Below the pieces are notes generated by a model. The model was given only the letters and a program-made list of their open reading frames with translations, had not been told where the DNA came from and did not search any database. DNA of 64,000 nt from Octopus sinensis (lineage: Eukaryota). Location of the stretch: positions 124,001-188,000 of the forward strand of contig NW_021832227.1 in assembly GCF_006345805.1 (NCBI RefSeq). The letters run 5' to 3'. A program made the position numbers and the translations under genes. Shown one piece after another: positions 1 through 64,000 of this stretch. Numbering within the stretch: position 1 is the first letter of the stretch; the number at the start of each line of letters is the position of its first letter.

Positions 1-649
1 ACACAATTGTAACTATAGTTATTTCTCCTAACAACTAAATTTGTTAACTCTGCTTTTAATTGTTGCCATATTAATTCATCAGCATTATTTTTCGTGCTAT
101 AAATTTAATCTAGATTAACAGACTCTGTTGCTAAGATTTTTCTTAAGTACAAGCACTTTAAACTTACCATTATTTTTTGCAGAGATTTAGAAGATTATTT
201 TCTTATTGTAAAGAGAAGTTATTAGATTTTTTTATTTAGTGATATACTTAAAACCGATTTTCCTATTCTGTTATTGGATAAAATAATTTGCAAACATTCA
301 ACATGACTTTAACCACTGATGGTGTTCAAAAAGGATTCAGCTGCAATTTTTTGTAACAATTGCAAGTCAATCTGTTCGCAATCTGTCTTCAATATTATAA
401 TTATTAACTAATTTTGCTAATTTATATTATTAAAAAAAGTTCATGAATATCTTAAAGAAACAGTCCCTGTTATCTAAACCAGTCAGAATATATTCTGTTT
501 ACTGAAACCTTGTTCTATTTTGATAAAATCCCATAAGAAACGCGGCAATTTTGTGAACTAAAGCGAAAAGAAAAATCTATTTCATCACAATCACATATTT
601 CTCTCATAGTAAATATTGAAAAGCAAAATTTGAATAGATTTCAAAATAT

Positions 650-2830
650 AATTATTTGTGATCACTATTAAAAGGAAGACACGACACCACTTCTTCGGAT
701 ATCTACTTTTACTCTTTAAACCTAACATCAAATATTACATGGAACACAATGCATCAGCTATCATCAGCTAATACAGCAATCCTAATACAAACTTATGCCC
801 TAATCAACATTCTGAACAATAACATTTTCATAAACTACAAAAGATCCAGATAGAGTCTTCATCAAACCGAAACAAAAAAACTTTTCTCGGAAATTATATG
901 AGACAAACGCCTATCAAATATACATAAATCCAACAAGCTTTTCACTGTTATTATCTCGAAAGCAGCGAAAAGACACATCCTCATGGGGAACATTAAGAAA
1001 TACAACCCGTACTACATCAAAGAAATAGCAGATTTACTGAAAGATTTCGACAACCTCAAACATAATACGTCTCGGTCAAGAATCACGGATATTGCCACCC
1101 GACTAAGGGAACTAAACAAGAACAAACTCAAGAAAAGGAATAAAGAAAACTGGCGTCAGTTCGCCAATACCCTCAACTAAAAAACAAAAATACTCTTCAA
1201 AACAATAAACAGAGTCGTTAACTCCAACAATGAAGAAACTCACGAGTCTATAAAATTTTAAAATGGTCTACCTACTGACAAAGAACATGCCAATCTGTTG
1301 ATGAAACACTTCAAAAACCTCAGCCACCGCAAACAAGACTGTCGCTCATACAAACCACGAGTACAAAAATACCCCCTTGACCACAATTCCAATCCATTCA
1401 CCAAGAAGAAGTAAAAAAACGTAATTGCCAACCTCACACAATCCCATGCAACTGGACCCGATAACATTAGCAGTTTCCACCTAAAGGGTTGGGTGATCAT
1501 TGATTAAAATATCTCACATCGATACTAAATGAATCTTTTAACAACAACACCATCCCACGAATATGGAAAATTTGGAAAATTGTCACGAAATTAAAACCAC
1601 ATAAACCAGCTGCCGACCCATCATCATACAAACCAATCACACTTCTGTGCACCTCCTCAAAAATAATGGAACGTCTAGTTCTAAACAGAATATCTTATAA
1701 ACATCCAATTAGCAAAACGCAATATGGCTTCAGACATTCAACGACAACTGTACTCACAAATATGACACAAACAATATCAAACGTACTCAACAAAAAAAAC
1801 CCTCCCGTTCGGAAAATATTAATCACCTTGGATCTAGGCAAAGCTTTTGACTCCATTCCACGACTCCCATTAATAAACAAAATATCGATAATAACTCAAA
1901 AAGATAGATATCTAATTACCTCAGTGTGAGACAAAGTTATGTCCAACTCAACAAAAAACGCTCAAATACAAGCATCATCCCCAATAAAATTCTTTGGGGC
2001 TTTATCCTATCCACCACACTTTTCAACACCTACCTAAGTGACATTCCTACACCACCCGAAAATGTATCTCTGTTTCTATACGCAGATGATATTACGATCA
2101 CATCATCAAACATAAATCCAACGGCAGCATGTCGCCAAGTTCAGCCATTCATTGATATCCTGTATAACTGGATTGCTCTATACAGTCTATCTCTATCACC
2201 AACGAAATCATCAGCCACTCTTCCAACAAGTAATACACGAAAACACAATTTCACTTCGACAATCAAAATTTTAAAAATATTCAAAATCCCTCCACACAAA
2301 ACAGTTAAAATACTCTGGATAACGTATACCTTTTTATCATTTCGCCAACACATTTAAAACCTGACTCAAAAATGCAAATGCAAAATGAATGTCCTCCGCT
2401 CACTCACCGAAACAGACTTTGGACAAAACAAGGAATGCCTAATACTCCTATACAAACATTCTTTTAACATTGGAATACGCAAGTCCATCATGGGCGCCTC
2501 TGCTGTCAAAAACACTCCTTCAAAAACTACAATTATTGCAAAACGAAGCACTCAAAATCATTACGGGTTGTATGAAGTCTACTCCGACCGACCATATGCA
2601 TTAGGAAACCAACATGATCAAACTTGTAGACCATCTCGACTTCGCCTCAGCGAGTATGATAAAAAACCACCCAAATCACAATCTCACAACACCAACCCCT
2701 GACAGGAACATCCAAAACATATCAAGCTCCACTACTGCCGTATCCTAAACTCATTCTCTATTAAAAGCCATCGGAAATAAAAGAACTAATAACAAAACCG
2801 AAAACAAGATCCTCAACAATTCCCCCCCCA
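650..2830 (+). mobile_element. Degenerate non-LTR retrotransposon (Jockey/I-like reverse transcriptase), frameshifted
   Basis: RT motifs spread over broken ORFs: ATGPDNI, YKPITLL, QYGFR..STT, LDLGKAFDS, YADD (1666-2357). Many stops and frameshifts. Ends approximate. Confidence 0.85.
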
Positions 2831-3728
2831 AAAATAAACTCAGCTGGTTACTAAAAATTTAGGTTACATCAGGAGACATAAACATATTTTTGGTGTGTTC
2901 ACATAGATTTATGTTAGGAATTTGAATTTAAAAGTCCAAGAGATTATAAAATCACTTTATGCAGTGTAATGGTCTTGAATCAATACAACCATTTCAACTG
3001 AACTAGGAATACAATATAACAAAGGTGATATATTCATTTGGAAAAAAAGAAAATTTAATATAAAGTGGCCGTCATCTTAATAGATAATCTAAAATCAGTA
3101 AAAATTTAAAAACCGCACAAATATAACATTTAAGCCAGCGAATTAAGGTGAAAATTGTTTTCAACTAGGATGAAATTTTTTTTTTATACTAATAGAGAAA
3201 GTGAAAAGGGTTAAAATGCGCAGAGGATGAAATTGTCTCAAAATTCTTCAGAAATATGTGGACTTTCTCAAGATCAAAAAAATGTCTAAGCATATACAAT
3301 TGGTATGAAGAAAACGCTAAAAAGCATAATACTAGAATACAAATTCAGTTCTAAAAATATATCTACCTCAGAAAAAATTTGACGAAGAACACAAATCAAC
3401 AAAGAAACGGCAAGATTTTAAAATTCCAGCTGAACAAAAACACTTCTTAGTAAAAAAAAGTAAGGAGGACTACAAGAGCCAACTTGTCTGCAATTACTAG
3501 AGTTCATTGTCAATTTTTTTAATAAAATGAAAATTTCAAGGGTGATATAAGAAGGACACAAAATATAACACTGTAATTAATATATAAATCTCATCAGAAA
3601 TTACAAATCTTTGCTCAGATTTGATCGCTTTTTGAATATAGTTTTTTAATCGCATTTGTTAAATTTGGTTAATTTTATTTTAATTAAAAAGTATTTGTAT
3701 TATATAAAATTTATATATTCTGTGCAGC

Positions 3729-4220
3729 ATGGATGTTTTCATGAATTATTTTAAAAATGAATTCACCAAAGATGAAATTTTCTTAATTACTCATCCCCGT
3801 TTAGAGAATTTCTTAAATATGGCATTTAAATCTCTCGAAATTGGTGTTCTTGTTGGAAGTCTAGTTATCGGTCCGGCTTATTCAATCTATAGAACACGTG
3901 TCTTGTCAAAATATACTCCGTTAGTTCTCAATTCGCTCAAAATCGGAACAAAAGTTGGTGTCGGATGTGCTATTTTATCTCCTTTACCTTCAGTCCCTTA
4001 TTTATTTAAGGAAAGTGACTATTTTTACAATCAGTGTTATGTATATCGGCAAAATTCTATTTTTCGGAGCATTGACAGGAATGTGATTTTATTTGTTCTT
4101 TTTACAACCGTTTTTTGTCTAGTAAAGAAAGCCAATTTATCTGTCGGTTTCTCTGGTGCTGTGAACTTTGGAATTGTTTATGGTCTTGCTCATTCTTTCA
4201 ATACTTTAACAAAAATTTGA
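3729..4220 (+). CDS. Uncharacterised intronless 163-aa membrane protein
   Basis: Clean ORF with Gly-rich hydrophobic segments. The CYVYRQN..RSIDR stretch recalls a small conserved animal membrane-protein family (from memory, not searched). Confidence 0.6.
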   Translation: MDVFMNYFKNEFTKDEIFLITHPRLENFLNMAFKSLEIGVLVGSLVIGPAYSIYRTRVLSKYTPLVLNSLKIGTKVGVGCAILSPLPSVPYLFKESDYFYNQCYVYRQNSIFRSIDRNVILFVLFTTVFCLVKKANLSVGFSGAVNFGIVYGLAHSFNTLTKI

Positions 4221-6399
4221 TTTCCCGTTCATAAATATTAAATAATTTACGTGTCTATTTTTTATGAAAATTAACTTTCGACCGGTGTTTTGTAAACTTT
4301 AGGTTTAGTAATTAAGTGTATTAATATTACTTTTGAAAATTGACAAAAAAAGTATTTTTTAGGTATTGCTTGATTGAATCTTCCGTCGTATTTGATGTTA
4401 TAATTTTGTTTTATTTGTGACAATTGACAAAATTTATCAAAGTTGATATTATTAATAGCACTTTCACAGGACCAAAGAACGTTATGTTAACTAAGGTCCC
4501 GTTTGTGCCAGCCACATATTATTTACAAAAAAAATAAGTAACTATTTATTTTTAAAAATCCGAAATAAGTTACATCTTGTCCTTTTATTGGCGTGCGGCT
4601 GAAGAAGACTATAAAGCCCAAGACATTTCATCCGGAGTCTAACTTGTGATCATAATTTAAAATTTTTGTAACAAATCCAAAGCAGCTTTCGATTAAACAA
4701 ATATAAATTGTCACGCACCGGCAGCCACTATCGCATGTGTGTTTTCATGAAGAACTGCAATTCCAATGTGTTGGCGAAGGCAATACCCCTCGCGACTGTC
4801 CCTCCTTCGTTTACCCAGCATCACACCAATTTCCTTAAGAAATTTCAAATTACTTTCAGATATAGAAATAAAAAAGACTTTATATACTCTGAATATTTTT
4901 TAATTAAATTTAGAGGAGAAAAACGAGTTAGTTTTTAAGAGAATCTCGGAAATGATGCTTAAATAAAACTAACAAAACGAAACCTTTTTTATTTGATTAG
5001 ATATTGAATTTTTAGCCAATGTTTATGATTACTTTTCATTTATAGAGAAAGGCCAAATGTTAATAAAAATAAAATTTTATTAATTGTTGGTAACGCCCTG
5101 TCACCACTAATGTTCGTAATTATTTTATATTATAGCAATAATGTTCTTTGATTTAGGTACGATTGTTAAGTTGAATAGCTTATAAATAATAAAATAGAAT
5201 GGAAAATAAAAGAAAATGCAAACCAAATTATTTTATAAAAATAGAATATGGATATTATGCGTCGATTTTGATCAAAATTTATGAAAACTACGAAATTAAA
5301 GATTTTTAACAATTTTCAATAAAACTTAAATTTCATGTTATAGTAGCTAATTCTAATTAATAAGAATATTTTTCCTTTTAAGACCTATATCATTGACTTG
5401 TCATTTCCTTATGTTTCTTCTGTTTATTAACAATGGAAAGTAATTTATCGATAGTTCGGGCTCTTATATTTTATAGATGATTTTTACCCTTGAAATCTGA
5501 TTGTTACTGTCTTCAATTTTTAGATCATGTGTTAATCCTAATCTCGCGCTAATTGAGTGGTATTATCGGAATTTACATTGTGTTTTAATTTCTACACTTT
5601 TCACTACTTTATTTTATATAAATAAATAGTATAGAGATTACCGTGCTTATTTTTTTCCGTTTAGTTTTTCTAATACTTCAGGCTGAAATATATTTTTTGA
5701 TTTTCTATATTTATTGTTGGTTAACGCTTCGTCATCGTTTTCAACTTTCAAAGCGATTTTTGACGTAAAGATAAATAAAAAGGCTTAAATATTTCGAACC
5801 AGAGAATAGTTTTTTTGAAAGGGAATTCTTTGAGTTCAAAACACATTCATTTCAGTGTTTTCAGATATAAAATAAAATGAAAAGAATTTTTTTGGTTTTG
5901 TCTAGACAATCTCAAAATTAAATGTCTCAAAGTTCCTTAGTTGTAAAGTTCTTTGCATTTCAAACGTTGGATTTTTTAAAGACAAAATCCAAAACTGCAA
6001 TTTTTGTATGATTTTGGATTTTTCAAACAGTGATTGGCTTTGTTCTTAATATGTCCAAGACATTTAAAAATATTTGTTTGGCTTTGTCGCTTATTGTCAT
6101 TGCTAATTATATCCCATTTTATGTGGTTATTATTATAACCGTCCCGCAAGATGGTAACGTAATGTTGAAATCTCGCACTGGCCAGCCACATAAGATCAAG
6201 ACAGAGAGAGAACATGTTATTAAGAAACTAACTAATCCAAACAAAGAGAATCCAAACGAAGACGTGTGTCTCTGCTCCATCTATTTTTCTTTTATGCTGT
6301 GGCTGAGATAGACATCCGGTTCCTCAGTGGTATCACTGATTTATGTGGTTGTCAAAATTTATTTGACAATAAGTGAAAATTTAAGTTGGAACAACAAAA

Positions 6400-6546
6400 T
6401 ATAGCCGGTATTCGGAAAAGAGGAGATCCGGTATATAGAAATTGAAATAGCAGTGATGGCTTATGAGGTGAATCGGGACCAGAAGTTTATTCCGGTTTTA
6501 AGGGAATTCCGATATACCGAGAAGTCGGTTTAGAGGGGTTTGACTG
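6400..6546. mobile_element. Single end of a pogo/Tigger-like (Tc1/mariner) element
   Basis: Ends ...GTCGGTTTAGAGGGGTTTGACTG|TA with repeated CCGG/CCGA subterminal motifs. The other TIR was not found. Confidence 0.45.
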
Positions 6547-6999
6547 TAATAATTTGTAAATTTGGCTCTTGAAATTAAAGAAATATATTAATTTGATTTG
6601 ATAGTAATCATTATAAATTCATTAGATTCAATTTAAATACTCTTAAAATCTATTGATTTAGAATTAATTTTCTTAAGCTTGAAATTAGATTATCTAACAT
6701 TGTCTAGAAAGCTTTTGAAGTAAATTCCAACATATTTTCTTGAGACATGTAAAATGACTAAACAACATTAATCATTAAATGATTAATTGAAAGTCTCTTT
6801 AAATACATATATTAAGAACGAAGAATTAAAATTTAATCTTGGTAACTTGATTATTTAAATCCAGGTCAAATAGCAGAAAATAAATTAAAATCAGTTTAGT
6901 AAGATAAAATAATTAATTCTATAATTTTCTATATAAAAAAATTAGTTTTATTAAAAGTAAATATAACACCGCGGAGTTTTTAGTAACGTGCTTTTAGTA

Positions 7000-9900
7000 A
7001 TGAACGGTTCGTCTCAATTTAAGCGATTGTCAAAAACTGTCATACCTACATGTTATGACCTTCAAATCAAAACTGATACTGAACAAGAGACATTTTCAGG
7101 GACGGTGACAATTGATTGCTCGGTTCTCTTCATTTCAGATTATTAATATACCAGATTAGTGAACAAATCACCGAAATCTTTCTCCACTGTGTAGATCTGC
7201 AAATCGACGAAGCCAAAATCGAACAATGTAAGTTTTCTAATATTAATTTTTAGCCAAACAGTCTCAATTAGCCACTGTAAGCTTCCAGCCTGAGAAAGAA
7301 GGAATTCTTCTCCAAGTTCCAGAAGAAATAGTAAAAATCATTTTAATGAAAATAGAACGTTGGAAATGCAAAGATTTCAATTCGTTATTCTGGGAAACTA
7401 AACCAGTACATGAAGGGATATTATAAAACTACTTATGTTAATGAGGGACAGACCATCAAGTGTGCGGCTACTCAATTTGAGGTTTACTGGACTTGGAGAG
7501 TTCTCATAGCCCGCTGACGCTCGGAGGGCACTTCCTTGCTTTGATGAGCCTGACTTTAAAGCGACTTTTTTGGTTAGTCTTATAGCCAAGTCTGATCAAC
7601 AAATGCTGTCCAATATGGTGGGAAATTAAATATAAGTTTTTTAAGGAAATTGACACTTGTGAGCCATTTGAAGAGGAAGGATTGGTTATAACAAGGTTTA
7701 AAATGACACCGATCATGTCTACTTATCTTTTGGCTTTTGTTGTCGGTTCATATGACTATGTCGAAGATTATGACCCGAATGGAGTCCGTGTGAGGATTTA
7801 TACCAGTCTTGGAAGAAGCGAGGAGGGCAGAATTGCTTTAAATGTTTTTTTAAAGTTTTTTATCATTAGATTGCGACAAAGGCACTTGCGTATTATGCCG
7901 AGTTCTTTGACTATCCATTTGCCCTCAAAAAATGCGATATGATTGCTCTTGCTGATTTTGCTATGGGTTTTTTAACATTTAAAAATCTAAAGGTGCTATG
8001 GAAAACTGGGGTTTGGTTACATACAGAGAGACAGCCCTTCTGGCTACTGAGTCTTCCTCCATGGGAATAAAACAGAGAGTGGCCATTGTAGTTACTCACG
8101 AATTGGCACATATGTGGTTTGGGAATCTTGTGACGATGGTTTTTTAAATTTTATGTTGAGTTTTCAGGATTGGTGGACATATTTATGGCTGAACGAGGGA
8201 TTCGCCACTTGGATATCTTATTATTGTGTAGACCATATTTTTCCAGAATACGACATTTGGACAAAATTCCAAGTTGAACAAATTGTACGTGCAATGGAGC
8301 TTGATTCTTTGGACACAAGCCATCCAATTGAAGTAAGAATTGGATACTCATTGCTTCTAAGGTGGCTGTGGGCGGCCCTTCTGAGATTGAGGAGATTTTT
8401 GATATCATATCTTATGCGAAGGGATCTTCTGTTATTGGGTATCTTTACAATTTCATAGGAGAAGAAGTATTTTTCTTTTTTTAAATGTTTATAGAATTTC
8501 CGCAATGGACTACGGGTTTATCTAAAACGTCATGCATATCGGAATACCGTGACGTCCGACTTGTGGACTGCCTTGAACGAAGTGAGTGAAATGGACGTGG
8601 CCGGAATCATGGATTTCTGGATCACCAAAAAAGGCTTTCCTTACATTTCGGTGGATTGTGAGTAATATGTTTTAAGATTTCTGCCTCTGAGGTTGACGGA
8701 ATGATGGAATTCTCAGTCAAACAAAATCAGTGTATGAAAAACGCGGGTTTTATTTTATTTTTTGAGTTGTTAGAAAACTCATTTTGTTGGCAAATACCGT
8801 ATAATCTCATCCAAAAATCAAATCCAACAAAAATTATTAATTATTTATTGAGTGAGAGACAATCAACGTTCCAGCTAAGTGGATCTATCGACCAATGGGT
8901 TAAGGTATTTGGGTTATTTGGTTTCTACTTTTTTGTAGTTAAATGTTGGCAATAGCGGGTTTTACAGAGTAAAATATGTTGGTTCTCTGAAAGATATGCT
9001 TATTGACGGAGTGCAAGATGTAAAGTCCGACGGTACAAGTGTTTTAAACATTCGCGACAAAGTCGGACTGTTGAATGATTTTCTTTCCCTCGTTTGCTTA
9101 GATTTAATTTTTGATAAATAGGCGTCTATTGGAGAGATGACGTTTGTCGACTGTTTAAGATTGTCTTGGAATCTTCGAAATGAGGTGAACTATGCGATTT
9201 GGGATTCTATTTTCAATTTATTCTCTGCTATCGACAATATTTTTGTCTCAACTGATTCATATCCCGCTTTTGTACAGTTGGTTAACCGATTTGTGAGTAT
9301 TCCGTATGAGAAAGTTGGTTGGACTGTTGTTGAAGGGGAAGGTTTTTTTTGTTTTAGAGTTTTAAAGACTGTTCTATTTCACTTCTTCGTTCACGGGTGT
9401 TTGGTGTGATGGCAAAGTATGGATTTGGTGATTTCCGTGAGAAATCTCGTTCAATGTTTGGAGGAATTACAAATGGGACGCAAATTCATGCTGATATTCA
9501 AACCTCGGTAACAAACATGATGATTATTGTAGGTTTTTGTGTCAGTGATGATGGAAGGGACTGAGATGAGTGATGTGGACAATCTAATTGGAATATACAA
9601 CAATTCAGTTCTCAGTGAAGAGAAAAACAGAATATTAGCATCCCTTGGGTATACAACTAACCAAGAAGTGGTCAAACGAGTGATTGACTTCTCAGAGACG
9701 GTTTGACGTTTATGTTGATTGTAGGACGCTGTGCGAATGCAAGACTATCCTTGGATTATTGCCAGTCTTTCTTCGTTGAGGAGTAATATTCCGTTTATGT
9801 GGAATTACTTGAAAACCAACTATTCCACAATTCTTGCTAGGCTTCCTGCATTTTCTCTAATGTCAAGAGTTATTTCGGTTAGTTTTTTGATTGAGTTATT

Positions 9901-10114
9901 TTCAGCCGGTCACTGGAAAATTTAACACTGCTGAGGAGATTGAGGATATGGAGGTTTTTTATTTGTAAAGATTTGTTAGCGTTTCTTTTCAACCGTTGAT
10001 ATTAGTTCCGTTCGCCGGTGTGTTACGCAATCAATTGAAATGGCACGAGTCAGGAAGTCCCTATATGAGGACAATTTTTCAGACATTTGTCAGTATTTGT
10101 CTGAATCTAGTTAA
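7000..10114 (+). CDS. NPEPPS: M1 family puromycin-sensitive-type aminopeptidase, about 19 micro-introns
   Basis: Splicing GT-AG introns of 24-34 nt gives a continuous frame with [56 protein letters not shown] and ISYAKG; stop TAA at 10112-10114. Confidence 0.93.
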
Positions 10115-10519
10115 ATTTGGTTTCCCTGTTTTTCTTTGTTATGATTTTGTTTCTTTCAGTTCCTAATTGTTTTTTTGTTTTTGTTAGTTTAGATGAAAAT
10201 TTGTGATTACGTTTGTTTTCCATATTTTTCTTTAGATAAAAATATGTAATAATGTAATATTCCGGGGAATCGTCATGTTCATAGAATTTGATAAAATCTA
10301 TAGTCTGGTGTTTGGATAAGTAAAATTTTATATCTTTTGAAGTTTAAATTAGAGTGTAAAATTAGTTTTATTTTCTTTAAATTCTGTAAATTGCAGTTCC
10401 TCATAAAAAATAAATATTACATCAATCCGCTATTCTATTTTTCATTTAATTTTAACATTTTGAAAAAAAATTATTGAATAATTAACATCTTATTAATAAC
10501 TAGATTATTTATTTTCAAA

Positions 10520-13500
10520 TTATTTCCATTTGTATATTTCTTTAATCGAAGATAATTCATGTTGACCTAAATATTATAATAAAACAGGAAAACCATCTTG
10601 AGTGGTGAGCAACCACACAACAGCTTGATGAACATATTTAAATTGTTGCTAAATTAGTTAATCAATTTGAATTGTATTACCAGGGTTTGTATCATTCCAG
10701 CTCTACATTCCCTCATAGAAGACACAATGTCTTCGATTCGAAAATTAATGTTATTTGCAATGTAATGAAGCACCGTTTCAATAGCAATATATGTTCCAGT
10801 CCTACCTATTCCAGCACTAAATTTATTTAACCAATAAAAAAATACCTGCAATGAACCACTATTTTATCGTCCCCATTTTTAACGCAGTTTGAATAAACGT
10901 GTTTGGAAAATTGAATTATTTCTCCTGGCTCATTAGGCACATTAAAATCGCCCCAAGCCATGTATCGAAATAATTCGACTTTCATCACCCTGGTTTTCTA
11001 AATCGATAAGTACTTTGAAACAAACTGTTGCCAATTCGAGGTTGATTATTATGTATTTTTCGAAATTAGTTTCCTTGACATATTTTACTTTCATAAAATT
11101 CAAAAATAAAATTTGATTGATCTTTGTTGGGAAATAGCATGCGCATTTAATCTAAAAATATTTATCGAATTTACTATTTTATTTTCCACTAATTTAGTCA
11201 ACATTACAATTCCTTTTATATCATTTTGATACACCATTAACCAAAAGTCTTCGATTGTTTCTTGAAGAGGTCCCTGACAGGCAATATACTGCCGATCCGA
11301 GAGGTAGCCCTCATGTAAATTAAAATGATAAATACAGAAATATAGTTTGCATTAATATAATCTGTTTGTCCCTCCAATTCGGTATCCTCAAACTCGCGGG
11401 TCAATATCACACGTGAGTGGTCGACTATAAATATTTAATAAACGTTTAGAATACATGGTAGAACGTTTTTGTATCGGTTTTTTCGAATATTTTCCGACCA
11501 ATAAGCAGCAAATATTTCGCTGTAAACTGAATTTTCTCTAATTTGCTATATTTATAAATATAAATTTATTTCAGCCTACATCAAATAAAGTCTGTAGTCC
11601 AGTAGGATTAGCTAACACTGAATTGATATTATTAATTGTTGATTTCTGGAATTTTTCTTTGTGATTTGAGAATTTTTGTGAGTATAAAGTAGTTCTTTGA
11701 ATTATATTTAGTTTGATACTTTCTTGTAGTCTTCTTGGAAGTATACAAACGATTTTTTATTTTCTTTCGTAGCATAAATAACAGAATTCCAATCAAGAGC
11801 AAAATTGCTGCGGTGATGATTAAAATTAATTCTGTATTCTTTTTTGGCACTTGGGATAATATTTTAAAAGATACCCGTAAAACGTATAGAAGCTGAAATG
11901 CTTTCATGATTATTTGACCGCACTTTAACTGAAATTAAAAGTGGCTTTTTCTTGTTGTTTTTGATTTCAATGAATGAACTCATTGATTTATATACTTCTT
12001 TTTTGTTTTCCCATTCAACTTTTATTACGTATGAACACATTCTTACGAACGCATTGCATGAACTGGGTACTATCCAACTAATTAAAATGCGATCTTTTTT
12101 ATTATAATAGGTTATTCCCGAAACAGGAGGAACCGTTGCATTTATTTCATTTGAAGGTTCTGATATTGTATATCCTTTGGAATTGAACAATGCAATGTAT
12201 AATCTACAATAAAATATATTTATTTACTGAAATCTGCTTCCAGGTTTTATATAATTTTTAACGTCGTAATAATCATTTGTCTTATTCCTTCCGATCAAAA
12301 TTTGTGACAAATTTTGTTTTAATTGAGATAATGAAATTCTTTTTAAGTTCAAAAGAACAAAAGCGTGATGTCCGGCACTATAATTGAACCAAGTTTGTTT
12401 AAAAGTATTTTGATCAATTTTTGAAACTAAAAATATCATAAAATTTAAAACCATATTGGGTTTCACTCAAAATCACCTTTACTTCTGAAAGCAGGCCATT
12501 TTTGTCGTTTAGATATTCACCCAAGTTCACATTAGCAATGCAATAATAATCTGATATTTCAATGTTTTCCCAAATCGACTTTGGAAGTACATCGGGAACT
12601 TAAAAATATTTTCACATGGATACCTAGAGAATCTAGGTGGAATGAATAATTGAAATGCTTTAGAAAAGGGTTTTCTTTTATCACAATCTAAAAAAATATA
12701 AGTTATTAAGAGTTAACCGAGACATTATAATCAGCACTGAAATTTATATCTTGTAATAGTATTTCTTTGGTGCTTATATTAAACAAATAAATATCTTTTT
12801 TCTGAAATATCAAATAAATTAAAGTTTACTGAAGCAAAAGTTTGCTGACATGTGATCATCACATTAAAGCTGCTATTATTCTTATACGATTCCCAATTTA
12901 GTTTTAGGGAATGTTTTGTATTCATGACGGCCACCTGGCTTGTAAAATTTTTAACCATGTCATAATCTAATATAAAAACATTTCTATTACATGTAAAGAC
13001 GGGATCTGAATATTTCCAGTAGAATAGTTTATTTCCTATAAAGTATATCTTCAAGATTCTATTTTTAGTAATAAAGATCAACAAACTTGTAGGAAACACC
13101 CGGTTTTAACTGTTTAATGAAAATATCAAATTTCTTTAATTTATTAAAAGTTGAATAAAATCTCTTTGCTCGACTATTTGTGAAATTTATAGAAGTTGTA
13201 TGATATATATTAGCTGTATTATTTGTGTGATTTATTGAAGTTGAATAAGATCTCCTTGTTGAATTATTCTCACGATTCAATGACATCGTATTATTTATAT
13301 TTGCAGTATTATTCGGTTTTTTAGTAGAAACTGTATTATTTATATTGCCTGTATTATTCTCACGATTCAATGACGTTGTATGATTTGTATTTGCAGTATT
13401 ATTAGGGTTGTTAGTAGAAGTGGCATTATTTATATTGCCGGTACTATTCCAGGATTCAATGACGTTGTATGATTTATGTTTGCAGTATTATTAGGGTTGT

Positions 13501-14285
13501 TAGTAGAAGTGGCATTATTTATATTTGTAGCATTATTCAGACGATTCGTAGAAATTGTATGATTTATATTTGTAGTATTATTTGCATGATTCACTGATGT
13601 CGTAAAATTTCCATTTGCATTGGTTATGTCATTCCCTTTAGTTGTATTATTCCCATAATTTGTTGAAGTTGTATAAGTTGTATTTCTGGGACTATGTATA
13701 TTAATTGCCTCAAAGTTATACTTTTTGCTGGTAGTAGTTGTCGAATAAGTTGTACTGGTTGTATGTGAGCTAGATTTTGTATTGGTAGTATAAGTATTTA
13801 TAGTTGTATTATCTGGATGGTTTGTGGTTTTTCTAGTATAAGTAAATGATATATTATACGTTGTTTGAGTTTTTTTATTATCAGTAGTTCCATTATTAAC
13901 AAAGAAGCTTATATTTTGAGCTACGAAATAGAGATTATCAGCTTTGTAATCAGCAATTGTCCTGCTTAAATTCAAAAAATTTATATCTAGTGGCGTAAAA
14001 TCTATTTTTAGTAAAAAAATAATACTTTTGCTTTCAAAAACAACGACAGAGCATAAACTCACATTATCATTAATTTGTTCCACACAGAGTTCGATTTCGT
14101 TCAACGTCACGTTATTTATGGAACATGAATGGGAATCTAGTTTTTGATTTTGAATAGATTTTACCTGCGAGTGTGTTGCATATCCAAATAAGAAAAACAA
14201 ACTAAAATGTTGTAATAGTACAAAAAAGGATTGTAGTGGTAGTAATAGTATTTTTAAAAATATATAATCAAAAACACCTTACCAT
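10520..14285 (-). CDS. Receptor-type protein tyrosine phosphatase: Asn/Thr-rich stalk, FN3-like region, TM, single PTP domain (R3-like); frameshift in the stalk
   Basis: Spliced motifs KNRYKNVLP, YINANYI, CQGP, W(G)D, HCSAGIGRTG and MIQT..Q; TM LILIITAAILLLIGILLFML followed by RKK. The 5' end is uncertain. Confidence 0.85.
13180..13620 (-). repeat. Coding tandem repeat (45-nt units, 90-nt higher order) encoding an N/T-rich mucin-like stalk
   Basis: TGCAGTATTATT(A/C)GG recurs at about 13302, 13392 and 13481; peptide NTANINHTTSLNRENNTGNINNATSTNNPN. Confidence 0.85.
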
Positions 14286-14782
14286 CAAAAAATAATGCGA
14301 TTTAATCAACTAATAGTGGTAATATTTCAGGATTAGTTGCCGTTAGTATTTTGCCTAGATTTAAGTAATTACCATTTTAAGTAATTAATTTATGTTTTCT
14401 AAAAGTCGTTTGGAGTATTTTGAAATAAAAACTGAACAAAGATTAAATTTCTTAGGTTCATCTTAGTACAGAACCGAAATTAGTTGAGATTTTTATAGCA
14501 TATCTCACAGGAACATAAACAAAAAAGGTCATATTTCCACACGTGCCACTTTTTCTAGAGGTTTCTCCGCGGGAATGTTGTTCGAAGTCGTTCATGAAAT
14601 TGATAGCATTCCCCAAGTTTTCCGGGTGAAATCTCCATTAGTTTGAAGAGCGTAAATTTGTCGGTCGACACAAAGTCGGCATCATTAGTTAATAAGAAAA
14701 ATAATTCGTTAATTTTTGATTGAATTTTTATTTAAACATATTAAAATATCGTGATTAACTGGATCTTGTGGACCGTTTATAG

Positions 14783-15601
14783 ATGTATCGACGATTTGAG
14801 ATGAAAACAAAAATAATCACAAGTCCTACAGATAAAATCACCTCAACAAAATTATTAATCGAAATTAATATCAAATATGCTAACACAGTAACATTAATGC
14901 AATAATTTTAAGATTATAAAAGGTGTTGGACAGTTTATTACAGCAGACCACGTGATCGCTTTTACCCAAGCAATCCACCTTCCAAACGGAGCACACCTCT
15001 ACTACGGTTTGTGACTATTTATATTCGTAGTCAAGTTTGTCGCTATTGTCTTTCAACCTTTCAAAGGAGAGATTATTCTGGGTGAAGTTATTAAGATTAC
15101 TTCATTTGGAATTAGACGTAATATGTATGCTTATTAAATCAGTTTCTGTCAATTTCTTTCGAGATATTTATATCCGGCCTGAAAATTTACCTACTCCGTC
15201 TTATTAGTGAGGATTTTTTTATTTATACAGTGATGAAGATAATAATAGTTGGATTTGGGAAGTCAATAATGACCCCAGTGAAGACCCGACTAGATTTCCC
15301 ATAAGTGTTGGAGATGTTGTCAGGTAACTAAATTATTAAAATACATAATTAGAATGAGAGTTTTGAGTGGAAGATTTGAGAATGTAACTCCATGGAAGCC
15401 CTGTTCAAACAATATAGATATCAATTTGGAGTTTATTTAGTAATAATGTGCTTAGTAAAGTTGAAGATGTTGAGGGAGACGGGAAGCAGGTTGTTGATGT
15501 GATGGGGAAATGTCGATATTTTATTGAGGTTGTCATGTTTTAAAATTTTAAAGGCCTCTGTTTTTCAACCTGGATTGGGTCCTGTTGTTTGGTGGACATG
15601 A
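14783..15601 (+). CDS. POLR3H: RNA polymerase III subunit RPC8/RPC25
   Basis: Spliced product ...INIKYANTIIKGVG...VFQPFKGEIILG...FFRDIYIRP...WIWE...GLGPVVWWT* fits the RPC25 pattern. Missed by the ORF track because of micro-introns. Confidence 0.85.
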
Positions 15602-16456
15602 ACTTTTATTATTCTTTTTCTACAATAAATATTTGCTTTAAAATTAATTTTATCGGGTTCAAGAAAACCGTTCTAAACGGTGACTAGAGAATTAAGATGA
15701 TTACTTGTTGAAAGAGATTCAAGTAACTAGATGTAGAAGATTAGGCGACTACTTCTGCTTATTAATGTTTATTTTCACAATTTTTACAATTTTCGAACTT
15801 ATTTGATCTAGCTACGAAGAACTGTATCAACCTTCATTTCTTGTATTATTGAATTGGACCGATTGCCAGTTGGGCTTAGATCAGTATATCCTGGTCTAGG
15901 TGGAGTTTTCTGTTATAAAAAAACTCTAGAGATTAGCTCGTTTGATCTTCAGCAATCCAGTCATTTTCTAACATTTAGTCAGCAAAGACACTTTTCTGTA
16001 GTGGACCTTTTTGAGGTCTACAGAGGCGGAGAAGAAATGAAAGGGGCATGCACTCTTCTAAACTCTGAATATGCAGAACTCCAATTGTTCATATGTAAAA
16101 AAATAATAAATTTGATCTAAAAATGTCATTTTCAAGTCAAATTTTTTATTGTTTACCATAAAGAAGGTAAAAAGATAAATTGAAATTTCAATAGAAAGTA
16201 AATTTTCGAGTAAAGTCGAACAATTAATAATTAATTATAAAACAATGAACGCATTATGAATACCACAACTCGTCATAATCTTAAAACATTCTTTATCTAT
16301 TGTGTTAAATACAAAATTTCTAAATATTCAAAAAAATTTCGTTTTTATTGACATTAATACCACAAGTAATTATTCTAATTGAATGACCTAACATTCCTGC
16401 ATTAGTGTGGTTTATTAATTATCAGAAATGTTAGTGAATTATATTAATTATGGAAT

Positions 16457-17845
16457 TCAAAGCATTGATAGATAGTCCACCATTTCCGATATGTTTCTCC
16501 CGTTGTTGTTTCGATTCCATTCTCTTTGCTCAAAATTGTTCATAACTTCGATAATATTTTCAGGGAATGTAAAAGCAAGCAGTTCTTCATTTCTAGGTGT
16601 TGTGGGACTAACAATTTCACCTAAACATCACATTATAGTACCAACTTGTATTAATAACTTGGGCTTCTCCGGATTCCAAAGTTAGCTCACAATATCCACG
16701 ACGACTTTTTATAAGTTCGACAACTTTGTTGTGACTTAGATTAATAACGCTGGTCCCATTCACTTGAGTTATCACATCGTTTTGTTCAAGTTGTGCTCTA
16801 TCCGCAGGAGAATTAGGAATGACGGAGCTTATAACATGAGAGGATTCATTCATAGATAATGTAAATCCAAAACTTTCTCCTTTTTTAGAAGTCAATCTGC
16901 ATATTCGAGGATATTCCACATCTTTAATAATCCGTATATCAACAAACCTTCTACAATGTTGGTAAAATACTCAATGGATGGCATTTGGTTAGAAATCTCA
17001 ATTCCGTTATCTGTATAGTAACTCCAGGAAACAGGATCTACAAGAAGGAGGGTTATCTCTGATGGTCCATTTCTAACTCGAGCAACAACTTGTTCGTGTG
17101 TTTCATCTTGTACATTACTTCTATTTACTTCGATCACAATGTCCTCATTTCGAACACGAGCATTATAAGCAGGAGAATCTTCAATTACGGTTGAAATCAC
17201 ATGTCTTGGTGAATTTTGCGAATACGTAATACTAAATCCATATGTTTCTGACCCGTTCATTCTTATTGTGCATTCTCGTACAGTGTAACTTGGAGACACT
17301 GCTTGTTCTGGGACTTGTATTGTGTCCTCGTCTTGTAAAGGCTGTTCAGGTACTGTGTTTTCAGGTAGCGTATTTTGAATTTCTTCTTGAATTATTTCAT
17401 TTTGAGTCTCATTTTGAATTTCTTGCTGAATTGGTTCTTCTTGAGGTTCGTTTTGAACTTGTTCCTGGACTGGTTCATTGGGAATAGGTTCTTCAATTTC
17501 TTGCTCGCTTTGAACATTTGGCTCCTCCACTTCCGGTGATTGAGGAGTAGATATCAAAGGAGTTCTTAAAGACTCGTCTCGATTAACTTGGAGAGAGACA
17601 GTGAGTTTAGATTTTTTAATTTTTTTGATAAGTTTTGCGTGGGATAAATTAATTGCATCTTCTCCATTGACCATGACTATACGATCTCCGACTCTGAGAC
17701 CTGCTCTCTCTGCAGCTCCGTCTGAAATGATGTTCATTACATTGTGACTGTTGTCCTCCTGCTGTGTTTGTATGAAGAAACCCAAGCGTTTGTCAGGCTG
17801 GTTAACGTCGATCTCAATATTAACAGACTTTAGTGTGGAAATCAT
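16457..17845 (-). CDS. NHERF/PDZK1-like scaffold with three PDZ domains and an E/Q/P-rich linker
   Basis: PDZ carboxylate loops LGFFI, YGFSI and FGFTL with matching ..H..VV..I helices; spliced C-terminus EMVDYLSML resembles an ERM-binding tail. Confidence 0.85.
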
Positions 17846-17960
17846 ACAGATAAAAATATAATTAATCTATTGTGTGGTTAAAGGGTTTACAAATAAAAAC
17901 AACTTTTAGAAAAAAAAATTTAACTAAACTAAAATTAATTAAAATTGATAATTGTATGGA

Positions 17961-19236
17961 CTATAATATTAAAATGTATTTATACATTTGAAAATGTTCC
18001 TTGCAGCTGAGAAATTTGTTAAAAAGTAATGTTTTCCAATTTTCAAGTGTCATATTGGCCGAATCATAGGAATCATCATAATATATTGGCTTAGGCTAAA
18101 ATATTAAAACAAAAAATAACCGTAATATCCTCCTGAGTTGTCCACATACTTATATACGGATGAAATAGCGCTTCATTTACTGAAATACGAGTATCACTAT
18201 CGTAAGCAAGCATTCTCAGCAAAAGATCTCTCGCATAGAATGTATTGAGAGATCCATACTCGTCGGGCGGAAAAATTTGATTGGGAAATATTTCCAAAGG
18301 GTGTTTAGTGGAAGGAGAACGCAGATCCACATAAAGTCTCATCTTCTCACTCAGTTTATACAAAAAGGACTCTGGGGGTCTACCGAGGACTTGTAATATG
18401 GGACGCAGGCGGTCTTTAATATATAATCAAGATTATACCTCCTGTAGGTTTTCCCGCTTCTTTAAATAGAACCTTCCCGGTAAACATTTCTGCTAGAATG
18501 CAACCCAGGGACCAAACGTCGACTAAGAGTGAGTTTAAAAAAATACCTTTCTCGTTATATTCAATCTTAAAAGAGATTTCCGGAGCCCTGTAATTGTGAC
18601 TGACGACATATTCAGTCATATCCTCACCACAAGCCCTCGATAGCCCAAAATCAAGGAGTTTGAGAACCCCATCTCCCATTGCGCCAATATTACTCGGTTT
18701 CAAATCCTGAGAAATATATAAATATATATACTCTATGTATTATATTATACGAGTGTAGACTCTTTAGAGCTGACAAGATTTGGTAGCACAGATATGAGAT
18801 AAGTTTGTGGGTTTTGTCGCTCATGATGACATACTGAAGGACTGACTCCATCGGCTCCATCACGATGTACCTGCGGAAATAATCTAAGAGAAGAGAACAG
18901 GTCATTGAAAGATTCGTAGTCTTTTGCTTGTGTAAATATATCCTTCATGTGAATAATCTACTATTTATATCATTGAAATGTACATTTGGGTGTTTCATGG
19001 AGAACATGACCATCATTTCTCGATATGTTCTTTTTGCAGTATCCACATCACGAAATATATTGGAAATTTTCTTTATTGCTACATATTCTGCTCGTTCCGT
19101 ATCAAAACAGTAGCTATAAATATTTATGACTGCTTTTTACATACTAAACTCCTCCCTGTGCTCCATGTTCTATCAATTTGAGTTTATAATATCTTTGGTT
19201 TTCTCCAATATAATGAAAATCACGCCCGTACTCCAT
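17961..19236 (-). CDS. JNK: JNK-family MAP kinase (divergent)
   Basis: GAQG glycine loop, VAIKK, AKRTYRE, ISYLCYQ, HRDLKPSNI, DFGLSR, YRAPE and ARDLLLRML..RISVNEALFHPYI after removing micro-introns. Confidence 0.85.
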
Positions 19237-19707
19237 TTATGTTAACAAATACGCCAATCAATTTTATATTTTAATTATTAAACGCTATGAAATTAACATT
19301 TTTTAGCATCGATTTATCAACACACTCAAACGTTTGATCATGTCCCTGAATAACTATTGATTTATACATTTTTAGTCAAAAAAATGATTCCCAAGACAAG
19401 ACAAGGTCGAGTCCTCTGATCTAAAATAACATATCAGACGGAAGTCACGTGGGAAAAATGACCATGACTGTCTTTCTAAACAAGGAAACCGCAGGATTAG
19501 GTTGAAATTTACGGTTAATTTTTCCCTGACAGGCTTTAATTAAATGTGGATGAGCCTTTAACAAGAAAACTGAAGAATTTTGGCTTTAAAAATTATTTCT
19601 ACATCAGATTTTTATTTTCAGACATTTCAGCAAAAAATATGTGTTGTTGACTATTTTTAAGATTTAATAAAAAATATTTTTGGACATTTAAATTTATTGA
19701 TTTATTA

Positions 19708-20470
19708 TGTCGCTGACAGCCTGACCTACATGGTTTGAAATTAAATTAAAAACGAAAAAAGTAAATAGCAGAAATAAATTATAAGTAAAAAAATAGGAAA
19801 ATACCAAAATATTGTAAACGCACTACTCCAAATACCCGTACAAACTACATCTAAATCCGAAAAATGCAAACTTATTAAAAAGCGAATCAATTTATGATAA
19901 TTGATGATCGGTATATTTGATATTCCTAATTCATAGTCTCTATCTAAAGGACGATAATAACCAAAAACACAAATTGGTTATCTGTTTGGACAATGAAATG
20001 GAGATGAAGACACTGGCATTCGCTATTCACCAAGAATGCCACTGGGGAATACTAAAGCTTCATAAGAAGTGCTGGAAAACAATGGTTAAGAAAATCGTAT
20101 CGTGTGTAGCATGTATGGGAATATGACTTATTTTGTTATTGTTTCTACGGAAGTGATATTTTTCAATACAAATCCAGATATTAATTAAACTTTTTCTGTT
20201 CGCTACATCCTTTATTCGCAAAGTGATTCAGGTAGGCGACCTAATTTTTGGCAGTATAGAACCTAGATATGTGATTAAGGGACTCGACTTGAAACTTAAA
20301 TTGGTGTATAACTTGGAAAAATTAGAGTACTACATACATCTCTATTTGTGAGGATTCTACAAATCATGTCTTATTCATCCATGATTTGAAACTTAAGGAG
20401 GAATAATAAGGATGTGATTATTTAATCTAAACTGAATTGTTTGGGAAATCATTTTGAGAAATCAGCGACA
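19708..20470 (+). mobile_element. Degenerate Ginger/gypsy-integrase-like element
   Basis: Termini TGTCGCTGA ... TCAGCGACA flanked by direct ATTTATTA; internal ORF has an H..H..CxxC integrase zinc-finger-like pattern (IHQECHWG...SCVAC). Confidence 0.5.
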
Positions 20471-20603
20471 ATTTATTATGTCGCGCCCCACGGTACGGGT
20501 ATTAGGAGTAGTGCATTTACAATATTTTGGTATTCATTGTCATTTTGGTATTAACTATGAATTAGGAAAAACAAATATACCGATCATCAATTATCATAAA
20601 TTG

Positions 20604-21198
20604 CAACATTTCTGAATTATATAACAGCCTGGCGGATTGCCAAACTGTTTCCTCGGATAATGGCGATCGAGAACCGTTGCATTAGCCAGTCCGCTTCCCG
20701 AGGATCATGGGTGCGCATTGAGATTTTGGCTCCGAGCTTGCGAAGGAACTTTTCAGTTTTTGGACCGAGAGGACCCGACGTCTCTGCCGCGATCGGCACC
20801 ACGGAAAACTCCTCCGAGAGGGCAGAATATTTTGATAGGTTTAATAAATCTTCAGTCTTCTTAGCTGCAGATTTAGCCTCCAGAGCACACGAAGTTAAGT
20901 GAGAAGCAGAAAAGGTGTCCCAGCAGGTTGCATCCTATACGAGGCCTTTTCCGCCTTCAAAGGGGAAAAGGGTCATCCCGTCAGGACGTTTCCCGTCGCC
21001 GCGGTCAAGACCCGGTGGTTCGAGGACCGAAGGAAATCCCGCCGAGTCGAGGGCCCTCCGTATGATGTCATTCATAGCAGAGTGCCTCGGGAAACGTCCG
21101 GCACTCCTCTTGCACGATAAAGGGTGCAGACCGAAAGGGTCAACAGTGCAGCCACAGCGGCACGTGTGCGGGACACATTGCCTTAGTCCGAATTTACT
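20604..21198 (-). mobile_element. CRE-like RLE non-LTR retrotransposon, 5'-truncated
   Basis: [31 protein letters not shown] and RFSIAIIRGN; flanked by TAAATTG; interrupts an inverted copy of 19802-19940. Confidence 0.85.
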
Positions 21199-21459
21199 TA
21201 AATTGATTCGCTTTTAATACGTTTGTATTTTTCGGATTTAGATGTAGTTTGTACGGGTATTTGGAGTAGTGCATTTACAATATTTTGGTAAAAATCTAAA
21301 TTAGTTAAATTTATTTTTAATCAGGAATTGACCCTAATTAGTTCATTTCTCATATTAAGATTTTTCTGAATCTATTTTGAAAGTTTAATTTATATTTAAA
21401 CATTTTTCTTTAAAAATTTAATATAATTACTTTTTAATCTTAATTGATTTTATTTTAAA

Positions 21460-22104
21460 ATGATGCAAAGTTGGTTTGTTGATGATAATTTAGAATCCTT
21501 GTTTAACCTAAAATTCATTGCCAAATCGTTAGAACGTAATGCTGTCAAATGCGAAAAAGAAGAAAGAAATGAACGAGCTAAGCTAAAAAAGTCTTTGATG
21601 AAAGGAGAACTCGAATTTGCCAAAATATACGGAGAAAATTGTATACGGCAAAAACAACAGGCTCTCAGCTGTCGACGAATGAGTGCTCGTGTCGATTCTG
21701 TTGCAGCCCGAGTAAATTCCGCGATAATGACAGGCCAATTAACACGGAATGTTAGCAAAGTTACACAGTCAATGCAGTCTGCATTATCTAAAATGGACTT
21801 GGAAAAAGTAATTTGCTCAAATAACTCAGATCACTCTTCTAATGGATAGTTTTGAGAGGCAATTTGACAATTTGGATGTACAGACGTCGGTTATGGACAC
21901 TTCTATAGCCGGATCCTCGGTCTCCAACACACCTTTGGCGGAGGTGGATGCATTGATGAAGCAATTGGCTGAAGAGAATGGGTTTGGGACGTTTTTTATT
22001 TTAGCATTGACCTTGATTTTATGCTGGATTCTTCCCAAACGTCGACTGACACTGATAAGACACAGACAGACTTGGCCAACCGTTTGGCAGAGCTGAGAAA
22101 ATAA
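21460..22104 (+). CDS. CHMP1: ESCRT-III subunit CHMP1/Did2
   Basis: LFNLKFIAKSLERNAVKCEKEE..IYGENCIRQK..ARVDSVAARV..MDSFERQF..DLANRLAELRK*; two micro-introns. Confidence 0.93.
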
Positions 22105-22460
22105 ATATTATTTAATTATTATTTTTACGATTGAATATTTTTAAATTAAATTTGTCTAAGTTTTGGCAGGAAACTAATTTTTTGAGATCTCATATGAAAA
22201 TGTTTTTTTATTTTTTTGCAATCGCAGTGGACGAGATGATATTTAAGAATGTTTTTGTGCATGTCGGATTCTCCACGAATGACTTGCTTTGGCGGAATGT
22301 GAATATTGACATTCCGTGCAGTCTTTAGCCAAATAACGGTTTATTAATTGCATATTTTGAATATATAAAATTGACTAATTTTTCAATCAAAAGAGATGGA
22401 AATTATTAAATCGATTAATCAATGTATTTTTAATCAACCTATTCAACTGTAAAAAATTTT

Positions 22461-23466
22461 GGTACTTTTGTCGAAGTGGTCGCAGTTTTTTTAGGCCTTT
22501 TAAAAAATCTAATAATTTTTGAGGTGGAATATATTATATTTTATTTAAGTCGCTCTATCAATAATTTAAAATATTATTAAATTTTTTACTAATTTATTTT
22601 CTAATTTTTTTAATATTATGGCGAGCATGTACCTAATATTGATATAAACTGGCACTATAGGTCACATGGAAAATTCTGTTGTGGACTTATGCAACATCAA
22701 ATTCCGACAGCTCCCAATAAGTAAGGAGGATGCAGTGCATTTTCTGCAAAATGTGGATATCCTTTCAAAATCACGTATATGTCCGAAGGGACATCAGATG
22801 GAATTAGTCTTGGGACCGAAGCTCAATTGGAAATGCTCAAGAGTTGGTTGTAGAGTCCAACGCGGATAGGAGCAGAGAAACACTGCTCAGTCTAGTAATT
22901 CGATATGTCGAGGTGGGAAGCATTATTTATAGTGACTGCTGGAAAGGTTAGCATTATTTGATTAACATTTAGGGTATTCAACTGATCAATTGGTGAAAAC
23001 GGCTACACACACGAAACCGTTAACCATAAGTAAGGAAATATAATATATTCAGAAAATTCTTTGTGGATCCAACGACGGGAGTGCACACCCAGACAGTAGA
23101 ACGAATGTGGGGAAGTGCAAAATGCAAGAATAAAGCTCAAAGAGGAGCTGTAAGACATCATCTGGGATCTTATTTCGCAGTTTTTTTTAGTTAGTTATTT
23201 TTTCAGAATTATGTGGCGAAAACAAATACAGAACTATAAGGAATGTTTTGCACAGATTGTAAAAGACATAAATTCCTTCTACAGTCCTGGAATTTGGATG
23301 CCGCGTACTAAAAATGACTAAATTGGTTAAATAATTTTTAAATAATTTTAATAACCATTTAAATTATTGATAGAGGGTTATAAATTAAATAATCTATTTT
23401 TCACTAAAAAAATTAATTAATTTTAATTATCTTCTAAAAAAACTGCGACCACTTCGACAAAGTACC
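22461..23466 (+). mobile_element. Merlin (IS1595/ISXO2-like) DNA transposon, internally deleted
   Basis: About 34-bp TIRs GGTACTTT(T)GTCGAAGTGGTCGCAGTTTTTTTAG, 8-bp TSD AAAATTTT; spliced remnant IYSDCWKGY, TVNHKKFFVDPTTGVHTQTVERMWGSAK. Confidence 0.92.
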
Positions 23467-23512
23467 AAAATTTTTAGATGTAAAAGTTTTGTATTATAAA
23501 TGCCAAACTTGG

Positions 23513-23795
23513 TAGCTTTCCGAAGCTCCTGGGTTCGAATCTCACTGTCATCGTTTCGGCCGAAGGTTCCATGCATATTACATGCAGCCCGGATTGACGA
23601 GTGACGCCGTCAATAGTGATACACCACTGCGGAACCGGATGTCTACATCGCCACAAACGAGAAACACAGATGGAGCAGAGACCTCGTTCGAATTCCCCTC
23701 GTTCGGATTAGCTAGTTACTAAATAACATGTTCTCTCTCTGTGTTGCACATGCGGGGCTATAAAGATTATGGCTTTCGTGAAAAGTGCTATAATA
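23513..23795 (+). mobile_element. Candidate SINE (about 280 bp)
   Basis: Direct repeats ATTATAAATGCCAAA(C/T)TTGG at 23493 and 23796, B-box-like GGTTCGAATC at 23532, and a TAATAA tail. Confidence 0.55.
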
Positions 23796-23839
23796 ATTAT
23801 AAATGCCAAATTTGGATTCCAAATTCGTTTTTTATTGCC

Positions 23840-24300
23840 GTGTTTCTTAAAATCCTATCCGTTATTTTCAACTAGGGTTCTCTGTTGGGCGCAATTTCTC
23901 TATAGTTGTCTAGGTCGTCCGCCGACTTTAGTCGCAGATCAACCGTCAATAGGCCTGCATTTAAAATGGTCAAAAGTGTCGCTTTTGATCTTCTAGAGAA
24001 TCTAGACTCTGTTTACACGAAGAAATGATCCATTGTGTTTTTTATTCTAATTTAGTACTTTCGTGATGCTTCTGCAATGTTTTGTCGAGATTGTAATATT
24101 ATGTGGCATTTTTGGTGGTCTCAAAATATCTCATCCGTTAATCCTGAAAATCTAGAATCTTGAAACGCATTTTATATGGACAAAAGCGTTTTAATTTGAT
24201 TTTGACAAAGTTATCCATCAGTATAGAGTGTTATTTTGATACTACTTTAGTGCACCTACAAAAAGTGAACAATTTTCTAAAGTGTGCATTATTTAGGGTA
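23840..24300 (-). mobile_element. 3' fragment of an RTE-like LINE, homologous to 36570-36740
   Basis: Clear nucleotide similarity to 36570-36740; peptide RSKATLLTILN..L..DDL..REIA.NR is typical of LINE C-termini. Confidence 0.6.
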
Positions 24301-25034
24301 GCGCATTGTCAATGTGTGTAAATTCTCATTTTTATTAAAATCAATAATTTATTTAGCTTAAAGGAGAAAGCTTACTTTGTAAAAAAAATTGATTTTCCTG
24401 TTCAGATAAATCATTATGTTTCAATCTTCTTTTGATGGTCAGAAACCATTCAGTTATTTGATAGAGAAATACGTTAATCAAAATTTTGAGTTTAATTACG
24501 TTTTAAGTTAGATGCTACTTATAAAATGATTGCTGCCTTTTCTTGAAATTGTTTTTAGACATCTTTGCCACTAATTCAGCATAGGTTGAGAGGAATTAAC
24601 CACAAAATTTTTATTAGCCTGATTATTTTATAAAAAAATAAATCAATCAAAGCATGAAAAACATTTTTAGTAAGAAAAGATTATTCTGACTGTGCAACCA
24701 ATTTAAATTAGTATTATTGTGGGAGACCAGAGAAAATCAAAGATGGTTCAAAATAAGAAATTGATAGAGAGATAAAAGAAATTTTAATAATATAAAGTTC
24801 TTTAAAAATTCCTAACAAATCTATTTCAGCTTTTATCTGTTGAGGCATCAGAAAGGCATAATCTTTCTTTTGTATGATTTGGATTTTTCAGTGACAGAAA
24901 AAAAATTGGTATTTTTTTAAGCTCGTAATTTTGAGGTATTGCGTATGAAACCTTTGAAATATTGCTGACAAATCAACCACATGTTAAATTATTATAAATT
25001 CTCAATTGACTTATTTAATTTAGATATAACTTCA

Positions 25035-26726
25035 ATGCAGGTAAGACTAAAGAGAAATCTGACTTTTTTAAATGGAGTGGGGATAATCATGGGATATATG
25101 ATTGGAAGTGGCATATTCATATCAGCCTCGACCGTGGTGCGAGTATAATTTCCTTCTTTACAATATTTCAGGACTGTGGTTCGACGGGGCTTAGTTTGGT
25201 GGTATGGGCACTGACAGGGTTCATTTCCTTAGCAGGAGGGTTGTCCTATGGAGAATTGGGATCTGCCATAACAAAATCTGGGGGGGAATACGCGTACTTA
25301 CAAAAAGCCTACGGAAACTTTTTTGCATTCCTATATTCATGGACACTGCTTGTAATAGTAATGCCAGCCAGTACGTCAGTGAAGGCTTTGGCATTCGGAT
25401 ACTACACTCTCAAGTCTATCTATCCTGCATGTGATCCTCCTATATATCTAATACTACTTGTGTCTGATCTTTCCATAAGTATTTGTTTTAATTCATCAAT
25501 GATAGTTCTTCTCGCTGGAATCAACTGTCTGAGTGTTAAATTCTCTTCAATAATTCAAAATATATTCACAGGTGCAAAAGCCATTTCTCTGATTATTATA
25601 ATTGGAGCAGGACTTAACGAAATAAGAAAAGGTAGAAATATAATTATCAGACTAGATCCCACCATTATTTATAATATCAACATGAATGGCACTTCAAATC
25701 AAGCTGGACCTATAGCACTCTCTCTTTACGCAGGAATATTTACATATTCCGGATGGTTGGGAATTGTTATTTAATTGCAGGAATTGTCTTAATTCGATTA
25801 GCGAGGAAATTGAAAACCCCAAAAAGTGTGAATTTTTTAATATTGTAGAAATCTTCCACTGGCTATAGTCTTCTCGGTGGTCTCCCTCATAGCAATATAT
25901 ATGTTTGTCAACCTGGCCTACTTTGTTGTCATCCCCAAACAAGAACTTTTGGCGACCAGCACAATTGGATTAGTTCTCTCTTCATTTTTTAATATTTTAG
26001 TCTTTCGGAAAAGAAATATCAACACTAATGTATACAATCCTTCCCATCTTCGTCACCCTCTCGACCTTTGGAAGTATGAATGGAGGATTTATGTCTTTGT
26101 CAAGGTAATTTTATTTTCCTTTTTTCAGAGCTTTTTTTGCTGCAGGAAGGGACGGAAATCTTCTTCGGTTGTTCTCCCTGGTCACAATAAATCTGAAGAC
26201 ACCAGCAGTCCCCCTGATTTTTACGGTATCTCAACATTATCACTGTAGGCTCTGACTTCCTTTATCATCGTCTCAGCTAATGATATTGATTCGATCGTTA
26301 ATTTTACTACTTTTGCTGAAACTCTGTTCCAGGCGTTGACAATTTCCACTATTTTTTACATGAGAAAGTACGACAAGGAATACAAGCCAGCATTTAAAGT
26401 AACGGTAACCCATCATCCACAGGTCAATATATTTTTTCCAATTTTCTTTATAATGGTCTCAATCTATCTCCTTTCAATCACACTCTATACCAAACCAAAG
26501 TGGTGTGGAGGAGCCTTCCTCATCATTCTGGCTGGAACCCCAGTTTACTTTATTACTGTAAAAGGAATTTCAAAAAATTCAAAATATAAGGAACTTTCAA
26601 GTAAATTCATTTTCTATTGCCACAGAACGCTTTTCGATCTTTTTACAAACTATCCTTGTTTCCGACTTTGCAAAAGAAGAAGATTTGTACCTTACCGAAG
26701 AGGCCACTCTTACTGAGTTACTTTAA
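25035..26726 (+). CDS. SLC7: SLC7 L-type amino-acid transporter light chain (LAT/b0,+AT family)
   Basis: MIGSGIFIS, SYGELGSAITKSGGEYAYL, YPACDPP (heavy-chain Cys), YSGWN..EEIENPKKNLP; about 10 introns of 23-29 nt. An upstream exon cannot be excluded. Confidence 0.93.
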
Positions 26727-26973
26727 CTAATCATACTTGTTTAAATAATTTTGGTGCTATTTAAATCTTAATTCTTTAATTGTGGACAGCAAATTGTGTT
26801 TTTTGTGGGATTATCGACTTCTAGAAAGTCACTAATATGCGCTTTTCAAAAGTTCTAAACGATAACCTTAAGCCAATGAAAAGAACAATAAAGAAATCTA
26901 AGGTTACTTATGGTTTCTCTTGTTATTACGAATTAGTATTTTTTAATTTTGTTATTAATCCTCGGAATGTTAG

Positions 26974-28568
26974 TTAGTAAGTTATTAATAATATATCCCC
27001 GGCTCCGATGAATAGATTTTTGAGTTCCACAGAATTTTTTGTCCCGTCAATGTTCATAATCATTCCATGTGAAACATGAGTTATCTTCGCGACATCTCTT
27101 TACAGTTAAAACAACGTTAGAACATTGATATTGATTGACTGTTTAAAGAAACTGCAATAAAGTATGACAGAAATCCGTCCCGTTTCACAGTGTACATAAT
27201 CACATCGTTTTCAGAATTCACATTATAGCTTCCCCATTTGAATGTATCTTGGTTATAAATGTCCAGATAAAAGGAAATGGTTGAGAATCCTTTAATTTCA
27301 GTTTCAGCTGCAGTTTGAATCTTTACATTTTTATCAAATTCCAACTTTTAGCCGTGCATGAAGAAATTACGTGAAAATCCCAAATTAGTTATTTGAGATG
27401 AGCTAAATCCTTTACTTACAGCTCCATCATTCCAATTCATGATTGGCTGACTATCCTGGGGAATAACAGTAGCTTTTATTAAATAAAAATATCCCTTACT
27501 TGGTACCGAGAGGAGTTCGTCCCCATAATTTATGACGATTGACCACCCTTGGAAGAACATTGGTAAACTTAAGTTTTTGCGTGAGGATGAATTGGTTTCA
27601 TCACTGATCTAAACAGATTTAAATAATTGGTTAGACTGTATAAGCTCTGTAAGGTTTAGTGCTAAAGCGAGTTCCATTTTGTTTGATGTTTTGAGAGCAT
27701 TGGGATACGGTTGTGCATTCGAATTTATTAATAATTAAATCAAGCTTTTTGTGCTCTTGCATGTTAGTTTTTAACTGCATTGCAATTATCCTGAAAATTA
27801 TTAATGTATCACTACTTGTCCGATGGAAGTACTTTTTTCAAGTTTTGGTAAACGGAAGAAAATAAATTCGGATCAAGGTCGTCTAAAACAATTCCGTCGA
27901 TGTAATACACCACTTTCAACAATGCAGATTTCATATCAGCATTGCTCATACTTTCTGTTTTGAAGTCAATTAGAAGATTAATGTCTGTCAATTTAGAATA
28001 GTGAATTCAAACCATATTGGCGTAATGCTTTGCTTAAAATAGCCAGGTCTTTATACGGCTCCAACGTAGGGACCAATTTTTTTTCAAAAACATCGGTTGT
28101 TTTGAAAACTTCGATCCAAATTGCACCAACATGAAGAGATCTAAGATAATCTAATTTTTGAATAATTCCTAAAAATGTCAATGGAATGTTTGACCGTTTA
28201 AGTCTCCAATTCCGTCATTATCAGAGTCAAAAAAAGATTTGACATTGATTCGGTAAATGACGGAGTTTTGGTACCATTTTTGATCCCAGGGAACAGTACA
28301 GATAGGGTTAGTAGTCACCAAAACAACCACGGATATGATCAATGCGACAAATACCAATGCAAACAAGGCCAGCAGACCATATCTTAGCTAAAAATAATCT
28401 TAAAAGCACTACCCTTCTCCAGAATGGAGTATTTGACTGAGTCAAAATCTCCTCGACTGATAACCCTGTGGGGGAATCGTCTTTCTCAACTCTTTGGCGA
28501 ATATTGTGACCTTCTTTCTCATTTAGATCTAAATTAATATTTTCAGTGATGCAATCGACTTTGGACAT
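26974..28568 (-). CDS. SLC3: SLC3 heavy chain (4F2hc/rBAT-like type II membrane protein with an alpha-amylase-like ectodomain)
   Basis: TGLSVEEIL..NTPFWRR, single TM, NPIC..KWYQNSVIYRINVKSFFDSDNDGIGDLNGIIQKLDYL, YGDEL, PIMNW..GFS. Confidence 0.9.
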
Positions 28569-28859
28569 TGAAAATACGATCAAATTATTATAATTTATAT
28601 TAGCATATAATGCCGCATTTTAATTCCGCTAATTTTATATTCCCTTTTAATAACAACAATTCATATCATTTGAAAAATTTAAAAGTCACATTGGTCACGT
28701 ATTGGGTCATAAAGTCACACCCGGAAATATCGATAAAATGTATGATAAGCTGCCTTTTCCAGAATTTTAATTTGTTGCCTATTAAACCAAAGTCCTTAGT
28801 AGATATGACTCAGGTGTATGATTGGTTTTGTGGTTACATAAATTTTTATTAATAAAAAA

Positions 28860-29850
28860 AGCAAATTAACCAATTAATTGCTTAACTAAGTATGAGTCTT
28901 AGAAATGATAAGCGAGTGGCACTCTGTGCACCACTTTCCGTTCTTCCTCCTCTTCTCTGGGTCTGTAGACCTCCGAGAAAGTGCAGTCGAGCGCCTCTCG
29001 TTGACTAAATGTCAAGAAATAGCTTGATCGGCAAGCATCAAACGGAATACTCTCCAAAGTCCTCTTAAGAACAGTATAAGCCTTTAGAGACTTATCTACT
29101 CCCAGCTATCTTAAGTACCCCTTGTGGTATTTAGTGACCAGTCCATCCCGATTCATCACACACGGAATGACATGGACTTTGCACTCAGCCCTAGCTCGTT
29201 TGCAAGGAGGTCATACTTCCTCCTTTTCTCCACTTCCACTGTCTGCAAGCGATCTAGGCACGTGATGTCCACTTCCACGACAACTATCTCCCCTGGTGAC
29301 CTTATCGCGGACCACAATATCGGGTTTATTGGGCTGGACAACAATCGAGATGCGTATTGAGTATCCACCTTAATGCAAACCTTTGAGTTCTCACACACTG
29401 ATTGAACTCGATGGATTTGCCACTTTCTGAACCGCCTCAAACCAACTTATTGCAGAGCAGAAGATGGAAAGACCTCACCATTTTTTATGCCTCCTTGTGT
29501 AATCATGGTAAAGAATACTCACACAATTCGTGGATAAATGGTCAAGGGTCATTGCTCTACTTTTATAGTGGTTACACTGTTTTTCTTGACCATTAAAAAA
29601 TTTTGTTGACCATTAAAATCTTACAAATATGAGAGTTATTTTCATATTTTAGCCATGTTGATGACGACGATACGTGCGGATTGTTCAGATTGCTAAAAGG
29701 AGTTTTATGAAGGACTTTTAAGTTGATCTTTTTAATTAGGGATTCTCTGCTAAGTTTGATCAAATCCTTCACATTAACTTGGGTTGCATCCAGACCATAT
29801 TTAGACGACACGTAGCCTTTTATGATCCCGTTCGGCCTCAACTATGTAGC
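28860..29850 (-). mobile_element. R4/Dong-like RLE LINE 3' fragment
   Basis: KPDIVV..EIVVVEVDIT..RLQTVEVEKRRKYDLLANEL endonuclease motif; same family type as 46900-50193. Confidence 0.8.
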
Positions 29851-30134
29851 GAAAAACAAAATAAAGAAATCTTATTTAGAGGCTGATATTATTAAATTTA
29901 ATGGAATTTCAAATGATAAAAATCCCAACTTTATATACATTTATAATAAATCTAATAAATTTTAATAATTAAAATATTGTGATTAGATCGCTCTAGTGAG
30001 GCCAATAAAGTTAATGGAATCAAAATATTTTCATATAAAATTGACTGCTAAAATCTAATATTAAATTAATATTTTTATTTAATTTTAATTAATTGTTAAG
30101 ATAAAATCAAATAAAATAATTTATAATTCAAAGA

Positions 30135-30803
30135 ATGCCTCTTCCTGTCTACCTTTACGTTCCTAATCTTATTGGTATTGTAATAAACAAAAAATTTATT
30201 TAACAGGTTATTCAAGAATATTATTCCTTTTTTTATTTGTGTATTATTCTCTTTCCAACTGTTCCCTGGCTGCATTATATTATTGCCTGTCCATGGGCCT
30301 CGATGCTCTGGACGGCTATTCTGCAAGGATTCTAAACCAAAGTTCAACTTTTGGGGCATTTTTGGATATGATTACCGACCGAATTACATCAGCATTTCTT
30401 ATTTCAATTCTTGTAATTTTATATCCGGATTATCGGCTTATTTTGTTTTTGAGCATGTTTATCGACATTGGAGGACATTGGATATTTTTTGCAGCGTAAA
30501 TTTTTTTGTTTATTTTACAGTTCTTTCCAGGAGGGGAGAAGCCATAAAGCAAGTTCCGCAAATCCAGTTCTCTGCCTTTATTATGGATCCAAGGTTGTCC
30601 TCACTTCACTCTGTGCTTTAAATGAACTTTTTTATATTCTTTTGTACGTCAAAAATTTTTTTGAAAGTATTTTTTGTAATGTTTTTTTAGTTTCGAATTA
30701 TTTAATGTTTCTATTATTTCCGTTCGCACTTGTTAAAACTTTGATTACTGTTGTCCACGTTTATGAAGCCTATAAGATGTTAACGTCTTTTAAAACTGAT
30801 TAA
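30135..30803 (+). CDS. CDIPT: Phosphatidylinositol synthase (CDP-alcohol phosphatidyltransferase)
   Basis: MPLPVYLYVPNLIGYSR, DALDGYSARILNQSSTFGAFLDMITDR, SHK, LCALNELFY. Confidence 0.93.
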
Positions 30804-32042
30804 TTCTTTTTATTTGGGTTTCAAATTAATTTTTTGGATAATTTTAATTCCTTTGGGTAAAAAATTAGATTTTTGTATTGTGGGAATTGTGAGTATTAAA
30901 CAGTAGGACACTCACAGTAAGTCAATAATGTTGTCGGTTAGTTTATTATTAGCAATTATGTTCTTATTTAACAAAAAATTAATTTCTTTTTTGTTTTTTG
31001 TCTTGATTGTGAGTTCATTTTTCCCGGTATCGAGTTTTGTAACTAAACTGAAAACAAATTATTCATGTGATAATTAAAGACTTATTATCCGCCCGTTACT
31101 AAGGATTAATCTACTTCTTTTGGAGTAACAAACACGACTTTTTTATCCTCTGTTTCCAAATCAGTTTATGTAGTTTTGAAAAACTTGTAAACGACTTTGT
31201 CTCAGTGAAATTATTTTGACTTGAGTGCTTTAGAGGCTAGACAACTTTCTAGTCAAAAGCTCTTATTTATAGCAATTCTCAACTTTGACCTGTTTCAGGC
31301 GGCCCTGAGAAATGATTTTCATTTTGACGAGAATAGTTTAATTTTTTTAAACAAGGATGTTTAATTTCTTATTTCAAAGAATAAGTAGGTTTTTCAACAT
31401 TTTGTGTAGATGTGATTGACTGAATTGAGTATCTTTTATATTATTTTACTTTGCTGATTCCATGCTACTCACAGAGGTGCAAATGAATACCTCTCACGAC
31501 TTTCTTATATCTTCTGACATAATGGCTGTTGAACATATGTCTGCACTGGGTTGCCAAGTGATCCACAATTTTTTGTTTCAAAAAATGCAAGATCCAAATT
31601 AACAAAAACAACGATCAAATGTCAAAAAGCAATGGTATTCCCCCTGAGGAATTTTTTTATTTTGTTTTAAACATATAAAATAGACCTGCAGTGTTTTCCT
31701 AAAATCTTCAATTTGTTTGTACCGTGTATTGACGTATTGTAAATAAAAACAATCTTTTTTAAATTAATGAGACATTTCTTAAACTATCGGCTGGATGCGG
31801 ATGTGGAAGAAATTCATTTTATTGATTAGTCAAATCTAAATTTATCATTTGTATTTATACCTCTCGACTTGACTTTAAATCCATGGAGCACGTGATCTAC
31901 TAAACAAATGTTTGACTCGAAATTCCGTCAACATTTTGATCATTAATTTATTTTTAAATTCCTTTCTGTTATCTGTGTGTAATAATAACGAGTCTCTATA
32001 TGTACAAAAACGCTGCAAATCTATCAGGTCGTCTATATACAG

Positions 32043-34399
32043 CAGCGGTTCTCAACCTTTTTTAGACTGGGGACCACTTTTGCACTATAAAATTTTGTGG
32101 GGACCACCTTAAATAAAATAAACATTTTTTGGTATTAGCGCACAATTTTTGGCCTCGTCAGGGCCAGGTTTAGACATGTTCAAATATTTATTATAAAAAT
32201 AACATGAACATTATGAAAATAACAGAAAATTTAATAGTAATTTAGTGAGATTTCTGATCTTGTTTGCTCAGAATAATTTTACTTATATCAGGCTCTATGT
32301 TCGACAAAGCTACTCGCATATCATCTTGTACCCGTAGTCTATTTCTATATTTTGTTTTTAGAAAAGTCAGACACGACATCGCCATTTCACAGTGATAAGT
32401 AGTGGGGAATGCAAGTATTGATTCCAATGCAGTTTTACTCAAAATGGGAAATTCTTTCGCCATCTGACACCTAACAATAAAAAGTAATTATTTATGAGAA
32501 TACCAAAAATCTAATAATGAAGTACATTTGAAAATAATCTGAGCAGACTGATTACATTGAAGTTCAATCAAGCTCTGCTGAAAATTGAGTTCCTGATATT
32601 CTTTAAATGAGGTCAAGAAAGGTTGAACGATCCAGTTTGGAATTGGGTCTTCAACAGGAAAATAATCATCAAATTTTGTCTTGAGATTTTCCAGATGTTT
32701 GATTATCAGACTTAGAAGAACATTATCCGGTGGGTTGTGTCCGAGATGATATTCAAGCATTGGGAACATTGATGTTATTCCTTTTTTTATTTTCATTATC
32801 CACAATAATAACTTTTTTTTAAAAGCCATTATTATTTGATTGACTTCGACAATTGATATATAAAGACCTTTAAATAAATTAATAAAAATTTTACCCTGCA
32901 TTGACAAATTAAACTCATTTAAAATGTTAAAAAAATCGGCAAGATAATACATTTTCGATTTAAAAGTAAAATCATCGAATTGATCGGCCCAATCATGCTG
33001 CATATTATCACGCAAAAACAAAGAGATCGCAGGAGAAAGTTCACAAATTCTCGAAAGGATTTTCCCCCTTGAAAGCCACCTAATTTCAGAATGATAAAGT
33101 AGTATAGAATGATTACTTCCTAACTCTTCACAAAGAGTTTGGAAAATTCGATGATTAAGTGGTCGAGATCGAATATAGTTTATCACTTTTACAATAGTGT
33201 TTAGTGTTTCTCTTAACGACGAACACATAGTTTTTAAACAAAGTGCATATTTGTGCAATGCACAATGTCTTGTAACAATATCAGGAACCAAATCCTTAAT
33301 ACGAGTAACAAGTCCAGATTGATGACCAATCATCGCAGGTGCACCATCAGTACATATAGATCCAACTTTATCCCATTGGATTTTATTCGTCTTCATAAAA
33401 TTGTCAAAAATATTAAAGATGTCCTCTCCACGAGTGTGTCCATCCATCTCCAAACAAAATAAAAACTCATCAATAATATTCTCATCATCAACAAAGCGAA
33501 CATAGGACACAAGCTGACAGACGTTAGAAATGTCAGTTGACTCGTCCAATTGAATACTTATTCTGCATTTACTTTTATTGATTCTTTCAATTAATTGCTT
33601 CAGGATATCGGATGACAATTCTGAAATTCTACGGGAAATTGAATGGTATGTCCTTAAGTTTGGTAACTGCATCCGGACCAAACAAAATTCGAGCCATTTC
33701 AAAAGCCGCTGGTTTGATTAACTTTTCACCAGAATTATGTGCAGCTTTGTTTTTTGCGATAATCATTGAGACATATTTGTTTTAGATATAAATTAAAATT
33801 ACAGCATATGATGCTTCTAATCTCGGTTTATCTTGAGATTTATTAAACCACTCAAGCTTTGGCTGTAAATCAAACTTCGTTCTTTTGACTTTAAAATATT
33901 CATGTGAGGAAGAATTTTCTGGGTGTACAGACTCTTTGTGGCGCCTAAGTTGAGAAGGTTTCAGTGAATTGTTTCCCAAAATTTTATGGCAAATCATGCA
34001 TTTTGCCTTTATTTCATTATTTGGGGCAATGAATTTAGTGAATCCAAATTGTACGTAAGAATTCGACCAAAGACGACGATTCTTGTTAACCATAACTAGA
34101 ATGATAAACCACGCTAATCAAATCAGATTAATTTCAATGTTTTTGATTTATACTTAATTGTACAATTAGTTTTAAATTTAATATATTGTTATTTTTCGAA
34201 AATTTCTGGGGACCACTAAAAATTTTCTGGGGACCACGATTGAGAACCGCTTGATTAATTTCAATGTTTTTGATTTATACTTAATTGTACAATTAGTTTT
34301 AACTTTAATATATTTTTATTTTTCGAAAATTCCTGGGGACCACTAAAAATTTTCTGGGGACCACTAGTGGTCCCCGGGGACCACGGTTGAGAACCGCTG
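32043..34399 (-). mobile_element. Buster/Charlie-type hAT transposon, near full length; transposase 34093-32242 with 3 micro-introns and a frameshift near 33645
   Basis: 15-bp TIRs CAGCGGTTCTCAACC, 8-bp TSD ATATACAG; BED finger CMIC..H...H, LDESTD, CTDGAPAM, HCALH, RWLSRG, FPTTYHCE. Confidence 0.96.
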
Positions 34400-34404
34400 A
34401 TATA

Positions 34405-34620
34405 CAGTATGGTCCAAAAATATTACACCCCTTGAAATTCATTAATTTTTTTAAATATATGTATAATTAAACTCATTTTGATTTTCTACAAAATGAAAAA
34501 TTCATTAAACTCTAAAATAGATATAATTCATAAAAAATGATTAAATAAATCTATTATTCTAACAGATATAAGATTTTTTCGACAAAAAAACAAGGGGTGT
34601 AATATTTTTGGACCATACTG
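34405..34620. mobile_element. Tc1/mariner-type MITE (216 bp)
   Basis: Perfect TIRs of about 30 bp, CAGTATGGTCCAAAAATATTACACCCCTTG, flanked by TA. Confidence 0.9.
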
Positions 34621-35039
34621 TATATCTCGCCTATGTTTTTTGCACTAATCGATTTTATCAAAGACATTGTTTCCAAAAGCTTCTTAGACACACAAACTGG
34701 ACAGCGTTAAGAATAACTCCAGAATTTTTGGAAAAAGAGAAATTTCTAATGTATTAAATGATCATTGGACGTCGAATGAAGATTTGGCGGTTGTCCAAAT
34801 TAGCAATAAAATTGAGGTCCTCTCCCGGTATCGAGTTTTCTAAAATCAATTAATTAATCAATATTAAAAATATTAAACTGATAAGTCAACTTATACACGT
34901 TTTCTAGTTAATTTTTTCCACATATCAAAGTCGTTTTCATTGTTTACAAAATCACTTTATTCAGGTCTACTTAAACAGTAAAGATTTTGAAATAGCAAGA
35001 CTATTCTTGAAATTATTACGTAACAATTCATTCGCAGAT

Positions 35040-35170
35040 CAATTTGGAGGATTATAGCCCATCTCTTAACAATACTTTTAACAAAGGTGGTTATTTACAA
35101 AGGAATCTCAAATCTCTTTTTGCCATCGATCCATACCGAGTAGATACTCTTTATTGATACATTAATTAAT
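35040..35170 (-). mobile_element. Small fragment of the R4-like LINE RT
   Basis: Reverse complement resembles 47105-47255 (GGTATGGATCGATG..., TTTGTTAAAAGTATTGTT..AGATGG..CCTCCAAATT) with an internal deletion. Confidence 0.6.
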
Positions 35171-35534
35171 AAAAGTCTGTTATTTTGGACTCTGGTATCG
35201 TTTTCTCGGCCCAAACTTTCTATCAAAAATTAGACAAATGAATTCACAAAGTCCGATAGTTTCGAGTTGATAAAATATCGCTCATTTCTATTTAGGTACT
35301 ACAAAGCTGTTTTTAATGGGGATTTTTTATATGTACTGAAAGACCTCAAAAAATCTAGTTCCTCTCATCCAGAGGCTTGTTAACCCTGCCTTAGGATTGG
35401 TAGGAGTGAGAGACTGATTGTTGTTTTTTATTGTACATTTAAAATGATTTTTGAGAGCCATAATATGTTAATTTGATAATATTTTATACTATAATTTTAA
35501 TAATTTAAATAATTGAATTATTTTTCAGTGTGTC

Positions 35535-36378
35535 ATGGGACGTTGTATTCGTAAAACAACAATAGAATACGACTCAGATAGTGATCAAGACAACACAAGG
35601 TTTCAAATTGAATATTTATTTAAAATATCAGTAACGTTGTTTCTGCTGCCAAATTTATCCTTGAATCCCGAAAACGAAAGCACGGCGTAGATACAATTCA
35701 ACTTGAAACTCTTGATAAATCAAGCATAAATAAAGTAAAAAATACATATCATACCAAAAGGAATCAAAGGAGCATCAACTCAGAAAGGAAATGTATTTAA
35801 CACACAAAATGCCATTAATTTAGACGACATTATGACGAGGATCCCCCTGAAATAGGAACAACCTTCACAAGCCAATCAAACATCAGAGACGAGGATGCCG
35901 ACATGTATTACGTAATTATTTCTGATTTTAGGAACGAATATGTAAAGAAAAGATTAGCTCAAATACAAGGAAAAAAGCCAAAAGATTCTGACGATAAGCC
36001 AAAGTTTGTTTAAGTTTGTTTAGAAGCGTAGAGTGACTGAGGATCCCATGATGGAAATTTTCCGTAAATGGGCACCTCCAAAATAAATCCCGACGACGGG
36101 TTTTTTCAAATACCGACAATTACTGAATATGAACTCGGATCTGAGTTTTGTGGTCGTTTTTTAGTTTTCTGTTAGAGACAAGAAGAACGAAGTTGCCAAA
36201 AAAAAGAAAACGTCAAAAAATGGAACTGCCGATTCTGCTGGAATGAATGATTTACTTCCTGGTGTGAGATGTATTTTGTGGTTTATTAATTTAAGTTTTG
36301 TCTGAAGGCCATAGAACTTTTAATGTCGATCGAGAGGCTGAGGAGTTTTTCTTAAAGAGGACTAATGTTTATAAATAA
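35535..36378 (+). CDS. C9orf78: C9orf78/TLS1 (Hep_59) spliceosome-associated protein
   Basis: RKRKHGV and FTSQSNIRDEDADM match the family motifs RKRPNGV and FSAETNRRDEDADM as recalled. Exon structure approximate. Confidence 0.7.
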
Positions 36379-36479
36379 ATATTTTCGTTTTTTTTCATTA
36401 AAATTGGGCTTTAAGTATCTTTTTGAATGATTAGTACAGTTCTATTTAGTTAATCCATTCAATTAGTTTATATTATTAA

Positions 36480-37850
36480 GGCACAGTCCGAGAAAACATA
36501 AAGTTAATTAAAACTCCTTTTTGCCTTGTTTTCAAATATTATTTCTGTTACTTTCAACTGGGATTTATTGTTGCGCGCAATTTCTTTGTCCAAATTTTCC
36601 GCCGACTTTATTCGCCGACTAACACTCAATAGGTCTTTATTTAAAATGGTCGAAAATGTCGCTCTGGGTCTTCCACAGAATCTAGACTCTGTTCGCGCAA
36701 AGAAATGATTTATTGTGTTTTATTCTATTTTAGTACTTTTGATTGGGAGAAATTTGGTCAAGCACCAGCTTCAGAAATGTGGAAAAGAACACGTTTTGTG
36801 TGAAGCTAGAAAATATAAACCTTAACTGAAAATGGATTTTAACTTAAATTAAAATTAGATTCGCTATTTTGCCGAAACTCAACACCAATTCACAGTGGAA
36901 TTTAGTAAGAATTTAAGGAAAATATTTTACAAGTGTGACAATGTAAAATATTGCAGTCGAATAATGGATTATAGTTTAAAAAATCAATAATTAAAGAATT
37001 ATGCAGGACATTAAAAATCAGACAGCAAAATTATCCTCAATCGCATTTTATCGGAGTCACTCGGCTCGAATTCGATCAAGCTAACGTAGTAGTTCACCAG
37101 TTAAATCGTATACTTGTTCAAGCTATGAAATAAGTTCCGTGCATTGAGGCGAGCATTTCATGGTATTGCCGTCCTAGTCATTTTTTCCCAATAGATTGTC
37201 TTCATGGAGAGACGTATTGAAGCATGTCTTAAAAGTTCTGCTGGAATATTGTCTGGCCCTGCAGATCTTAAAGTGTTCAGTTTTTTAATGACTTGTTGAA
37301 TTTCCGAGACACTTATTGGGTCTGTTGATGCGGATTTGCCAGTTTTCAAAAGTTTCGACGTGTGGTCAGTTTCAGATGCATGTTGAGAAAAGAATCTAAG
37401 TATGAAACTTTTTGACGTCTTCAGTAACGGTACGGCCGAGATTATCCTGGACAGTGATAGGAAACAAACACTTCTTACTGTTGAAGAGGAAAATTGCTTA
37501 AAACATTTTTAGTCTATCTTCGTGTTTTATACGTTCGGAAATTTGTATTTCTGCTTCTTTTTTAACAAAAGATTTTTGTAGTTTTATTTTTGTTAATACT
37601 TTACCTCTCTGCGTGCGGAGTTTGGTTTTTCAGGTAAAATTGTATTTTCAGATTGTAGTCTGATTTTTTTGTATTAGAGAAAGTCGACCAATTTCATTGT
37701 ACTGTATTTTTGTCTGTTGTGCACAGCAGACAGAGATATTGTATTTATATAAATCTCGGGCAAGTTGTTGTTTTTTATAACTATAACTGAGTCTTCTGCA
37801 GTTTAAAAATCTAAGAGGAAAGGAGAAATCAGTAAAGAATACAAATAAGA
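36480..37850 (-). mobile_element. Degenerate RTE-like APE LINE remnant
   Basis: Endonuclease start LNCRRL..QQLARDLYKYNISVCCAQQT, pre-RT SAGPDNIPAELL, and a 3' part shared with 23840-24060. Confidence 0.75.
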
Positions 37851-38215
37851 CATAAGTGCAAAAGAGGCACTTCACCACCTTAGCCACGTAGTTTTTTTAC
37901 GAATGGTAATTGTGGAAAATCTTTAAGCATTTCCTATTAGACTCAATATTGATGTAAAAGAAAAACATTACGACTACTATTATTTCTTTCTCTTCCGCCT
38001 GAATAAATAAGAGAGTGGAAAGCTGTTCTAAAAAGACATCGATTATTGCGCTTTACAAATGACTGTCGTGTTTTGGGAGGACTATGCTACATTGAGTATG
38101 AATAACATCTAAATTATACTGTAATAAGAGATTCGAATATTTTTAAAATATTTTGTTTATTGGGAACTTCAGAGGTTTAACTTTCTAAAAGTCATTATTT
38201 TACTGACAAATAATA

Positions 38216-39388
38216 TGTCACAGTCCGTTTATGAAACACGCCGTTAATGAAACGCCAACATCAAATTAGAAAAAAAATTGATTTTGTCAATAAAAAATTT
38301 ATAAATTGACAAATACCTGCGCTGGTATTGAATTGAAATGTTTATTTTCTATGTAACAAACTCGTCACTAGATTAAAAGGGGAGAGAAGAGCCAAACGAA
38401 ACCAAGGAGACGGAAGAAACAAGTTTGTTTGCTGATTGGGGTCAATTCTAATGGGACACCAGATGTCCCTTCGATAAAAATAACGACCCCTTGCACCACT
38501 ATTTATTTAAGTGATGCAACAGTTTTTCAATGGATCGTACCGATCCCTCCAGCTCTGGGGTTAGTTTGGATTTTAAGTCCAAGCCATGTGCCAGTTTAAT
38601 GGCATATCTCCGCGTTTTCTCCAAAAGATCAATATGTTTCTTTCCTTCGCAGCTCCGAACCATCCTTGAGATCCATAGATCAGGAAGGGTTCTATACACG
38701 CAGAGTATACGTATAAGAACGTACGTATAAGAACGTTTCCTGCGCTGGTATTTGGGTTTAAATATATTCAATTAAAAAATTAAAATCGATGCCAAAGCAG
38801 AATGTGCTTTAAAACCGATTTCATAAATAAAAATAATATTTTAAAATTAATAATTGATATTTTAGAATAATGAGAAAAAATTCTAAATGCTTCATAATGT
38901 ATTAAAATGTCAAAACAAGAATCTTCTGAAGGAGCAAGCCTGTCTGCACAGTTCATTTGTGATTAGAAGACCTAATTTTAGAGATTGAAACGAGAAATAG
39001 CAATGAGATCTGTCAAATTATTACCCCCTTCACAACCTAAACCAAATTAGCGTTCAGTATTCATTGATTTTACTTTTTCTATTAAGGTCTACTTATAAAT
39101 TATTTTATGAGATTCAATGGAAAATTTAAGTTATTTCAATTTTAATTTTAAATTATGTTAAAATTTAAAATCATTTTATAAATATATTTTTTTACTTTGC
39201 CTTGTTACCCTATTCAAAGCACCTAGTGTCCATTTAACGGCGTGTCCATTCTATGGACGGGCACATTTATAACTAATTAATCATTTCCAATGACGATTTG
39301 TATTAATTTATCTTTTTTTCGATATGATTTTTTGTCAATTTGATGTTGGCGTTTCATTAACGGCGTGTTTCTTTATCGGACTGTGACA
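38216..39388. mobile_element. Non-autonomous TGT..ACA TIR element (Ginger-like)
   Basis: TIRs of about 60 bp, TGTCACAGTCCG..GAAACACGCCGTTAATGAAACGCCAACATCAAATT; 5-bp TSD TAATA. Confidence 0.85.
38330..38738 (-). mobile_element. 5'-truncated LINE 3' end nested in the Ginger-like element
   Basis: 14-bp TSD CCTGCGCTGGTATT (38316, 38739); peptide LLEKTRRYAIKLAHG, related to 47382-47850. Confidence 0.8.
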
Positions 39389-40654
39389 TAATATAGACAA
39401 ATTAAAATTGTATTACCATAGAACTAATATTCTTACAACAGAGTCCTCTACATGGTGTGGTTTTTTTTAGTTTTAAGTTATTCCAGTTTCAACTTCTTTA
39501 GAATATATATTGCTTTATTGTGAGTAACCTGGCGATCTATGTCAAAATTTTACTTCCAATTTTTTCAAAAAAGTTTCTTCGACCAACCAAATAGATCATT
39601 ATTCTACATAACAAAAGTACTTCTAAATAAACAGGATTCTCGACAACAGAAAACTTTTAACTTAATCGAGTCGATTCCGGTAATATAAAATTAGCGCGAA
39701 GAAATTAGACGACCTCTCTTTTCTCGAACGAAAGTGAAACAGATTCACGTTGTTCGTAAAAAACATACTTTTATTCCTTTAGAGTTGTCGTAATTTGTAA
39801 CAATTATTACTTGGTGACAAATAGTATGTAATTCATTTAAAAAATAAAATGGATTTGATTAGAAGATCCACTCAAGGTTTTATAAGACTTTAAATCAGGA
39901 ATTTTTCAACAGCCATGCCACATGTTTATATGCAGAATCTTTTTAAAAACAACTCAAATTACAGAACTCTTTGAATTTAGTTTTCACGTCAAAAAAGAAA
40001 TCTTCGGCAACATCGAAGAACGACTCAAAAATACAAAAAATTCTAAAGAAAAATGGAAACCGCAAAATTAGGCTTCAGAAACATCAAAGAAAAGATAGAA
40101 ATCAACGATCGATCAAAATATTAGTTGCTTAAACTCTCAAATGTTGCTGAAACATGCTAAGACCTTGATTTTAGTGTAACAGGGTATTTTGTGATGATAT
40201 TTACCGCCTTTCCGACAGACCCCTTTAGTTGCTCGGAAAAGGCGATGAAGTGATAAAACTCTTTAAAAATCGGACTGTGAACTATATTTCCATAATGACC
40301 AGACTCTCAGTAACTGCGCCAAAATATTATACAAGCTCAAAAATCGCAACTTTAAAAACTTTTATCTAGAAAAAAATAATCCCTCACGAAATCTTTAATG
40401 CCTCAGAAGAACAGGAACCACTGCTAGTTTTCCTAAAAGAATTGATTCTTATTTAAAACTCTGTTTAGAACATAATTCTTTGTATCCTCGTTGCGAATAT
40501 TATTATCTACCGATAGTCCTGTTCTATTTATTGTCCTCATTTCATTATACCTATTCAAAAGGCATTCCAAAGAATTTTTAATTATTAAATTTGATTAAAT
40601 GTGGACATATAAAACAAATAGTTCTCTTGTTGCCACGATTGATCAATTTAACTA

Positions 40655-41499
40655 ATGGAACCAACGTTGGAAAGTATTAAAGACATTTTTGATGAAGTGG
40701 AAGACATGGAAAAAACTTGTAACACAAAAATTGTCGTTGTTGGAGACCCAAATGTCGGGAAGGTAGACTACGCATTCCCTTGTTGTAGACTGCCCTAATT
40801 GAAAGACTGATCAATAACAGATTTACGGGGACTGAGTGCACAACAGTGGGGTTTGCAAATCATTTTCGAAGAATTGTAGTTTCCTGTAGTTTATATTTAT
40901 TATTCCCGCAGCTTACGACGTCTCGATGCACATTTGGGACATTTCTGGACGAGAAATTGACTCACAAAATTTTGAAAACTACTTTTCTGAAACAAACGTT
41001 GTTTTGGGAGTTAATATTAACCCAGGGAGTGATCATTGCCTATGACATAACAAACAAGTCTTCATTCGACAACATCGTTGTTTGGCACCGGCGGATTTCC
41101 TCGTTTTTTGAACCAAGTTCAATGCCTCGATTTTGCATCGTTGGTTGTAAAAGTAAAAACCTAAACGACTTGTTCTAGATGACATTGTTCACAGATCGAT
41201 AAATAACACAGACGTCAAATTACTTTTAGATAACCGAGACCTCACTCATTTTACTTGCTCAGCTAAAACTGGACATTCGGTCGAATCGGATTGATATTGT
41301 GTAGGTCGAAATAATATTTGCTCACCTCGTGGCATCCTCTCTTGGAATTGTCCTTAAGGAGTGTGATATTGAGTTTTACACAGCCATGGTCACTGCTACC
41401 ATTGCAGTTGATTCGACCGACCAAAAGCCCATTTTCTACGATAATAGCAGAGAAGAAACAAGAACGGTTCCTCACAATAGCACATGTGATATTCTATGA
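40655..41499 (+). CDS. RAB28: Rab28-like small GTPase
   Basis: GDPNVGKT, IWDISG, GVIIAYDITNKSSFDNI, GCKND, CSAKTG and a C-terminal CaaX (CDIL). Subfamily assignment is tentative. Confidence 0.65.
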
Positions 41500-41520
41500 C
41501 TATCATTAAAAATAATAAAA

Positions 41521-42562
41521 TTATATTTTTTGTGACTAGCCAGAATTTCATAGTGTTTACATTGGGATCAATATCCTACCAAAAATAAAAAAAAGTATAA
41601 GACAAGAGACTTCAAGCGACCATCTGACAATTCCGGGAAATAACGGAAAAGAGATGAGTGCCTACATTTGGCACCCAAGTACTAATGTAAGAGATACATC
41701 AATTTTTTAGAACTCACTCCCAACATACTGTAATCTTGACTGAACGGAACAGATTTCACCAGGCAAATTGACTTTTTGTAGTGCTATGGCATTACCTCAG
41801 TTGAGAGTATTGCTCTTAAAGTTCCATGGACCCATAGAACTCTTACTCGCATTAAACTCAATACACTGATCCTCGATATGCGTTGAAAATGTGAATCGCC
41901 TTCTCTTACCCATACAGAAATATTGCTATTGAGACTTCCCAAATTTTCACACTATTTCTACTCTACAAGTCCATTTCATGACCAATCTACCCACTAAGAA
42001 TCGTTCTGTCCAAGAAATAGATAAATAGTCATAACCGACCGCTGTTACAACATTCTCATCTTTCGATCAATCATCGTGAGTGCTCTTCACTAAGTACGTA
42101 TATTTTTGGCCTACTTTTTTACATTGAGACTATTGAGTCAGATTGAGTGTTTCGCCGTTGAAAGAGGTGAACAAAAGGAAGAAGTGAGAAAATGGAAATG
42201 ATTGACTTTTTGGAAAAGTTGAAGAGAATCGAGTCCTTATAATTAATACACACAAGCCAGTGGATGTGCTAGGCTTGAATGTAGGGGTTCCAGAAATTCT
42301 ACTTTTATTGGTTTTTTCGTTCATGAAATGTGAAATCAAACTTGAAAAAACTGTGACGAATTCTTCGTTATTTATTAACCCAAATAAGTTATTCAGTTCG
42401 ATGTGATTTTAGGAACCAACTAAAAATATGTTTTTAACTACTTTATGATTCAAATTTGTTTCCAAGTAATTGCGTCCCTAAGTAAAGTGACTGTTGCTCA
42501 GATTCAACGACTAATTCAAGTGAGTCGTCGATAACGGGTCCACACTCCGTATATAAAAACAT
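41521..42562 (-). CDS. Probable unidentified spliced gene or pseudogene; model unresolved
   Basis: Coding-like composition with several plausible GT-AG micro-introns (e.g. GTGTGAAAATTTGGGAAGTCTCAATAG). No family recognised and no clean frame assembled. Confidence 0.35.
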
Positions 42563-43298
42563 GATATCTACAATTCTGTGCTATATTGTAATATTTAAAA
42601 CGATTTAAAATTATAAGATTGTTTATATTAATCAAATTTGAATTAAAAAGGACAAAAATGAGCAAATATCTTTGTATTCTCATTTGTTTTATTTATTATA
42701 ATAAAATTCCTACAATTCTGAATTTAGGTCATTTTTAATGCTAATAAATTTGCCAGAAAACTAAAAATTAGGAATATTTTAGACTTTTTCGGAATAGACT
42801 TAGACATTCAATTTCGGAATTAATTAGAATAACTTATTTTCTCTCTTGTTTTCAAAAAAAGTTGTGTGGCTGGCAGAAAAGAAATTTTAGACATCTTCGT
42901 GCTTCTAGCTACGCGGACGTTTATGCTATAAATAGAATTATGTATTTTAGAAAGTTCAATTCAGATAGAAAAATAGGGTAGCTTATTGGAATTGAAAAAA
43001 TTTTTGTTCAAAACTGATAAAATATGATAGATATTGACTAGATAACAGGAAATAAAATGTTTCCTCATTTATGATTTTAAATAAAAAATTATCTCATTTA
43101 TTATAATTGAATTAATAAAAATATAAATCTTAAAATAATTTTAATTTATTATATTAATAAATGGTTAACACAAATATTAATTTCATAATAGATGTCTCTA
43201 CTACTACTATAACGTTTAGTATTGATCCCAACTTGGTATGTACTGTCTTTATGCCATACTACCTAATAAAATTGACCAATCTTAACAAAACTAGATAT

Positions 43299-44154
43299 AT
43301 GGACCCTAAAACACGAGAAACGGTGCTGGCATGCTATAGCCAGTCAATAGAGGCCATGCTATACCAATCCAATAACGTTAACTCATTTTGCACAGCAGCA
43401 ACACATCTCAATACCTCTCTAAAGTTCAAAAATGCTAAAATCATGTTTTAGAATCACGCCGTCGAGATTTAAGAGCGAAGTGAGACGTGCGCTGAGTAAA
43501 ATGTCAAGATCTGGCCAAAAGTAATCCAAAATTAACAGAAACTTCAATTTTAGAAGTTTAAACCATAAAATTCTTCGACAAATGTTTTCCCGCCATCCAA
43601 TTCCCTCCAAAAACGAAACTTGGCCTTTTATTCGTCCTGAATGTCTTGTGGCCGCGGATCAGTTTTTGGCGAAACTTGAGCTTTCGAAAAAAATCATTGG
43701 AAATTCCACCGACAAGCAATTTCAGATCAAAATCCAACCAGTTACGTTGTCCTCCGACAATTCACATGTCCAAATCTGTCCACCAGATACTGACAGAGTC
43801 GATTCGAGTGTCCAAGTGAACGGAGAAAGTTTTAGAGAGTATTTTATGAACAATTTTGTGCCAGTTATACCATCAAAGATTAAATTTCCTGAATCAGAAA
43901 TCCATTTCCCAGGTTTGTGGTTAATTAAGACGATTTCTATTCTTAGAATATGAAGGGACTTCCCCAAGGGTCTCCCTTGATCAGCCAATAATGTTGGAGT
44001 ACGAAGAGCCAGTGGGAGAGAATAACATTTCTGAGTATCATAACGGAAATATGTCCCCACCGACAATTACCTCATCGTATGTCTTAAGCTGGGACTATAA
44101 TTTGTAGTATTAGGCTGGATGGACGTTGTGATAGGGATTGACTTATGTGCTTGA
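43299..44154 (+). CDS. EMSY: EMSY-like ENT-domain protein
   Basis: Spliced ACYSQSIEAMLYQ...LKITPSRFKSEVRRAL resembles the ENT consensus AYAGVISALRAQ...ISTERHRAEVRRAV. Confidence 0.6.
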
Positions 44155-44226
44155 GTGTGTTTTAATGAAAATTTATTGTTATTTGTTTTAAATTTAATTA
44201 AAGAATTATTCGTTAAGGTGTTAGAT

Positions 44227-45320
44227 CAGCGGTTCTCAACCTTTTTTAGACTGGGGACCACTTTTGCACTATAAAATTTTGTGGGACCACCTTAATAAAA
44301 TAAACATTTTTTGGTATTAGCGCACAATTTTTGGCCTCGCCAGGGCCAGGTTTAGACTGTTCGAATATTATTATAAAAATAACATGAACATTATGAAAAT
44401 AACAGAAAATTTAATAGTAATTTAGTGAGATTTCTGATCTTGTTTGCTCAGAATAATTTTACTTATATCAGGCTCTATGTTCGACAAAGCTACTCGCATA
44501 TCATCTTGTACCCGTAGTCTATTCTATATTTTGTTTTTAGAAAAGTCAGACACGACATCGCCATTTCACAGTGATAAGTAGTGGGGAATGCAAGTATTGA
44601 TTCCAATGCAGTTTTACTCAAAATGGGGAATTCTTTCGCCATCTGACACCTAACAATAAAAAGTAATTATTAATGAGAATACCAAAAATCTAATAATGAA
44701 GTACATTTGAAAATAATCTGAGCAGACTGATTACATTGAAGTTCAATCAAGCTCTGCTGAAAATTGAGTTCCTGATATTCTTTAAATGAGGTCAAGAAAG
44801 GTTGAACGATCCAGTTTGGAATTGGGTCTTCAACAGGAATTTTCTGGGTGTACAGACTCTTTGTGGCGCCTAAGTTGAGAAGGTTTCAGTGAATTGTTTC
44901 CCAAAATTTTATGGCAAATCATGCATTTTGCCTTTATTTCATTATTTGGGGCAATGAATTTAGTGAATCCAAATTGTACGTAAGAATCCGACCAAAGACG
45001 ACGATTCTTGTTAACCATAACTAGAATGATAAACCACGCTAATCAAATCAGATTAATTTCAATGTTTTTGATTTATACTTAATTGTACAATTAGTTTTAA
45101 ATTTAATATATTGTTATTTTGCGAAAATTCCTGGGGACCACTAAAATTTTCTGGGGACCACGATTGAAAACCGCTTGATTAATTTCAATGTTTTTGATTT
45201 ATACTTAATTGTACAATTAGTTTTAACTTTAATATATTTTTATTTTTCGAAAATTCCTGGGGACCACTAAAATTTTCTGGGGACCACTAGTGGTCCCGGG
45301 ACCACGGTTGAGAACCGCTG
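44227..45320 (-). mobile_element. Internally deleted, near-identical copy of the 32043-34399 hAT
   Basis: Same TIRs, its own TSD TGTTAGAT, and about 1.25 kb missing at the junction CAACAGGAA|TTTTCTGGG (about 44839). Confidence 0.96.
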
Positions 45321-45399
45321 TGTTAGATAAATTATTTAATTGATCAAATTTATAATTATTCAATTTACGTCAATTGACTTAAAAGATTAATGGTAGTAA

Positions 45400-46325
45400 A
45401 TAATCAGATCCTTCCTCCTCCCTCTGGATCGCTCACGGACTCAGAGCTTTCATACGGCACATCGTTGTGGACAGATTCGGCTAAAAACCCCGTTGACCTA
45501 TGCCTATGCGCGAATGGACGGAGATCAGCAGCTCTCAGTCTTTCCGGTACTTACTGTCTCACGGAGACCAACACCGCGTGCTTGTCTGTTGTCTGGAGCA
45601 TCTCCACGGACTGGCGCCTGGATCAACGCCTATCCTTCCCCCGCAGCTGGAACCTTCCTGGACCCAGACTGTTAAGAATCGGAATATCTCTCCGACTCGG
45701 CTTGGACATTTGCCAGCCTCACCAATGCCGTTGCGGGGCTCATATAGACCGCAAAGTCTACACCCGCTCTCCTGCCGCAAATGCCCTGGGAGGTTACCCA
45801 GGCACGGACAGCTTAATTCCATAATAAAGCGTCTGCTCGAGGCAACCGGCATCCCGTGCCAGCTGGAGCCCTCTGGCCTTAACAGGGGCGATGGAAGAGG
45901 CCGGACGGCGTCTCGCTCTTCCCGTTCAGTGCGGCAAAGCGATCGTCTGGGACGCGACATGCTCTGACACTTTTGCGTCAACATGCCTTCTCGCGTCCGC
46001 GATCGAAGCTGGCACAGCGGCGAGGAGGGCAGAGACCCGGAAGAAAGACAAGTACGCCTCGCTCGCCGACAGATTCCTCTTTGTGCCTGTTTCAGTCGAA
46101 ACATCAGGCACATTCGGCCCAGCCACGCTACGTTTTCTCACGAGAGAGGCCGTCACCTCGGAGGATTAGAAACGACCCCCGTGAGGTCAATCGGCTTTTT
46201 GAGCGCGCGTCTCAATAGCCGTACTCAGGGGGAACAGTTTCTCTATTCCTCTGCGGCTAGTAGCTGACTTCTTGTTCCATTTTCTTTTCATTGTAATAAA
46301 CTATTAAGATTAAAAAAAAAAAAAA
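45400..46325 (+). mobile_element. CRE-like RLE retrotransposon, 5'-truncated, poly(A) tail
   Basis: LRIGISLRLGLDICQPHQCRCG, HPLSC, RH, WDATCSDT, KKDKY, VETSG; A-run of about 14 at 46312-46325. Confidence 0.9.
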
Positions 46326-47381
46326 TTAGTTAAATGTTCGTCTTTTGCCGATTTGAATTCTCGATGAAGAAATAAATTTCTTCATAGTTCAGGATTGTTG
46401 TTAATCTTTCAGGAACCCACAAAAGATTACTTAAAACAATTGCTTTTTATTTTAGAAATTGATTTTTTGTTCTTAAGAATATGATAATAATCGATAATTT
46501 TAAAAAAGCACGTTATTTTCTTGTGGTGTTGTATGCCAGATTTTGCTATTTATGGAAATCTAATCCTATGGGCCCCCCTGCGGGAAATAATAGTATGAGT
46601 CTCGAGGAAGCAGGGAATTTGTCTGTCGGGGTGTACTAAATTGTGTGGTTAGTCCTGTCGATGGAGTCAGGAAGATGACAATAAACCTCCACTCATTGTC
46701 AGCTACCATCAGCGAGGTCGAATCCAGTTGGATTCAGAGCCGTCAAGAAACTGATGATTCCAAACAAGACTGATAAAGCTAGAACGATCACCCAAAAGCA
46801 AGAAAATGTAGCACATTTGAACGTGGAAATTTCCTGATTCAAAGTTTGTCTTGAGGAACTAAATGTCCAAATTGAGAAGGTGAAAGCTATTCCAAGAGAC
46901 TCCTAGGAACCAACTCCTAGGAGATTATATCCCTGGGAAATGGCCTAACCTATACAAGATAGTAACTAAATGCGTCAACTTGAAACTATCGGACTTTGTG
47001 GATTTATTTGGTCTAATTTCCGACAACCAACTTGGGACGAGAAGGCGATGCCAGGGTGCTAAAGAACAGGCCCTGATTAATCAATAAGGAATATCCGAAC
47101 AATCTCTACTTGGTATGGATTGATGTCAAGAAGGCATTCGATTCTGTCGATCATGCCTTTTTATTCCATGTGTTAGAGTGTTCAGGGGTCCCTTCGTGGA
47201 TAACGGCCTTTGTGAAGAGTATTGTTGAAAGATGGAATGTAAACCTCCAAATTGACCAACGAAAAATTGGCTGTGTAGAACTTGGTTGTGGGATCCTACA
47301 AGGCTACTCGTTATCCCCACAAATGTTCGTTATGGTCATGGATTCCCTCTGTCGAATATTAAATGAGAAATTTCCAAAATT

Positions 47382-47850
47382 TGAAGAGAATAGAATAGTG
47401 TTTATTGAGCGAAAAGAAAAAGAAAAACAAGGAAGAAATCATCAACGGGGAGATAAAGACAAGGCACCGAAGTGTCTCTTTCCATGCGTATCCCCAATTT
47501 GTAGTCATAGTTGACAACGATTCTCCAAGACCATCCGGATCGTGGGCACAGAGGATTCTTGTGAGTCTTTTAACCTTCCGTCAAGTTGTACTCCGTAAGC
47601 CAATTTCATAACTAAACGTCTTGTCTTTTCCAACTGTTCGATCAGGTAGTCACTCTCCTCCGTACCGTACCAGCCCTCGTAGCCATATGTGAGGACTGGC
47701 TGCACACACGTTTTGTATACTTAGATGTACGTTTCCGGATCCAGATGGAACCTGGTTAAGCTTTTGAGGATCCTCACACTCCTCTTTCTCTGATTTGCTA
47801 TATGATCTGCGTACGAGCCACGACAGTTGATGGTTGCTCCCAGGTAATAA
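47382..47850 (-). mobile_element. LINE 3' fragment nested in the R4-like RT
   Basis: YLGATIN..., YKTCVQPVLTYG..W..QLEKTRRLVMKLAYG; interrupts LNEKFPK|ILINQ of the host element. Confidence 0.75.
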
Positions 47851-48657
47851 AGATTTTGATTAACCAAAGTAACCCTAATATGGAGATTTACTCGACGAAT
47901 CATTTGTTCTTTGTGGACGATCTTAAACTACTTGCATATAAAGAGAATAAGATTGTAGAAATAATGAAAACAGTCCGGAAGTTTTTTGAAACTGCCGGGT
48001 TGTAGATGAATCCTCAAAAATCTGCGTCCAACCTGGACAATCTTTCCTTCTGTAAACCTATAGAAGGGGTGGAAGGATATCGTTATTTGGCGGTGTTAGA
48101 CGTCAAAGGGAGTGTGTCCTCAAAGAAAGTTATGGGGTCAATCCTACTGAAAGTTAAGGAAAGAATAATCAATCTTTGCAAAACAAAACTCTGCAAACTT
48201 GTTTCATGCCATAAACGAATATGCACTATCGCTATTTATATTGGCTTGATCGACATTGAGCCTTCCAAGTTCGAAAATTGACCTGCAAATCAGGGGCTTA
48301 CTCGTCTCCCTCGAAATACACTTAAAGCCGGCAAACAAAGAGCGGCTGTATTTATGCAGGAAAAACGTTGGAAGAGGATTAACGTCGATTGTTTTTAAAT
48401 GTGAATTGATGCTATTCCAGTTCTTGGGTGGCCTTGAGAGGATGTCTTCAGTTTGCGTGAGGACGTCGGGGATTCTGCGATCAATTAAAACAAATAAATT
48501 GCACTTATCAACGATCGCAGGATTTCTAGCCTCCAAATATGGTATTGAGAGAAGAGAAAGCATATGTGTGGAGTCTATAAAAATCGCCCAGAAGAATTGG
48601 TTAATCAAGAGGATCGAATGTAAAGCTCTGCATTCCATATTATTCAAATGTCTAAAT

Positions 48658-49720
48658 CAGTGATTCTCAACCGTGGTGCACGTGCACCAATTTTGGTACA
48701 TGGAAAAAAATTGGTGCAGGGAAAAAAATTGATACATGGTATTATTTTTATTTTTTAAATATTTTTTGTTATTAGTAATTAGTTCATTACGATGGTTAAC
48801 CATTATCATTTGATATCAATAAATACTCGTGTTAATCACATGACTGGTGGTAATTCTCGTACTCCTCGGATTTATAGTAAAGATTATTTGAAATAAGGAT
48901 TTATCCTTTCCAGTGGAGACAAATCTAAGCCTTCTTGCATAATCTGCAAAAATTCTTTGGCTAATAGTTCGATGAAATTGTCAAGATTAACACACCATTT
49001 GAGGACTAAACATTCAAATCTAGTCGGATCTTCGTCTGAATATTTTCAAATATAAAAAACAAGATTGATGAGCCTACTACCTTTCAAAAGTTAATCAATC
49101 ATCATGCTCTTGCACGAAAAAGTATTTCCTATAACCTATTTCATAGATGGGTTACTTGCATTCTACACAATTGCCCATATCGTTGCTAAAAATAATGCTA
49201 CCCATGTTTCGAGTGAATCGTTAATAATATCTTCTTTCGCAGTTGTTTTACAAGATATGTTGGGACATTATCCATCTGAAATTTTACAAGTAGTGTGACC
49301 ATTTTGATGTTCCTATAATTTACCTTTGAGTAATGATACGATTCGTCGCCGAATTGACGAAATGGCTGAAAGCGTCGAAGATTCCTTAAAGCTATACTTA
49401 GAAAAACTGTTTTTTCCATACAGATTGACGAATGTCTGGTATGTGATAATAAATCTATATTAATGGCCTATGTTAGGTAGGTATTTTAAATAATATTTTG
49501 TTTAGATTTTTTGACGAATAAGTAGTTTTTGTGAAGAGGTTTTGTTTATTAGACCTTTGATAACAGATTCTACCGAAGAGTCAATTTTTAACGTATTTTG
49601 AAGAAAAACAAATTTCATTTTCCAATCTAATCATGTGTGCTACAGATTGGGCAATGGTCATGGTTGGGAAGTACAAAGGATTTGTCTTGAAAATAAAAAT
49701 GTTTGAATTTAATTCATATT
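48658..49720 (+). mobile_element. Second Buster-type hAT family: left TIR plus degenerate transposase, nested in the LINE
   Basis: TIR CAGTGATTCTCAACC after GTCTAAAT; PSCIIC..LANSSMK..HLRTKH, PLSNDTIRRRIDEMA, SIQIDE, CATD. Confidence 0.85.
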
Positions 49721-50274
49721 CATTGCGAATTATACCGGCATCATCTGGTTTCAAAAAAATTTCTGCTTTTTTAAACGACAAAATTAAAAACGAAATTACT
49801 CTTATCGAAGTTGGAATCACTTCCCAAGACCGCCTGAAGCAGGTTGAGAAATCCTATAAATACAATTTATTGGCAGGGGATTTGTCCATTCTTTATGCCG
49901 TTCAAGTTAAAATAATTCCACTGGTTTTGACTTGGGATGGGCTTGTTTCCAAGTTTTTTAAGAAATACATTAAAAAATTTGGTATCGAAGACGCAACTCA
50001 GTATTATATACAGTCAGTTATATTGAAGAAAACACTGAAGAGTATAATTGTTGACTACAGGCATTGGATCAGAATCACTGATGAGGAGAAAAATTCAGCC
50101 AGTAGCTTTTTAATTGAAGCAAGTCATTCGCATGAAGATAATATGGAGAATGAGGGAAAAAGAGTCGTAACTAACCTGGAGACAGAGGATTAAGGAGTGG
50201 TGTTGGTTTAAGGTTAAGGTTTTTTGATAAAAAAATTTTTTAAATTAAAATAAGTTAGGAATAAACAAAAAGGA

Positions 50275-50430
50275 ATCTCCGAGGGTTAAAGCACGCGTCC
50301 TCCTGCGGTAAGTACCGCATGCGTGTTGCCACGTAGAATAGCGATGGATATCCTCTGCAATGGCAACAAAACCTCGCGTGGCTCTTTCGTCCTATCGGCC
50401 AATTTCCTCCCGATGTCTCTGATAAAGGCC
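50275..50430 (-). mobile_element. Short CRE-like 3' fragment
   Basis: IGRKLADRTKEPRE..LQRISIAILRGN on the minus strand. Confidence 0.7.
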
Positions 50431-50477
50431 GAGGTTAGTAATCAACTTAATTATCAAATTATTAACATATTTAAGGG

Positions 50478-51842
50478 TTAGTAATTATTACAGAAAAAAG
50501 TTCGTGTTTTTATACAACGGCTGCTTCTACAGTTAGGACATCTCATTTTCAATTGATTCGATACTTCTCCTCGTTGGATAATGTGTTCTCCAGTTAGCCT
50601 GGCTAATCCCTAAAACTAATATAAGTGAAAAAACATAAAGAAAGTCAGGATCAAGATTAGGCACTGGAAGCCTGGCGAATTTTTTTATCCCGATCTTAAA
50701 ATTCATTAAAATTATCCAAAACAACTTTTGTGGCTAAACTTCTATAAAGAATGTCCAATTCATATAAAGTCTCGCTGCAATCGGCAGCAAACACAATTGG
50801 AGCTAAAATGATATTCTGATAGCCATTCTTAGCCAAACCAGTAAGCATTTTATTAACACTGGGTACCATCCACTGTATAGGACCAACCTAAATGTTAAAA
50901 CATAATCAAAAACTACCCGTGATTGCCAAGAAACACAATACGGCAAGTCTAAATTTAGTTTTTTCATGACTTGATAACTCGTTGCAAAGACTTCCCTTAC
51001 ATAGGGATCACCTTTGTCAAGAACCTTATCATTGGTAAAAAATAATTCACTTTAAGAGGTATAGAATGAGCAGTGAATAAAATAACGGGTGGTTTATCAT
51101 CATAACTTTCAAAATCCCTTATCAAATCTCTCAATTTGTCGACCAAAAACTGCAAAATAACAAAATGTTTAAAAGTACATTTATAAAAAAATCTTGAGTA
51201 GGCCATCTATCAATTATACTCCACATTATTAATGATTTTTTCTTTAAAGCAATTTGAGCCAAATAATTCAAGGAACTCCCCGTAGTGATACAGCTGTACT
51301 GTGGAAATAGGGAAAGGGCCACTGCTCGCTTAATCCCATCTTTTTCCATAGCCTCATACGCTTCATCAATCATCGGTGGTGAGTACCTAAATCCAACATA
51401 GACTTTAAATGGCCCTAAGTAAATTAATAAAAACTTAGACCGAGTGAAGGATAATTTGTATTTAAGTATTTTGTAATCATTTTTGCTTGTTCTTCGCTTA
51501 TTTTTCTTATAGGACTGCCTCCGCCAATTGCCTTATAGTATTCAACCACTGTGGATTTTCTTCTGATTGCAAGTAATCTTCCAGTGACGCTATTAGACGG
51601 TATAAATATTAAAGACTGCCTGCTGAATGGAAGTTGAACAACATCTGGATCAGTAAATATATTGGTCAGATAGTCGCTAATTCCTTCTAACGTCTCACAT
51701 CCTCCCATGTTAAGCAACATTATGCCGGTTTTATAACTCGAACTTGAAATATATTTTATTGGTATTACTTTTGATATTTCATTTTTTCATTGTGTTTGTG
51801 TTTAGAAAAAAACAAATTAAAAGCTCTTCTCAGAGAAACCAT
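50478..51842 (-). CDS. FECH: Ferrochelatase (animal [2Fe-2S] type) with a probable mitochondrial presequence
   Basis: LLNMGG, IGGGSPI, GFRY, PQYSCITTGSS, IDRWPT, TAHSIP, GDPY, WQSRVGP, ETLYELDI and C-terminal CPNCRSSRC. Confidence 0.95.
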
Positions 51843-51934
51843 AAAATTTGTTAGACTAAACAATATAAAAACGTTTTAGAAACAATTTATAATTAATTTT
51901 TTGTGGCTAAACTTATATAAAGAATGTAAAATAA

Positions 51935-52100
51935 CGGGCGGAAACTTTTACGCTCAATTACCAATCTATGCAACCGTTTTATCTCCGGTTCGCTTCCTGA
52001 TTTTGCTCGTGGTATCTTCTTTTCTGCAAACCTCACTGCCCTCGGGAAGAAGACAACGGCGTAAGACCTATTGCTGTAGGAAATGTTTTCCGGAGGAATC
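51935..52100 (+). mobile_element. CRE-like RT N-terminal fragment
   Basis: ARGIFFSANLTAL.K....VRPIAVG, homologous to 57220-57300. Confidence 0.65.
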
Positions 52101-52544
52101 TGTCTCGAACAATATAAATTAGCCTACATTTAGTCTGTGGCTATTCGGAAAACAGTGGAGAGTATGCGTACAGAACATACGTTTGGAATGATCCCGTCGG
52201 AAGAATGACAAAGTCTCAGTTTACTAATGGAAGAACGGAGGAAGCTTTGCCGAGTGTTGCTATCGGTCTTGAGAGCGTTATAAAACCACATTATTATTTA
52301 CGGAAATAACATGTTATTTATTGCAATATAAAATATATTGATTCCTATTTTATAGATTAGGGATAACGTTAAATAGAAACCTAAACTTTTTCAGTACCCT
52401 ATCTAAAACCCTAATGTTACCTTAACATTGAAGAAATGAAAATTATTACTCAAAGGATCCATGAGGCCAATCGTTACGGACACAATTCATTGGAAACTTT
52501 ATAATAAAAAGAAATTTTGATAGTCAAATATAAAAATCATTCTT

Positions 52545-53028
52545 TTTTTGTTGAAAAAAATAATTATTAAATGGAAATCAGGATTTGCCAGTGGCCGCAC
52601 CGCGGATAGCAAGCGAGTTATCTCACAAGATTGGTATCGATATCCTCTGGTAGCTGGTTTTCCGGAGGTCATTGGTCTTTTTTCCAATGAGCTTCTTAAT
52701 AGACGAAAGAATCATCTTCCCCTCGGGCCCAATCATGCCCCTCGTCTCCACGGCGATTGGGACGAAGTGGTACGAGTCAGGAGCGATGCGTACTTCCTCG
52801 TTTGTTTTCCTCGACCCGGCAAGACGCGAAGCTAGGACACGACGCAGACTGAGTAACGGTCCCCAGAGAAAAGGTGTCAGCACAGGTTGCATCCTATACG
52901 AGAAACTTCCCTTTGCTGAATGGGAAGATCGTCATTCCGTCTGGACGATTGCCGTCTCCGCGATCAAGACCAGTGGCCTCCAGAACCGAAAGGAAGCATT
53001 AGGGTCCTGGAAAAAATTAAAATCATTT
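52545..53028 (-). mobile_element. CRE-like RLE retrotransposon, 5'-truncated
   Basis: RPDGMTIFP, DATCADT, FVPIAVETRG; TSD AAAATCATTCTT (52533, 53029); T-run tail. Confidence 0.88.
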
Positions 53029-54322
53029 AAAATCATTCTTAATCTTGAAAAAATCAAGTTAATCTGACATTGACTAGTTGACATTGATTGGTCGCGGCTT
53101 GCACTGCGCCTTCAACATATTATCATGTCAAAGAATTGGCGATAATTTTTTTTAATTTGAACATTTGCGGAAGGACAGTAAACGTTATTTTAAAGAGTTG
53201 CAAGTCAATTTTGGAACAATTCAAGTCAAAAAGTTAAAGTTCCCGCAACAGGACTTCATTCGGAAAATGCAAAAACTCCAAAAATACAGTATCTGTGATT
53301 TTATACTTAAATATGCCTGGAAATCATAAATTAAAGCCTTTATTGACCACAAAATTAGTAAATCTGAGCATACTTCAAGAAATATTATCAAGGACGGATA
53401 TTTACGATCCGATTGAAATCGAATTATATCAATCAATACAAAAGAAAAAGTCTATTTTTAATTGGGTTACTTGAATACTTTTGATAGAGGTATGATTCTA
53501 AAACAGAACATTGAGTTAATTTTTAGTTCATATTTAAAACAGGAAAATGAATAAAAAATACTGATTAAACTTTCTTTCCAAAAAAGATATTTTTGAGATT
53601 TTGGTTGAAAATTTAAGGACCAAAAAACAGATTTTGGTTAAAATATAAAGGTTAAATCAAATTCAAGGTCACAATATTTTTCAAAGTTGATTAACTGTTC
53701 AATCGTTAATAATAGAAAACAAATCATTCCAGAAATCGTTCAAAAGTTAAATCTTCTCATCTGCATCTTAATATCGTTTGATTTATTTTTTTTCAACAAT
53801 ACATGTTAATTTATGGACAGTTAGAAAAGGGAGAAAGATTTTTGAAGACTACGCAGTTTAGGGGGCCCTCCCAGCCTTACGGATTGCGAATCGCTAATAA
53901 TTGTTTTAAAAGAATCAATTTTTTTATCAAAGAAAAAAAGATAGTAGAAAACCGCAGGCACAATTTTATTTTAATTCGCACATTAATGTTCAAGCCTTGT
54001 TTTGAAATTTACTTAATTCGAGTAAAAACAAACATTGTAATAGTTTAGTATTCGACTCTCATTGACTGTCGTGTTAGAAGCTCCGATCCGGTTTGACGAG
54101 TTACTAGAAATCTCATCACATACGGATTCAAAATATGAATAGATTTCTGATAGGATATATCATGAACTTCCTAGTATTTATCAGCCGAACAAAATAAAAA
54201 GGAAACTTAAGAGACATGAGAAACTTATTAATGTCTCAATTTGGAATTAATCAGAATAATTACTTGTTCTCTCTCATACTCCTGAAAAATTGTCAAATTA
54301 GTTTTGTCCAGTTAGTCTAAGG

Positions 54323-54400
54323 CAGGGTTCCCCAAACTTGTCCTTTCGCGATATCCCTAAAAATGTTAACTTTATCCTCGGCACGCCTAAATAATATTTT
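54323..54400 (+). mobile_element. Isolated hAT-like TIR end
   Basis: CAGGGTTCCCCAAACTT preceded by GTCTAAGG (central TA); partner end not found. Confidence 0.4.
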
Positions 54401-54784
54401 AAATAAATATTTGTTAAAAAACTAAAAAGAACTCTTTTTAAAAAATTAGAGAGAATATCATTATTCATTTTTTGTCAAGAAAATATTTTTCAATTCACTT
54501 TTAATTTTTTTTTTTTGCTAATTCACTTTTAATTGATCATAAAGTTCATAAATAAATTCCATAAATTTTAATTCAAAAACTTTAATTAAATAATAAAATA
54601 ATTTTTCGAAAAAGTAAACAATTGAAATCCTCTCAGATATGATAGCCTAAGTAAAAAAATTTTGAAAATCTTCAGAATTAGTCCTGAAAATTATTATGAT
54701 TTATTTTTTAATTTAAAATATAAATTAAATTTTTTATAAATAAATATTTAAAATTAACATTCTCAGTCTTGGTTGTGTGTAGAA

Positions 54785-55621
54785 ATGGACTACATGCATG
54801 CTTCTAAAGATGTTGACCCTTCAATGGCAGCACGTGCTGTATGGGTTATGAAGGTCCCCAAATCTCTCTCTCGACTGTGGCGGGAAACCAAAACATCTGA
54901 TGATATTGTCGGAAAAATGACAATAAATAAAACAATGTAACTATATACGATGATCCCAAGGAATCAAGAAAAAACATCAAAAGTTGGATTTATTTCAAGT
55001 CTTCCACTCAAAAGACAAGCCACTCCTCTAAATAAACAAAAAAATTATAAAATTAATATAATCAAAGTCGAGGACCAACAAACCCAACTCATAATCTCCC
55101 AACAACCAAAGCCCGCCAATGAAACAGCTATTTTGGGGGACGAAATCTTATCGATTGAAGGACACGTGATTCAACGTGGTGATTTTATGGCGGACATTGC
55201 CACAGCTTCCTTAGATTTGTCAAAGTTAGTCCCAACTCGATATTTAGGTACACTACACATTTTAAGCCACAAAAACAGAGCATTCAACTGGAGGGAATTG
55301 TGCGAGATAAAAAAATTATTCCACGGGAAGATGTAAGTTTTGGGGTTAATTTTTGAATAGAAAAATTCTCAGAATATGAGAGGAAGAAAGGACATGAAAG
55401 TGCGGCAGGAAAAGAGTGTGGTCTTGGAAAAGGTCTTTGCTGCCTTTGAAAGTCACCAATACTACACGACCTATTACTTGTCTAATGTGACGGACCAGCC
55501 AATGGGGTATTTGAAAGAGATTTTACAGGAATGTTGTATTTTTAATACTCGCCCTCCACATAAATCAATGTGGGAGTTGAAGCCTGAGTTTAGACATTAT
55601 GGTAGTAAAACTGATGAGTAA
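54785..55621 (+). CDS. GTF2F2: TFIIF beta subunit (RAP30)
   Basis: VWVMKVPKSLSRLW; winged-helix AFESHQYY..TDQPMGYLKEIL..PHKSMWELKPEFRHY. Confidence 0.93.
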
Positions 55622-55850
55622 TTTTTAAATATTTTGTTGTTTTTTTATAGTTGGTAGTATATTTTATAAACTATTCGGATGTTAGAATTTGTTTTTAGAG
55701 AGCTCGGGGTATTGCCCAAATTGTGTCTATATTTTGTAGGATGTAAAAAATGATAGTTTAATTAGTATTTTGTAGTTGTGATTTCTGAATAATTTTTATT
55801 AAAAATGCATTGTTTGGTAAAATTGAAGTGAATATTTTGTTAAAACCAAT

Positions 55851-56898
55851 TCAACATTCGTTTTTTAATTTAAAAAATATATCTTTCACTTTCGATGGGG
55901 TGTCACTCAGGTGAATAGAAATCAAGTTTTTGGCATCACATAAATAATCGTATTGTTGGTGAATTGAGAATCCTTTGACGCCTATCTTCATTATTCCAGC
56001 CAACTCACCACAAATTCCTAATAATGTCATTAAACGAATTTTAACCGGTTATAGCGACATCTTCAAGATGAATTAATTTTTTGTTTTGACAAACATTTAC
56101 AATAGCAGTAACCGCATCTTTAGACAAGACATAACATGTCCCAGAACAATATGGAGGATAATAATTTAAAGGATACTCTTCATATGAAATGTCCCTTATA
56201 ATTTGATTTCTGATAATATAAACCATTTTGAGTTTTCTCTAATAGGAGTAGCCTCTTGATACAAATGGCACATTGTAAATCGACTATTTATCTTGTGGAA
56301 ATCAGGACCTAAAAGAAATATTTTCCGTCTTAATTCCTCGATATTAAAAACAATGTCATCGTTAACTTTTACAAAATATTCAAAATTTGGAAAATCACGT
56401 ATTGCCCATCTAATAAATGACGCTTAAAATGAACTTTAATGTTTCCATTATTTTTATGGACAAATTAAAGTAAGATTCGACAAAGTCTGCAAAAATCAGA
56501 TCATTGTGCACGTCTGATTCTTTTCTCAATGACATATTAATCGGTTTTTCATTTGTACCCATAAAAAATAGCATTTTTGCGTTTGATCGTTTCATTATCT
56601 CTTTATTTTTCCATGATTCTCTTATTGCTTGCCTTCTTGCTACATTTTTGGGATCTTTTACAAAACGTTAGCTTTGCTAAATTACCAGATATAATAACGA
56701 CGAGAATTGATGTATTATTTTTGTTTCTCATATTTTCCAAATCTTTATAGCTAATTCTTTTAGTTTCGTATTTTCTACAATCTAAGCCAGAAACTTCATT
56801 TTTCAACAATAGATACGTGGAAATGATTAACTACATTTTCAACAAATAAATACAGTTCCAATTATTATAATCCGCTGATATTTTCTCATTCGAATCAT
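55851..56898 (-). CDS. GT31 beta-1,3-glycosyltransferase, copy 1
   Basis: RRQAIRESW, DFVESYFNLSIK, FVKVNDD, YPPYCSGTCYV, EDVAITG; N-terminal TM. Confidence 0.9.
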
Positions 56899-57155
56899 TA
56901 AATCGTTTATTAGCGGTTAAACCAAATTTATTAGCCGGAAATTTTTTGCGGTTCATTAAATATTATGTTGTGTTTTTTTATAGTTGGCGGTATATTATAA
57001 ACTATTTGAATATTATAATTTGTTTTTAAAAGAGCTGGGGTTATTGCCCAAATTGTGTCAATATTTCATAGGATGTAAAAAAATAAAGTCGTGCTATTTT
57101 ATTTAGTATTTTGTAGTTGTGATTTCTGAATAAATTTTATTACAAATGTATTGTT

Positions 57156-59288
57156 CGGCTCCTCGTCTCCATAACTGCTCTGACAAACATGATCATCCAG
57201 GCACAAATCCCCGAGTACGCTCGGGACCTCCTATTTTCTGCAAACATCACCGCATTGAGGAAGAAGGAAGGCGGGATCCGCCCTATTGCTGTTGGTACAT
57301 TTTTTCGCCGTCTTGCTTCCAAAGTAGTCTGTAGACAAGTTACCAAGTCTTTGGGTCAGGAACTACGCCCGTTTCAGTTGGGCGTCGGTGTCCGCGGCGG
57401 CTGTGAAGCTGCTGTCCATGCTGCAAGAAAGTTTATTTCCGCCTCGACCGAAAGGCCGGATAACGCCTCTGTACTCGTGAAGCTAGACTTGACAAATGCC
57501 TTCAACAGTCTTTGTCGGGACTGTATTCTCGAAACTTGCTACCGCCGTGCTCCCTCAATTGCCCGCTTGGTATCTATGGCTTACTCCAAGCCAAGCCTTC
57601 TTATTGCCGATGACCAAATCCTACATTCCAGCAACGATGTTCAACAGGGCGACCCACTTGGCCCGTTGCTTTTTGCCCTGACGATCGATCCTGTGTTCGG
57701 AACATCTCATCTCGTTTCAATGTATGGTACCTGGACGACGCTACTATCGGAGGTCCGGTAGCTTCTGTCCTTAAAGATTTGGAAAATCTGATCCCCTCCC
57801 TTAATTCTCTTGGCCTATCCATCAATCCGCTCAAATCCGAAATTGCCAATATTGGCTTTGCCCCAGAAGATTTTACCTCTGTATTTAATACGTTCTCGAA
57901 TGTCCTTCCAAATATCCGCAGGACCTTGATCGAAAATTTGAAAATCTTAGGGTCCCCTATATCTAATCTGGGTGTTGAATCATCCCTATATGCTAAAACA
58001 TCCTCGCTGGTGGCAATTTCTAACAAACTAGCAAAAATCGATTCCCATTCCGGCCTGTTTTTCCTTTGCAATTGTTTTGCAATTCCAAAGCTTCTATTTA
58101 TCCTCAGAAGTGCCCCATGTTTCTTTAACCTGAGGGCTCTCGAATCATTTGATTTTTCGCTTAAATCCAGCTTGGAGTCCATTTGCAATATTACCCTCGA
58201 TGAGATCGGTTGGCAACAGGCCACACTTCCTATAAGCCATGGCGGTATTGGTATCCCATCATCTGTCGACCTTTCTATCCCGGCGTACTTATCTTCAGTT
58301 AATGCGACCAACGATCTGGTCCAGGAGATTCTCCAATCCGTAACCGAATCATCTATGGACACAGAGTCGGTCGCCGCAGAAAGTTGCTGGCAAGGGATGT
58401 CTCTGGAAATCCCGGAGAATACACACGCTCAAGGCCAATGGGACCGGATCCTCTGCGACCACAAGATAAACAGCCTCAAGCCGAAACTCAATCAACATCG
58501 CTTGGCTTGCTTATTGGCCGCCTCGCAACCATATTCTGGTGCATGGCTCACAGCAATCCCTATGGCGTCAATCGGCACCTTAATGGACAACGACTGTGTA
58601 AGGATTTCCGTCTCTCTCCGCCTCGGACTTCTCATTTGCAGAACACACCAGTGCCGCTGCGGTTTAAGAGTGGACTCATTTGGCCATCATCCCCTCTCTT
58701 GCTCACGTAGTGCCGGACGTTTCCCACGACACGCCGCCATCAACGACACCGTGAGCCGTGCCCTAACGACGGCGGGGTTTCCTAATGAGCTCGAACCAGT
58801 CGGGCTCGACAGAGGCGACGGTAAGCGCCCGGATGGCATGTCAATCTTCCCGTTTGAAAAGGGGAAATGCCTTATCTGGGACGCCACCTGCTCCGACACT
58901 TTCTCCGCCAAGAATCTAACTGTCTCCGCTGCGGAACCGGGCTCAGTTGCAAAGCAGGCGGAACTAACAAAACAGAAGAAGTACCGGGTCCTGACAAAGA
59001 ATCACCAATTCACTGCAGTCGCGGTGGAAACCTCTGGAGTCATCGGCCCGCAGACGCTATCGTTTCTCCGCCGCCTTGGATCTAAGCTCGTGGTTGCCAC
59101 AAAAGATCCCAACGAGTCGATCAGACTCTTTCAAAGGATCTCATTGGCCATCATGCGCGGGAATTGCCAGTCGATCCGCTGCGCATTTTAACTCTTTTCC
59201 GTTGAACTGGTCAAAGCTAAAAAAATTGCATATGGAAAAAAAAAATTTTAAATTAATATATAATAGAATTAAATCATAATTAATAAAA
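57156..59288 (+). mobile_element. CRE-like non-LTR retrotransposon with RT and RLE; 5'-truncated, single frameshift near 57690
   Basis: GIRPIAVG, QLGVG..GCEAAVH, DLTNAFNS, QQGDPLGPLLF, WYLDD, CRCG..H..C, RPDG, WDAT, KY, VETSG; TSD AAATGTATTGTT (57144, 59289); empty site visible in the paralog at about 55803. Confidence 0.95.
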
Positions 59289-59339
59289 AAATGTATTGTT
59301 TGGTAAAATTGAAGTGAATAATATTTTGTTACAATCAAT

Positions 59340-60387
59340 TTAGCATTCGTTTTTTAATTTAAAATATATATCTTTCACGTTCGACGGGGTGTTACTCAGG
59401 TGAATAGAAATCAAGTTTTTGGCATCACATAAATAATCGTATCGTTGATGGATTGAGAATCCTTCAACGTGTAGTTTCATCACTCCTGCCTTCTCACCAC
59501 AAATTCCTAAAAATATTATTAACCGAACCTCAACCAGTCACAGCCACATCTTCAAGATGAATTAATTTTTCATTTTGACACACATTTACAATCGCTGTTA
59601 CCGCATCTTTAGACAAGACATAACATGTTCCCGAACAAAATGGAGGATAATAATTTAAAGGATACTCTTCATATGAAATGTCCCTTATAATTTGACTTCT
59701 GATAATATAAACCATTTTGAGTTCTCTCTAAAAGGAACATTGTTTGAGAGCAAATGACACATCGTAAATCGACTATTTTTCTTATGAGAATCAGGACCTA
59801 AGAGAGATATTTTTGAACTTAATTCCCCAATATTAAAAATAATATCATCATCAACTTTTACAAAATATTCAAAATTTGGAAAGTCACGTATTGCCCACCT
59901 AATAAATGACGCCTAAAATAAACTTTAATGCTTCCATCGTTTTTATAGACAAATTAAAGTAGGATTCAACAAAATCTGCAAAAACTAGATCATTGTGCTC
60001 ATCTGATTCTTTTCTCAAAGAAATAGTAATTGGTTTTTCATTTGTACCTATAAAAAATAGCATTTTTGCGTTTGAGCGTTCCATTATCTCTCTATTTCCC
60101 CAAGATTCTCTTATTGCTTGCCTTCTTGCTACATTTTTTGGATCTTTTATAAAAAGTTAGCTTTGTCAGATTACCGGATATAGTGACCACAAGAATTGAT
60201 GTTTTATTTTTGTTTCTCATATTTTCAAAATCTTTATAGCTAATTTTTTTAGTTTCGTATTTTCTACTATCTAAGCCAGAAACTTCCGTTTTCAACAATA
60301 GATACGTGGAAATGATTAACTACATTTTCAGTAAATAAATACCGTTCCAATTATTATAATCCACTGATATTTTATCTTTCGAATCAT
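59340..60387 (-). CDS. GT31 beta-1,3-glycosyltransferase, copy 2
   Basis: Same exon structure as copy 1; FVKVDDD, YPPFCSG, EDVAVTG. Confidence 0.9.
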
Positions 60388-60590
60388 TAAATCGTTTATT
60401 AGCGGTTAGAACATATTTATTAACCAAAAATTTTTTGCGGTTCACAAAAATCGCGAAATCGCGTATATATTATTAAATACTAGTTTTTTAAAAATTTTAG
60501 TAGCGATTCTAAAAGTAGACTGTTATTTTTCCAATGAATCAATAAAATCTATTCTATGTTTCTCTACTGACTAAATGTAGTCCTTTTTTT

Positions 60591-60670
60591 AAGAGTCATT
60601 AAGTCGATTTATTACTAACAAAGAGTCGATTTATTAAGAGTTGATTTATTAGTCGATTTATTAAGAGAGT
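60591..60670. repeat. Irregular short tandem array of (AAG)AGTCGATTTATT
   Basis: About 4-5 imperfect copies abutting a CRE fragment. Confidence 0.8.
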
Positions 60671-60765
60671 TTTCTTGGCTCCTGGAACGTCTGTCGATTG
60701 CTGTGATCCGAGGGAACGGCTTCGCCATTCGCGAGGCTGGTCGGGTGTCTCGTGAGGCCTTTAAT
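60670..60765 (+). mobile_element. Very short CRE-like 3' fragment
   Basis: SWLLERLSIAVIRGNGFAIREAG. Confidence 0.75.
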
Positions 60766-60865
60766 TAACTTAGCTATCTTTAATTTCTTTCTTGCTTTCA
60801 TAACAAAGCTACATTGACTAACAAAATATGAAAAAGTTAACTCGAGTTTATAAAGAGCCTGGAGG

Positions 60866-61100
60866 TCAGCTCAACGACGTATCGAGTGGCAGTTTCCGCG
60901 GAGCACCGCGACCGAGATTGGCTGGAAGAGCCAGCTCGTCTCCCTCCGGTCGTTGGTCTTCCTGGCAGTCATTCTGGCAATGTCGGTAAGAAGGCGAGTC
61001 GCAGACCTGCCGACGATTCCGGATGTTTCGAAGGCGAGGGGGACAAACTCGTAATAGTCCGAAATACTTCCATACTTCGTCCAAAATGCAGTCCTTATTT
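60866..61100 (-). mobile_element. CRE-like 3' fragment
   Basis: KY..FVPLAFETSG..ETSWLFQPISVAVLRGN. Confidence 0.85.
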
Positions 61101-61184
61101 GAAAAATTAACAAAAAACAAAATATAAATGCAACAATTAAAAAATAGAATGTCTATAAAAATAAATTCACTCGCCAATAGTCAC

Positions 61185-61880
61185 CACTTGCCCTCAGTGA
61201 ATTTTAAAAAGTCTAATGTTACATCAATGTATTCCTAGACTAATTTAAAAAGAGAAACCCTTTTTTAAATACTTGAAAGATTCTTCCAAAAACGTGAACA
61301 CTTCTTTAAAGAAAGAAAAGGTGAAATTGGCAGATTGACATAATAAAAGAGAGTCAACCCATACATTTCCAACACATCAACAAAACCAAACATCTCTAAA
61401 GACAACATTTCAGTCAAAATTTGATGCCGAACTTTTCTTTGATCTCCATTCAAAATACTACGCCTGACTGGTATTCAATAAAAAAAGCGTAAAAACAAAC
61501 CGAGGTGAAAATTCCCAGCAGAAATCATCTCCGACTCCCATTTCCGAACCAAAGAAGAGGAATTGAGTGAATACTGAGAGACAACTCGGTAGTAACCAGT
61601 TTTTTGAGAAGGACTGAGATCTTTGAACATATTCATTGCTGACTTGAAACAAGTCTGAACTCAAAATGGCTAAAAATACATCTGGTTTGTATGAAAGCAA
61701 ATCCTGGGAAAATATTTTTACAGAATTGGGAAAATCGTTTGGAATTTTGTGCTCTTTTTGGAGATTTCTGATGATTTTTTTGCAGTTTTTCTCAATGATT
61801 TGTTTGGGTCTGAACAAGACTGGTTTACTTTTGATTAAAATGTGATTTTGAGTTAAATTATTAAAATAACTATTCGTATA
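61185..61880 (-). CDS. Hypothetical protein (unidentified)
   Basis: Two long adjacent same-strand ORFs (61458-61817, 61265-61453) that could be joined by a micro-intron; no family recognised. Confidence 0.45.
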
Positions 61881-62311
61881 TTGCTATAAATATTCATTAT
61901 TTTTGGACCAATTTTGCTGAATCGACAAGTTGGCAGGTCTGAGTAAAAGATACAAAATCTGGCGGAGATGATATTTTAGGGACTAAAAATTAAAAAATAA
62001 ATTGACATTTAATTTCTCCAAACATTTTTCGAAGGCAATATTGGTAATATTTATCATATATATGTTTTTCAGCTGTATCGAGTTTCCATCTTTTACCTGA
62101 TCTAAATATGAATGTTGAAAAATTAGAAATCCCGGTTAATCTTAATTAAAGTTAATTTCAAAATGAGCAAACTACAATAACATGAATCATCTTCCAAATT
62201 TTAAATTATTTTTTAAACAATTAAATTAAAATATAATTAAATAATTAAAACTCACAGAAATTATATTCCAATTACATTTCCTGCTATTACTAAGTAATTA
62301 GTAAATTTCTT

Positions 62312-63240
62312 TTTTTTACAATTTTTAACAAGTTCGAGTGTTAATTAAGTGAATTTATGATGTTAATTCTTTAATTGAGAGGACGCGCCAATAGATAGGC
62401 AGTTTTCGCGCAATATCGCAAGCGAAATGCGCTGAAAAAGCCAGCTAGACTCACTTCTCTTGTGACTTTTCTTCGAGATCATCAAACCGATTTCTAAAAG
62501 GAACCCCAGGGCTTTCGGGCCGATTATCCCACTCGTCTCGAAAGCCAGGGGGACGAAAAGGCAGGTGTTCTCCAATGAGGCGTACTTTGCGATTTTTTTC
62601 GTTTCGGCATGTGCGGAAGCTGAGCCAGGGCGGGACGCGGAGTCGATGAGAGATGACGAGGAAAACGAGTCGACACAGGTCACGTCCCAAACGAGAGCGA
62701 GTCCCCCCTTGAACGGGAATAGCGGGGACCCATCGGGACGTTTTCCGTCACCACGGTCTAACCCAACCGGCTCCAGGACCAAAGGAAATCCTGCGGCGTT
62801 GAGCGCGCGCTTAACAATATCGTTTAAGGTGGCATGTCTGGGTATACGGCCGGCACTGAGGCGACAAGAGAGGGGGTGTAGCCCTCTCCTGTCAATGGCT
62901 TTAGGCAGATATCTTCGAGTGTATAAGAACAATGTATCTCATCCCAGTTCTTTTGAACTGAGGGGACGTCCGGGATTTCAAGCCCACGAGAAATCCACAT
63001 GTTGACACCTGCCGCATATTCCGACAACTCGGGCTGTTCAGAGAAGGGGTAGAGAACAGAGTTGACAAAACTAGCGGAAGCAGACAACGAGGAAAGGTAA
63101 CATGGGAAGAATAAATCTCCACAAGAACGAATGCCGATGCCCCCGTAACGAATAGGTAAATTAACCCGTCGCATGTCTGAAGGTTTGAATTTGATATTTA
63201 CGAGGAGCTCAAGAGTTTTGGAGACCATGTTGTCGAGACG
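62312..63240 (-). mobile_element. CRE-like RLE retrotransposon, 5'-truncated with an internal deletion
   Basis: [37 protein letters not shown]; TSD GTAAATTTCTT (62301, 63241); T-run tail. Confidence 0.92.
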
Positions 63241-63376
63241 GTAAATTTCTTAGATTTAATAAAGAAAAAATCTAATAATTATTTAAATTAAACGTATTTA
63301 TTCGTTTAATTAAATTCTATTCTAAAATAAAAATTTTTTATTTCATCATCATATTACACGTGCATTTAATCCACCA

Positions 63377-64000
63377 ATGAACGGTTCTACTATTTTTTCG
63401 CGTTTGTCAAAAGATGTATTTCCTCAAAGTTATCAACTCTCATTAAAAATTGACACTGAAAAAGATGTTTTTACAGGCAATGTCACGATCGCAGTGACGG
63501 TAAATATTTAAATATAAACAATTTTGACAGATTATTGCTTTAGACACTCCACAAATAATGCTCCACTCAAATTGCCTTGATATTCAACAAGTTTTAGTAA
63601 ATCAAGGTAATTAGAAAAATCCAATTTCAGATAATGAAATTGACGTTTCGGTCAAATTTTCTGTTAATGAAGAATCTCAGATACTTACAATAAATTGCCC
63701 ACAACTAGTAAAATATATTCAATATAATAGAAAATTGGACGTGCTCAAATCAAAATTAAATACAACGGGCAAGTAAATAAGCAATTATTTGGGTTGTACC
63801 GAACTACGTACAAGTACGAAGGAAGAACAATTCGAGGTGTGGCTACCGATTTTGAGGCAAGTTGAGGATTGACAGTTCATTAGACCACAAATGCTAGAAT
63901 GGCTCTCCCATGTTTTGATGAGCCAGAATTCAAAGCAGTTTTTACTCTGTCAATTATAACTCGAAAAAACCAGACTGTTCTCTCAAATACGGTTTTTTAA
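63377..64000 (+). CDS. Second M1 aminopeptidase (5' part, runs off the window)
   Basis: [36 protein letters not shown]; introns at the same positions as in 7000-10114. Confidence 0.9.

What the first reader, a model, noticed from the sequence alone, without database searches (positions are those of the whole stretch)
7000..10114. Micro-introns of 23-34 nt that appear to be defined by length rather than donor consensus
Seen: the aminopeptidase needs about 19 introns of 24-34 nt, and the other genes show the same sizes. Donors conserve little beyond GT (GTTCTC, GTTTAC, GTGGGA, GTTTTT, GTCAAA, GTCTAA), AAG acceptors are common, and no branch-point motif is obvious. At 8651-8676 only the weak GTGGAT donor (26 nt) keeps the frame, while a textbook GTGAGT 7 nt downstream would frameshift. 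Internal AGs 16-19 nt from the donor are skipped in introns 1 and 4. Known: animal introns usually rely on U1/U6 pairing to GTRAGT and are much longer, although introns of this size are reported in dicyemids. Inference: a remodelled spliceosome that measures GT-AG distance.
Basis: partly seen in the sequence, partly recalled or inferred. Interest (0 to 1): 0.72.

Follow-up and report, generated by a model that had tools for sequence, protein, structure and literature searches.

The report
Micro-introns in hidden octopus-parasite gene
This aminopeptidase gene is cut by 19 introns of only 24-34 bases, a trait already published for dicyemid parasites, to which this DNA likely belongs; an ordinary spliceosome likely finds them by combining a minimum length with U-rich content and weak end signals, not by length alone.

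Summary
Observation confirmed. 7000-10114 is a puromycin-sensitive aminopeptidase: 19 GT-AG introns of 24-34 nt give an unbroken 867-aa protein. Paralogues share 18 of the 19 positions, and spliced contigs support 3; the other 16 had no cover. The contig sits in a 2.7-Gb host assembly but likely belongs to a dicyemid parasite (18S primer, RPS13 evidence). Short introns with reduced splice motifs are published for dicyemids, and this scan noted the same on other DNA (e1-8792678). The 'length rather than consensus' reading is half right. Length matters: AGs under about 22 nt from the donor are ignored. But this gene holds 130 GT..AG pairs of 24-34 nt for 19 introns. Without reading frame, length alone recovers 10 introns among 43 calls, while length plus composition plus weak motifs recovers 17 among 19. 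A weak A peak at +17 to +19 suggests two spacings (donor to branch, branch to AG) rather than one GT-AG ruler. U2, U5, U6, U1-70K and U1-C look conventional; the parasite's U1 snRNA was not found.

The parts
7000..10114 (+). Puromycin-sensitive (M1) aminopeptidase gene, 20 exons, 867 aa
7123..7154 (+). Intron 1, 32 nt; internal AG at +16 skipped
   Evidence: homology (25), paralogue (29), contig joint in X1 (8)
7228..7253 (+). Intron 2, 26 nt, GTAAGT donor
   Evidence: contig loose end at 7227 continues as 7254 onward (8)
7331..7355 (+). Intron 3, 25 nt
7482..7509 (+). Intron 4, 28 nt; internal AGs at +17 and +19; GC-AG in the paralogue
7618..7645 (+). Intron 5, 28 nt, AAG acceptor
7844..7869 (+). 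Intron 6, 26 nt
7967..7992 (+). Intron 7, 26 nt, AAG acceptor
8139..8167 (+). Intron 8, 29 nt; GAG at +22 skipped
   Evidence: same position in the L013 paralogue (88)
8333..8361 (+). Intron 9, 29 nt, GTAAGA donor
   Evidence: homology only; not found in the paralogues compared
8467..8494 (+). Intron 10, 28 nt
8651..8676 (+). Intron 11, 26 nt, GTGGAT donor; internal GTGAGT at 8658 would give 19 nt
8747..8773 (+). Intron 12, 27 nt, in frame and stop-free
   Evidence: same site and phase in the paralogue (29)
8905..8938 (+). Intron 13, 34 nt, no internal AG
9092..9121 (+). Intron 14, 30 nt
9342..9367 (+). Intron 15, 26 nt; internal AGs at +16 and +18
9508..9532 (+). Intron 16, 25 nt
   Evidence: same position in the L013 paralogue (88)
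9701..9724 (+). Intron 17, 24 nt
   Evidence: 24 letters left out in contigs of X1 and X2 (8)
9878..9905 (+). Intron 18, 28 nt; internal GT at +5 would give 24 nt
9954..9979 (+). Intron 19, 26 nt

Best explanation
These are genuine 24-34-nt GT-AG introns of a likely dicyemid parasite co-assembled with its host, and they are likely removed by a conventional major (U2-type) spliceosome that recognises each intron as one small unit. Inferred steps: a U/A-rich patch in less AT-rich coding sequence marks the intron. A GT, helped by exon-end AG and a weak +5G, is taken as donor, the upstream one being preferred when two fit. U2 is placed on an A about 17-19 nt after the donor. The first non-GAG AG at least about 6 nt past that A is the acceptor. 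The two minimum spacings add up to the sharp lower edge at 22-23 nt, and the right tail comes from the wait for the next AG.
For: Real introns. A model with a flat 12-100 length prior and no positional terms still peaks at 23-29 nt. Internal frame-shifting AGs ending 22 or more nt from the donor: 7 of 815 positions, against 91 of 3836 nearer ones (P=0.004); at equal distance from the 3' end 3 of 673 against 10 of 407 (P=0.007). 'First non-GAG AG from +22' gives the acceptor in 348 of 360 predicted and 50 of 53 independently placed introns. The A peak is at +17 (= -7) in 22-24-nt introns and at +18 (= -10 to -12) in 27-29-nt introns (53 of 110 against 0.32 background, P=3.5e-4). An A at +17 to +19 occurs in 41 of 53 independent introns against 33.3 in shuffles (P=0.009). 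Frame-blind parse of this gene, trained on 218 introns of other contigs: length 10 right of 43 calls, composition 9 of 18, motifs 9 of 39, length plus composition 16 of 18, all three 17 of 19. Competing frame-shifting donors that would give 23-29 nt lie downstream in 25 introns and upstream in 1. U2 on the same contig with an unchanged branch-pairing region; U6, U5, U1-70K and U1-C on contigs of the same composition class. PMC13644364 reports the same drift of weak As away from the AG in D. japonicum.
Against: Branch points are inferred from base frequency only, and the signal is weak: about 50% A against 30%, absent at +18 in 30-34-nt introns (11 of 43), with no TNA context above a control. 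A single-anchor fit slightly favoured the 3' end over the 5' end (log-likelihood 23.0 against 19.9), so the donor anchor is not exclusive. 'AG nearest to 26 nt' predicts 347 of 360 acceptors, as well as the scanning rule does. The same-offset control for missing upstream GTs is modest: 0 of 257 where I expect about 4 by hand count. The 360 introns are ab initio, used composition in their prediction, and were kept from 488 with posterior 0.7 or more; thresholds were tuned on the test gene. U1 snRNA was not found. The link of contig C8698 to the dicyemid markers rests on composition and intron style, not on physical linkage.
Confidence: 0.66

Rival explanations
1. A remodelled spliceosome measures the GT-AG distance directly (optimum about 26 nt), and sequence beyond GT and AG is irrelevant.
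For: Narrow length peak. Length separates true from false pairs over 12-100 nt with AUC 0.95. At intron 11, length is the term that rejects GTGAGT (+3.5 against -3.8 bits; motif 1.1 against 0.3). 'Nearest to 26' fits 347 of 360 acceptors.
Against: 2,718 GT..AG pairs of 23-29 nt lie inside predicted exons against 469 predicted introns of that size; 130 pairs of 24-34 nt against 19 introns in this gene. Within 22-34 nt, length gives AUC 0.66, and composition plus motifs 0.97. A 57-nt intron without an internal AG interrupts U1-C. D. japonicum introns have a 90th percentile of 32 nt and a maximum of 2,855 nt (PMC13644364 supplement). The snRNA cores found are unchanged.
Confidence: 0.12
2. Same conventional machine, but anchored at the 3' end: U2AF-like reading of TT at -6/-5 and the AG fixes the branch A at -7 to -10, and the donor is then the GT that lies far enough upstream.
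For: The 3'-anchored term is the stronger in the two-anchor regression (2dLL 90 against 49); A falls to 16-18% at -6/-5; the single-anchor fit favours the 3' end.
Against: A at -7 drops from 57% in 22-24-nt introns to 26% in 27-29-nt introns while +18 stays high; the 5' term still adds after the 3' term (nominal P=4e-6, positions not independent).
Confidence: 0.17
3. Splice-site choice is sloppy and the apparent precision is kept by nonsense-mediated decay of mis-spliced and unspliced RNA.
For: Motif information is very low (at most 0.29 bits per position above local background). Only 3 of this gene's 19 introns are multiples of 3.
Against: No shortage of 3n introns in the larger sets (115 of 375; 19 of 53). 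All five junctions seen in contigs match the predicted sites and none shows retention, though contigs drop rare forms.
Confidence: 0.05

Closest known systems
Dicyemid micro-introns (D. japonicum, D. acuticephalum, Dicyema sp.; PMC13644364, PMC6543705, PMC2222250, PMC2483917)
   Same: Size (published medians or means 24-27 nt; here mode 25-26), many introns per gene, donor and acceptor motifs reduced to little more than GT and AG, no branch motif, weak As that lie further from the AG in longer introns.
   Different: Likely another species than D. japonicum (RPS13 about 77% identical by hand count; its three introns 27/26/25 nt against 24/24/24). Position +3 is A or T about equally (39/42%) rather than 'GTa'. 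The papers, as far as I read them, do not split the signal into length, composition and motifs or report dicyemid snRNAs.
Myxobolid myxozoan introns (PMC13644364)
   Same: Median 22-27 nt, reduced motifs, conserved U2 branch-pairing region.
   Different: Cnidarian lineage, independent origin; U2AF was shown there and not tested here.
Paramecium introns (PMC12862383, PMC2483917)
   Same: Median 24-25 nt, low GC against exons; there, low GC and a length of 23-26 nt go with efficient splicing.
   Different: Ciliate; splicing efficiency was measured there and could not be measured here.
Stentor 15-16-nt introns (PMC9505925)
   Same: All snRNA cores conserved despite tiny introns; positional branch A without a motif.
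   Different: Stentor has near-fixed length and a near-invariant A; here lengths span 22-34 and more, and the A peak is weak and broad.

Membership tests
Major (U2-type) spliceosomal introns | GT(GC)-AG ends and removal from transcripts | tested here: met
   19 of 19 GT-AG; 3 of 19 supported by spliced contigs, 16 uncovered; 2 more in RBM19; run type is not on record
Major (U2-type) spliceosomal introns | U2 snRNA with the GUAGUA branch-pairing region | tested here: met
   C8698:401983-402172, 153.9 bits; region identical to the host copy
Major (U2-type) spliceosomal introns | U6 ACAGAGA box and U5 loop 1 | tested here: met
   Unchanged in copies on contigs of the same composition class; assignment by composition
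Major (U2-type) spliceosomal introns | U1 snRNA with a 5' end complementary to the donor | tested here: inconclusive
   Only host copies and a host-like pseudogene found; one search listed 100 of 177 matches, all on large contigs
Major (U2-type) spliceosomal introns | U1 snRNP proteins U1-70K and U1-C | tested here: met
   Genes with micro-introns on C8695 and C12467
Major (U2-type) spliceosomal introns | Lariat at a branch adenosine | not testable with these tools
   Only a frequency peak at +17 to +19
Dicyemid micro-introns | Narrow length peak in the mid-20s | tested here: met
Dicyemid micro-introns | Reduced 5' and 3' motifs with weak As drifting from the AG as length grows | tested here: met
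   against PMC13644364
Dicyemid micro-introns | Source organism is a dicyemid | tested here: met
   A 1,667-nt 18S with a 20 of 22 match to a primer used for dicyemids and none in a host 18S; RPS13 like D. japonicum's with the same three intron sites. Both lie on other contigs; the tie to C8698 is inferred from composition and intron style. No tree was built.
Strict-ruler introns of the Stentor type | Near-invariant length and branch position | tested here: not met
   23-57 nt in the independent set; A at the peak in about half of introns
M1 aminopeptidase, puromycin-sensitive type | Peptidase_M1_N, Peptidase_M1 and ERAP1_C domains; GAMEN and HEXXH motifs | tested here: met
   best solved relative is puromycin-sensitive aminopeptidase, E 1.9e-23

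The most novel reading that the evidence does not exclude
An animal spliceosome that closes a lariat loop of only about 17 nt and picks donors largely without U1 RNA pairing: its U1 snRNA has diverged beyond recognition while U1-70K and U1-C remain, and the donor is set by exon-end contacts plus the physical span from donor to branch, a true molecular ruler inside an otherwise conventional machine.
Probability: 0.15. Interest if true: 0.65.

Novelty: new member of a known kind. Interest (0 to 1): 0.3.

Why it matters
How 20-30-nt introns are recognised is stated as open in PMC13644364. The rules found here (minimum about 22 nt, likely branch A near +18, first non-GAG AG, U-rich body) are concrete, testable predictions for the smallest substrate an animal spliceosome can handle. 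In practice it also shows that a parasite's intron-rich genes lie inside a host assembly, where database proteins from this contig carry the host's name and are truncated (two partial entries of 224 and 246 aa). The phenomenon itself is published, which caps the interest.

Tried and rejected
No RNA holder was listed as such; runs X1-X4 are of unrecorded type and were used only because their contigs skip introns. The PDI gene chosen to test 21-, 22- and 31-nt introns had no usable cover. A divergent exon found no relatives (none of 5 candidates; 2 weak hits), so no named dicyemid orthologue of this gene was obtained. The alpha-tubulin search gave animal hits at up to 97% identity but no Dicyema entry among the 120 listed. 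The first self-trained gene model was swamped by long ORFs and was discarded. The U1 candidate on C9998 is a truncated host-like copy. U1-like 5' motifs near U5 genes lie in a retroelement, and a dispersed repeat with such a motif has no Rfam U1 match. No Rfam family at the curated cut-off in the window. A TNA branch context was not above control. Donor strength against intron GC gave no clear trend beyond background G. Assembly artefact or pseudogene: rejected by the intact ORF, the paralogue positions and the spliced contigs. Predicted introns under 21 nt may in part be repairs of 1-nt frameshifts (example in alpha-tubulin) and were left out. Lim and Burge 2001 is recalled only; two look-ups failed. 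Ogino et al. 2010 was not read. The logos in supplement S9 of PMC13644364 are pictures I could not see and may already show the branch position.

Full report
1. The gene and its introns. An exon at 8171-8332 matches puromycin-sensitive aminopeptidase (E 1.9e-23), and five exons tested hit Peptidase_M1_N, Peptidase_M1 or ERAP1_C. A spliced aligner with a profile of 21 homologues and a flat length prior of 12-150 nt placed 18 GT-AG introns of 24-34 nt. With a 19th (8747-8773) the ORF runs from ATG 7000 to the stop at 10114, 867 aa. A paralogue on the same contig (424 of 843 aligned residues identical) has introns at 16 of the 19 positions and phases, two of them mis-sized by my aligner. A further paralogue (L013) adds introns 8 and 16. 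Only intron 9 rests on homology alone.

2. Transcript evidence. Four runs of unrecorded type hold 20-36% of the words. Their contigs skip 7123-7154 (one contig, short side 25 letters), lack 24 letters at 9700 (two runs), and continue from 7227 into 7254 (loose end). The other 16 introns were not covered. On a second stretch, contigs lacked 24 and 26 letters exactly at two predicted RBM19 introns. No contig showed retention or another site at these five junctions, but contigs drop rare forms.

3. Whose DNA. The window is G000:C8698:124001-188000 in a 2.72-Gb assembly with chromosome-size contigs. The two best protein hits, from a contig of the same length as C8698, carry an octopus name. The assembly holds, besides host 18S copies of about 2,600 nt, one of 1,667 nt (12 of 4,495 candidates scored). 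It matches a primer used for dicyemids at 20 of 22 bases, and the host copy tested does not match. An RPS13 gene on two unplaced contigs is about 77% identical, by my hand count, to the D. japonicum sequence printed in a supplement and has the same three intron sites. These contigs and C8698 share a tetranucleotide signature that host loci lack. So the source is likely a dicyemid other than D. japonicum. The tie is by composition and intron style, not linkage.

4. A larger intron set. I fetched 1.26 Mb of four such contigs and ran a self-trained gene model that knows only GT, AG, codon statistics, a position-free intron composition and a flat length of 12-100 nt. It called 843 introns in 93 genes with a peak at 23-29. 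Of these, 488 had posterior 0.7 or more; I used the 375 of 20-36 nt or the 360 of 22-34 nt and dropped the rest as less reliable. A second set of 53 was placed mostly by homology or contigs (19 here, 14 and 8 in paralogues, 3 tubulin, 3 RPS13, 4 U1-C of which two are prediction only, 2 RBM19).

5. Signals. GTRAGT occurs in 9 of 375 donors. Exon -2A is 54%, -1G 47%, +3 A or T 81%, +5G 23% (P=1e-11 against other intron positions). Acceptors are TAG 215, CAG 77, AAG 75, GAG 8. Donors with an exon-end AG less often have +3A (17 of 84 against 127 of 276, P=2e-5), an effect absent at +4 to +16, as expected if weak contacts compensate each other. A falls to 16-18% at -6/-5 and rises near +17 to +19. 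The peak is -7 in 22-24-nt introns and -10 to -12 in 27-29-nt introns; both a 5' and a 3' term are needed in regression, the 3' being stronger. The peak is not seen at +18 in 30-34-nt introns, and single-anchor fits slightly favour the 3' end.

6. Is length the definer? It is necessary: frame-shifting AGs are tolerated up to about +21 and depleted beyond (7 of 815 against 91 of 3836). At intron 11, length is what rejects the textbook donor. It is not sufficient: exons hold 2,718 GT..AG pairs of 23-29 nt against 469 introns. True introns are 78% AT (81% in this gene, placed by homology) and the decoys 57%. Parsing this gene without reading frame, with models trained on other contigs, gave F1 0.32 for length, 0.31 for motifs, 0.49 for composition, 0.74 for motifs plus composition, 0.86 for length plus composition and 0.89 for all three (thresholds tuned on the test gene, so optimistic). 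There is no hard ceiling: U1-C has a 57-nt intron with no internal AG. My data do not separate 'first AG from +22' (348 of 360) from 'AG nearest 26' (347 of 360).

7. The machine. U2 lies on C8698 itself with an unchanged branch-pairing region. A shorter U6 with an intact ACAGAGA box, U5 copies with an intact loop 1, U1-70K and U1-C lie on contigs of the same class. The parasite's U1 snRNA was not found by one family search and three pattern searches, one of them with a cut list. This is inconclusive in a host-dominated assembly.

8. What is known. PMC13644364 (parts 1-2 of 3, covering all main text, plus supplement passages) reports median 24 nt, 'GTa' and 'AG' motifs, and weak As moving away from the AG in D. 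japonicum, and says the mechanism is open. PMC6543705 (passages) gives median 27 nt; PMC2222250 (passages) 26.2 +/- 1.9; PMC6736024 (passages) 6.2 introns per gene; PMC2483917 (section 15 and passages) notes the weakest known donors and no branch signature in dicyemids. PMC12862383 and PMC9505925 (passages) give the ciliate parallels. PMC12953835, PMC7710466, PMC6778094 and PMC10125929 were seen as passages only. That intron length and composition add to weak motifs in short introns is recalled (Lim and Burge 2001), not read. Searches for a fuller dicyemid mechanism listed nothing beyond these.

9. Verdict. A real, well-supported case of a published trait in what is likely a further dicyemid species. 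Interest 0.3.

Noticed in passing
G000:C8698:187377-190382 and 204195-207200 (starts at window 63377): Near-identical duplicate of a second aminopeptidase paralogue (about 50% identical to this gene) with one GC-AG intron and three introns fewer. At the site of intron 15 both copies read GG instead of GT, so the intron is either a 28-nt GG-AG or a 13-nt GT-AG.
   Followed up: partly
L030:9466-9489 (C8698:325466-325489): A contig-supported 24-nt RBM19 intron starts with GTATCCTTT, the recalled minor-spliceosome donor consensus; chance is plausible among about 850 introns.
   Followed up: no
L065:3964-4900 and L069:4913-5900: In 2 of the 10 U5 loci compared, the U5 copy directly abuts one end of a same-strand element that looks reverse-transcriptase-coding; a related piece lies near the U2 gene on C8698. 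Possibly an snRNA-associated retroelement.
   Followed up: partly
L049:2200-3642 (C8698:122.2-123.6 kb): Alpha-tubulin with GC-richer introns of 33, 30 and 27 nt, one with a textbook GTGAGT donor, and a 1-nt frameshift in a C run that may be an assembly error.
   Followed up: partly
L183:1495-2400 (C8695): The U1-70K gene is GC-rich and its apparent introns of 21-29 nt are G-rich, several with GTGAGT donors, unlike the U-rich majority (read by eye).
   Followed up: no
C8698:377359-392875: Predicted 4,562-aa gene, recalled as resembling cytoplasmic dynein heavy chain, with about 66 introns, most of 23-32 nt.
   Followed up: no
360-intron set: G at +8 is enriched (60 of 360, P=6e-4), often as GT at +8/+9; unexplained by recalled U1 or U6 pairing.
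   Followed up: no
L046, L024, L043, L093, L117, L139, L157, L064: A dispersed repeat carrying an 11-nt match to the U1 5' end followed by an Sm-site-like run; no Rfam U1 match in the copy scanned.
   Followed up: partly
window 16457-19236 (-), 21460-22104 (+), 50696-51720 (-), 54785-55788 (+): Other predicted genes in the window (a kinase-like gene among them) also carry 22-31-nt introns.
   Followed up: partly

What the first reader, a model, noticed from the sequence alone, without database searches (positions are those of the whole stretch)
22461..49505. Three independent DNA transposases carry host-type micro-introns
Seen: the Buster hAT has introns at 33773-33802 (30 nt), 32868-32894 (27 nt, in frame so least certain) and 32471-32503 (33 nt). 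Merlin has 22947-22972 (26 nt) and 23030-23052 (23 nt). The second Buster family has 49477-49505 (29 nt). Removing them restores conserved motifs (SDCWK-GY, VNHK-KFFVDP, LLDFW-CQM, MAYVR-F). The retroelements here show none. Inference: these transposons gained or shrank introns inside this lineage, implying long residence, possible ongoing intron gain, dependence on the host's special splicing (a barrier to horizontal escape) and a possible control point for transposase expression.
Basis: partly seen in the sequence, partly recalled or inferred. Interest (0 to 1): 0.7.

Follow-up and report, generated by a model that had tools for sequence, protein, structure and literature searches.

The report
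Parasite transposons splice tiny introns
Three jumping-gene families in DNA that likely comes from a tiny octopus-kidney parasite (Dicyema) carry 22-33-base introns; four of the six named ones are cleanly missing from RNA-like sequence data, and because most outside relatives lack them they were likely gained mainly inside the parasite's lineage long ago.

Summary
All six inserts exist at the stated coordinates; five read GT..AG, and the sixth ends AT here but AG in 11 of 16 copies. Four are cut out exactly in RNA-like contigs: all three Buster1 introns, including the in-frame 27-mer, and Merlin 22947-72. The window likely belongs to a Dicyema genome co-assembled with its host, so the size is the known host trait. 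Full Merlin copies have five introns and Buster2 at least five. Intron-bearing Busters form five lineages with mostly private positions (one clade rejected). Micro-intron Merlins form one clade with six old sites. One outside Merlin (L244) shares two of them, so part may be inherited and shrunk. Not supported: ongoing gain (no intron-less copy in the Buster1 family; no introner or duplication signature) and a barrier to transfer (intronless families thrive on the same contigs). One hint of control: the 22- and 23-nt Merlin introns each stay in a contig whose neighbouring introns are spliced. Window copies are defective. The scan noted this pattern before on other pieces of this genome; I did not find it in print.

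The parts
22461..23466 (+). Merlin DNA transposon, internally deleted copy (395 nt missing between 22860 and 22861, which held introns 1 and 2); terminal inverted repeats and 8-bp target duplication
22666..23321 (+). Remnant Merlin transposase coding region (309 aa in full copies L029, L033 after removing five introns)
22947..22972 (+). Merlin intron 3, 26 nt, GT..AG, phase 1; left out in RNA-like contig X2, present in DNA-like contig X3
23030..23052 (+). Merlin intron 4, 23 nt, GT..AG, phase 2; needed for the frame; not seen spliced, apparently kept in an X1 contig; same position as a 53-nt intron in outside Merlin L244
23181..23206 (+).
32043..34399 (-). Buster1 hAT transposon, full length, 8-bp target duplication with central TA; coding region 34093-32242 broken by an 11-nt deletion near 33641
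33773..33802 (-). Buster1 intron 1, 30 nt, phase 0; acceptor AT here, AG in 11 of 16 copies; left out in X1 and X2 contigs that carry the AG-subfamily allele at 33703
32868..32894 (-). Buster1 intron 2, 27 nt, in frame and stopless, phase 1; left out in X2
32471..32503 (-). Buster1 intron 3, 33 nt, phase 2; skipped in X1 and X2 (short sides of 27 and 19 letters)
44227..45320 (-). Second, internally deleted Buster1 copy that keeps intron 3
48658..49775 (+). Buster2 hAT copy, decayed and 3'-truncated (right end approximate)
49122..49146 (+).
49290..49316 (+). Buster2 predicted intron, 27 nt, phase 0; acceptor AT here, AG in L043
49477..49505 (+). Buster2 predicted intron, 29 nt, GT..AG, phase 2; present in 6 of 6 aligned copies covering it; no RNA test
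16621..16645 (-). Host control: 25-nt GT..AG intron of a PDZ-domain gene, left out in X1 and X2, kept in X3
16922..16947 (-). Host control: 26-nt GT..AG intron, left out in X1 and X2, kept in X3
21808..22004 (+). Host controls: 22-nt (21808-21829) and 23-nt (21982-22004) GT..AG introns of an Snf7 gene, left out in X1
30496..30520 (+). Host control: 25-nt GT..AG intron of a CDP-alcohol phosphatidyltransferase gene, left out in X1

Best explanation
These are ordinary GT-AG introns of 22-33 bases in the transposase genes of Buster and Merlin cut-and-paste transposons, four of the six seen cut out in RNA-like contigs, in what is likely a Dicyema genome, and most were likely gained one at a time, long ago, after each transposon lineage settled there. 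Cut-and-paste elements are copied as DNA, so an intron gained in an active copy is handed to all descendants (established knowledge). Retroelements pass through spliced RNA and stay intron-free (established; light check here). New introns likely landed at, or were later tuned to, G|G-type sites and were held at the host's size of about 27 nt. The molecular source of the inserted DNA is not recoverable here. Two Merlin sites and one Buster site recur in separate lineages and may be older introns that shrank, or parallel gains.
For: Splicing: (4 junctions; host introns behave alike; DNA-like X3 keeps the Merlin and host introns it covers). Lineage: Pax6 on contig C9061 is 391/408 identical to Dicyema acuticephalum Pax6, with 7 introns of 23-30 nt; that contig carries a 99% copy of the window's Merlin. 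Gain: 0 of 8 Buster and 0 of 25 Merlin loci on chromosome-scale host contigs had an intron call, against 20 of 53 and 35 of 54 on small contigs. Intron-bearing Busters fall in five lineages among intronless ones; one clade is rejected (p-AU 3e-101); 10 of 11 positions are private to one lineage. Micro-intron Merlins are one clade (100/98) nested among 12 outside Merlins lacking all six sites where covered. Sites 67, 204, 239 and 265 were absent from 73 of 73, 80 of 80, 70 of 70 and 64 of 64 outside loci covering them. G|G context at 6 of 17 sites against 3.6% background (p 2e-5). Median length 27 nt over 35 introns, equal to the Dicyema sp. median (PMC6543705 passage).
Against: L244 has introns at Merlin sites 130 and 222 in the same phases. 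A double chance match is unlikely, and site 222 is not a G|G site in outside loci. Intron loss in transposases is documented and can remove all introns at once (PMC4158355). L251 lacks an intron that its sister L254 and L256 share. Buster site 99 occurs in two lineages whose union is only weakly rejected (p-AU 0.027). For Buster the only outgroup DNA is 8 host loci; the 93 full-length database proteins have no gene structure on record here. True donors are unsampled (nearest named or unnamed outside Buster 44-50%), so gain in an earlier host cannot be excluded. X1 and X2 are judged RNA from their behaviour; their library is not on record.
Confidence: 0.7

Rival explanations
1. The introns are largely inherited: ancestral transposases were intron-rich, most lineages lost their introns through reverse-transcribed copies, and the dicyemid lineages kept and shrank them like host introns.
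For: L244 shares sites 130 and 222 with 50- and 53-nt introns. Presence patterns inside the dicyemid Merlin clade need at least one loss or parallel gain. L251 lacks an intron that L254 and L256 share. CACTA precedent. Dicyema Pax6 and Zic introns sit at conserved positions (PMC2222250 passages).
Against: L244 is not sister to the dicyemid clade (p-AU 0.004; group named after a first tree was seen), so inheritance needs several losses. Four Merlin sites have no outside match. Buster lineages have private positions, which would need an ancestor with 11 or more introns.
Confidence: 0.2
2. Intron gain is going on now, through an introner-like mobile element or tandem duplication of exon sequence.
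For: Family-private sites. Young, near-identical copies of intron-bearing and intronless families coexist. All three Buster1 introns are multiples of 3 (noticed after the fact). One intron (Buster2 site 498) scores 0.67 in the duplication test, above all 34 controls.
Against: No intron-less copy among Buster1 copies. Introns at different sites are no more alike than shuffles (best 9 among 559 pairs; shuffled maximum 10). Duplication score overall 0.39 against 0.38. Same-site introns of distant Merlin families no longer align.
Confidence: 0.07
3. The segments are unspliced insertions or sequencing artefacts in dead elements.
For: The window copies are defective, one named segment ends AT, and 23030-23052 was not seen removed.
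Against: Exact removal of four segments in X1/X2. Positions are conserved across diverged families while the sequence turned over. Clean frames result in single copies.
Confidence: 0.02

Closest known systems
Ultra-short spliceosomal introns of dicyemids and myxobolid myxozoans (PMC13644364, PMC6543705, PMC6736024, PMC2222250)
   Same: GT-AG ends, 22-35 nt, AT-rich, weak signals; median 27 nt here and in Dicyema sp.
   Different: The host introns examined in those papers sit at conserved ancestral positions and the passages read do not describe transposase introns. Here they lie in transposase genes whose relatives mostly have none.
Buster group of hAT transposons (ZBED8/FAM200/SCAND3-like; grouping as in PMC3942097)
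   Same: BED finger, catalytic motifs, short inverted repeats, 8-bp target duplication with central TA (the TA rule is recalled).
   Different: Host-chromosome Busters here are unbroken frames; five dicyemid lineages carry 1-5 micro-introns.
Merlin superfamily (IS1016/IS1595-related; PMC8101967)
   Same: About 310-aa DDE transposase, terminal inverted repeats, 8-bp target duplication.
   Different: 5-6 introns in 0.93 kb (5.4-6.5 per kb, like host genes). 77 of 80 outside loci had no convincing intron. The survey's main text never uses the word intron.
Intron-bearing transposases: P element, Ac, CACTA, BuT2 (PMC4158355, PMC3942097)
   Same: DNA transposases can carry host-spliced introns; retention regulates the P element; gain and loss both occur.
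   Different: Those introns are of ordinary size and loss prevails in CACTA. Here several lineages of usually unbroken elements carry micro-introns, and regulation is not shown.

Membership tests
Spliceosomal (GT-AG) micro-introns | GT..AG ends | tested here: met
   5 of 6 in the window; the sixth AG in 11 of 16 copies
Spliceosomal (GT-AG) micro-introns | Removed exactly from RNA, present in DNA | tested here: met
Spliceosomal (GT-AG) micro-introns | Removal by the U2 spliceosome through a lariat | not testable with these tools
   needs lariat reads or knock-down
Buster hAT transposon | 8-bp target duplication with central TA and short inverted repeats | tested here: met
   12 of 12 copies with both ends show central TA; 11 exact duplications, 1 with a mismatch; TA rule recalled
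Buster hAT transposon | BED finger and Buster-type DDE transposase | tested here: met
   zf-BED; ZBED8/FAM200/SCAND3-like hits at 36-50%; full-length fit to a profile of 93 such proteins
Merlin transposon | IS1595/ISXO2-like DDE transposase of about 300 aa | tested here: met
   309-aa frame; its exon hits loci also found by PF12762 and an ISXO2-like named protein
Merlin transposon | Terminal inverted repeats and 8-9-bp target duplication | tested here: met
Introner elements | Near-identical intron sequences at unrelated sites | tested here: not met
   559 cross-site pairs no better than shuffles; host introns genome-wide not screened
P-element-type splicing control | Stage- or tissue-specific retention of one transposase intron | tested here: inconclusive
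   22- and 23-nt Merlin introns each kept in one partly spliced contig; no raw reads, no stage data
Dicyemida (host lineage) | Dicyemid marker gene on the same sub-genome | tested here: met
   Pax6 96% identical to D. acuticephalum on C9061; link to the window's contig is through a shared 99% Merlin family and micro-introns, not a marker in the window

The most novel reading that the evidence does not exclude
The dicyemid genome fills invading DNA transposases with micro-introns until they reach host density, sometimes at the same sites independently, and the shortest, poorly spliced ones (22-23 nt in Merlin) throttle transposase output as in the P element. Its many transposon families would form a datable series of independent intron gains in an animal.
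Probability: 0.2. Interest if true: 0.72.

Novelty: new variant of a known kind. Interest (0 to 1): 0.46.

Why it matters
How new spliceosomal introns arise is a long-standing open question, and clear gains in animals are scarce. Transposase genes that usually arrive unbroken give a known starting state, many copies and many independent lineages in one genome. Here 17 sites in two superfamilies are mapped and four junctions are seen spliced. It also shows that a parasite known for genome reduction has likely added introns, not only shortened old ones. A practical point: these contigs are annotated as host genes (a database protein 98% identical to Buster1 is labelled as an octopus protein), so host transposon surveys may include parasite elements. 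The intron size itself is known.

Tried and rejected
An amino-acid permease search did not tell the lineage. No RNA holder was listed by the run search; X1 and X2 were judged RNA only after laying. Parts of the window without contig cover were not used as evidence. Viral collections gave one weak Merlin hit and no Buster, so no further Buster outgroup DNA. Break points in 150 representative Merlin proteins did not cluster clearly at the intron sites, which is uninformative. L250 starts at site 131 but its upstream DNA is unrelated, so it is no evidence for an intron. Doubtful aligner calls: L091/L107 (36 nt, in an open frame), L103 (58, 42 nt) and L095 (40 nt) exceed 35 nt and are in no count; L096 (site 507), L259 and L271 are left out of the site counts, but L096 is among the 20 of 53 loci and was held in the AU-test groups. 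Introner and tandem-duplication origins were tested and not supported. A myxozoan source was considered and dropped once a bilaterian-type Pax6 matched Dicyema. A minor-spliceosome reading of the GT..AT intron was dropped: spliced contigs carry the allele of the AG subfamily. No second haplotype of the window's PDZ gene was found in G000. Two ciliate papers checked for transposases with tiny introns gave no such passage.
Full report
Observation. All six segments are at the stated places and lengths. Five read GT..AG. The first Buster1 segment ends AT in the window, but AG in 11 of the 16 copies that cover it. Removing the introns from single natural copies gives an open 590-aa Buster frame (L004) and a 309-aa Merlin frame (L029, L033). 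The window copies are dead: Buster1 has an 11-nt deletion and the AT acceptor, Merlin lacks 395 nt, and Buster2 is frameshifted and cut short.

Whose DNA. G000 has 2.7 Gb, but all matches of the three families lay on small contigs, none on the chromosome-scale ones (only the best 40 candidates per search were scored). The window is dense in animal genes. A Pax6 on contig C9061, which also carries a 99% copy of the window's Merlin, matches Dicyema acuticephalum Pax6 at 391 of 408 residues and has seven introns of 23-30 nt. A database protein 98% identical to Buster1 is labelled as an octopus protein. So the window likely belongs to a dicyemid co-assembled with its host; this is an inference by linkage, as no marker lies in the window itself. 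Introns under 30 nt are known in dicyemids: median 27 nt (PMC6543705, passages), mean 26.2 (PMC2222250, passages), and see PMC13644364 (parts 1-2 of 3 read) and PMC6736024 (passages).

Splicing. Three runs hold the region; none is on record as RNA. X1 and X2 behave as RNA: they leave out host GT..AG segments of 25 and 26 nt, which X3 keeps, and X1 also leaves out host segments of 22, 23 and 25 nt. In them, 30 nt at 33771 (both runs), 27 nt at 32866 (X2), 33 nt at 32468-32502 (both; short sides of 27 and 19 letters) and 26 nt at 22945 (X2) are removed. The contigs spliced at Buster1 intron 1 carry the allele of the AG subfamily at 33703, so the AT form is not shown to splice. Two contigs look partly spliced. 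One X2 contig has 369 letters where genomic copies have 393-395, which fits removal of the 26-nt intron 1 with the 22-nt intron 2 kept, while intron 3 is removed. One X1 contig of 308 letters fits intron 5 removed and the 23-nt intron 4 kept in 6 of 8 copies tested, and neither alternative in any. A further X2 contig keeps intron 5. These are single assembled contigs; unspliced precursor or read-through from neighbouring genes would look the same.

Buster comparison. I wrote a profile-to-DNA aligner with a GT..AG state; it recovered the three Buster1 introns unprompted. It was run on 61 Buster loci, chosen from the rows, not all of them. Intron calls of 35 nt or less appeared in 20 of 53 small-contig loci and 0 of 8 chromosome loci. 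In trees of 113 and 40 rows the intron-bearing loci fall in five lineages with sites (profile column, phase) 99p0/393p1/518p2; 99p0; 91p1/139p0/193p2/331p0/498p1; 162p0/406p2; and 373p2, scattered among intronless families. One clade is rejected (p-AU 3e-101). Site 99 is shared by two lineages whose union is weakly rejected (p-AU 0.027, long branch, named after the tree was seen). An intronless young Buster family sits on the same contigs, including the window's own, so introns are not needed in this genome. Outside DNA for Buster is thin: 8 host loci. Full-length products on large assembly contigs suggest unbroken frames, if those gene calls ignore introns, which I assume and did not check.

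Merlin comparison. Of 79 G000 loci (picked), 35 of 54 small-contig and 0 of 25 chromosome loci had intron calls. The dicyemid families share six sites (67p1, 130p1, 204p1, 222p2, 239p2, 265p1) in different subsets, at about 45-55% protein identity, with intron sequences that no longer align between distant families. Among the best 80 of 305 metagenome loci, sites 67, 204, 239 and 265 were empty in 73 of 73, 80 of 80, 70 of 70 and 64 of 64 loci covering them. Sites 130 and 222 were filled in 1 of 79 and 1 of 80, both in L244, with 50- and 53-nt introns in the same phases (introns over 700 nt would be missed). The micro-intron Merlins form one clade (100/98 in a 42-row careful tree), nested among 12 outside Merlins without those introns. 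Joining L244 to it is rejected (p-AU 0.004, named after a first tree). Site 130 lies in a Gly-Gly pair that forces a G|G context, so parallel gain is plausible; site 222 has no such context in outside loci. I therefore leave these two sites open between parallel gain and inheritance with losses. L254 and L256 share another intron that L251 lacks, so turnover happens outside dicyemids too. Merlin intron density (5.4-6.5 per kb) equals that of the host Pax6 (5.7 per kb); Busters have 1.7-2.8.

Mechanism. Shown: the introns exist, are inherited by all copies examined, and four are spliced. Established: cut-and-paste elements are copied as DNA and keep introns, while retroelements do not. Inferred: most introns were gained stepwise after each lineage settled in the dicyemid line, long enough ago for sequences to turn over. 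G|G context is enriched (6 of 17 sites against 3.6%), which fits proto-splice sites or later tuning. No introner signature and no overall tandem-duplication signature was found, so the source of the inserted DNA is unknown. No Buster1 copy lacks an intron (16 of 16, 14 of 14, 20 of 20), so current gain is unsupported. Neither intron-bearing nor intronless parasite families had host-chromosome matches, so the barrier idea is untested rather than supported.

What is known. Intron-bearing transposases are familiar: the P element, Ac and CACTA (PMC4158355: abstract, Discussion part 1 of 2 and section 22) and BuT2 (PMC3942097, passages). The barrier idea is already in print for Ac. The Merlin survey PMC8101967 does not mention introns in its main text. 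Searches for dicyemid plus intron plus transposon, dicyemid plus transposase, Merlin or Buster plus intron, and transposase plus tiny introns (listings only unless named above) showed no description of micro-introns in dicyemid transposases. No supplements were read, the original Merlin and Buster papers were not seen, and subscription journals and Repbase are not covered, so any of these may hold such gene models. This scan has reported the same pattern on other pieces of this genome; those notes are unchecked and are not used as support.

Verdict. A real feature: host-sized, spliced introns in two transposon superfamilies of a likely dicyemid, mostly gained in the lineage, old rather than ongoing, with two Merlin sites possibly inherited. 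New variant of a known kind; interest 0.46.

Noticed in passing
window 16313-28837 versus 22495-23058 (table 8): X3 contigs differ from the window by about 6-9% and one X2 contig by 5% in host genes, but by under 1% in the Merlin pieces; X1 is within about 1% in its two long host-gene contigs. This could be mixed dicyemid lineages, divergent haplotypes or recent transposon exchange. No second haplotype was found in G000.
   Followed up: partly
L001-L004, L016; window 33773: A Buster1 sub-lineage with a GT..AT first intron has spread (5 of 16 copies) although retention gives a stop; L004 is otherwise an intact frame. Likely moved by AG-type copies.
   Followed up: partly
L042 and L045, profile column 375: Buster2 has 81 extra bases holding two nested GT..AG stretches; possibly a sixth, longer intron.
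   Followed up: partly
L244, L254, L256, L251: Outside Merlins from unnamed metagenome contigs with 50-53-nt introns; L251, sister to L254, has none.
   Followed up: partly
P0024: A database protein labelled as an octopus ZBED8-like protein is 98% identical to this likely dicyemid Buster, and its model skips profile columns 323-490.
   Followed up: no
window 34399-34626, 38210-39394, 19800-21290: Three further inverted-repeat elements: a 228-nt MITE-like element beside Buster1, a 1.2-kb element without a recognised frame, and an element holding a non-LTR fragment.
   Followed up: no
L194 (C12762), L198 (C8591): Two more paired-box genes on small contigs, one with a homeobox downstream, besides the Pax6 of L193.
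   Followed up: no
window 13181-13660: A 45-nt tandem repeat of about eight copies inside long minus-strand frames with no Pfam match.
   Followed up: no
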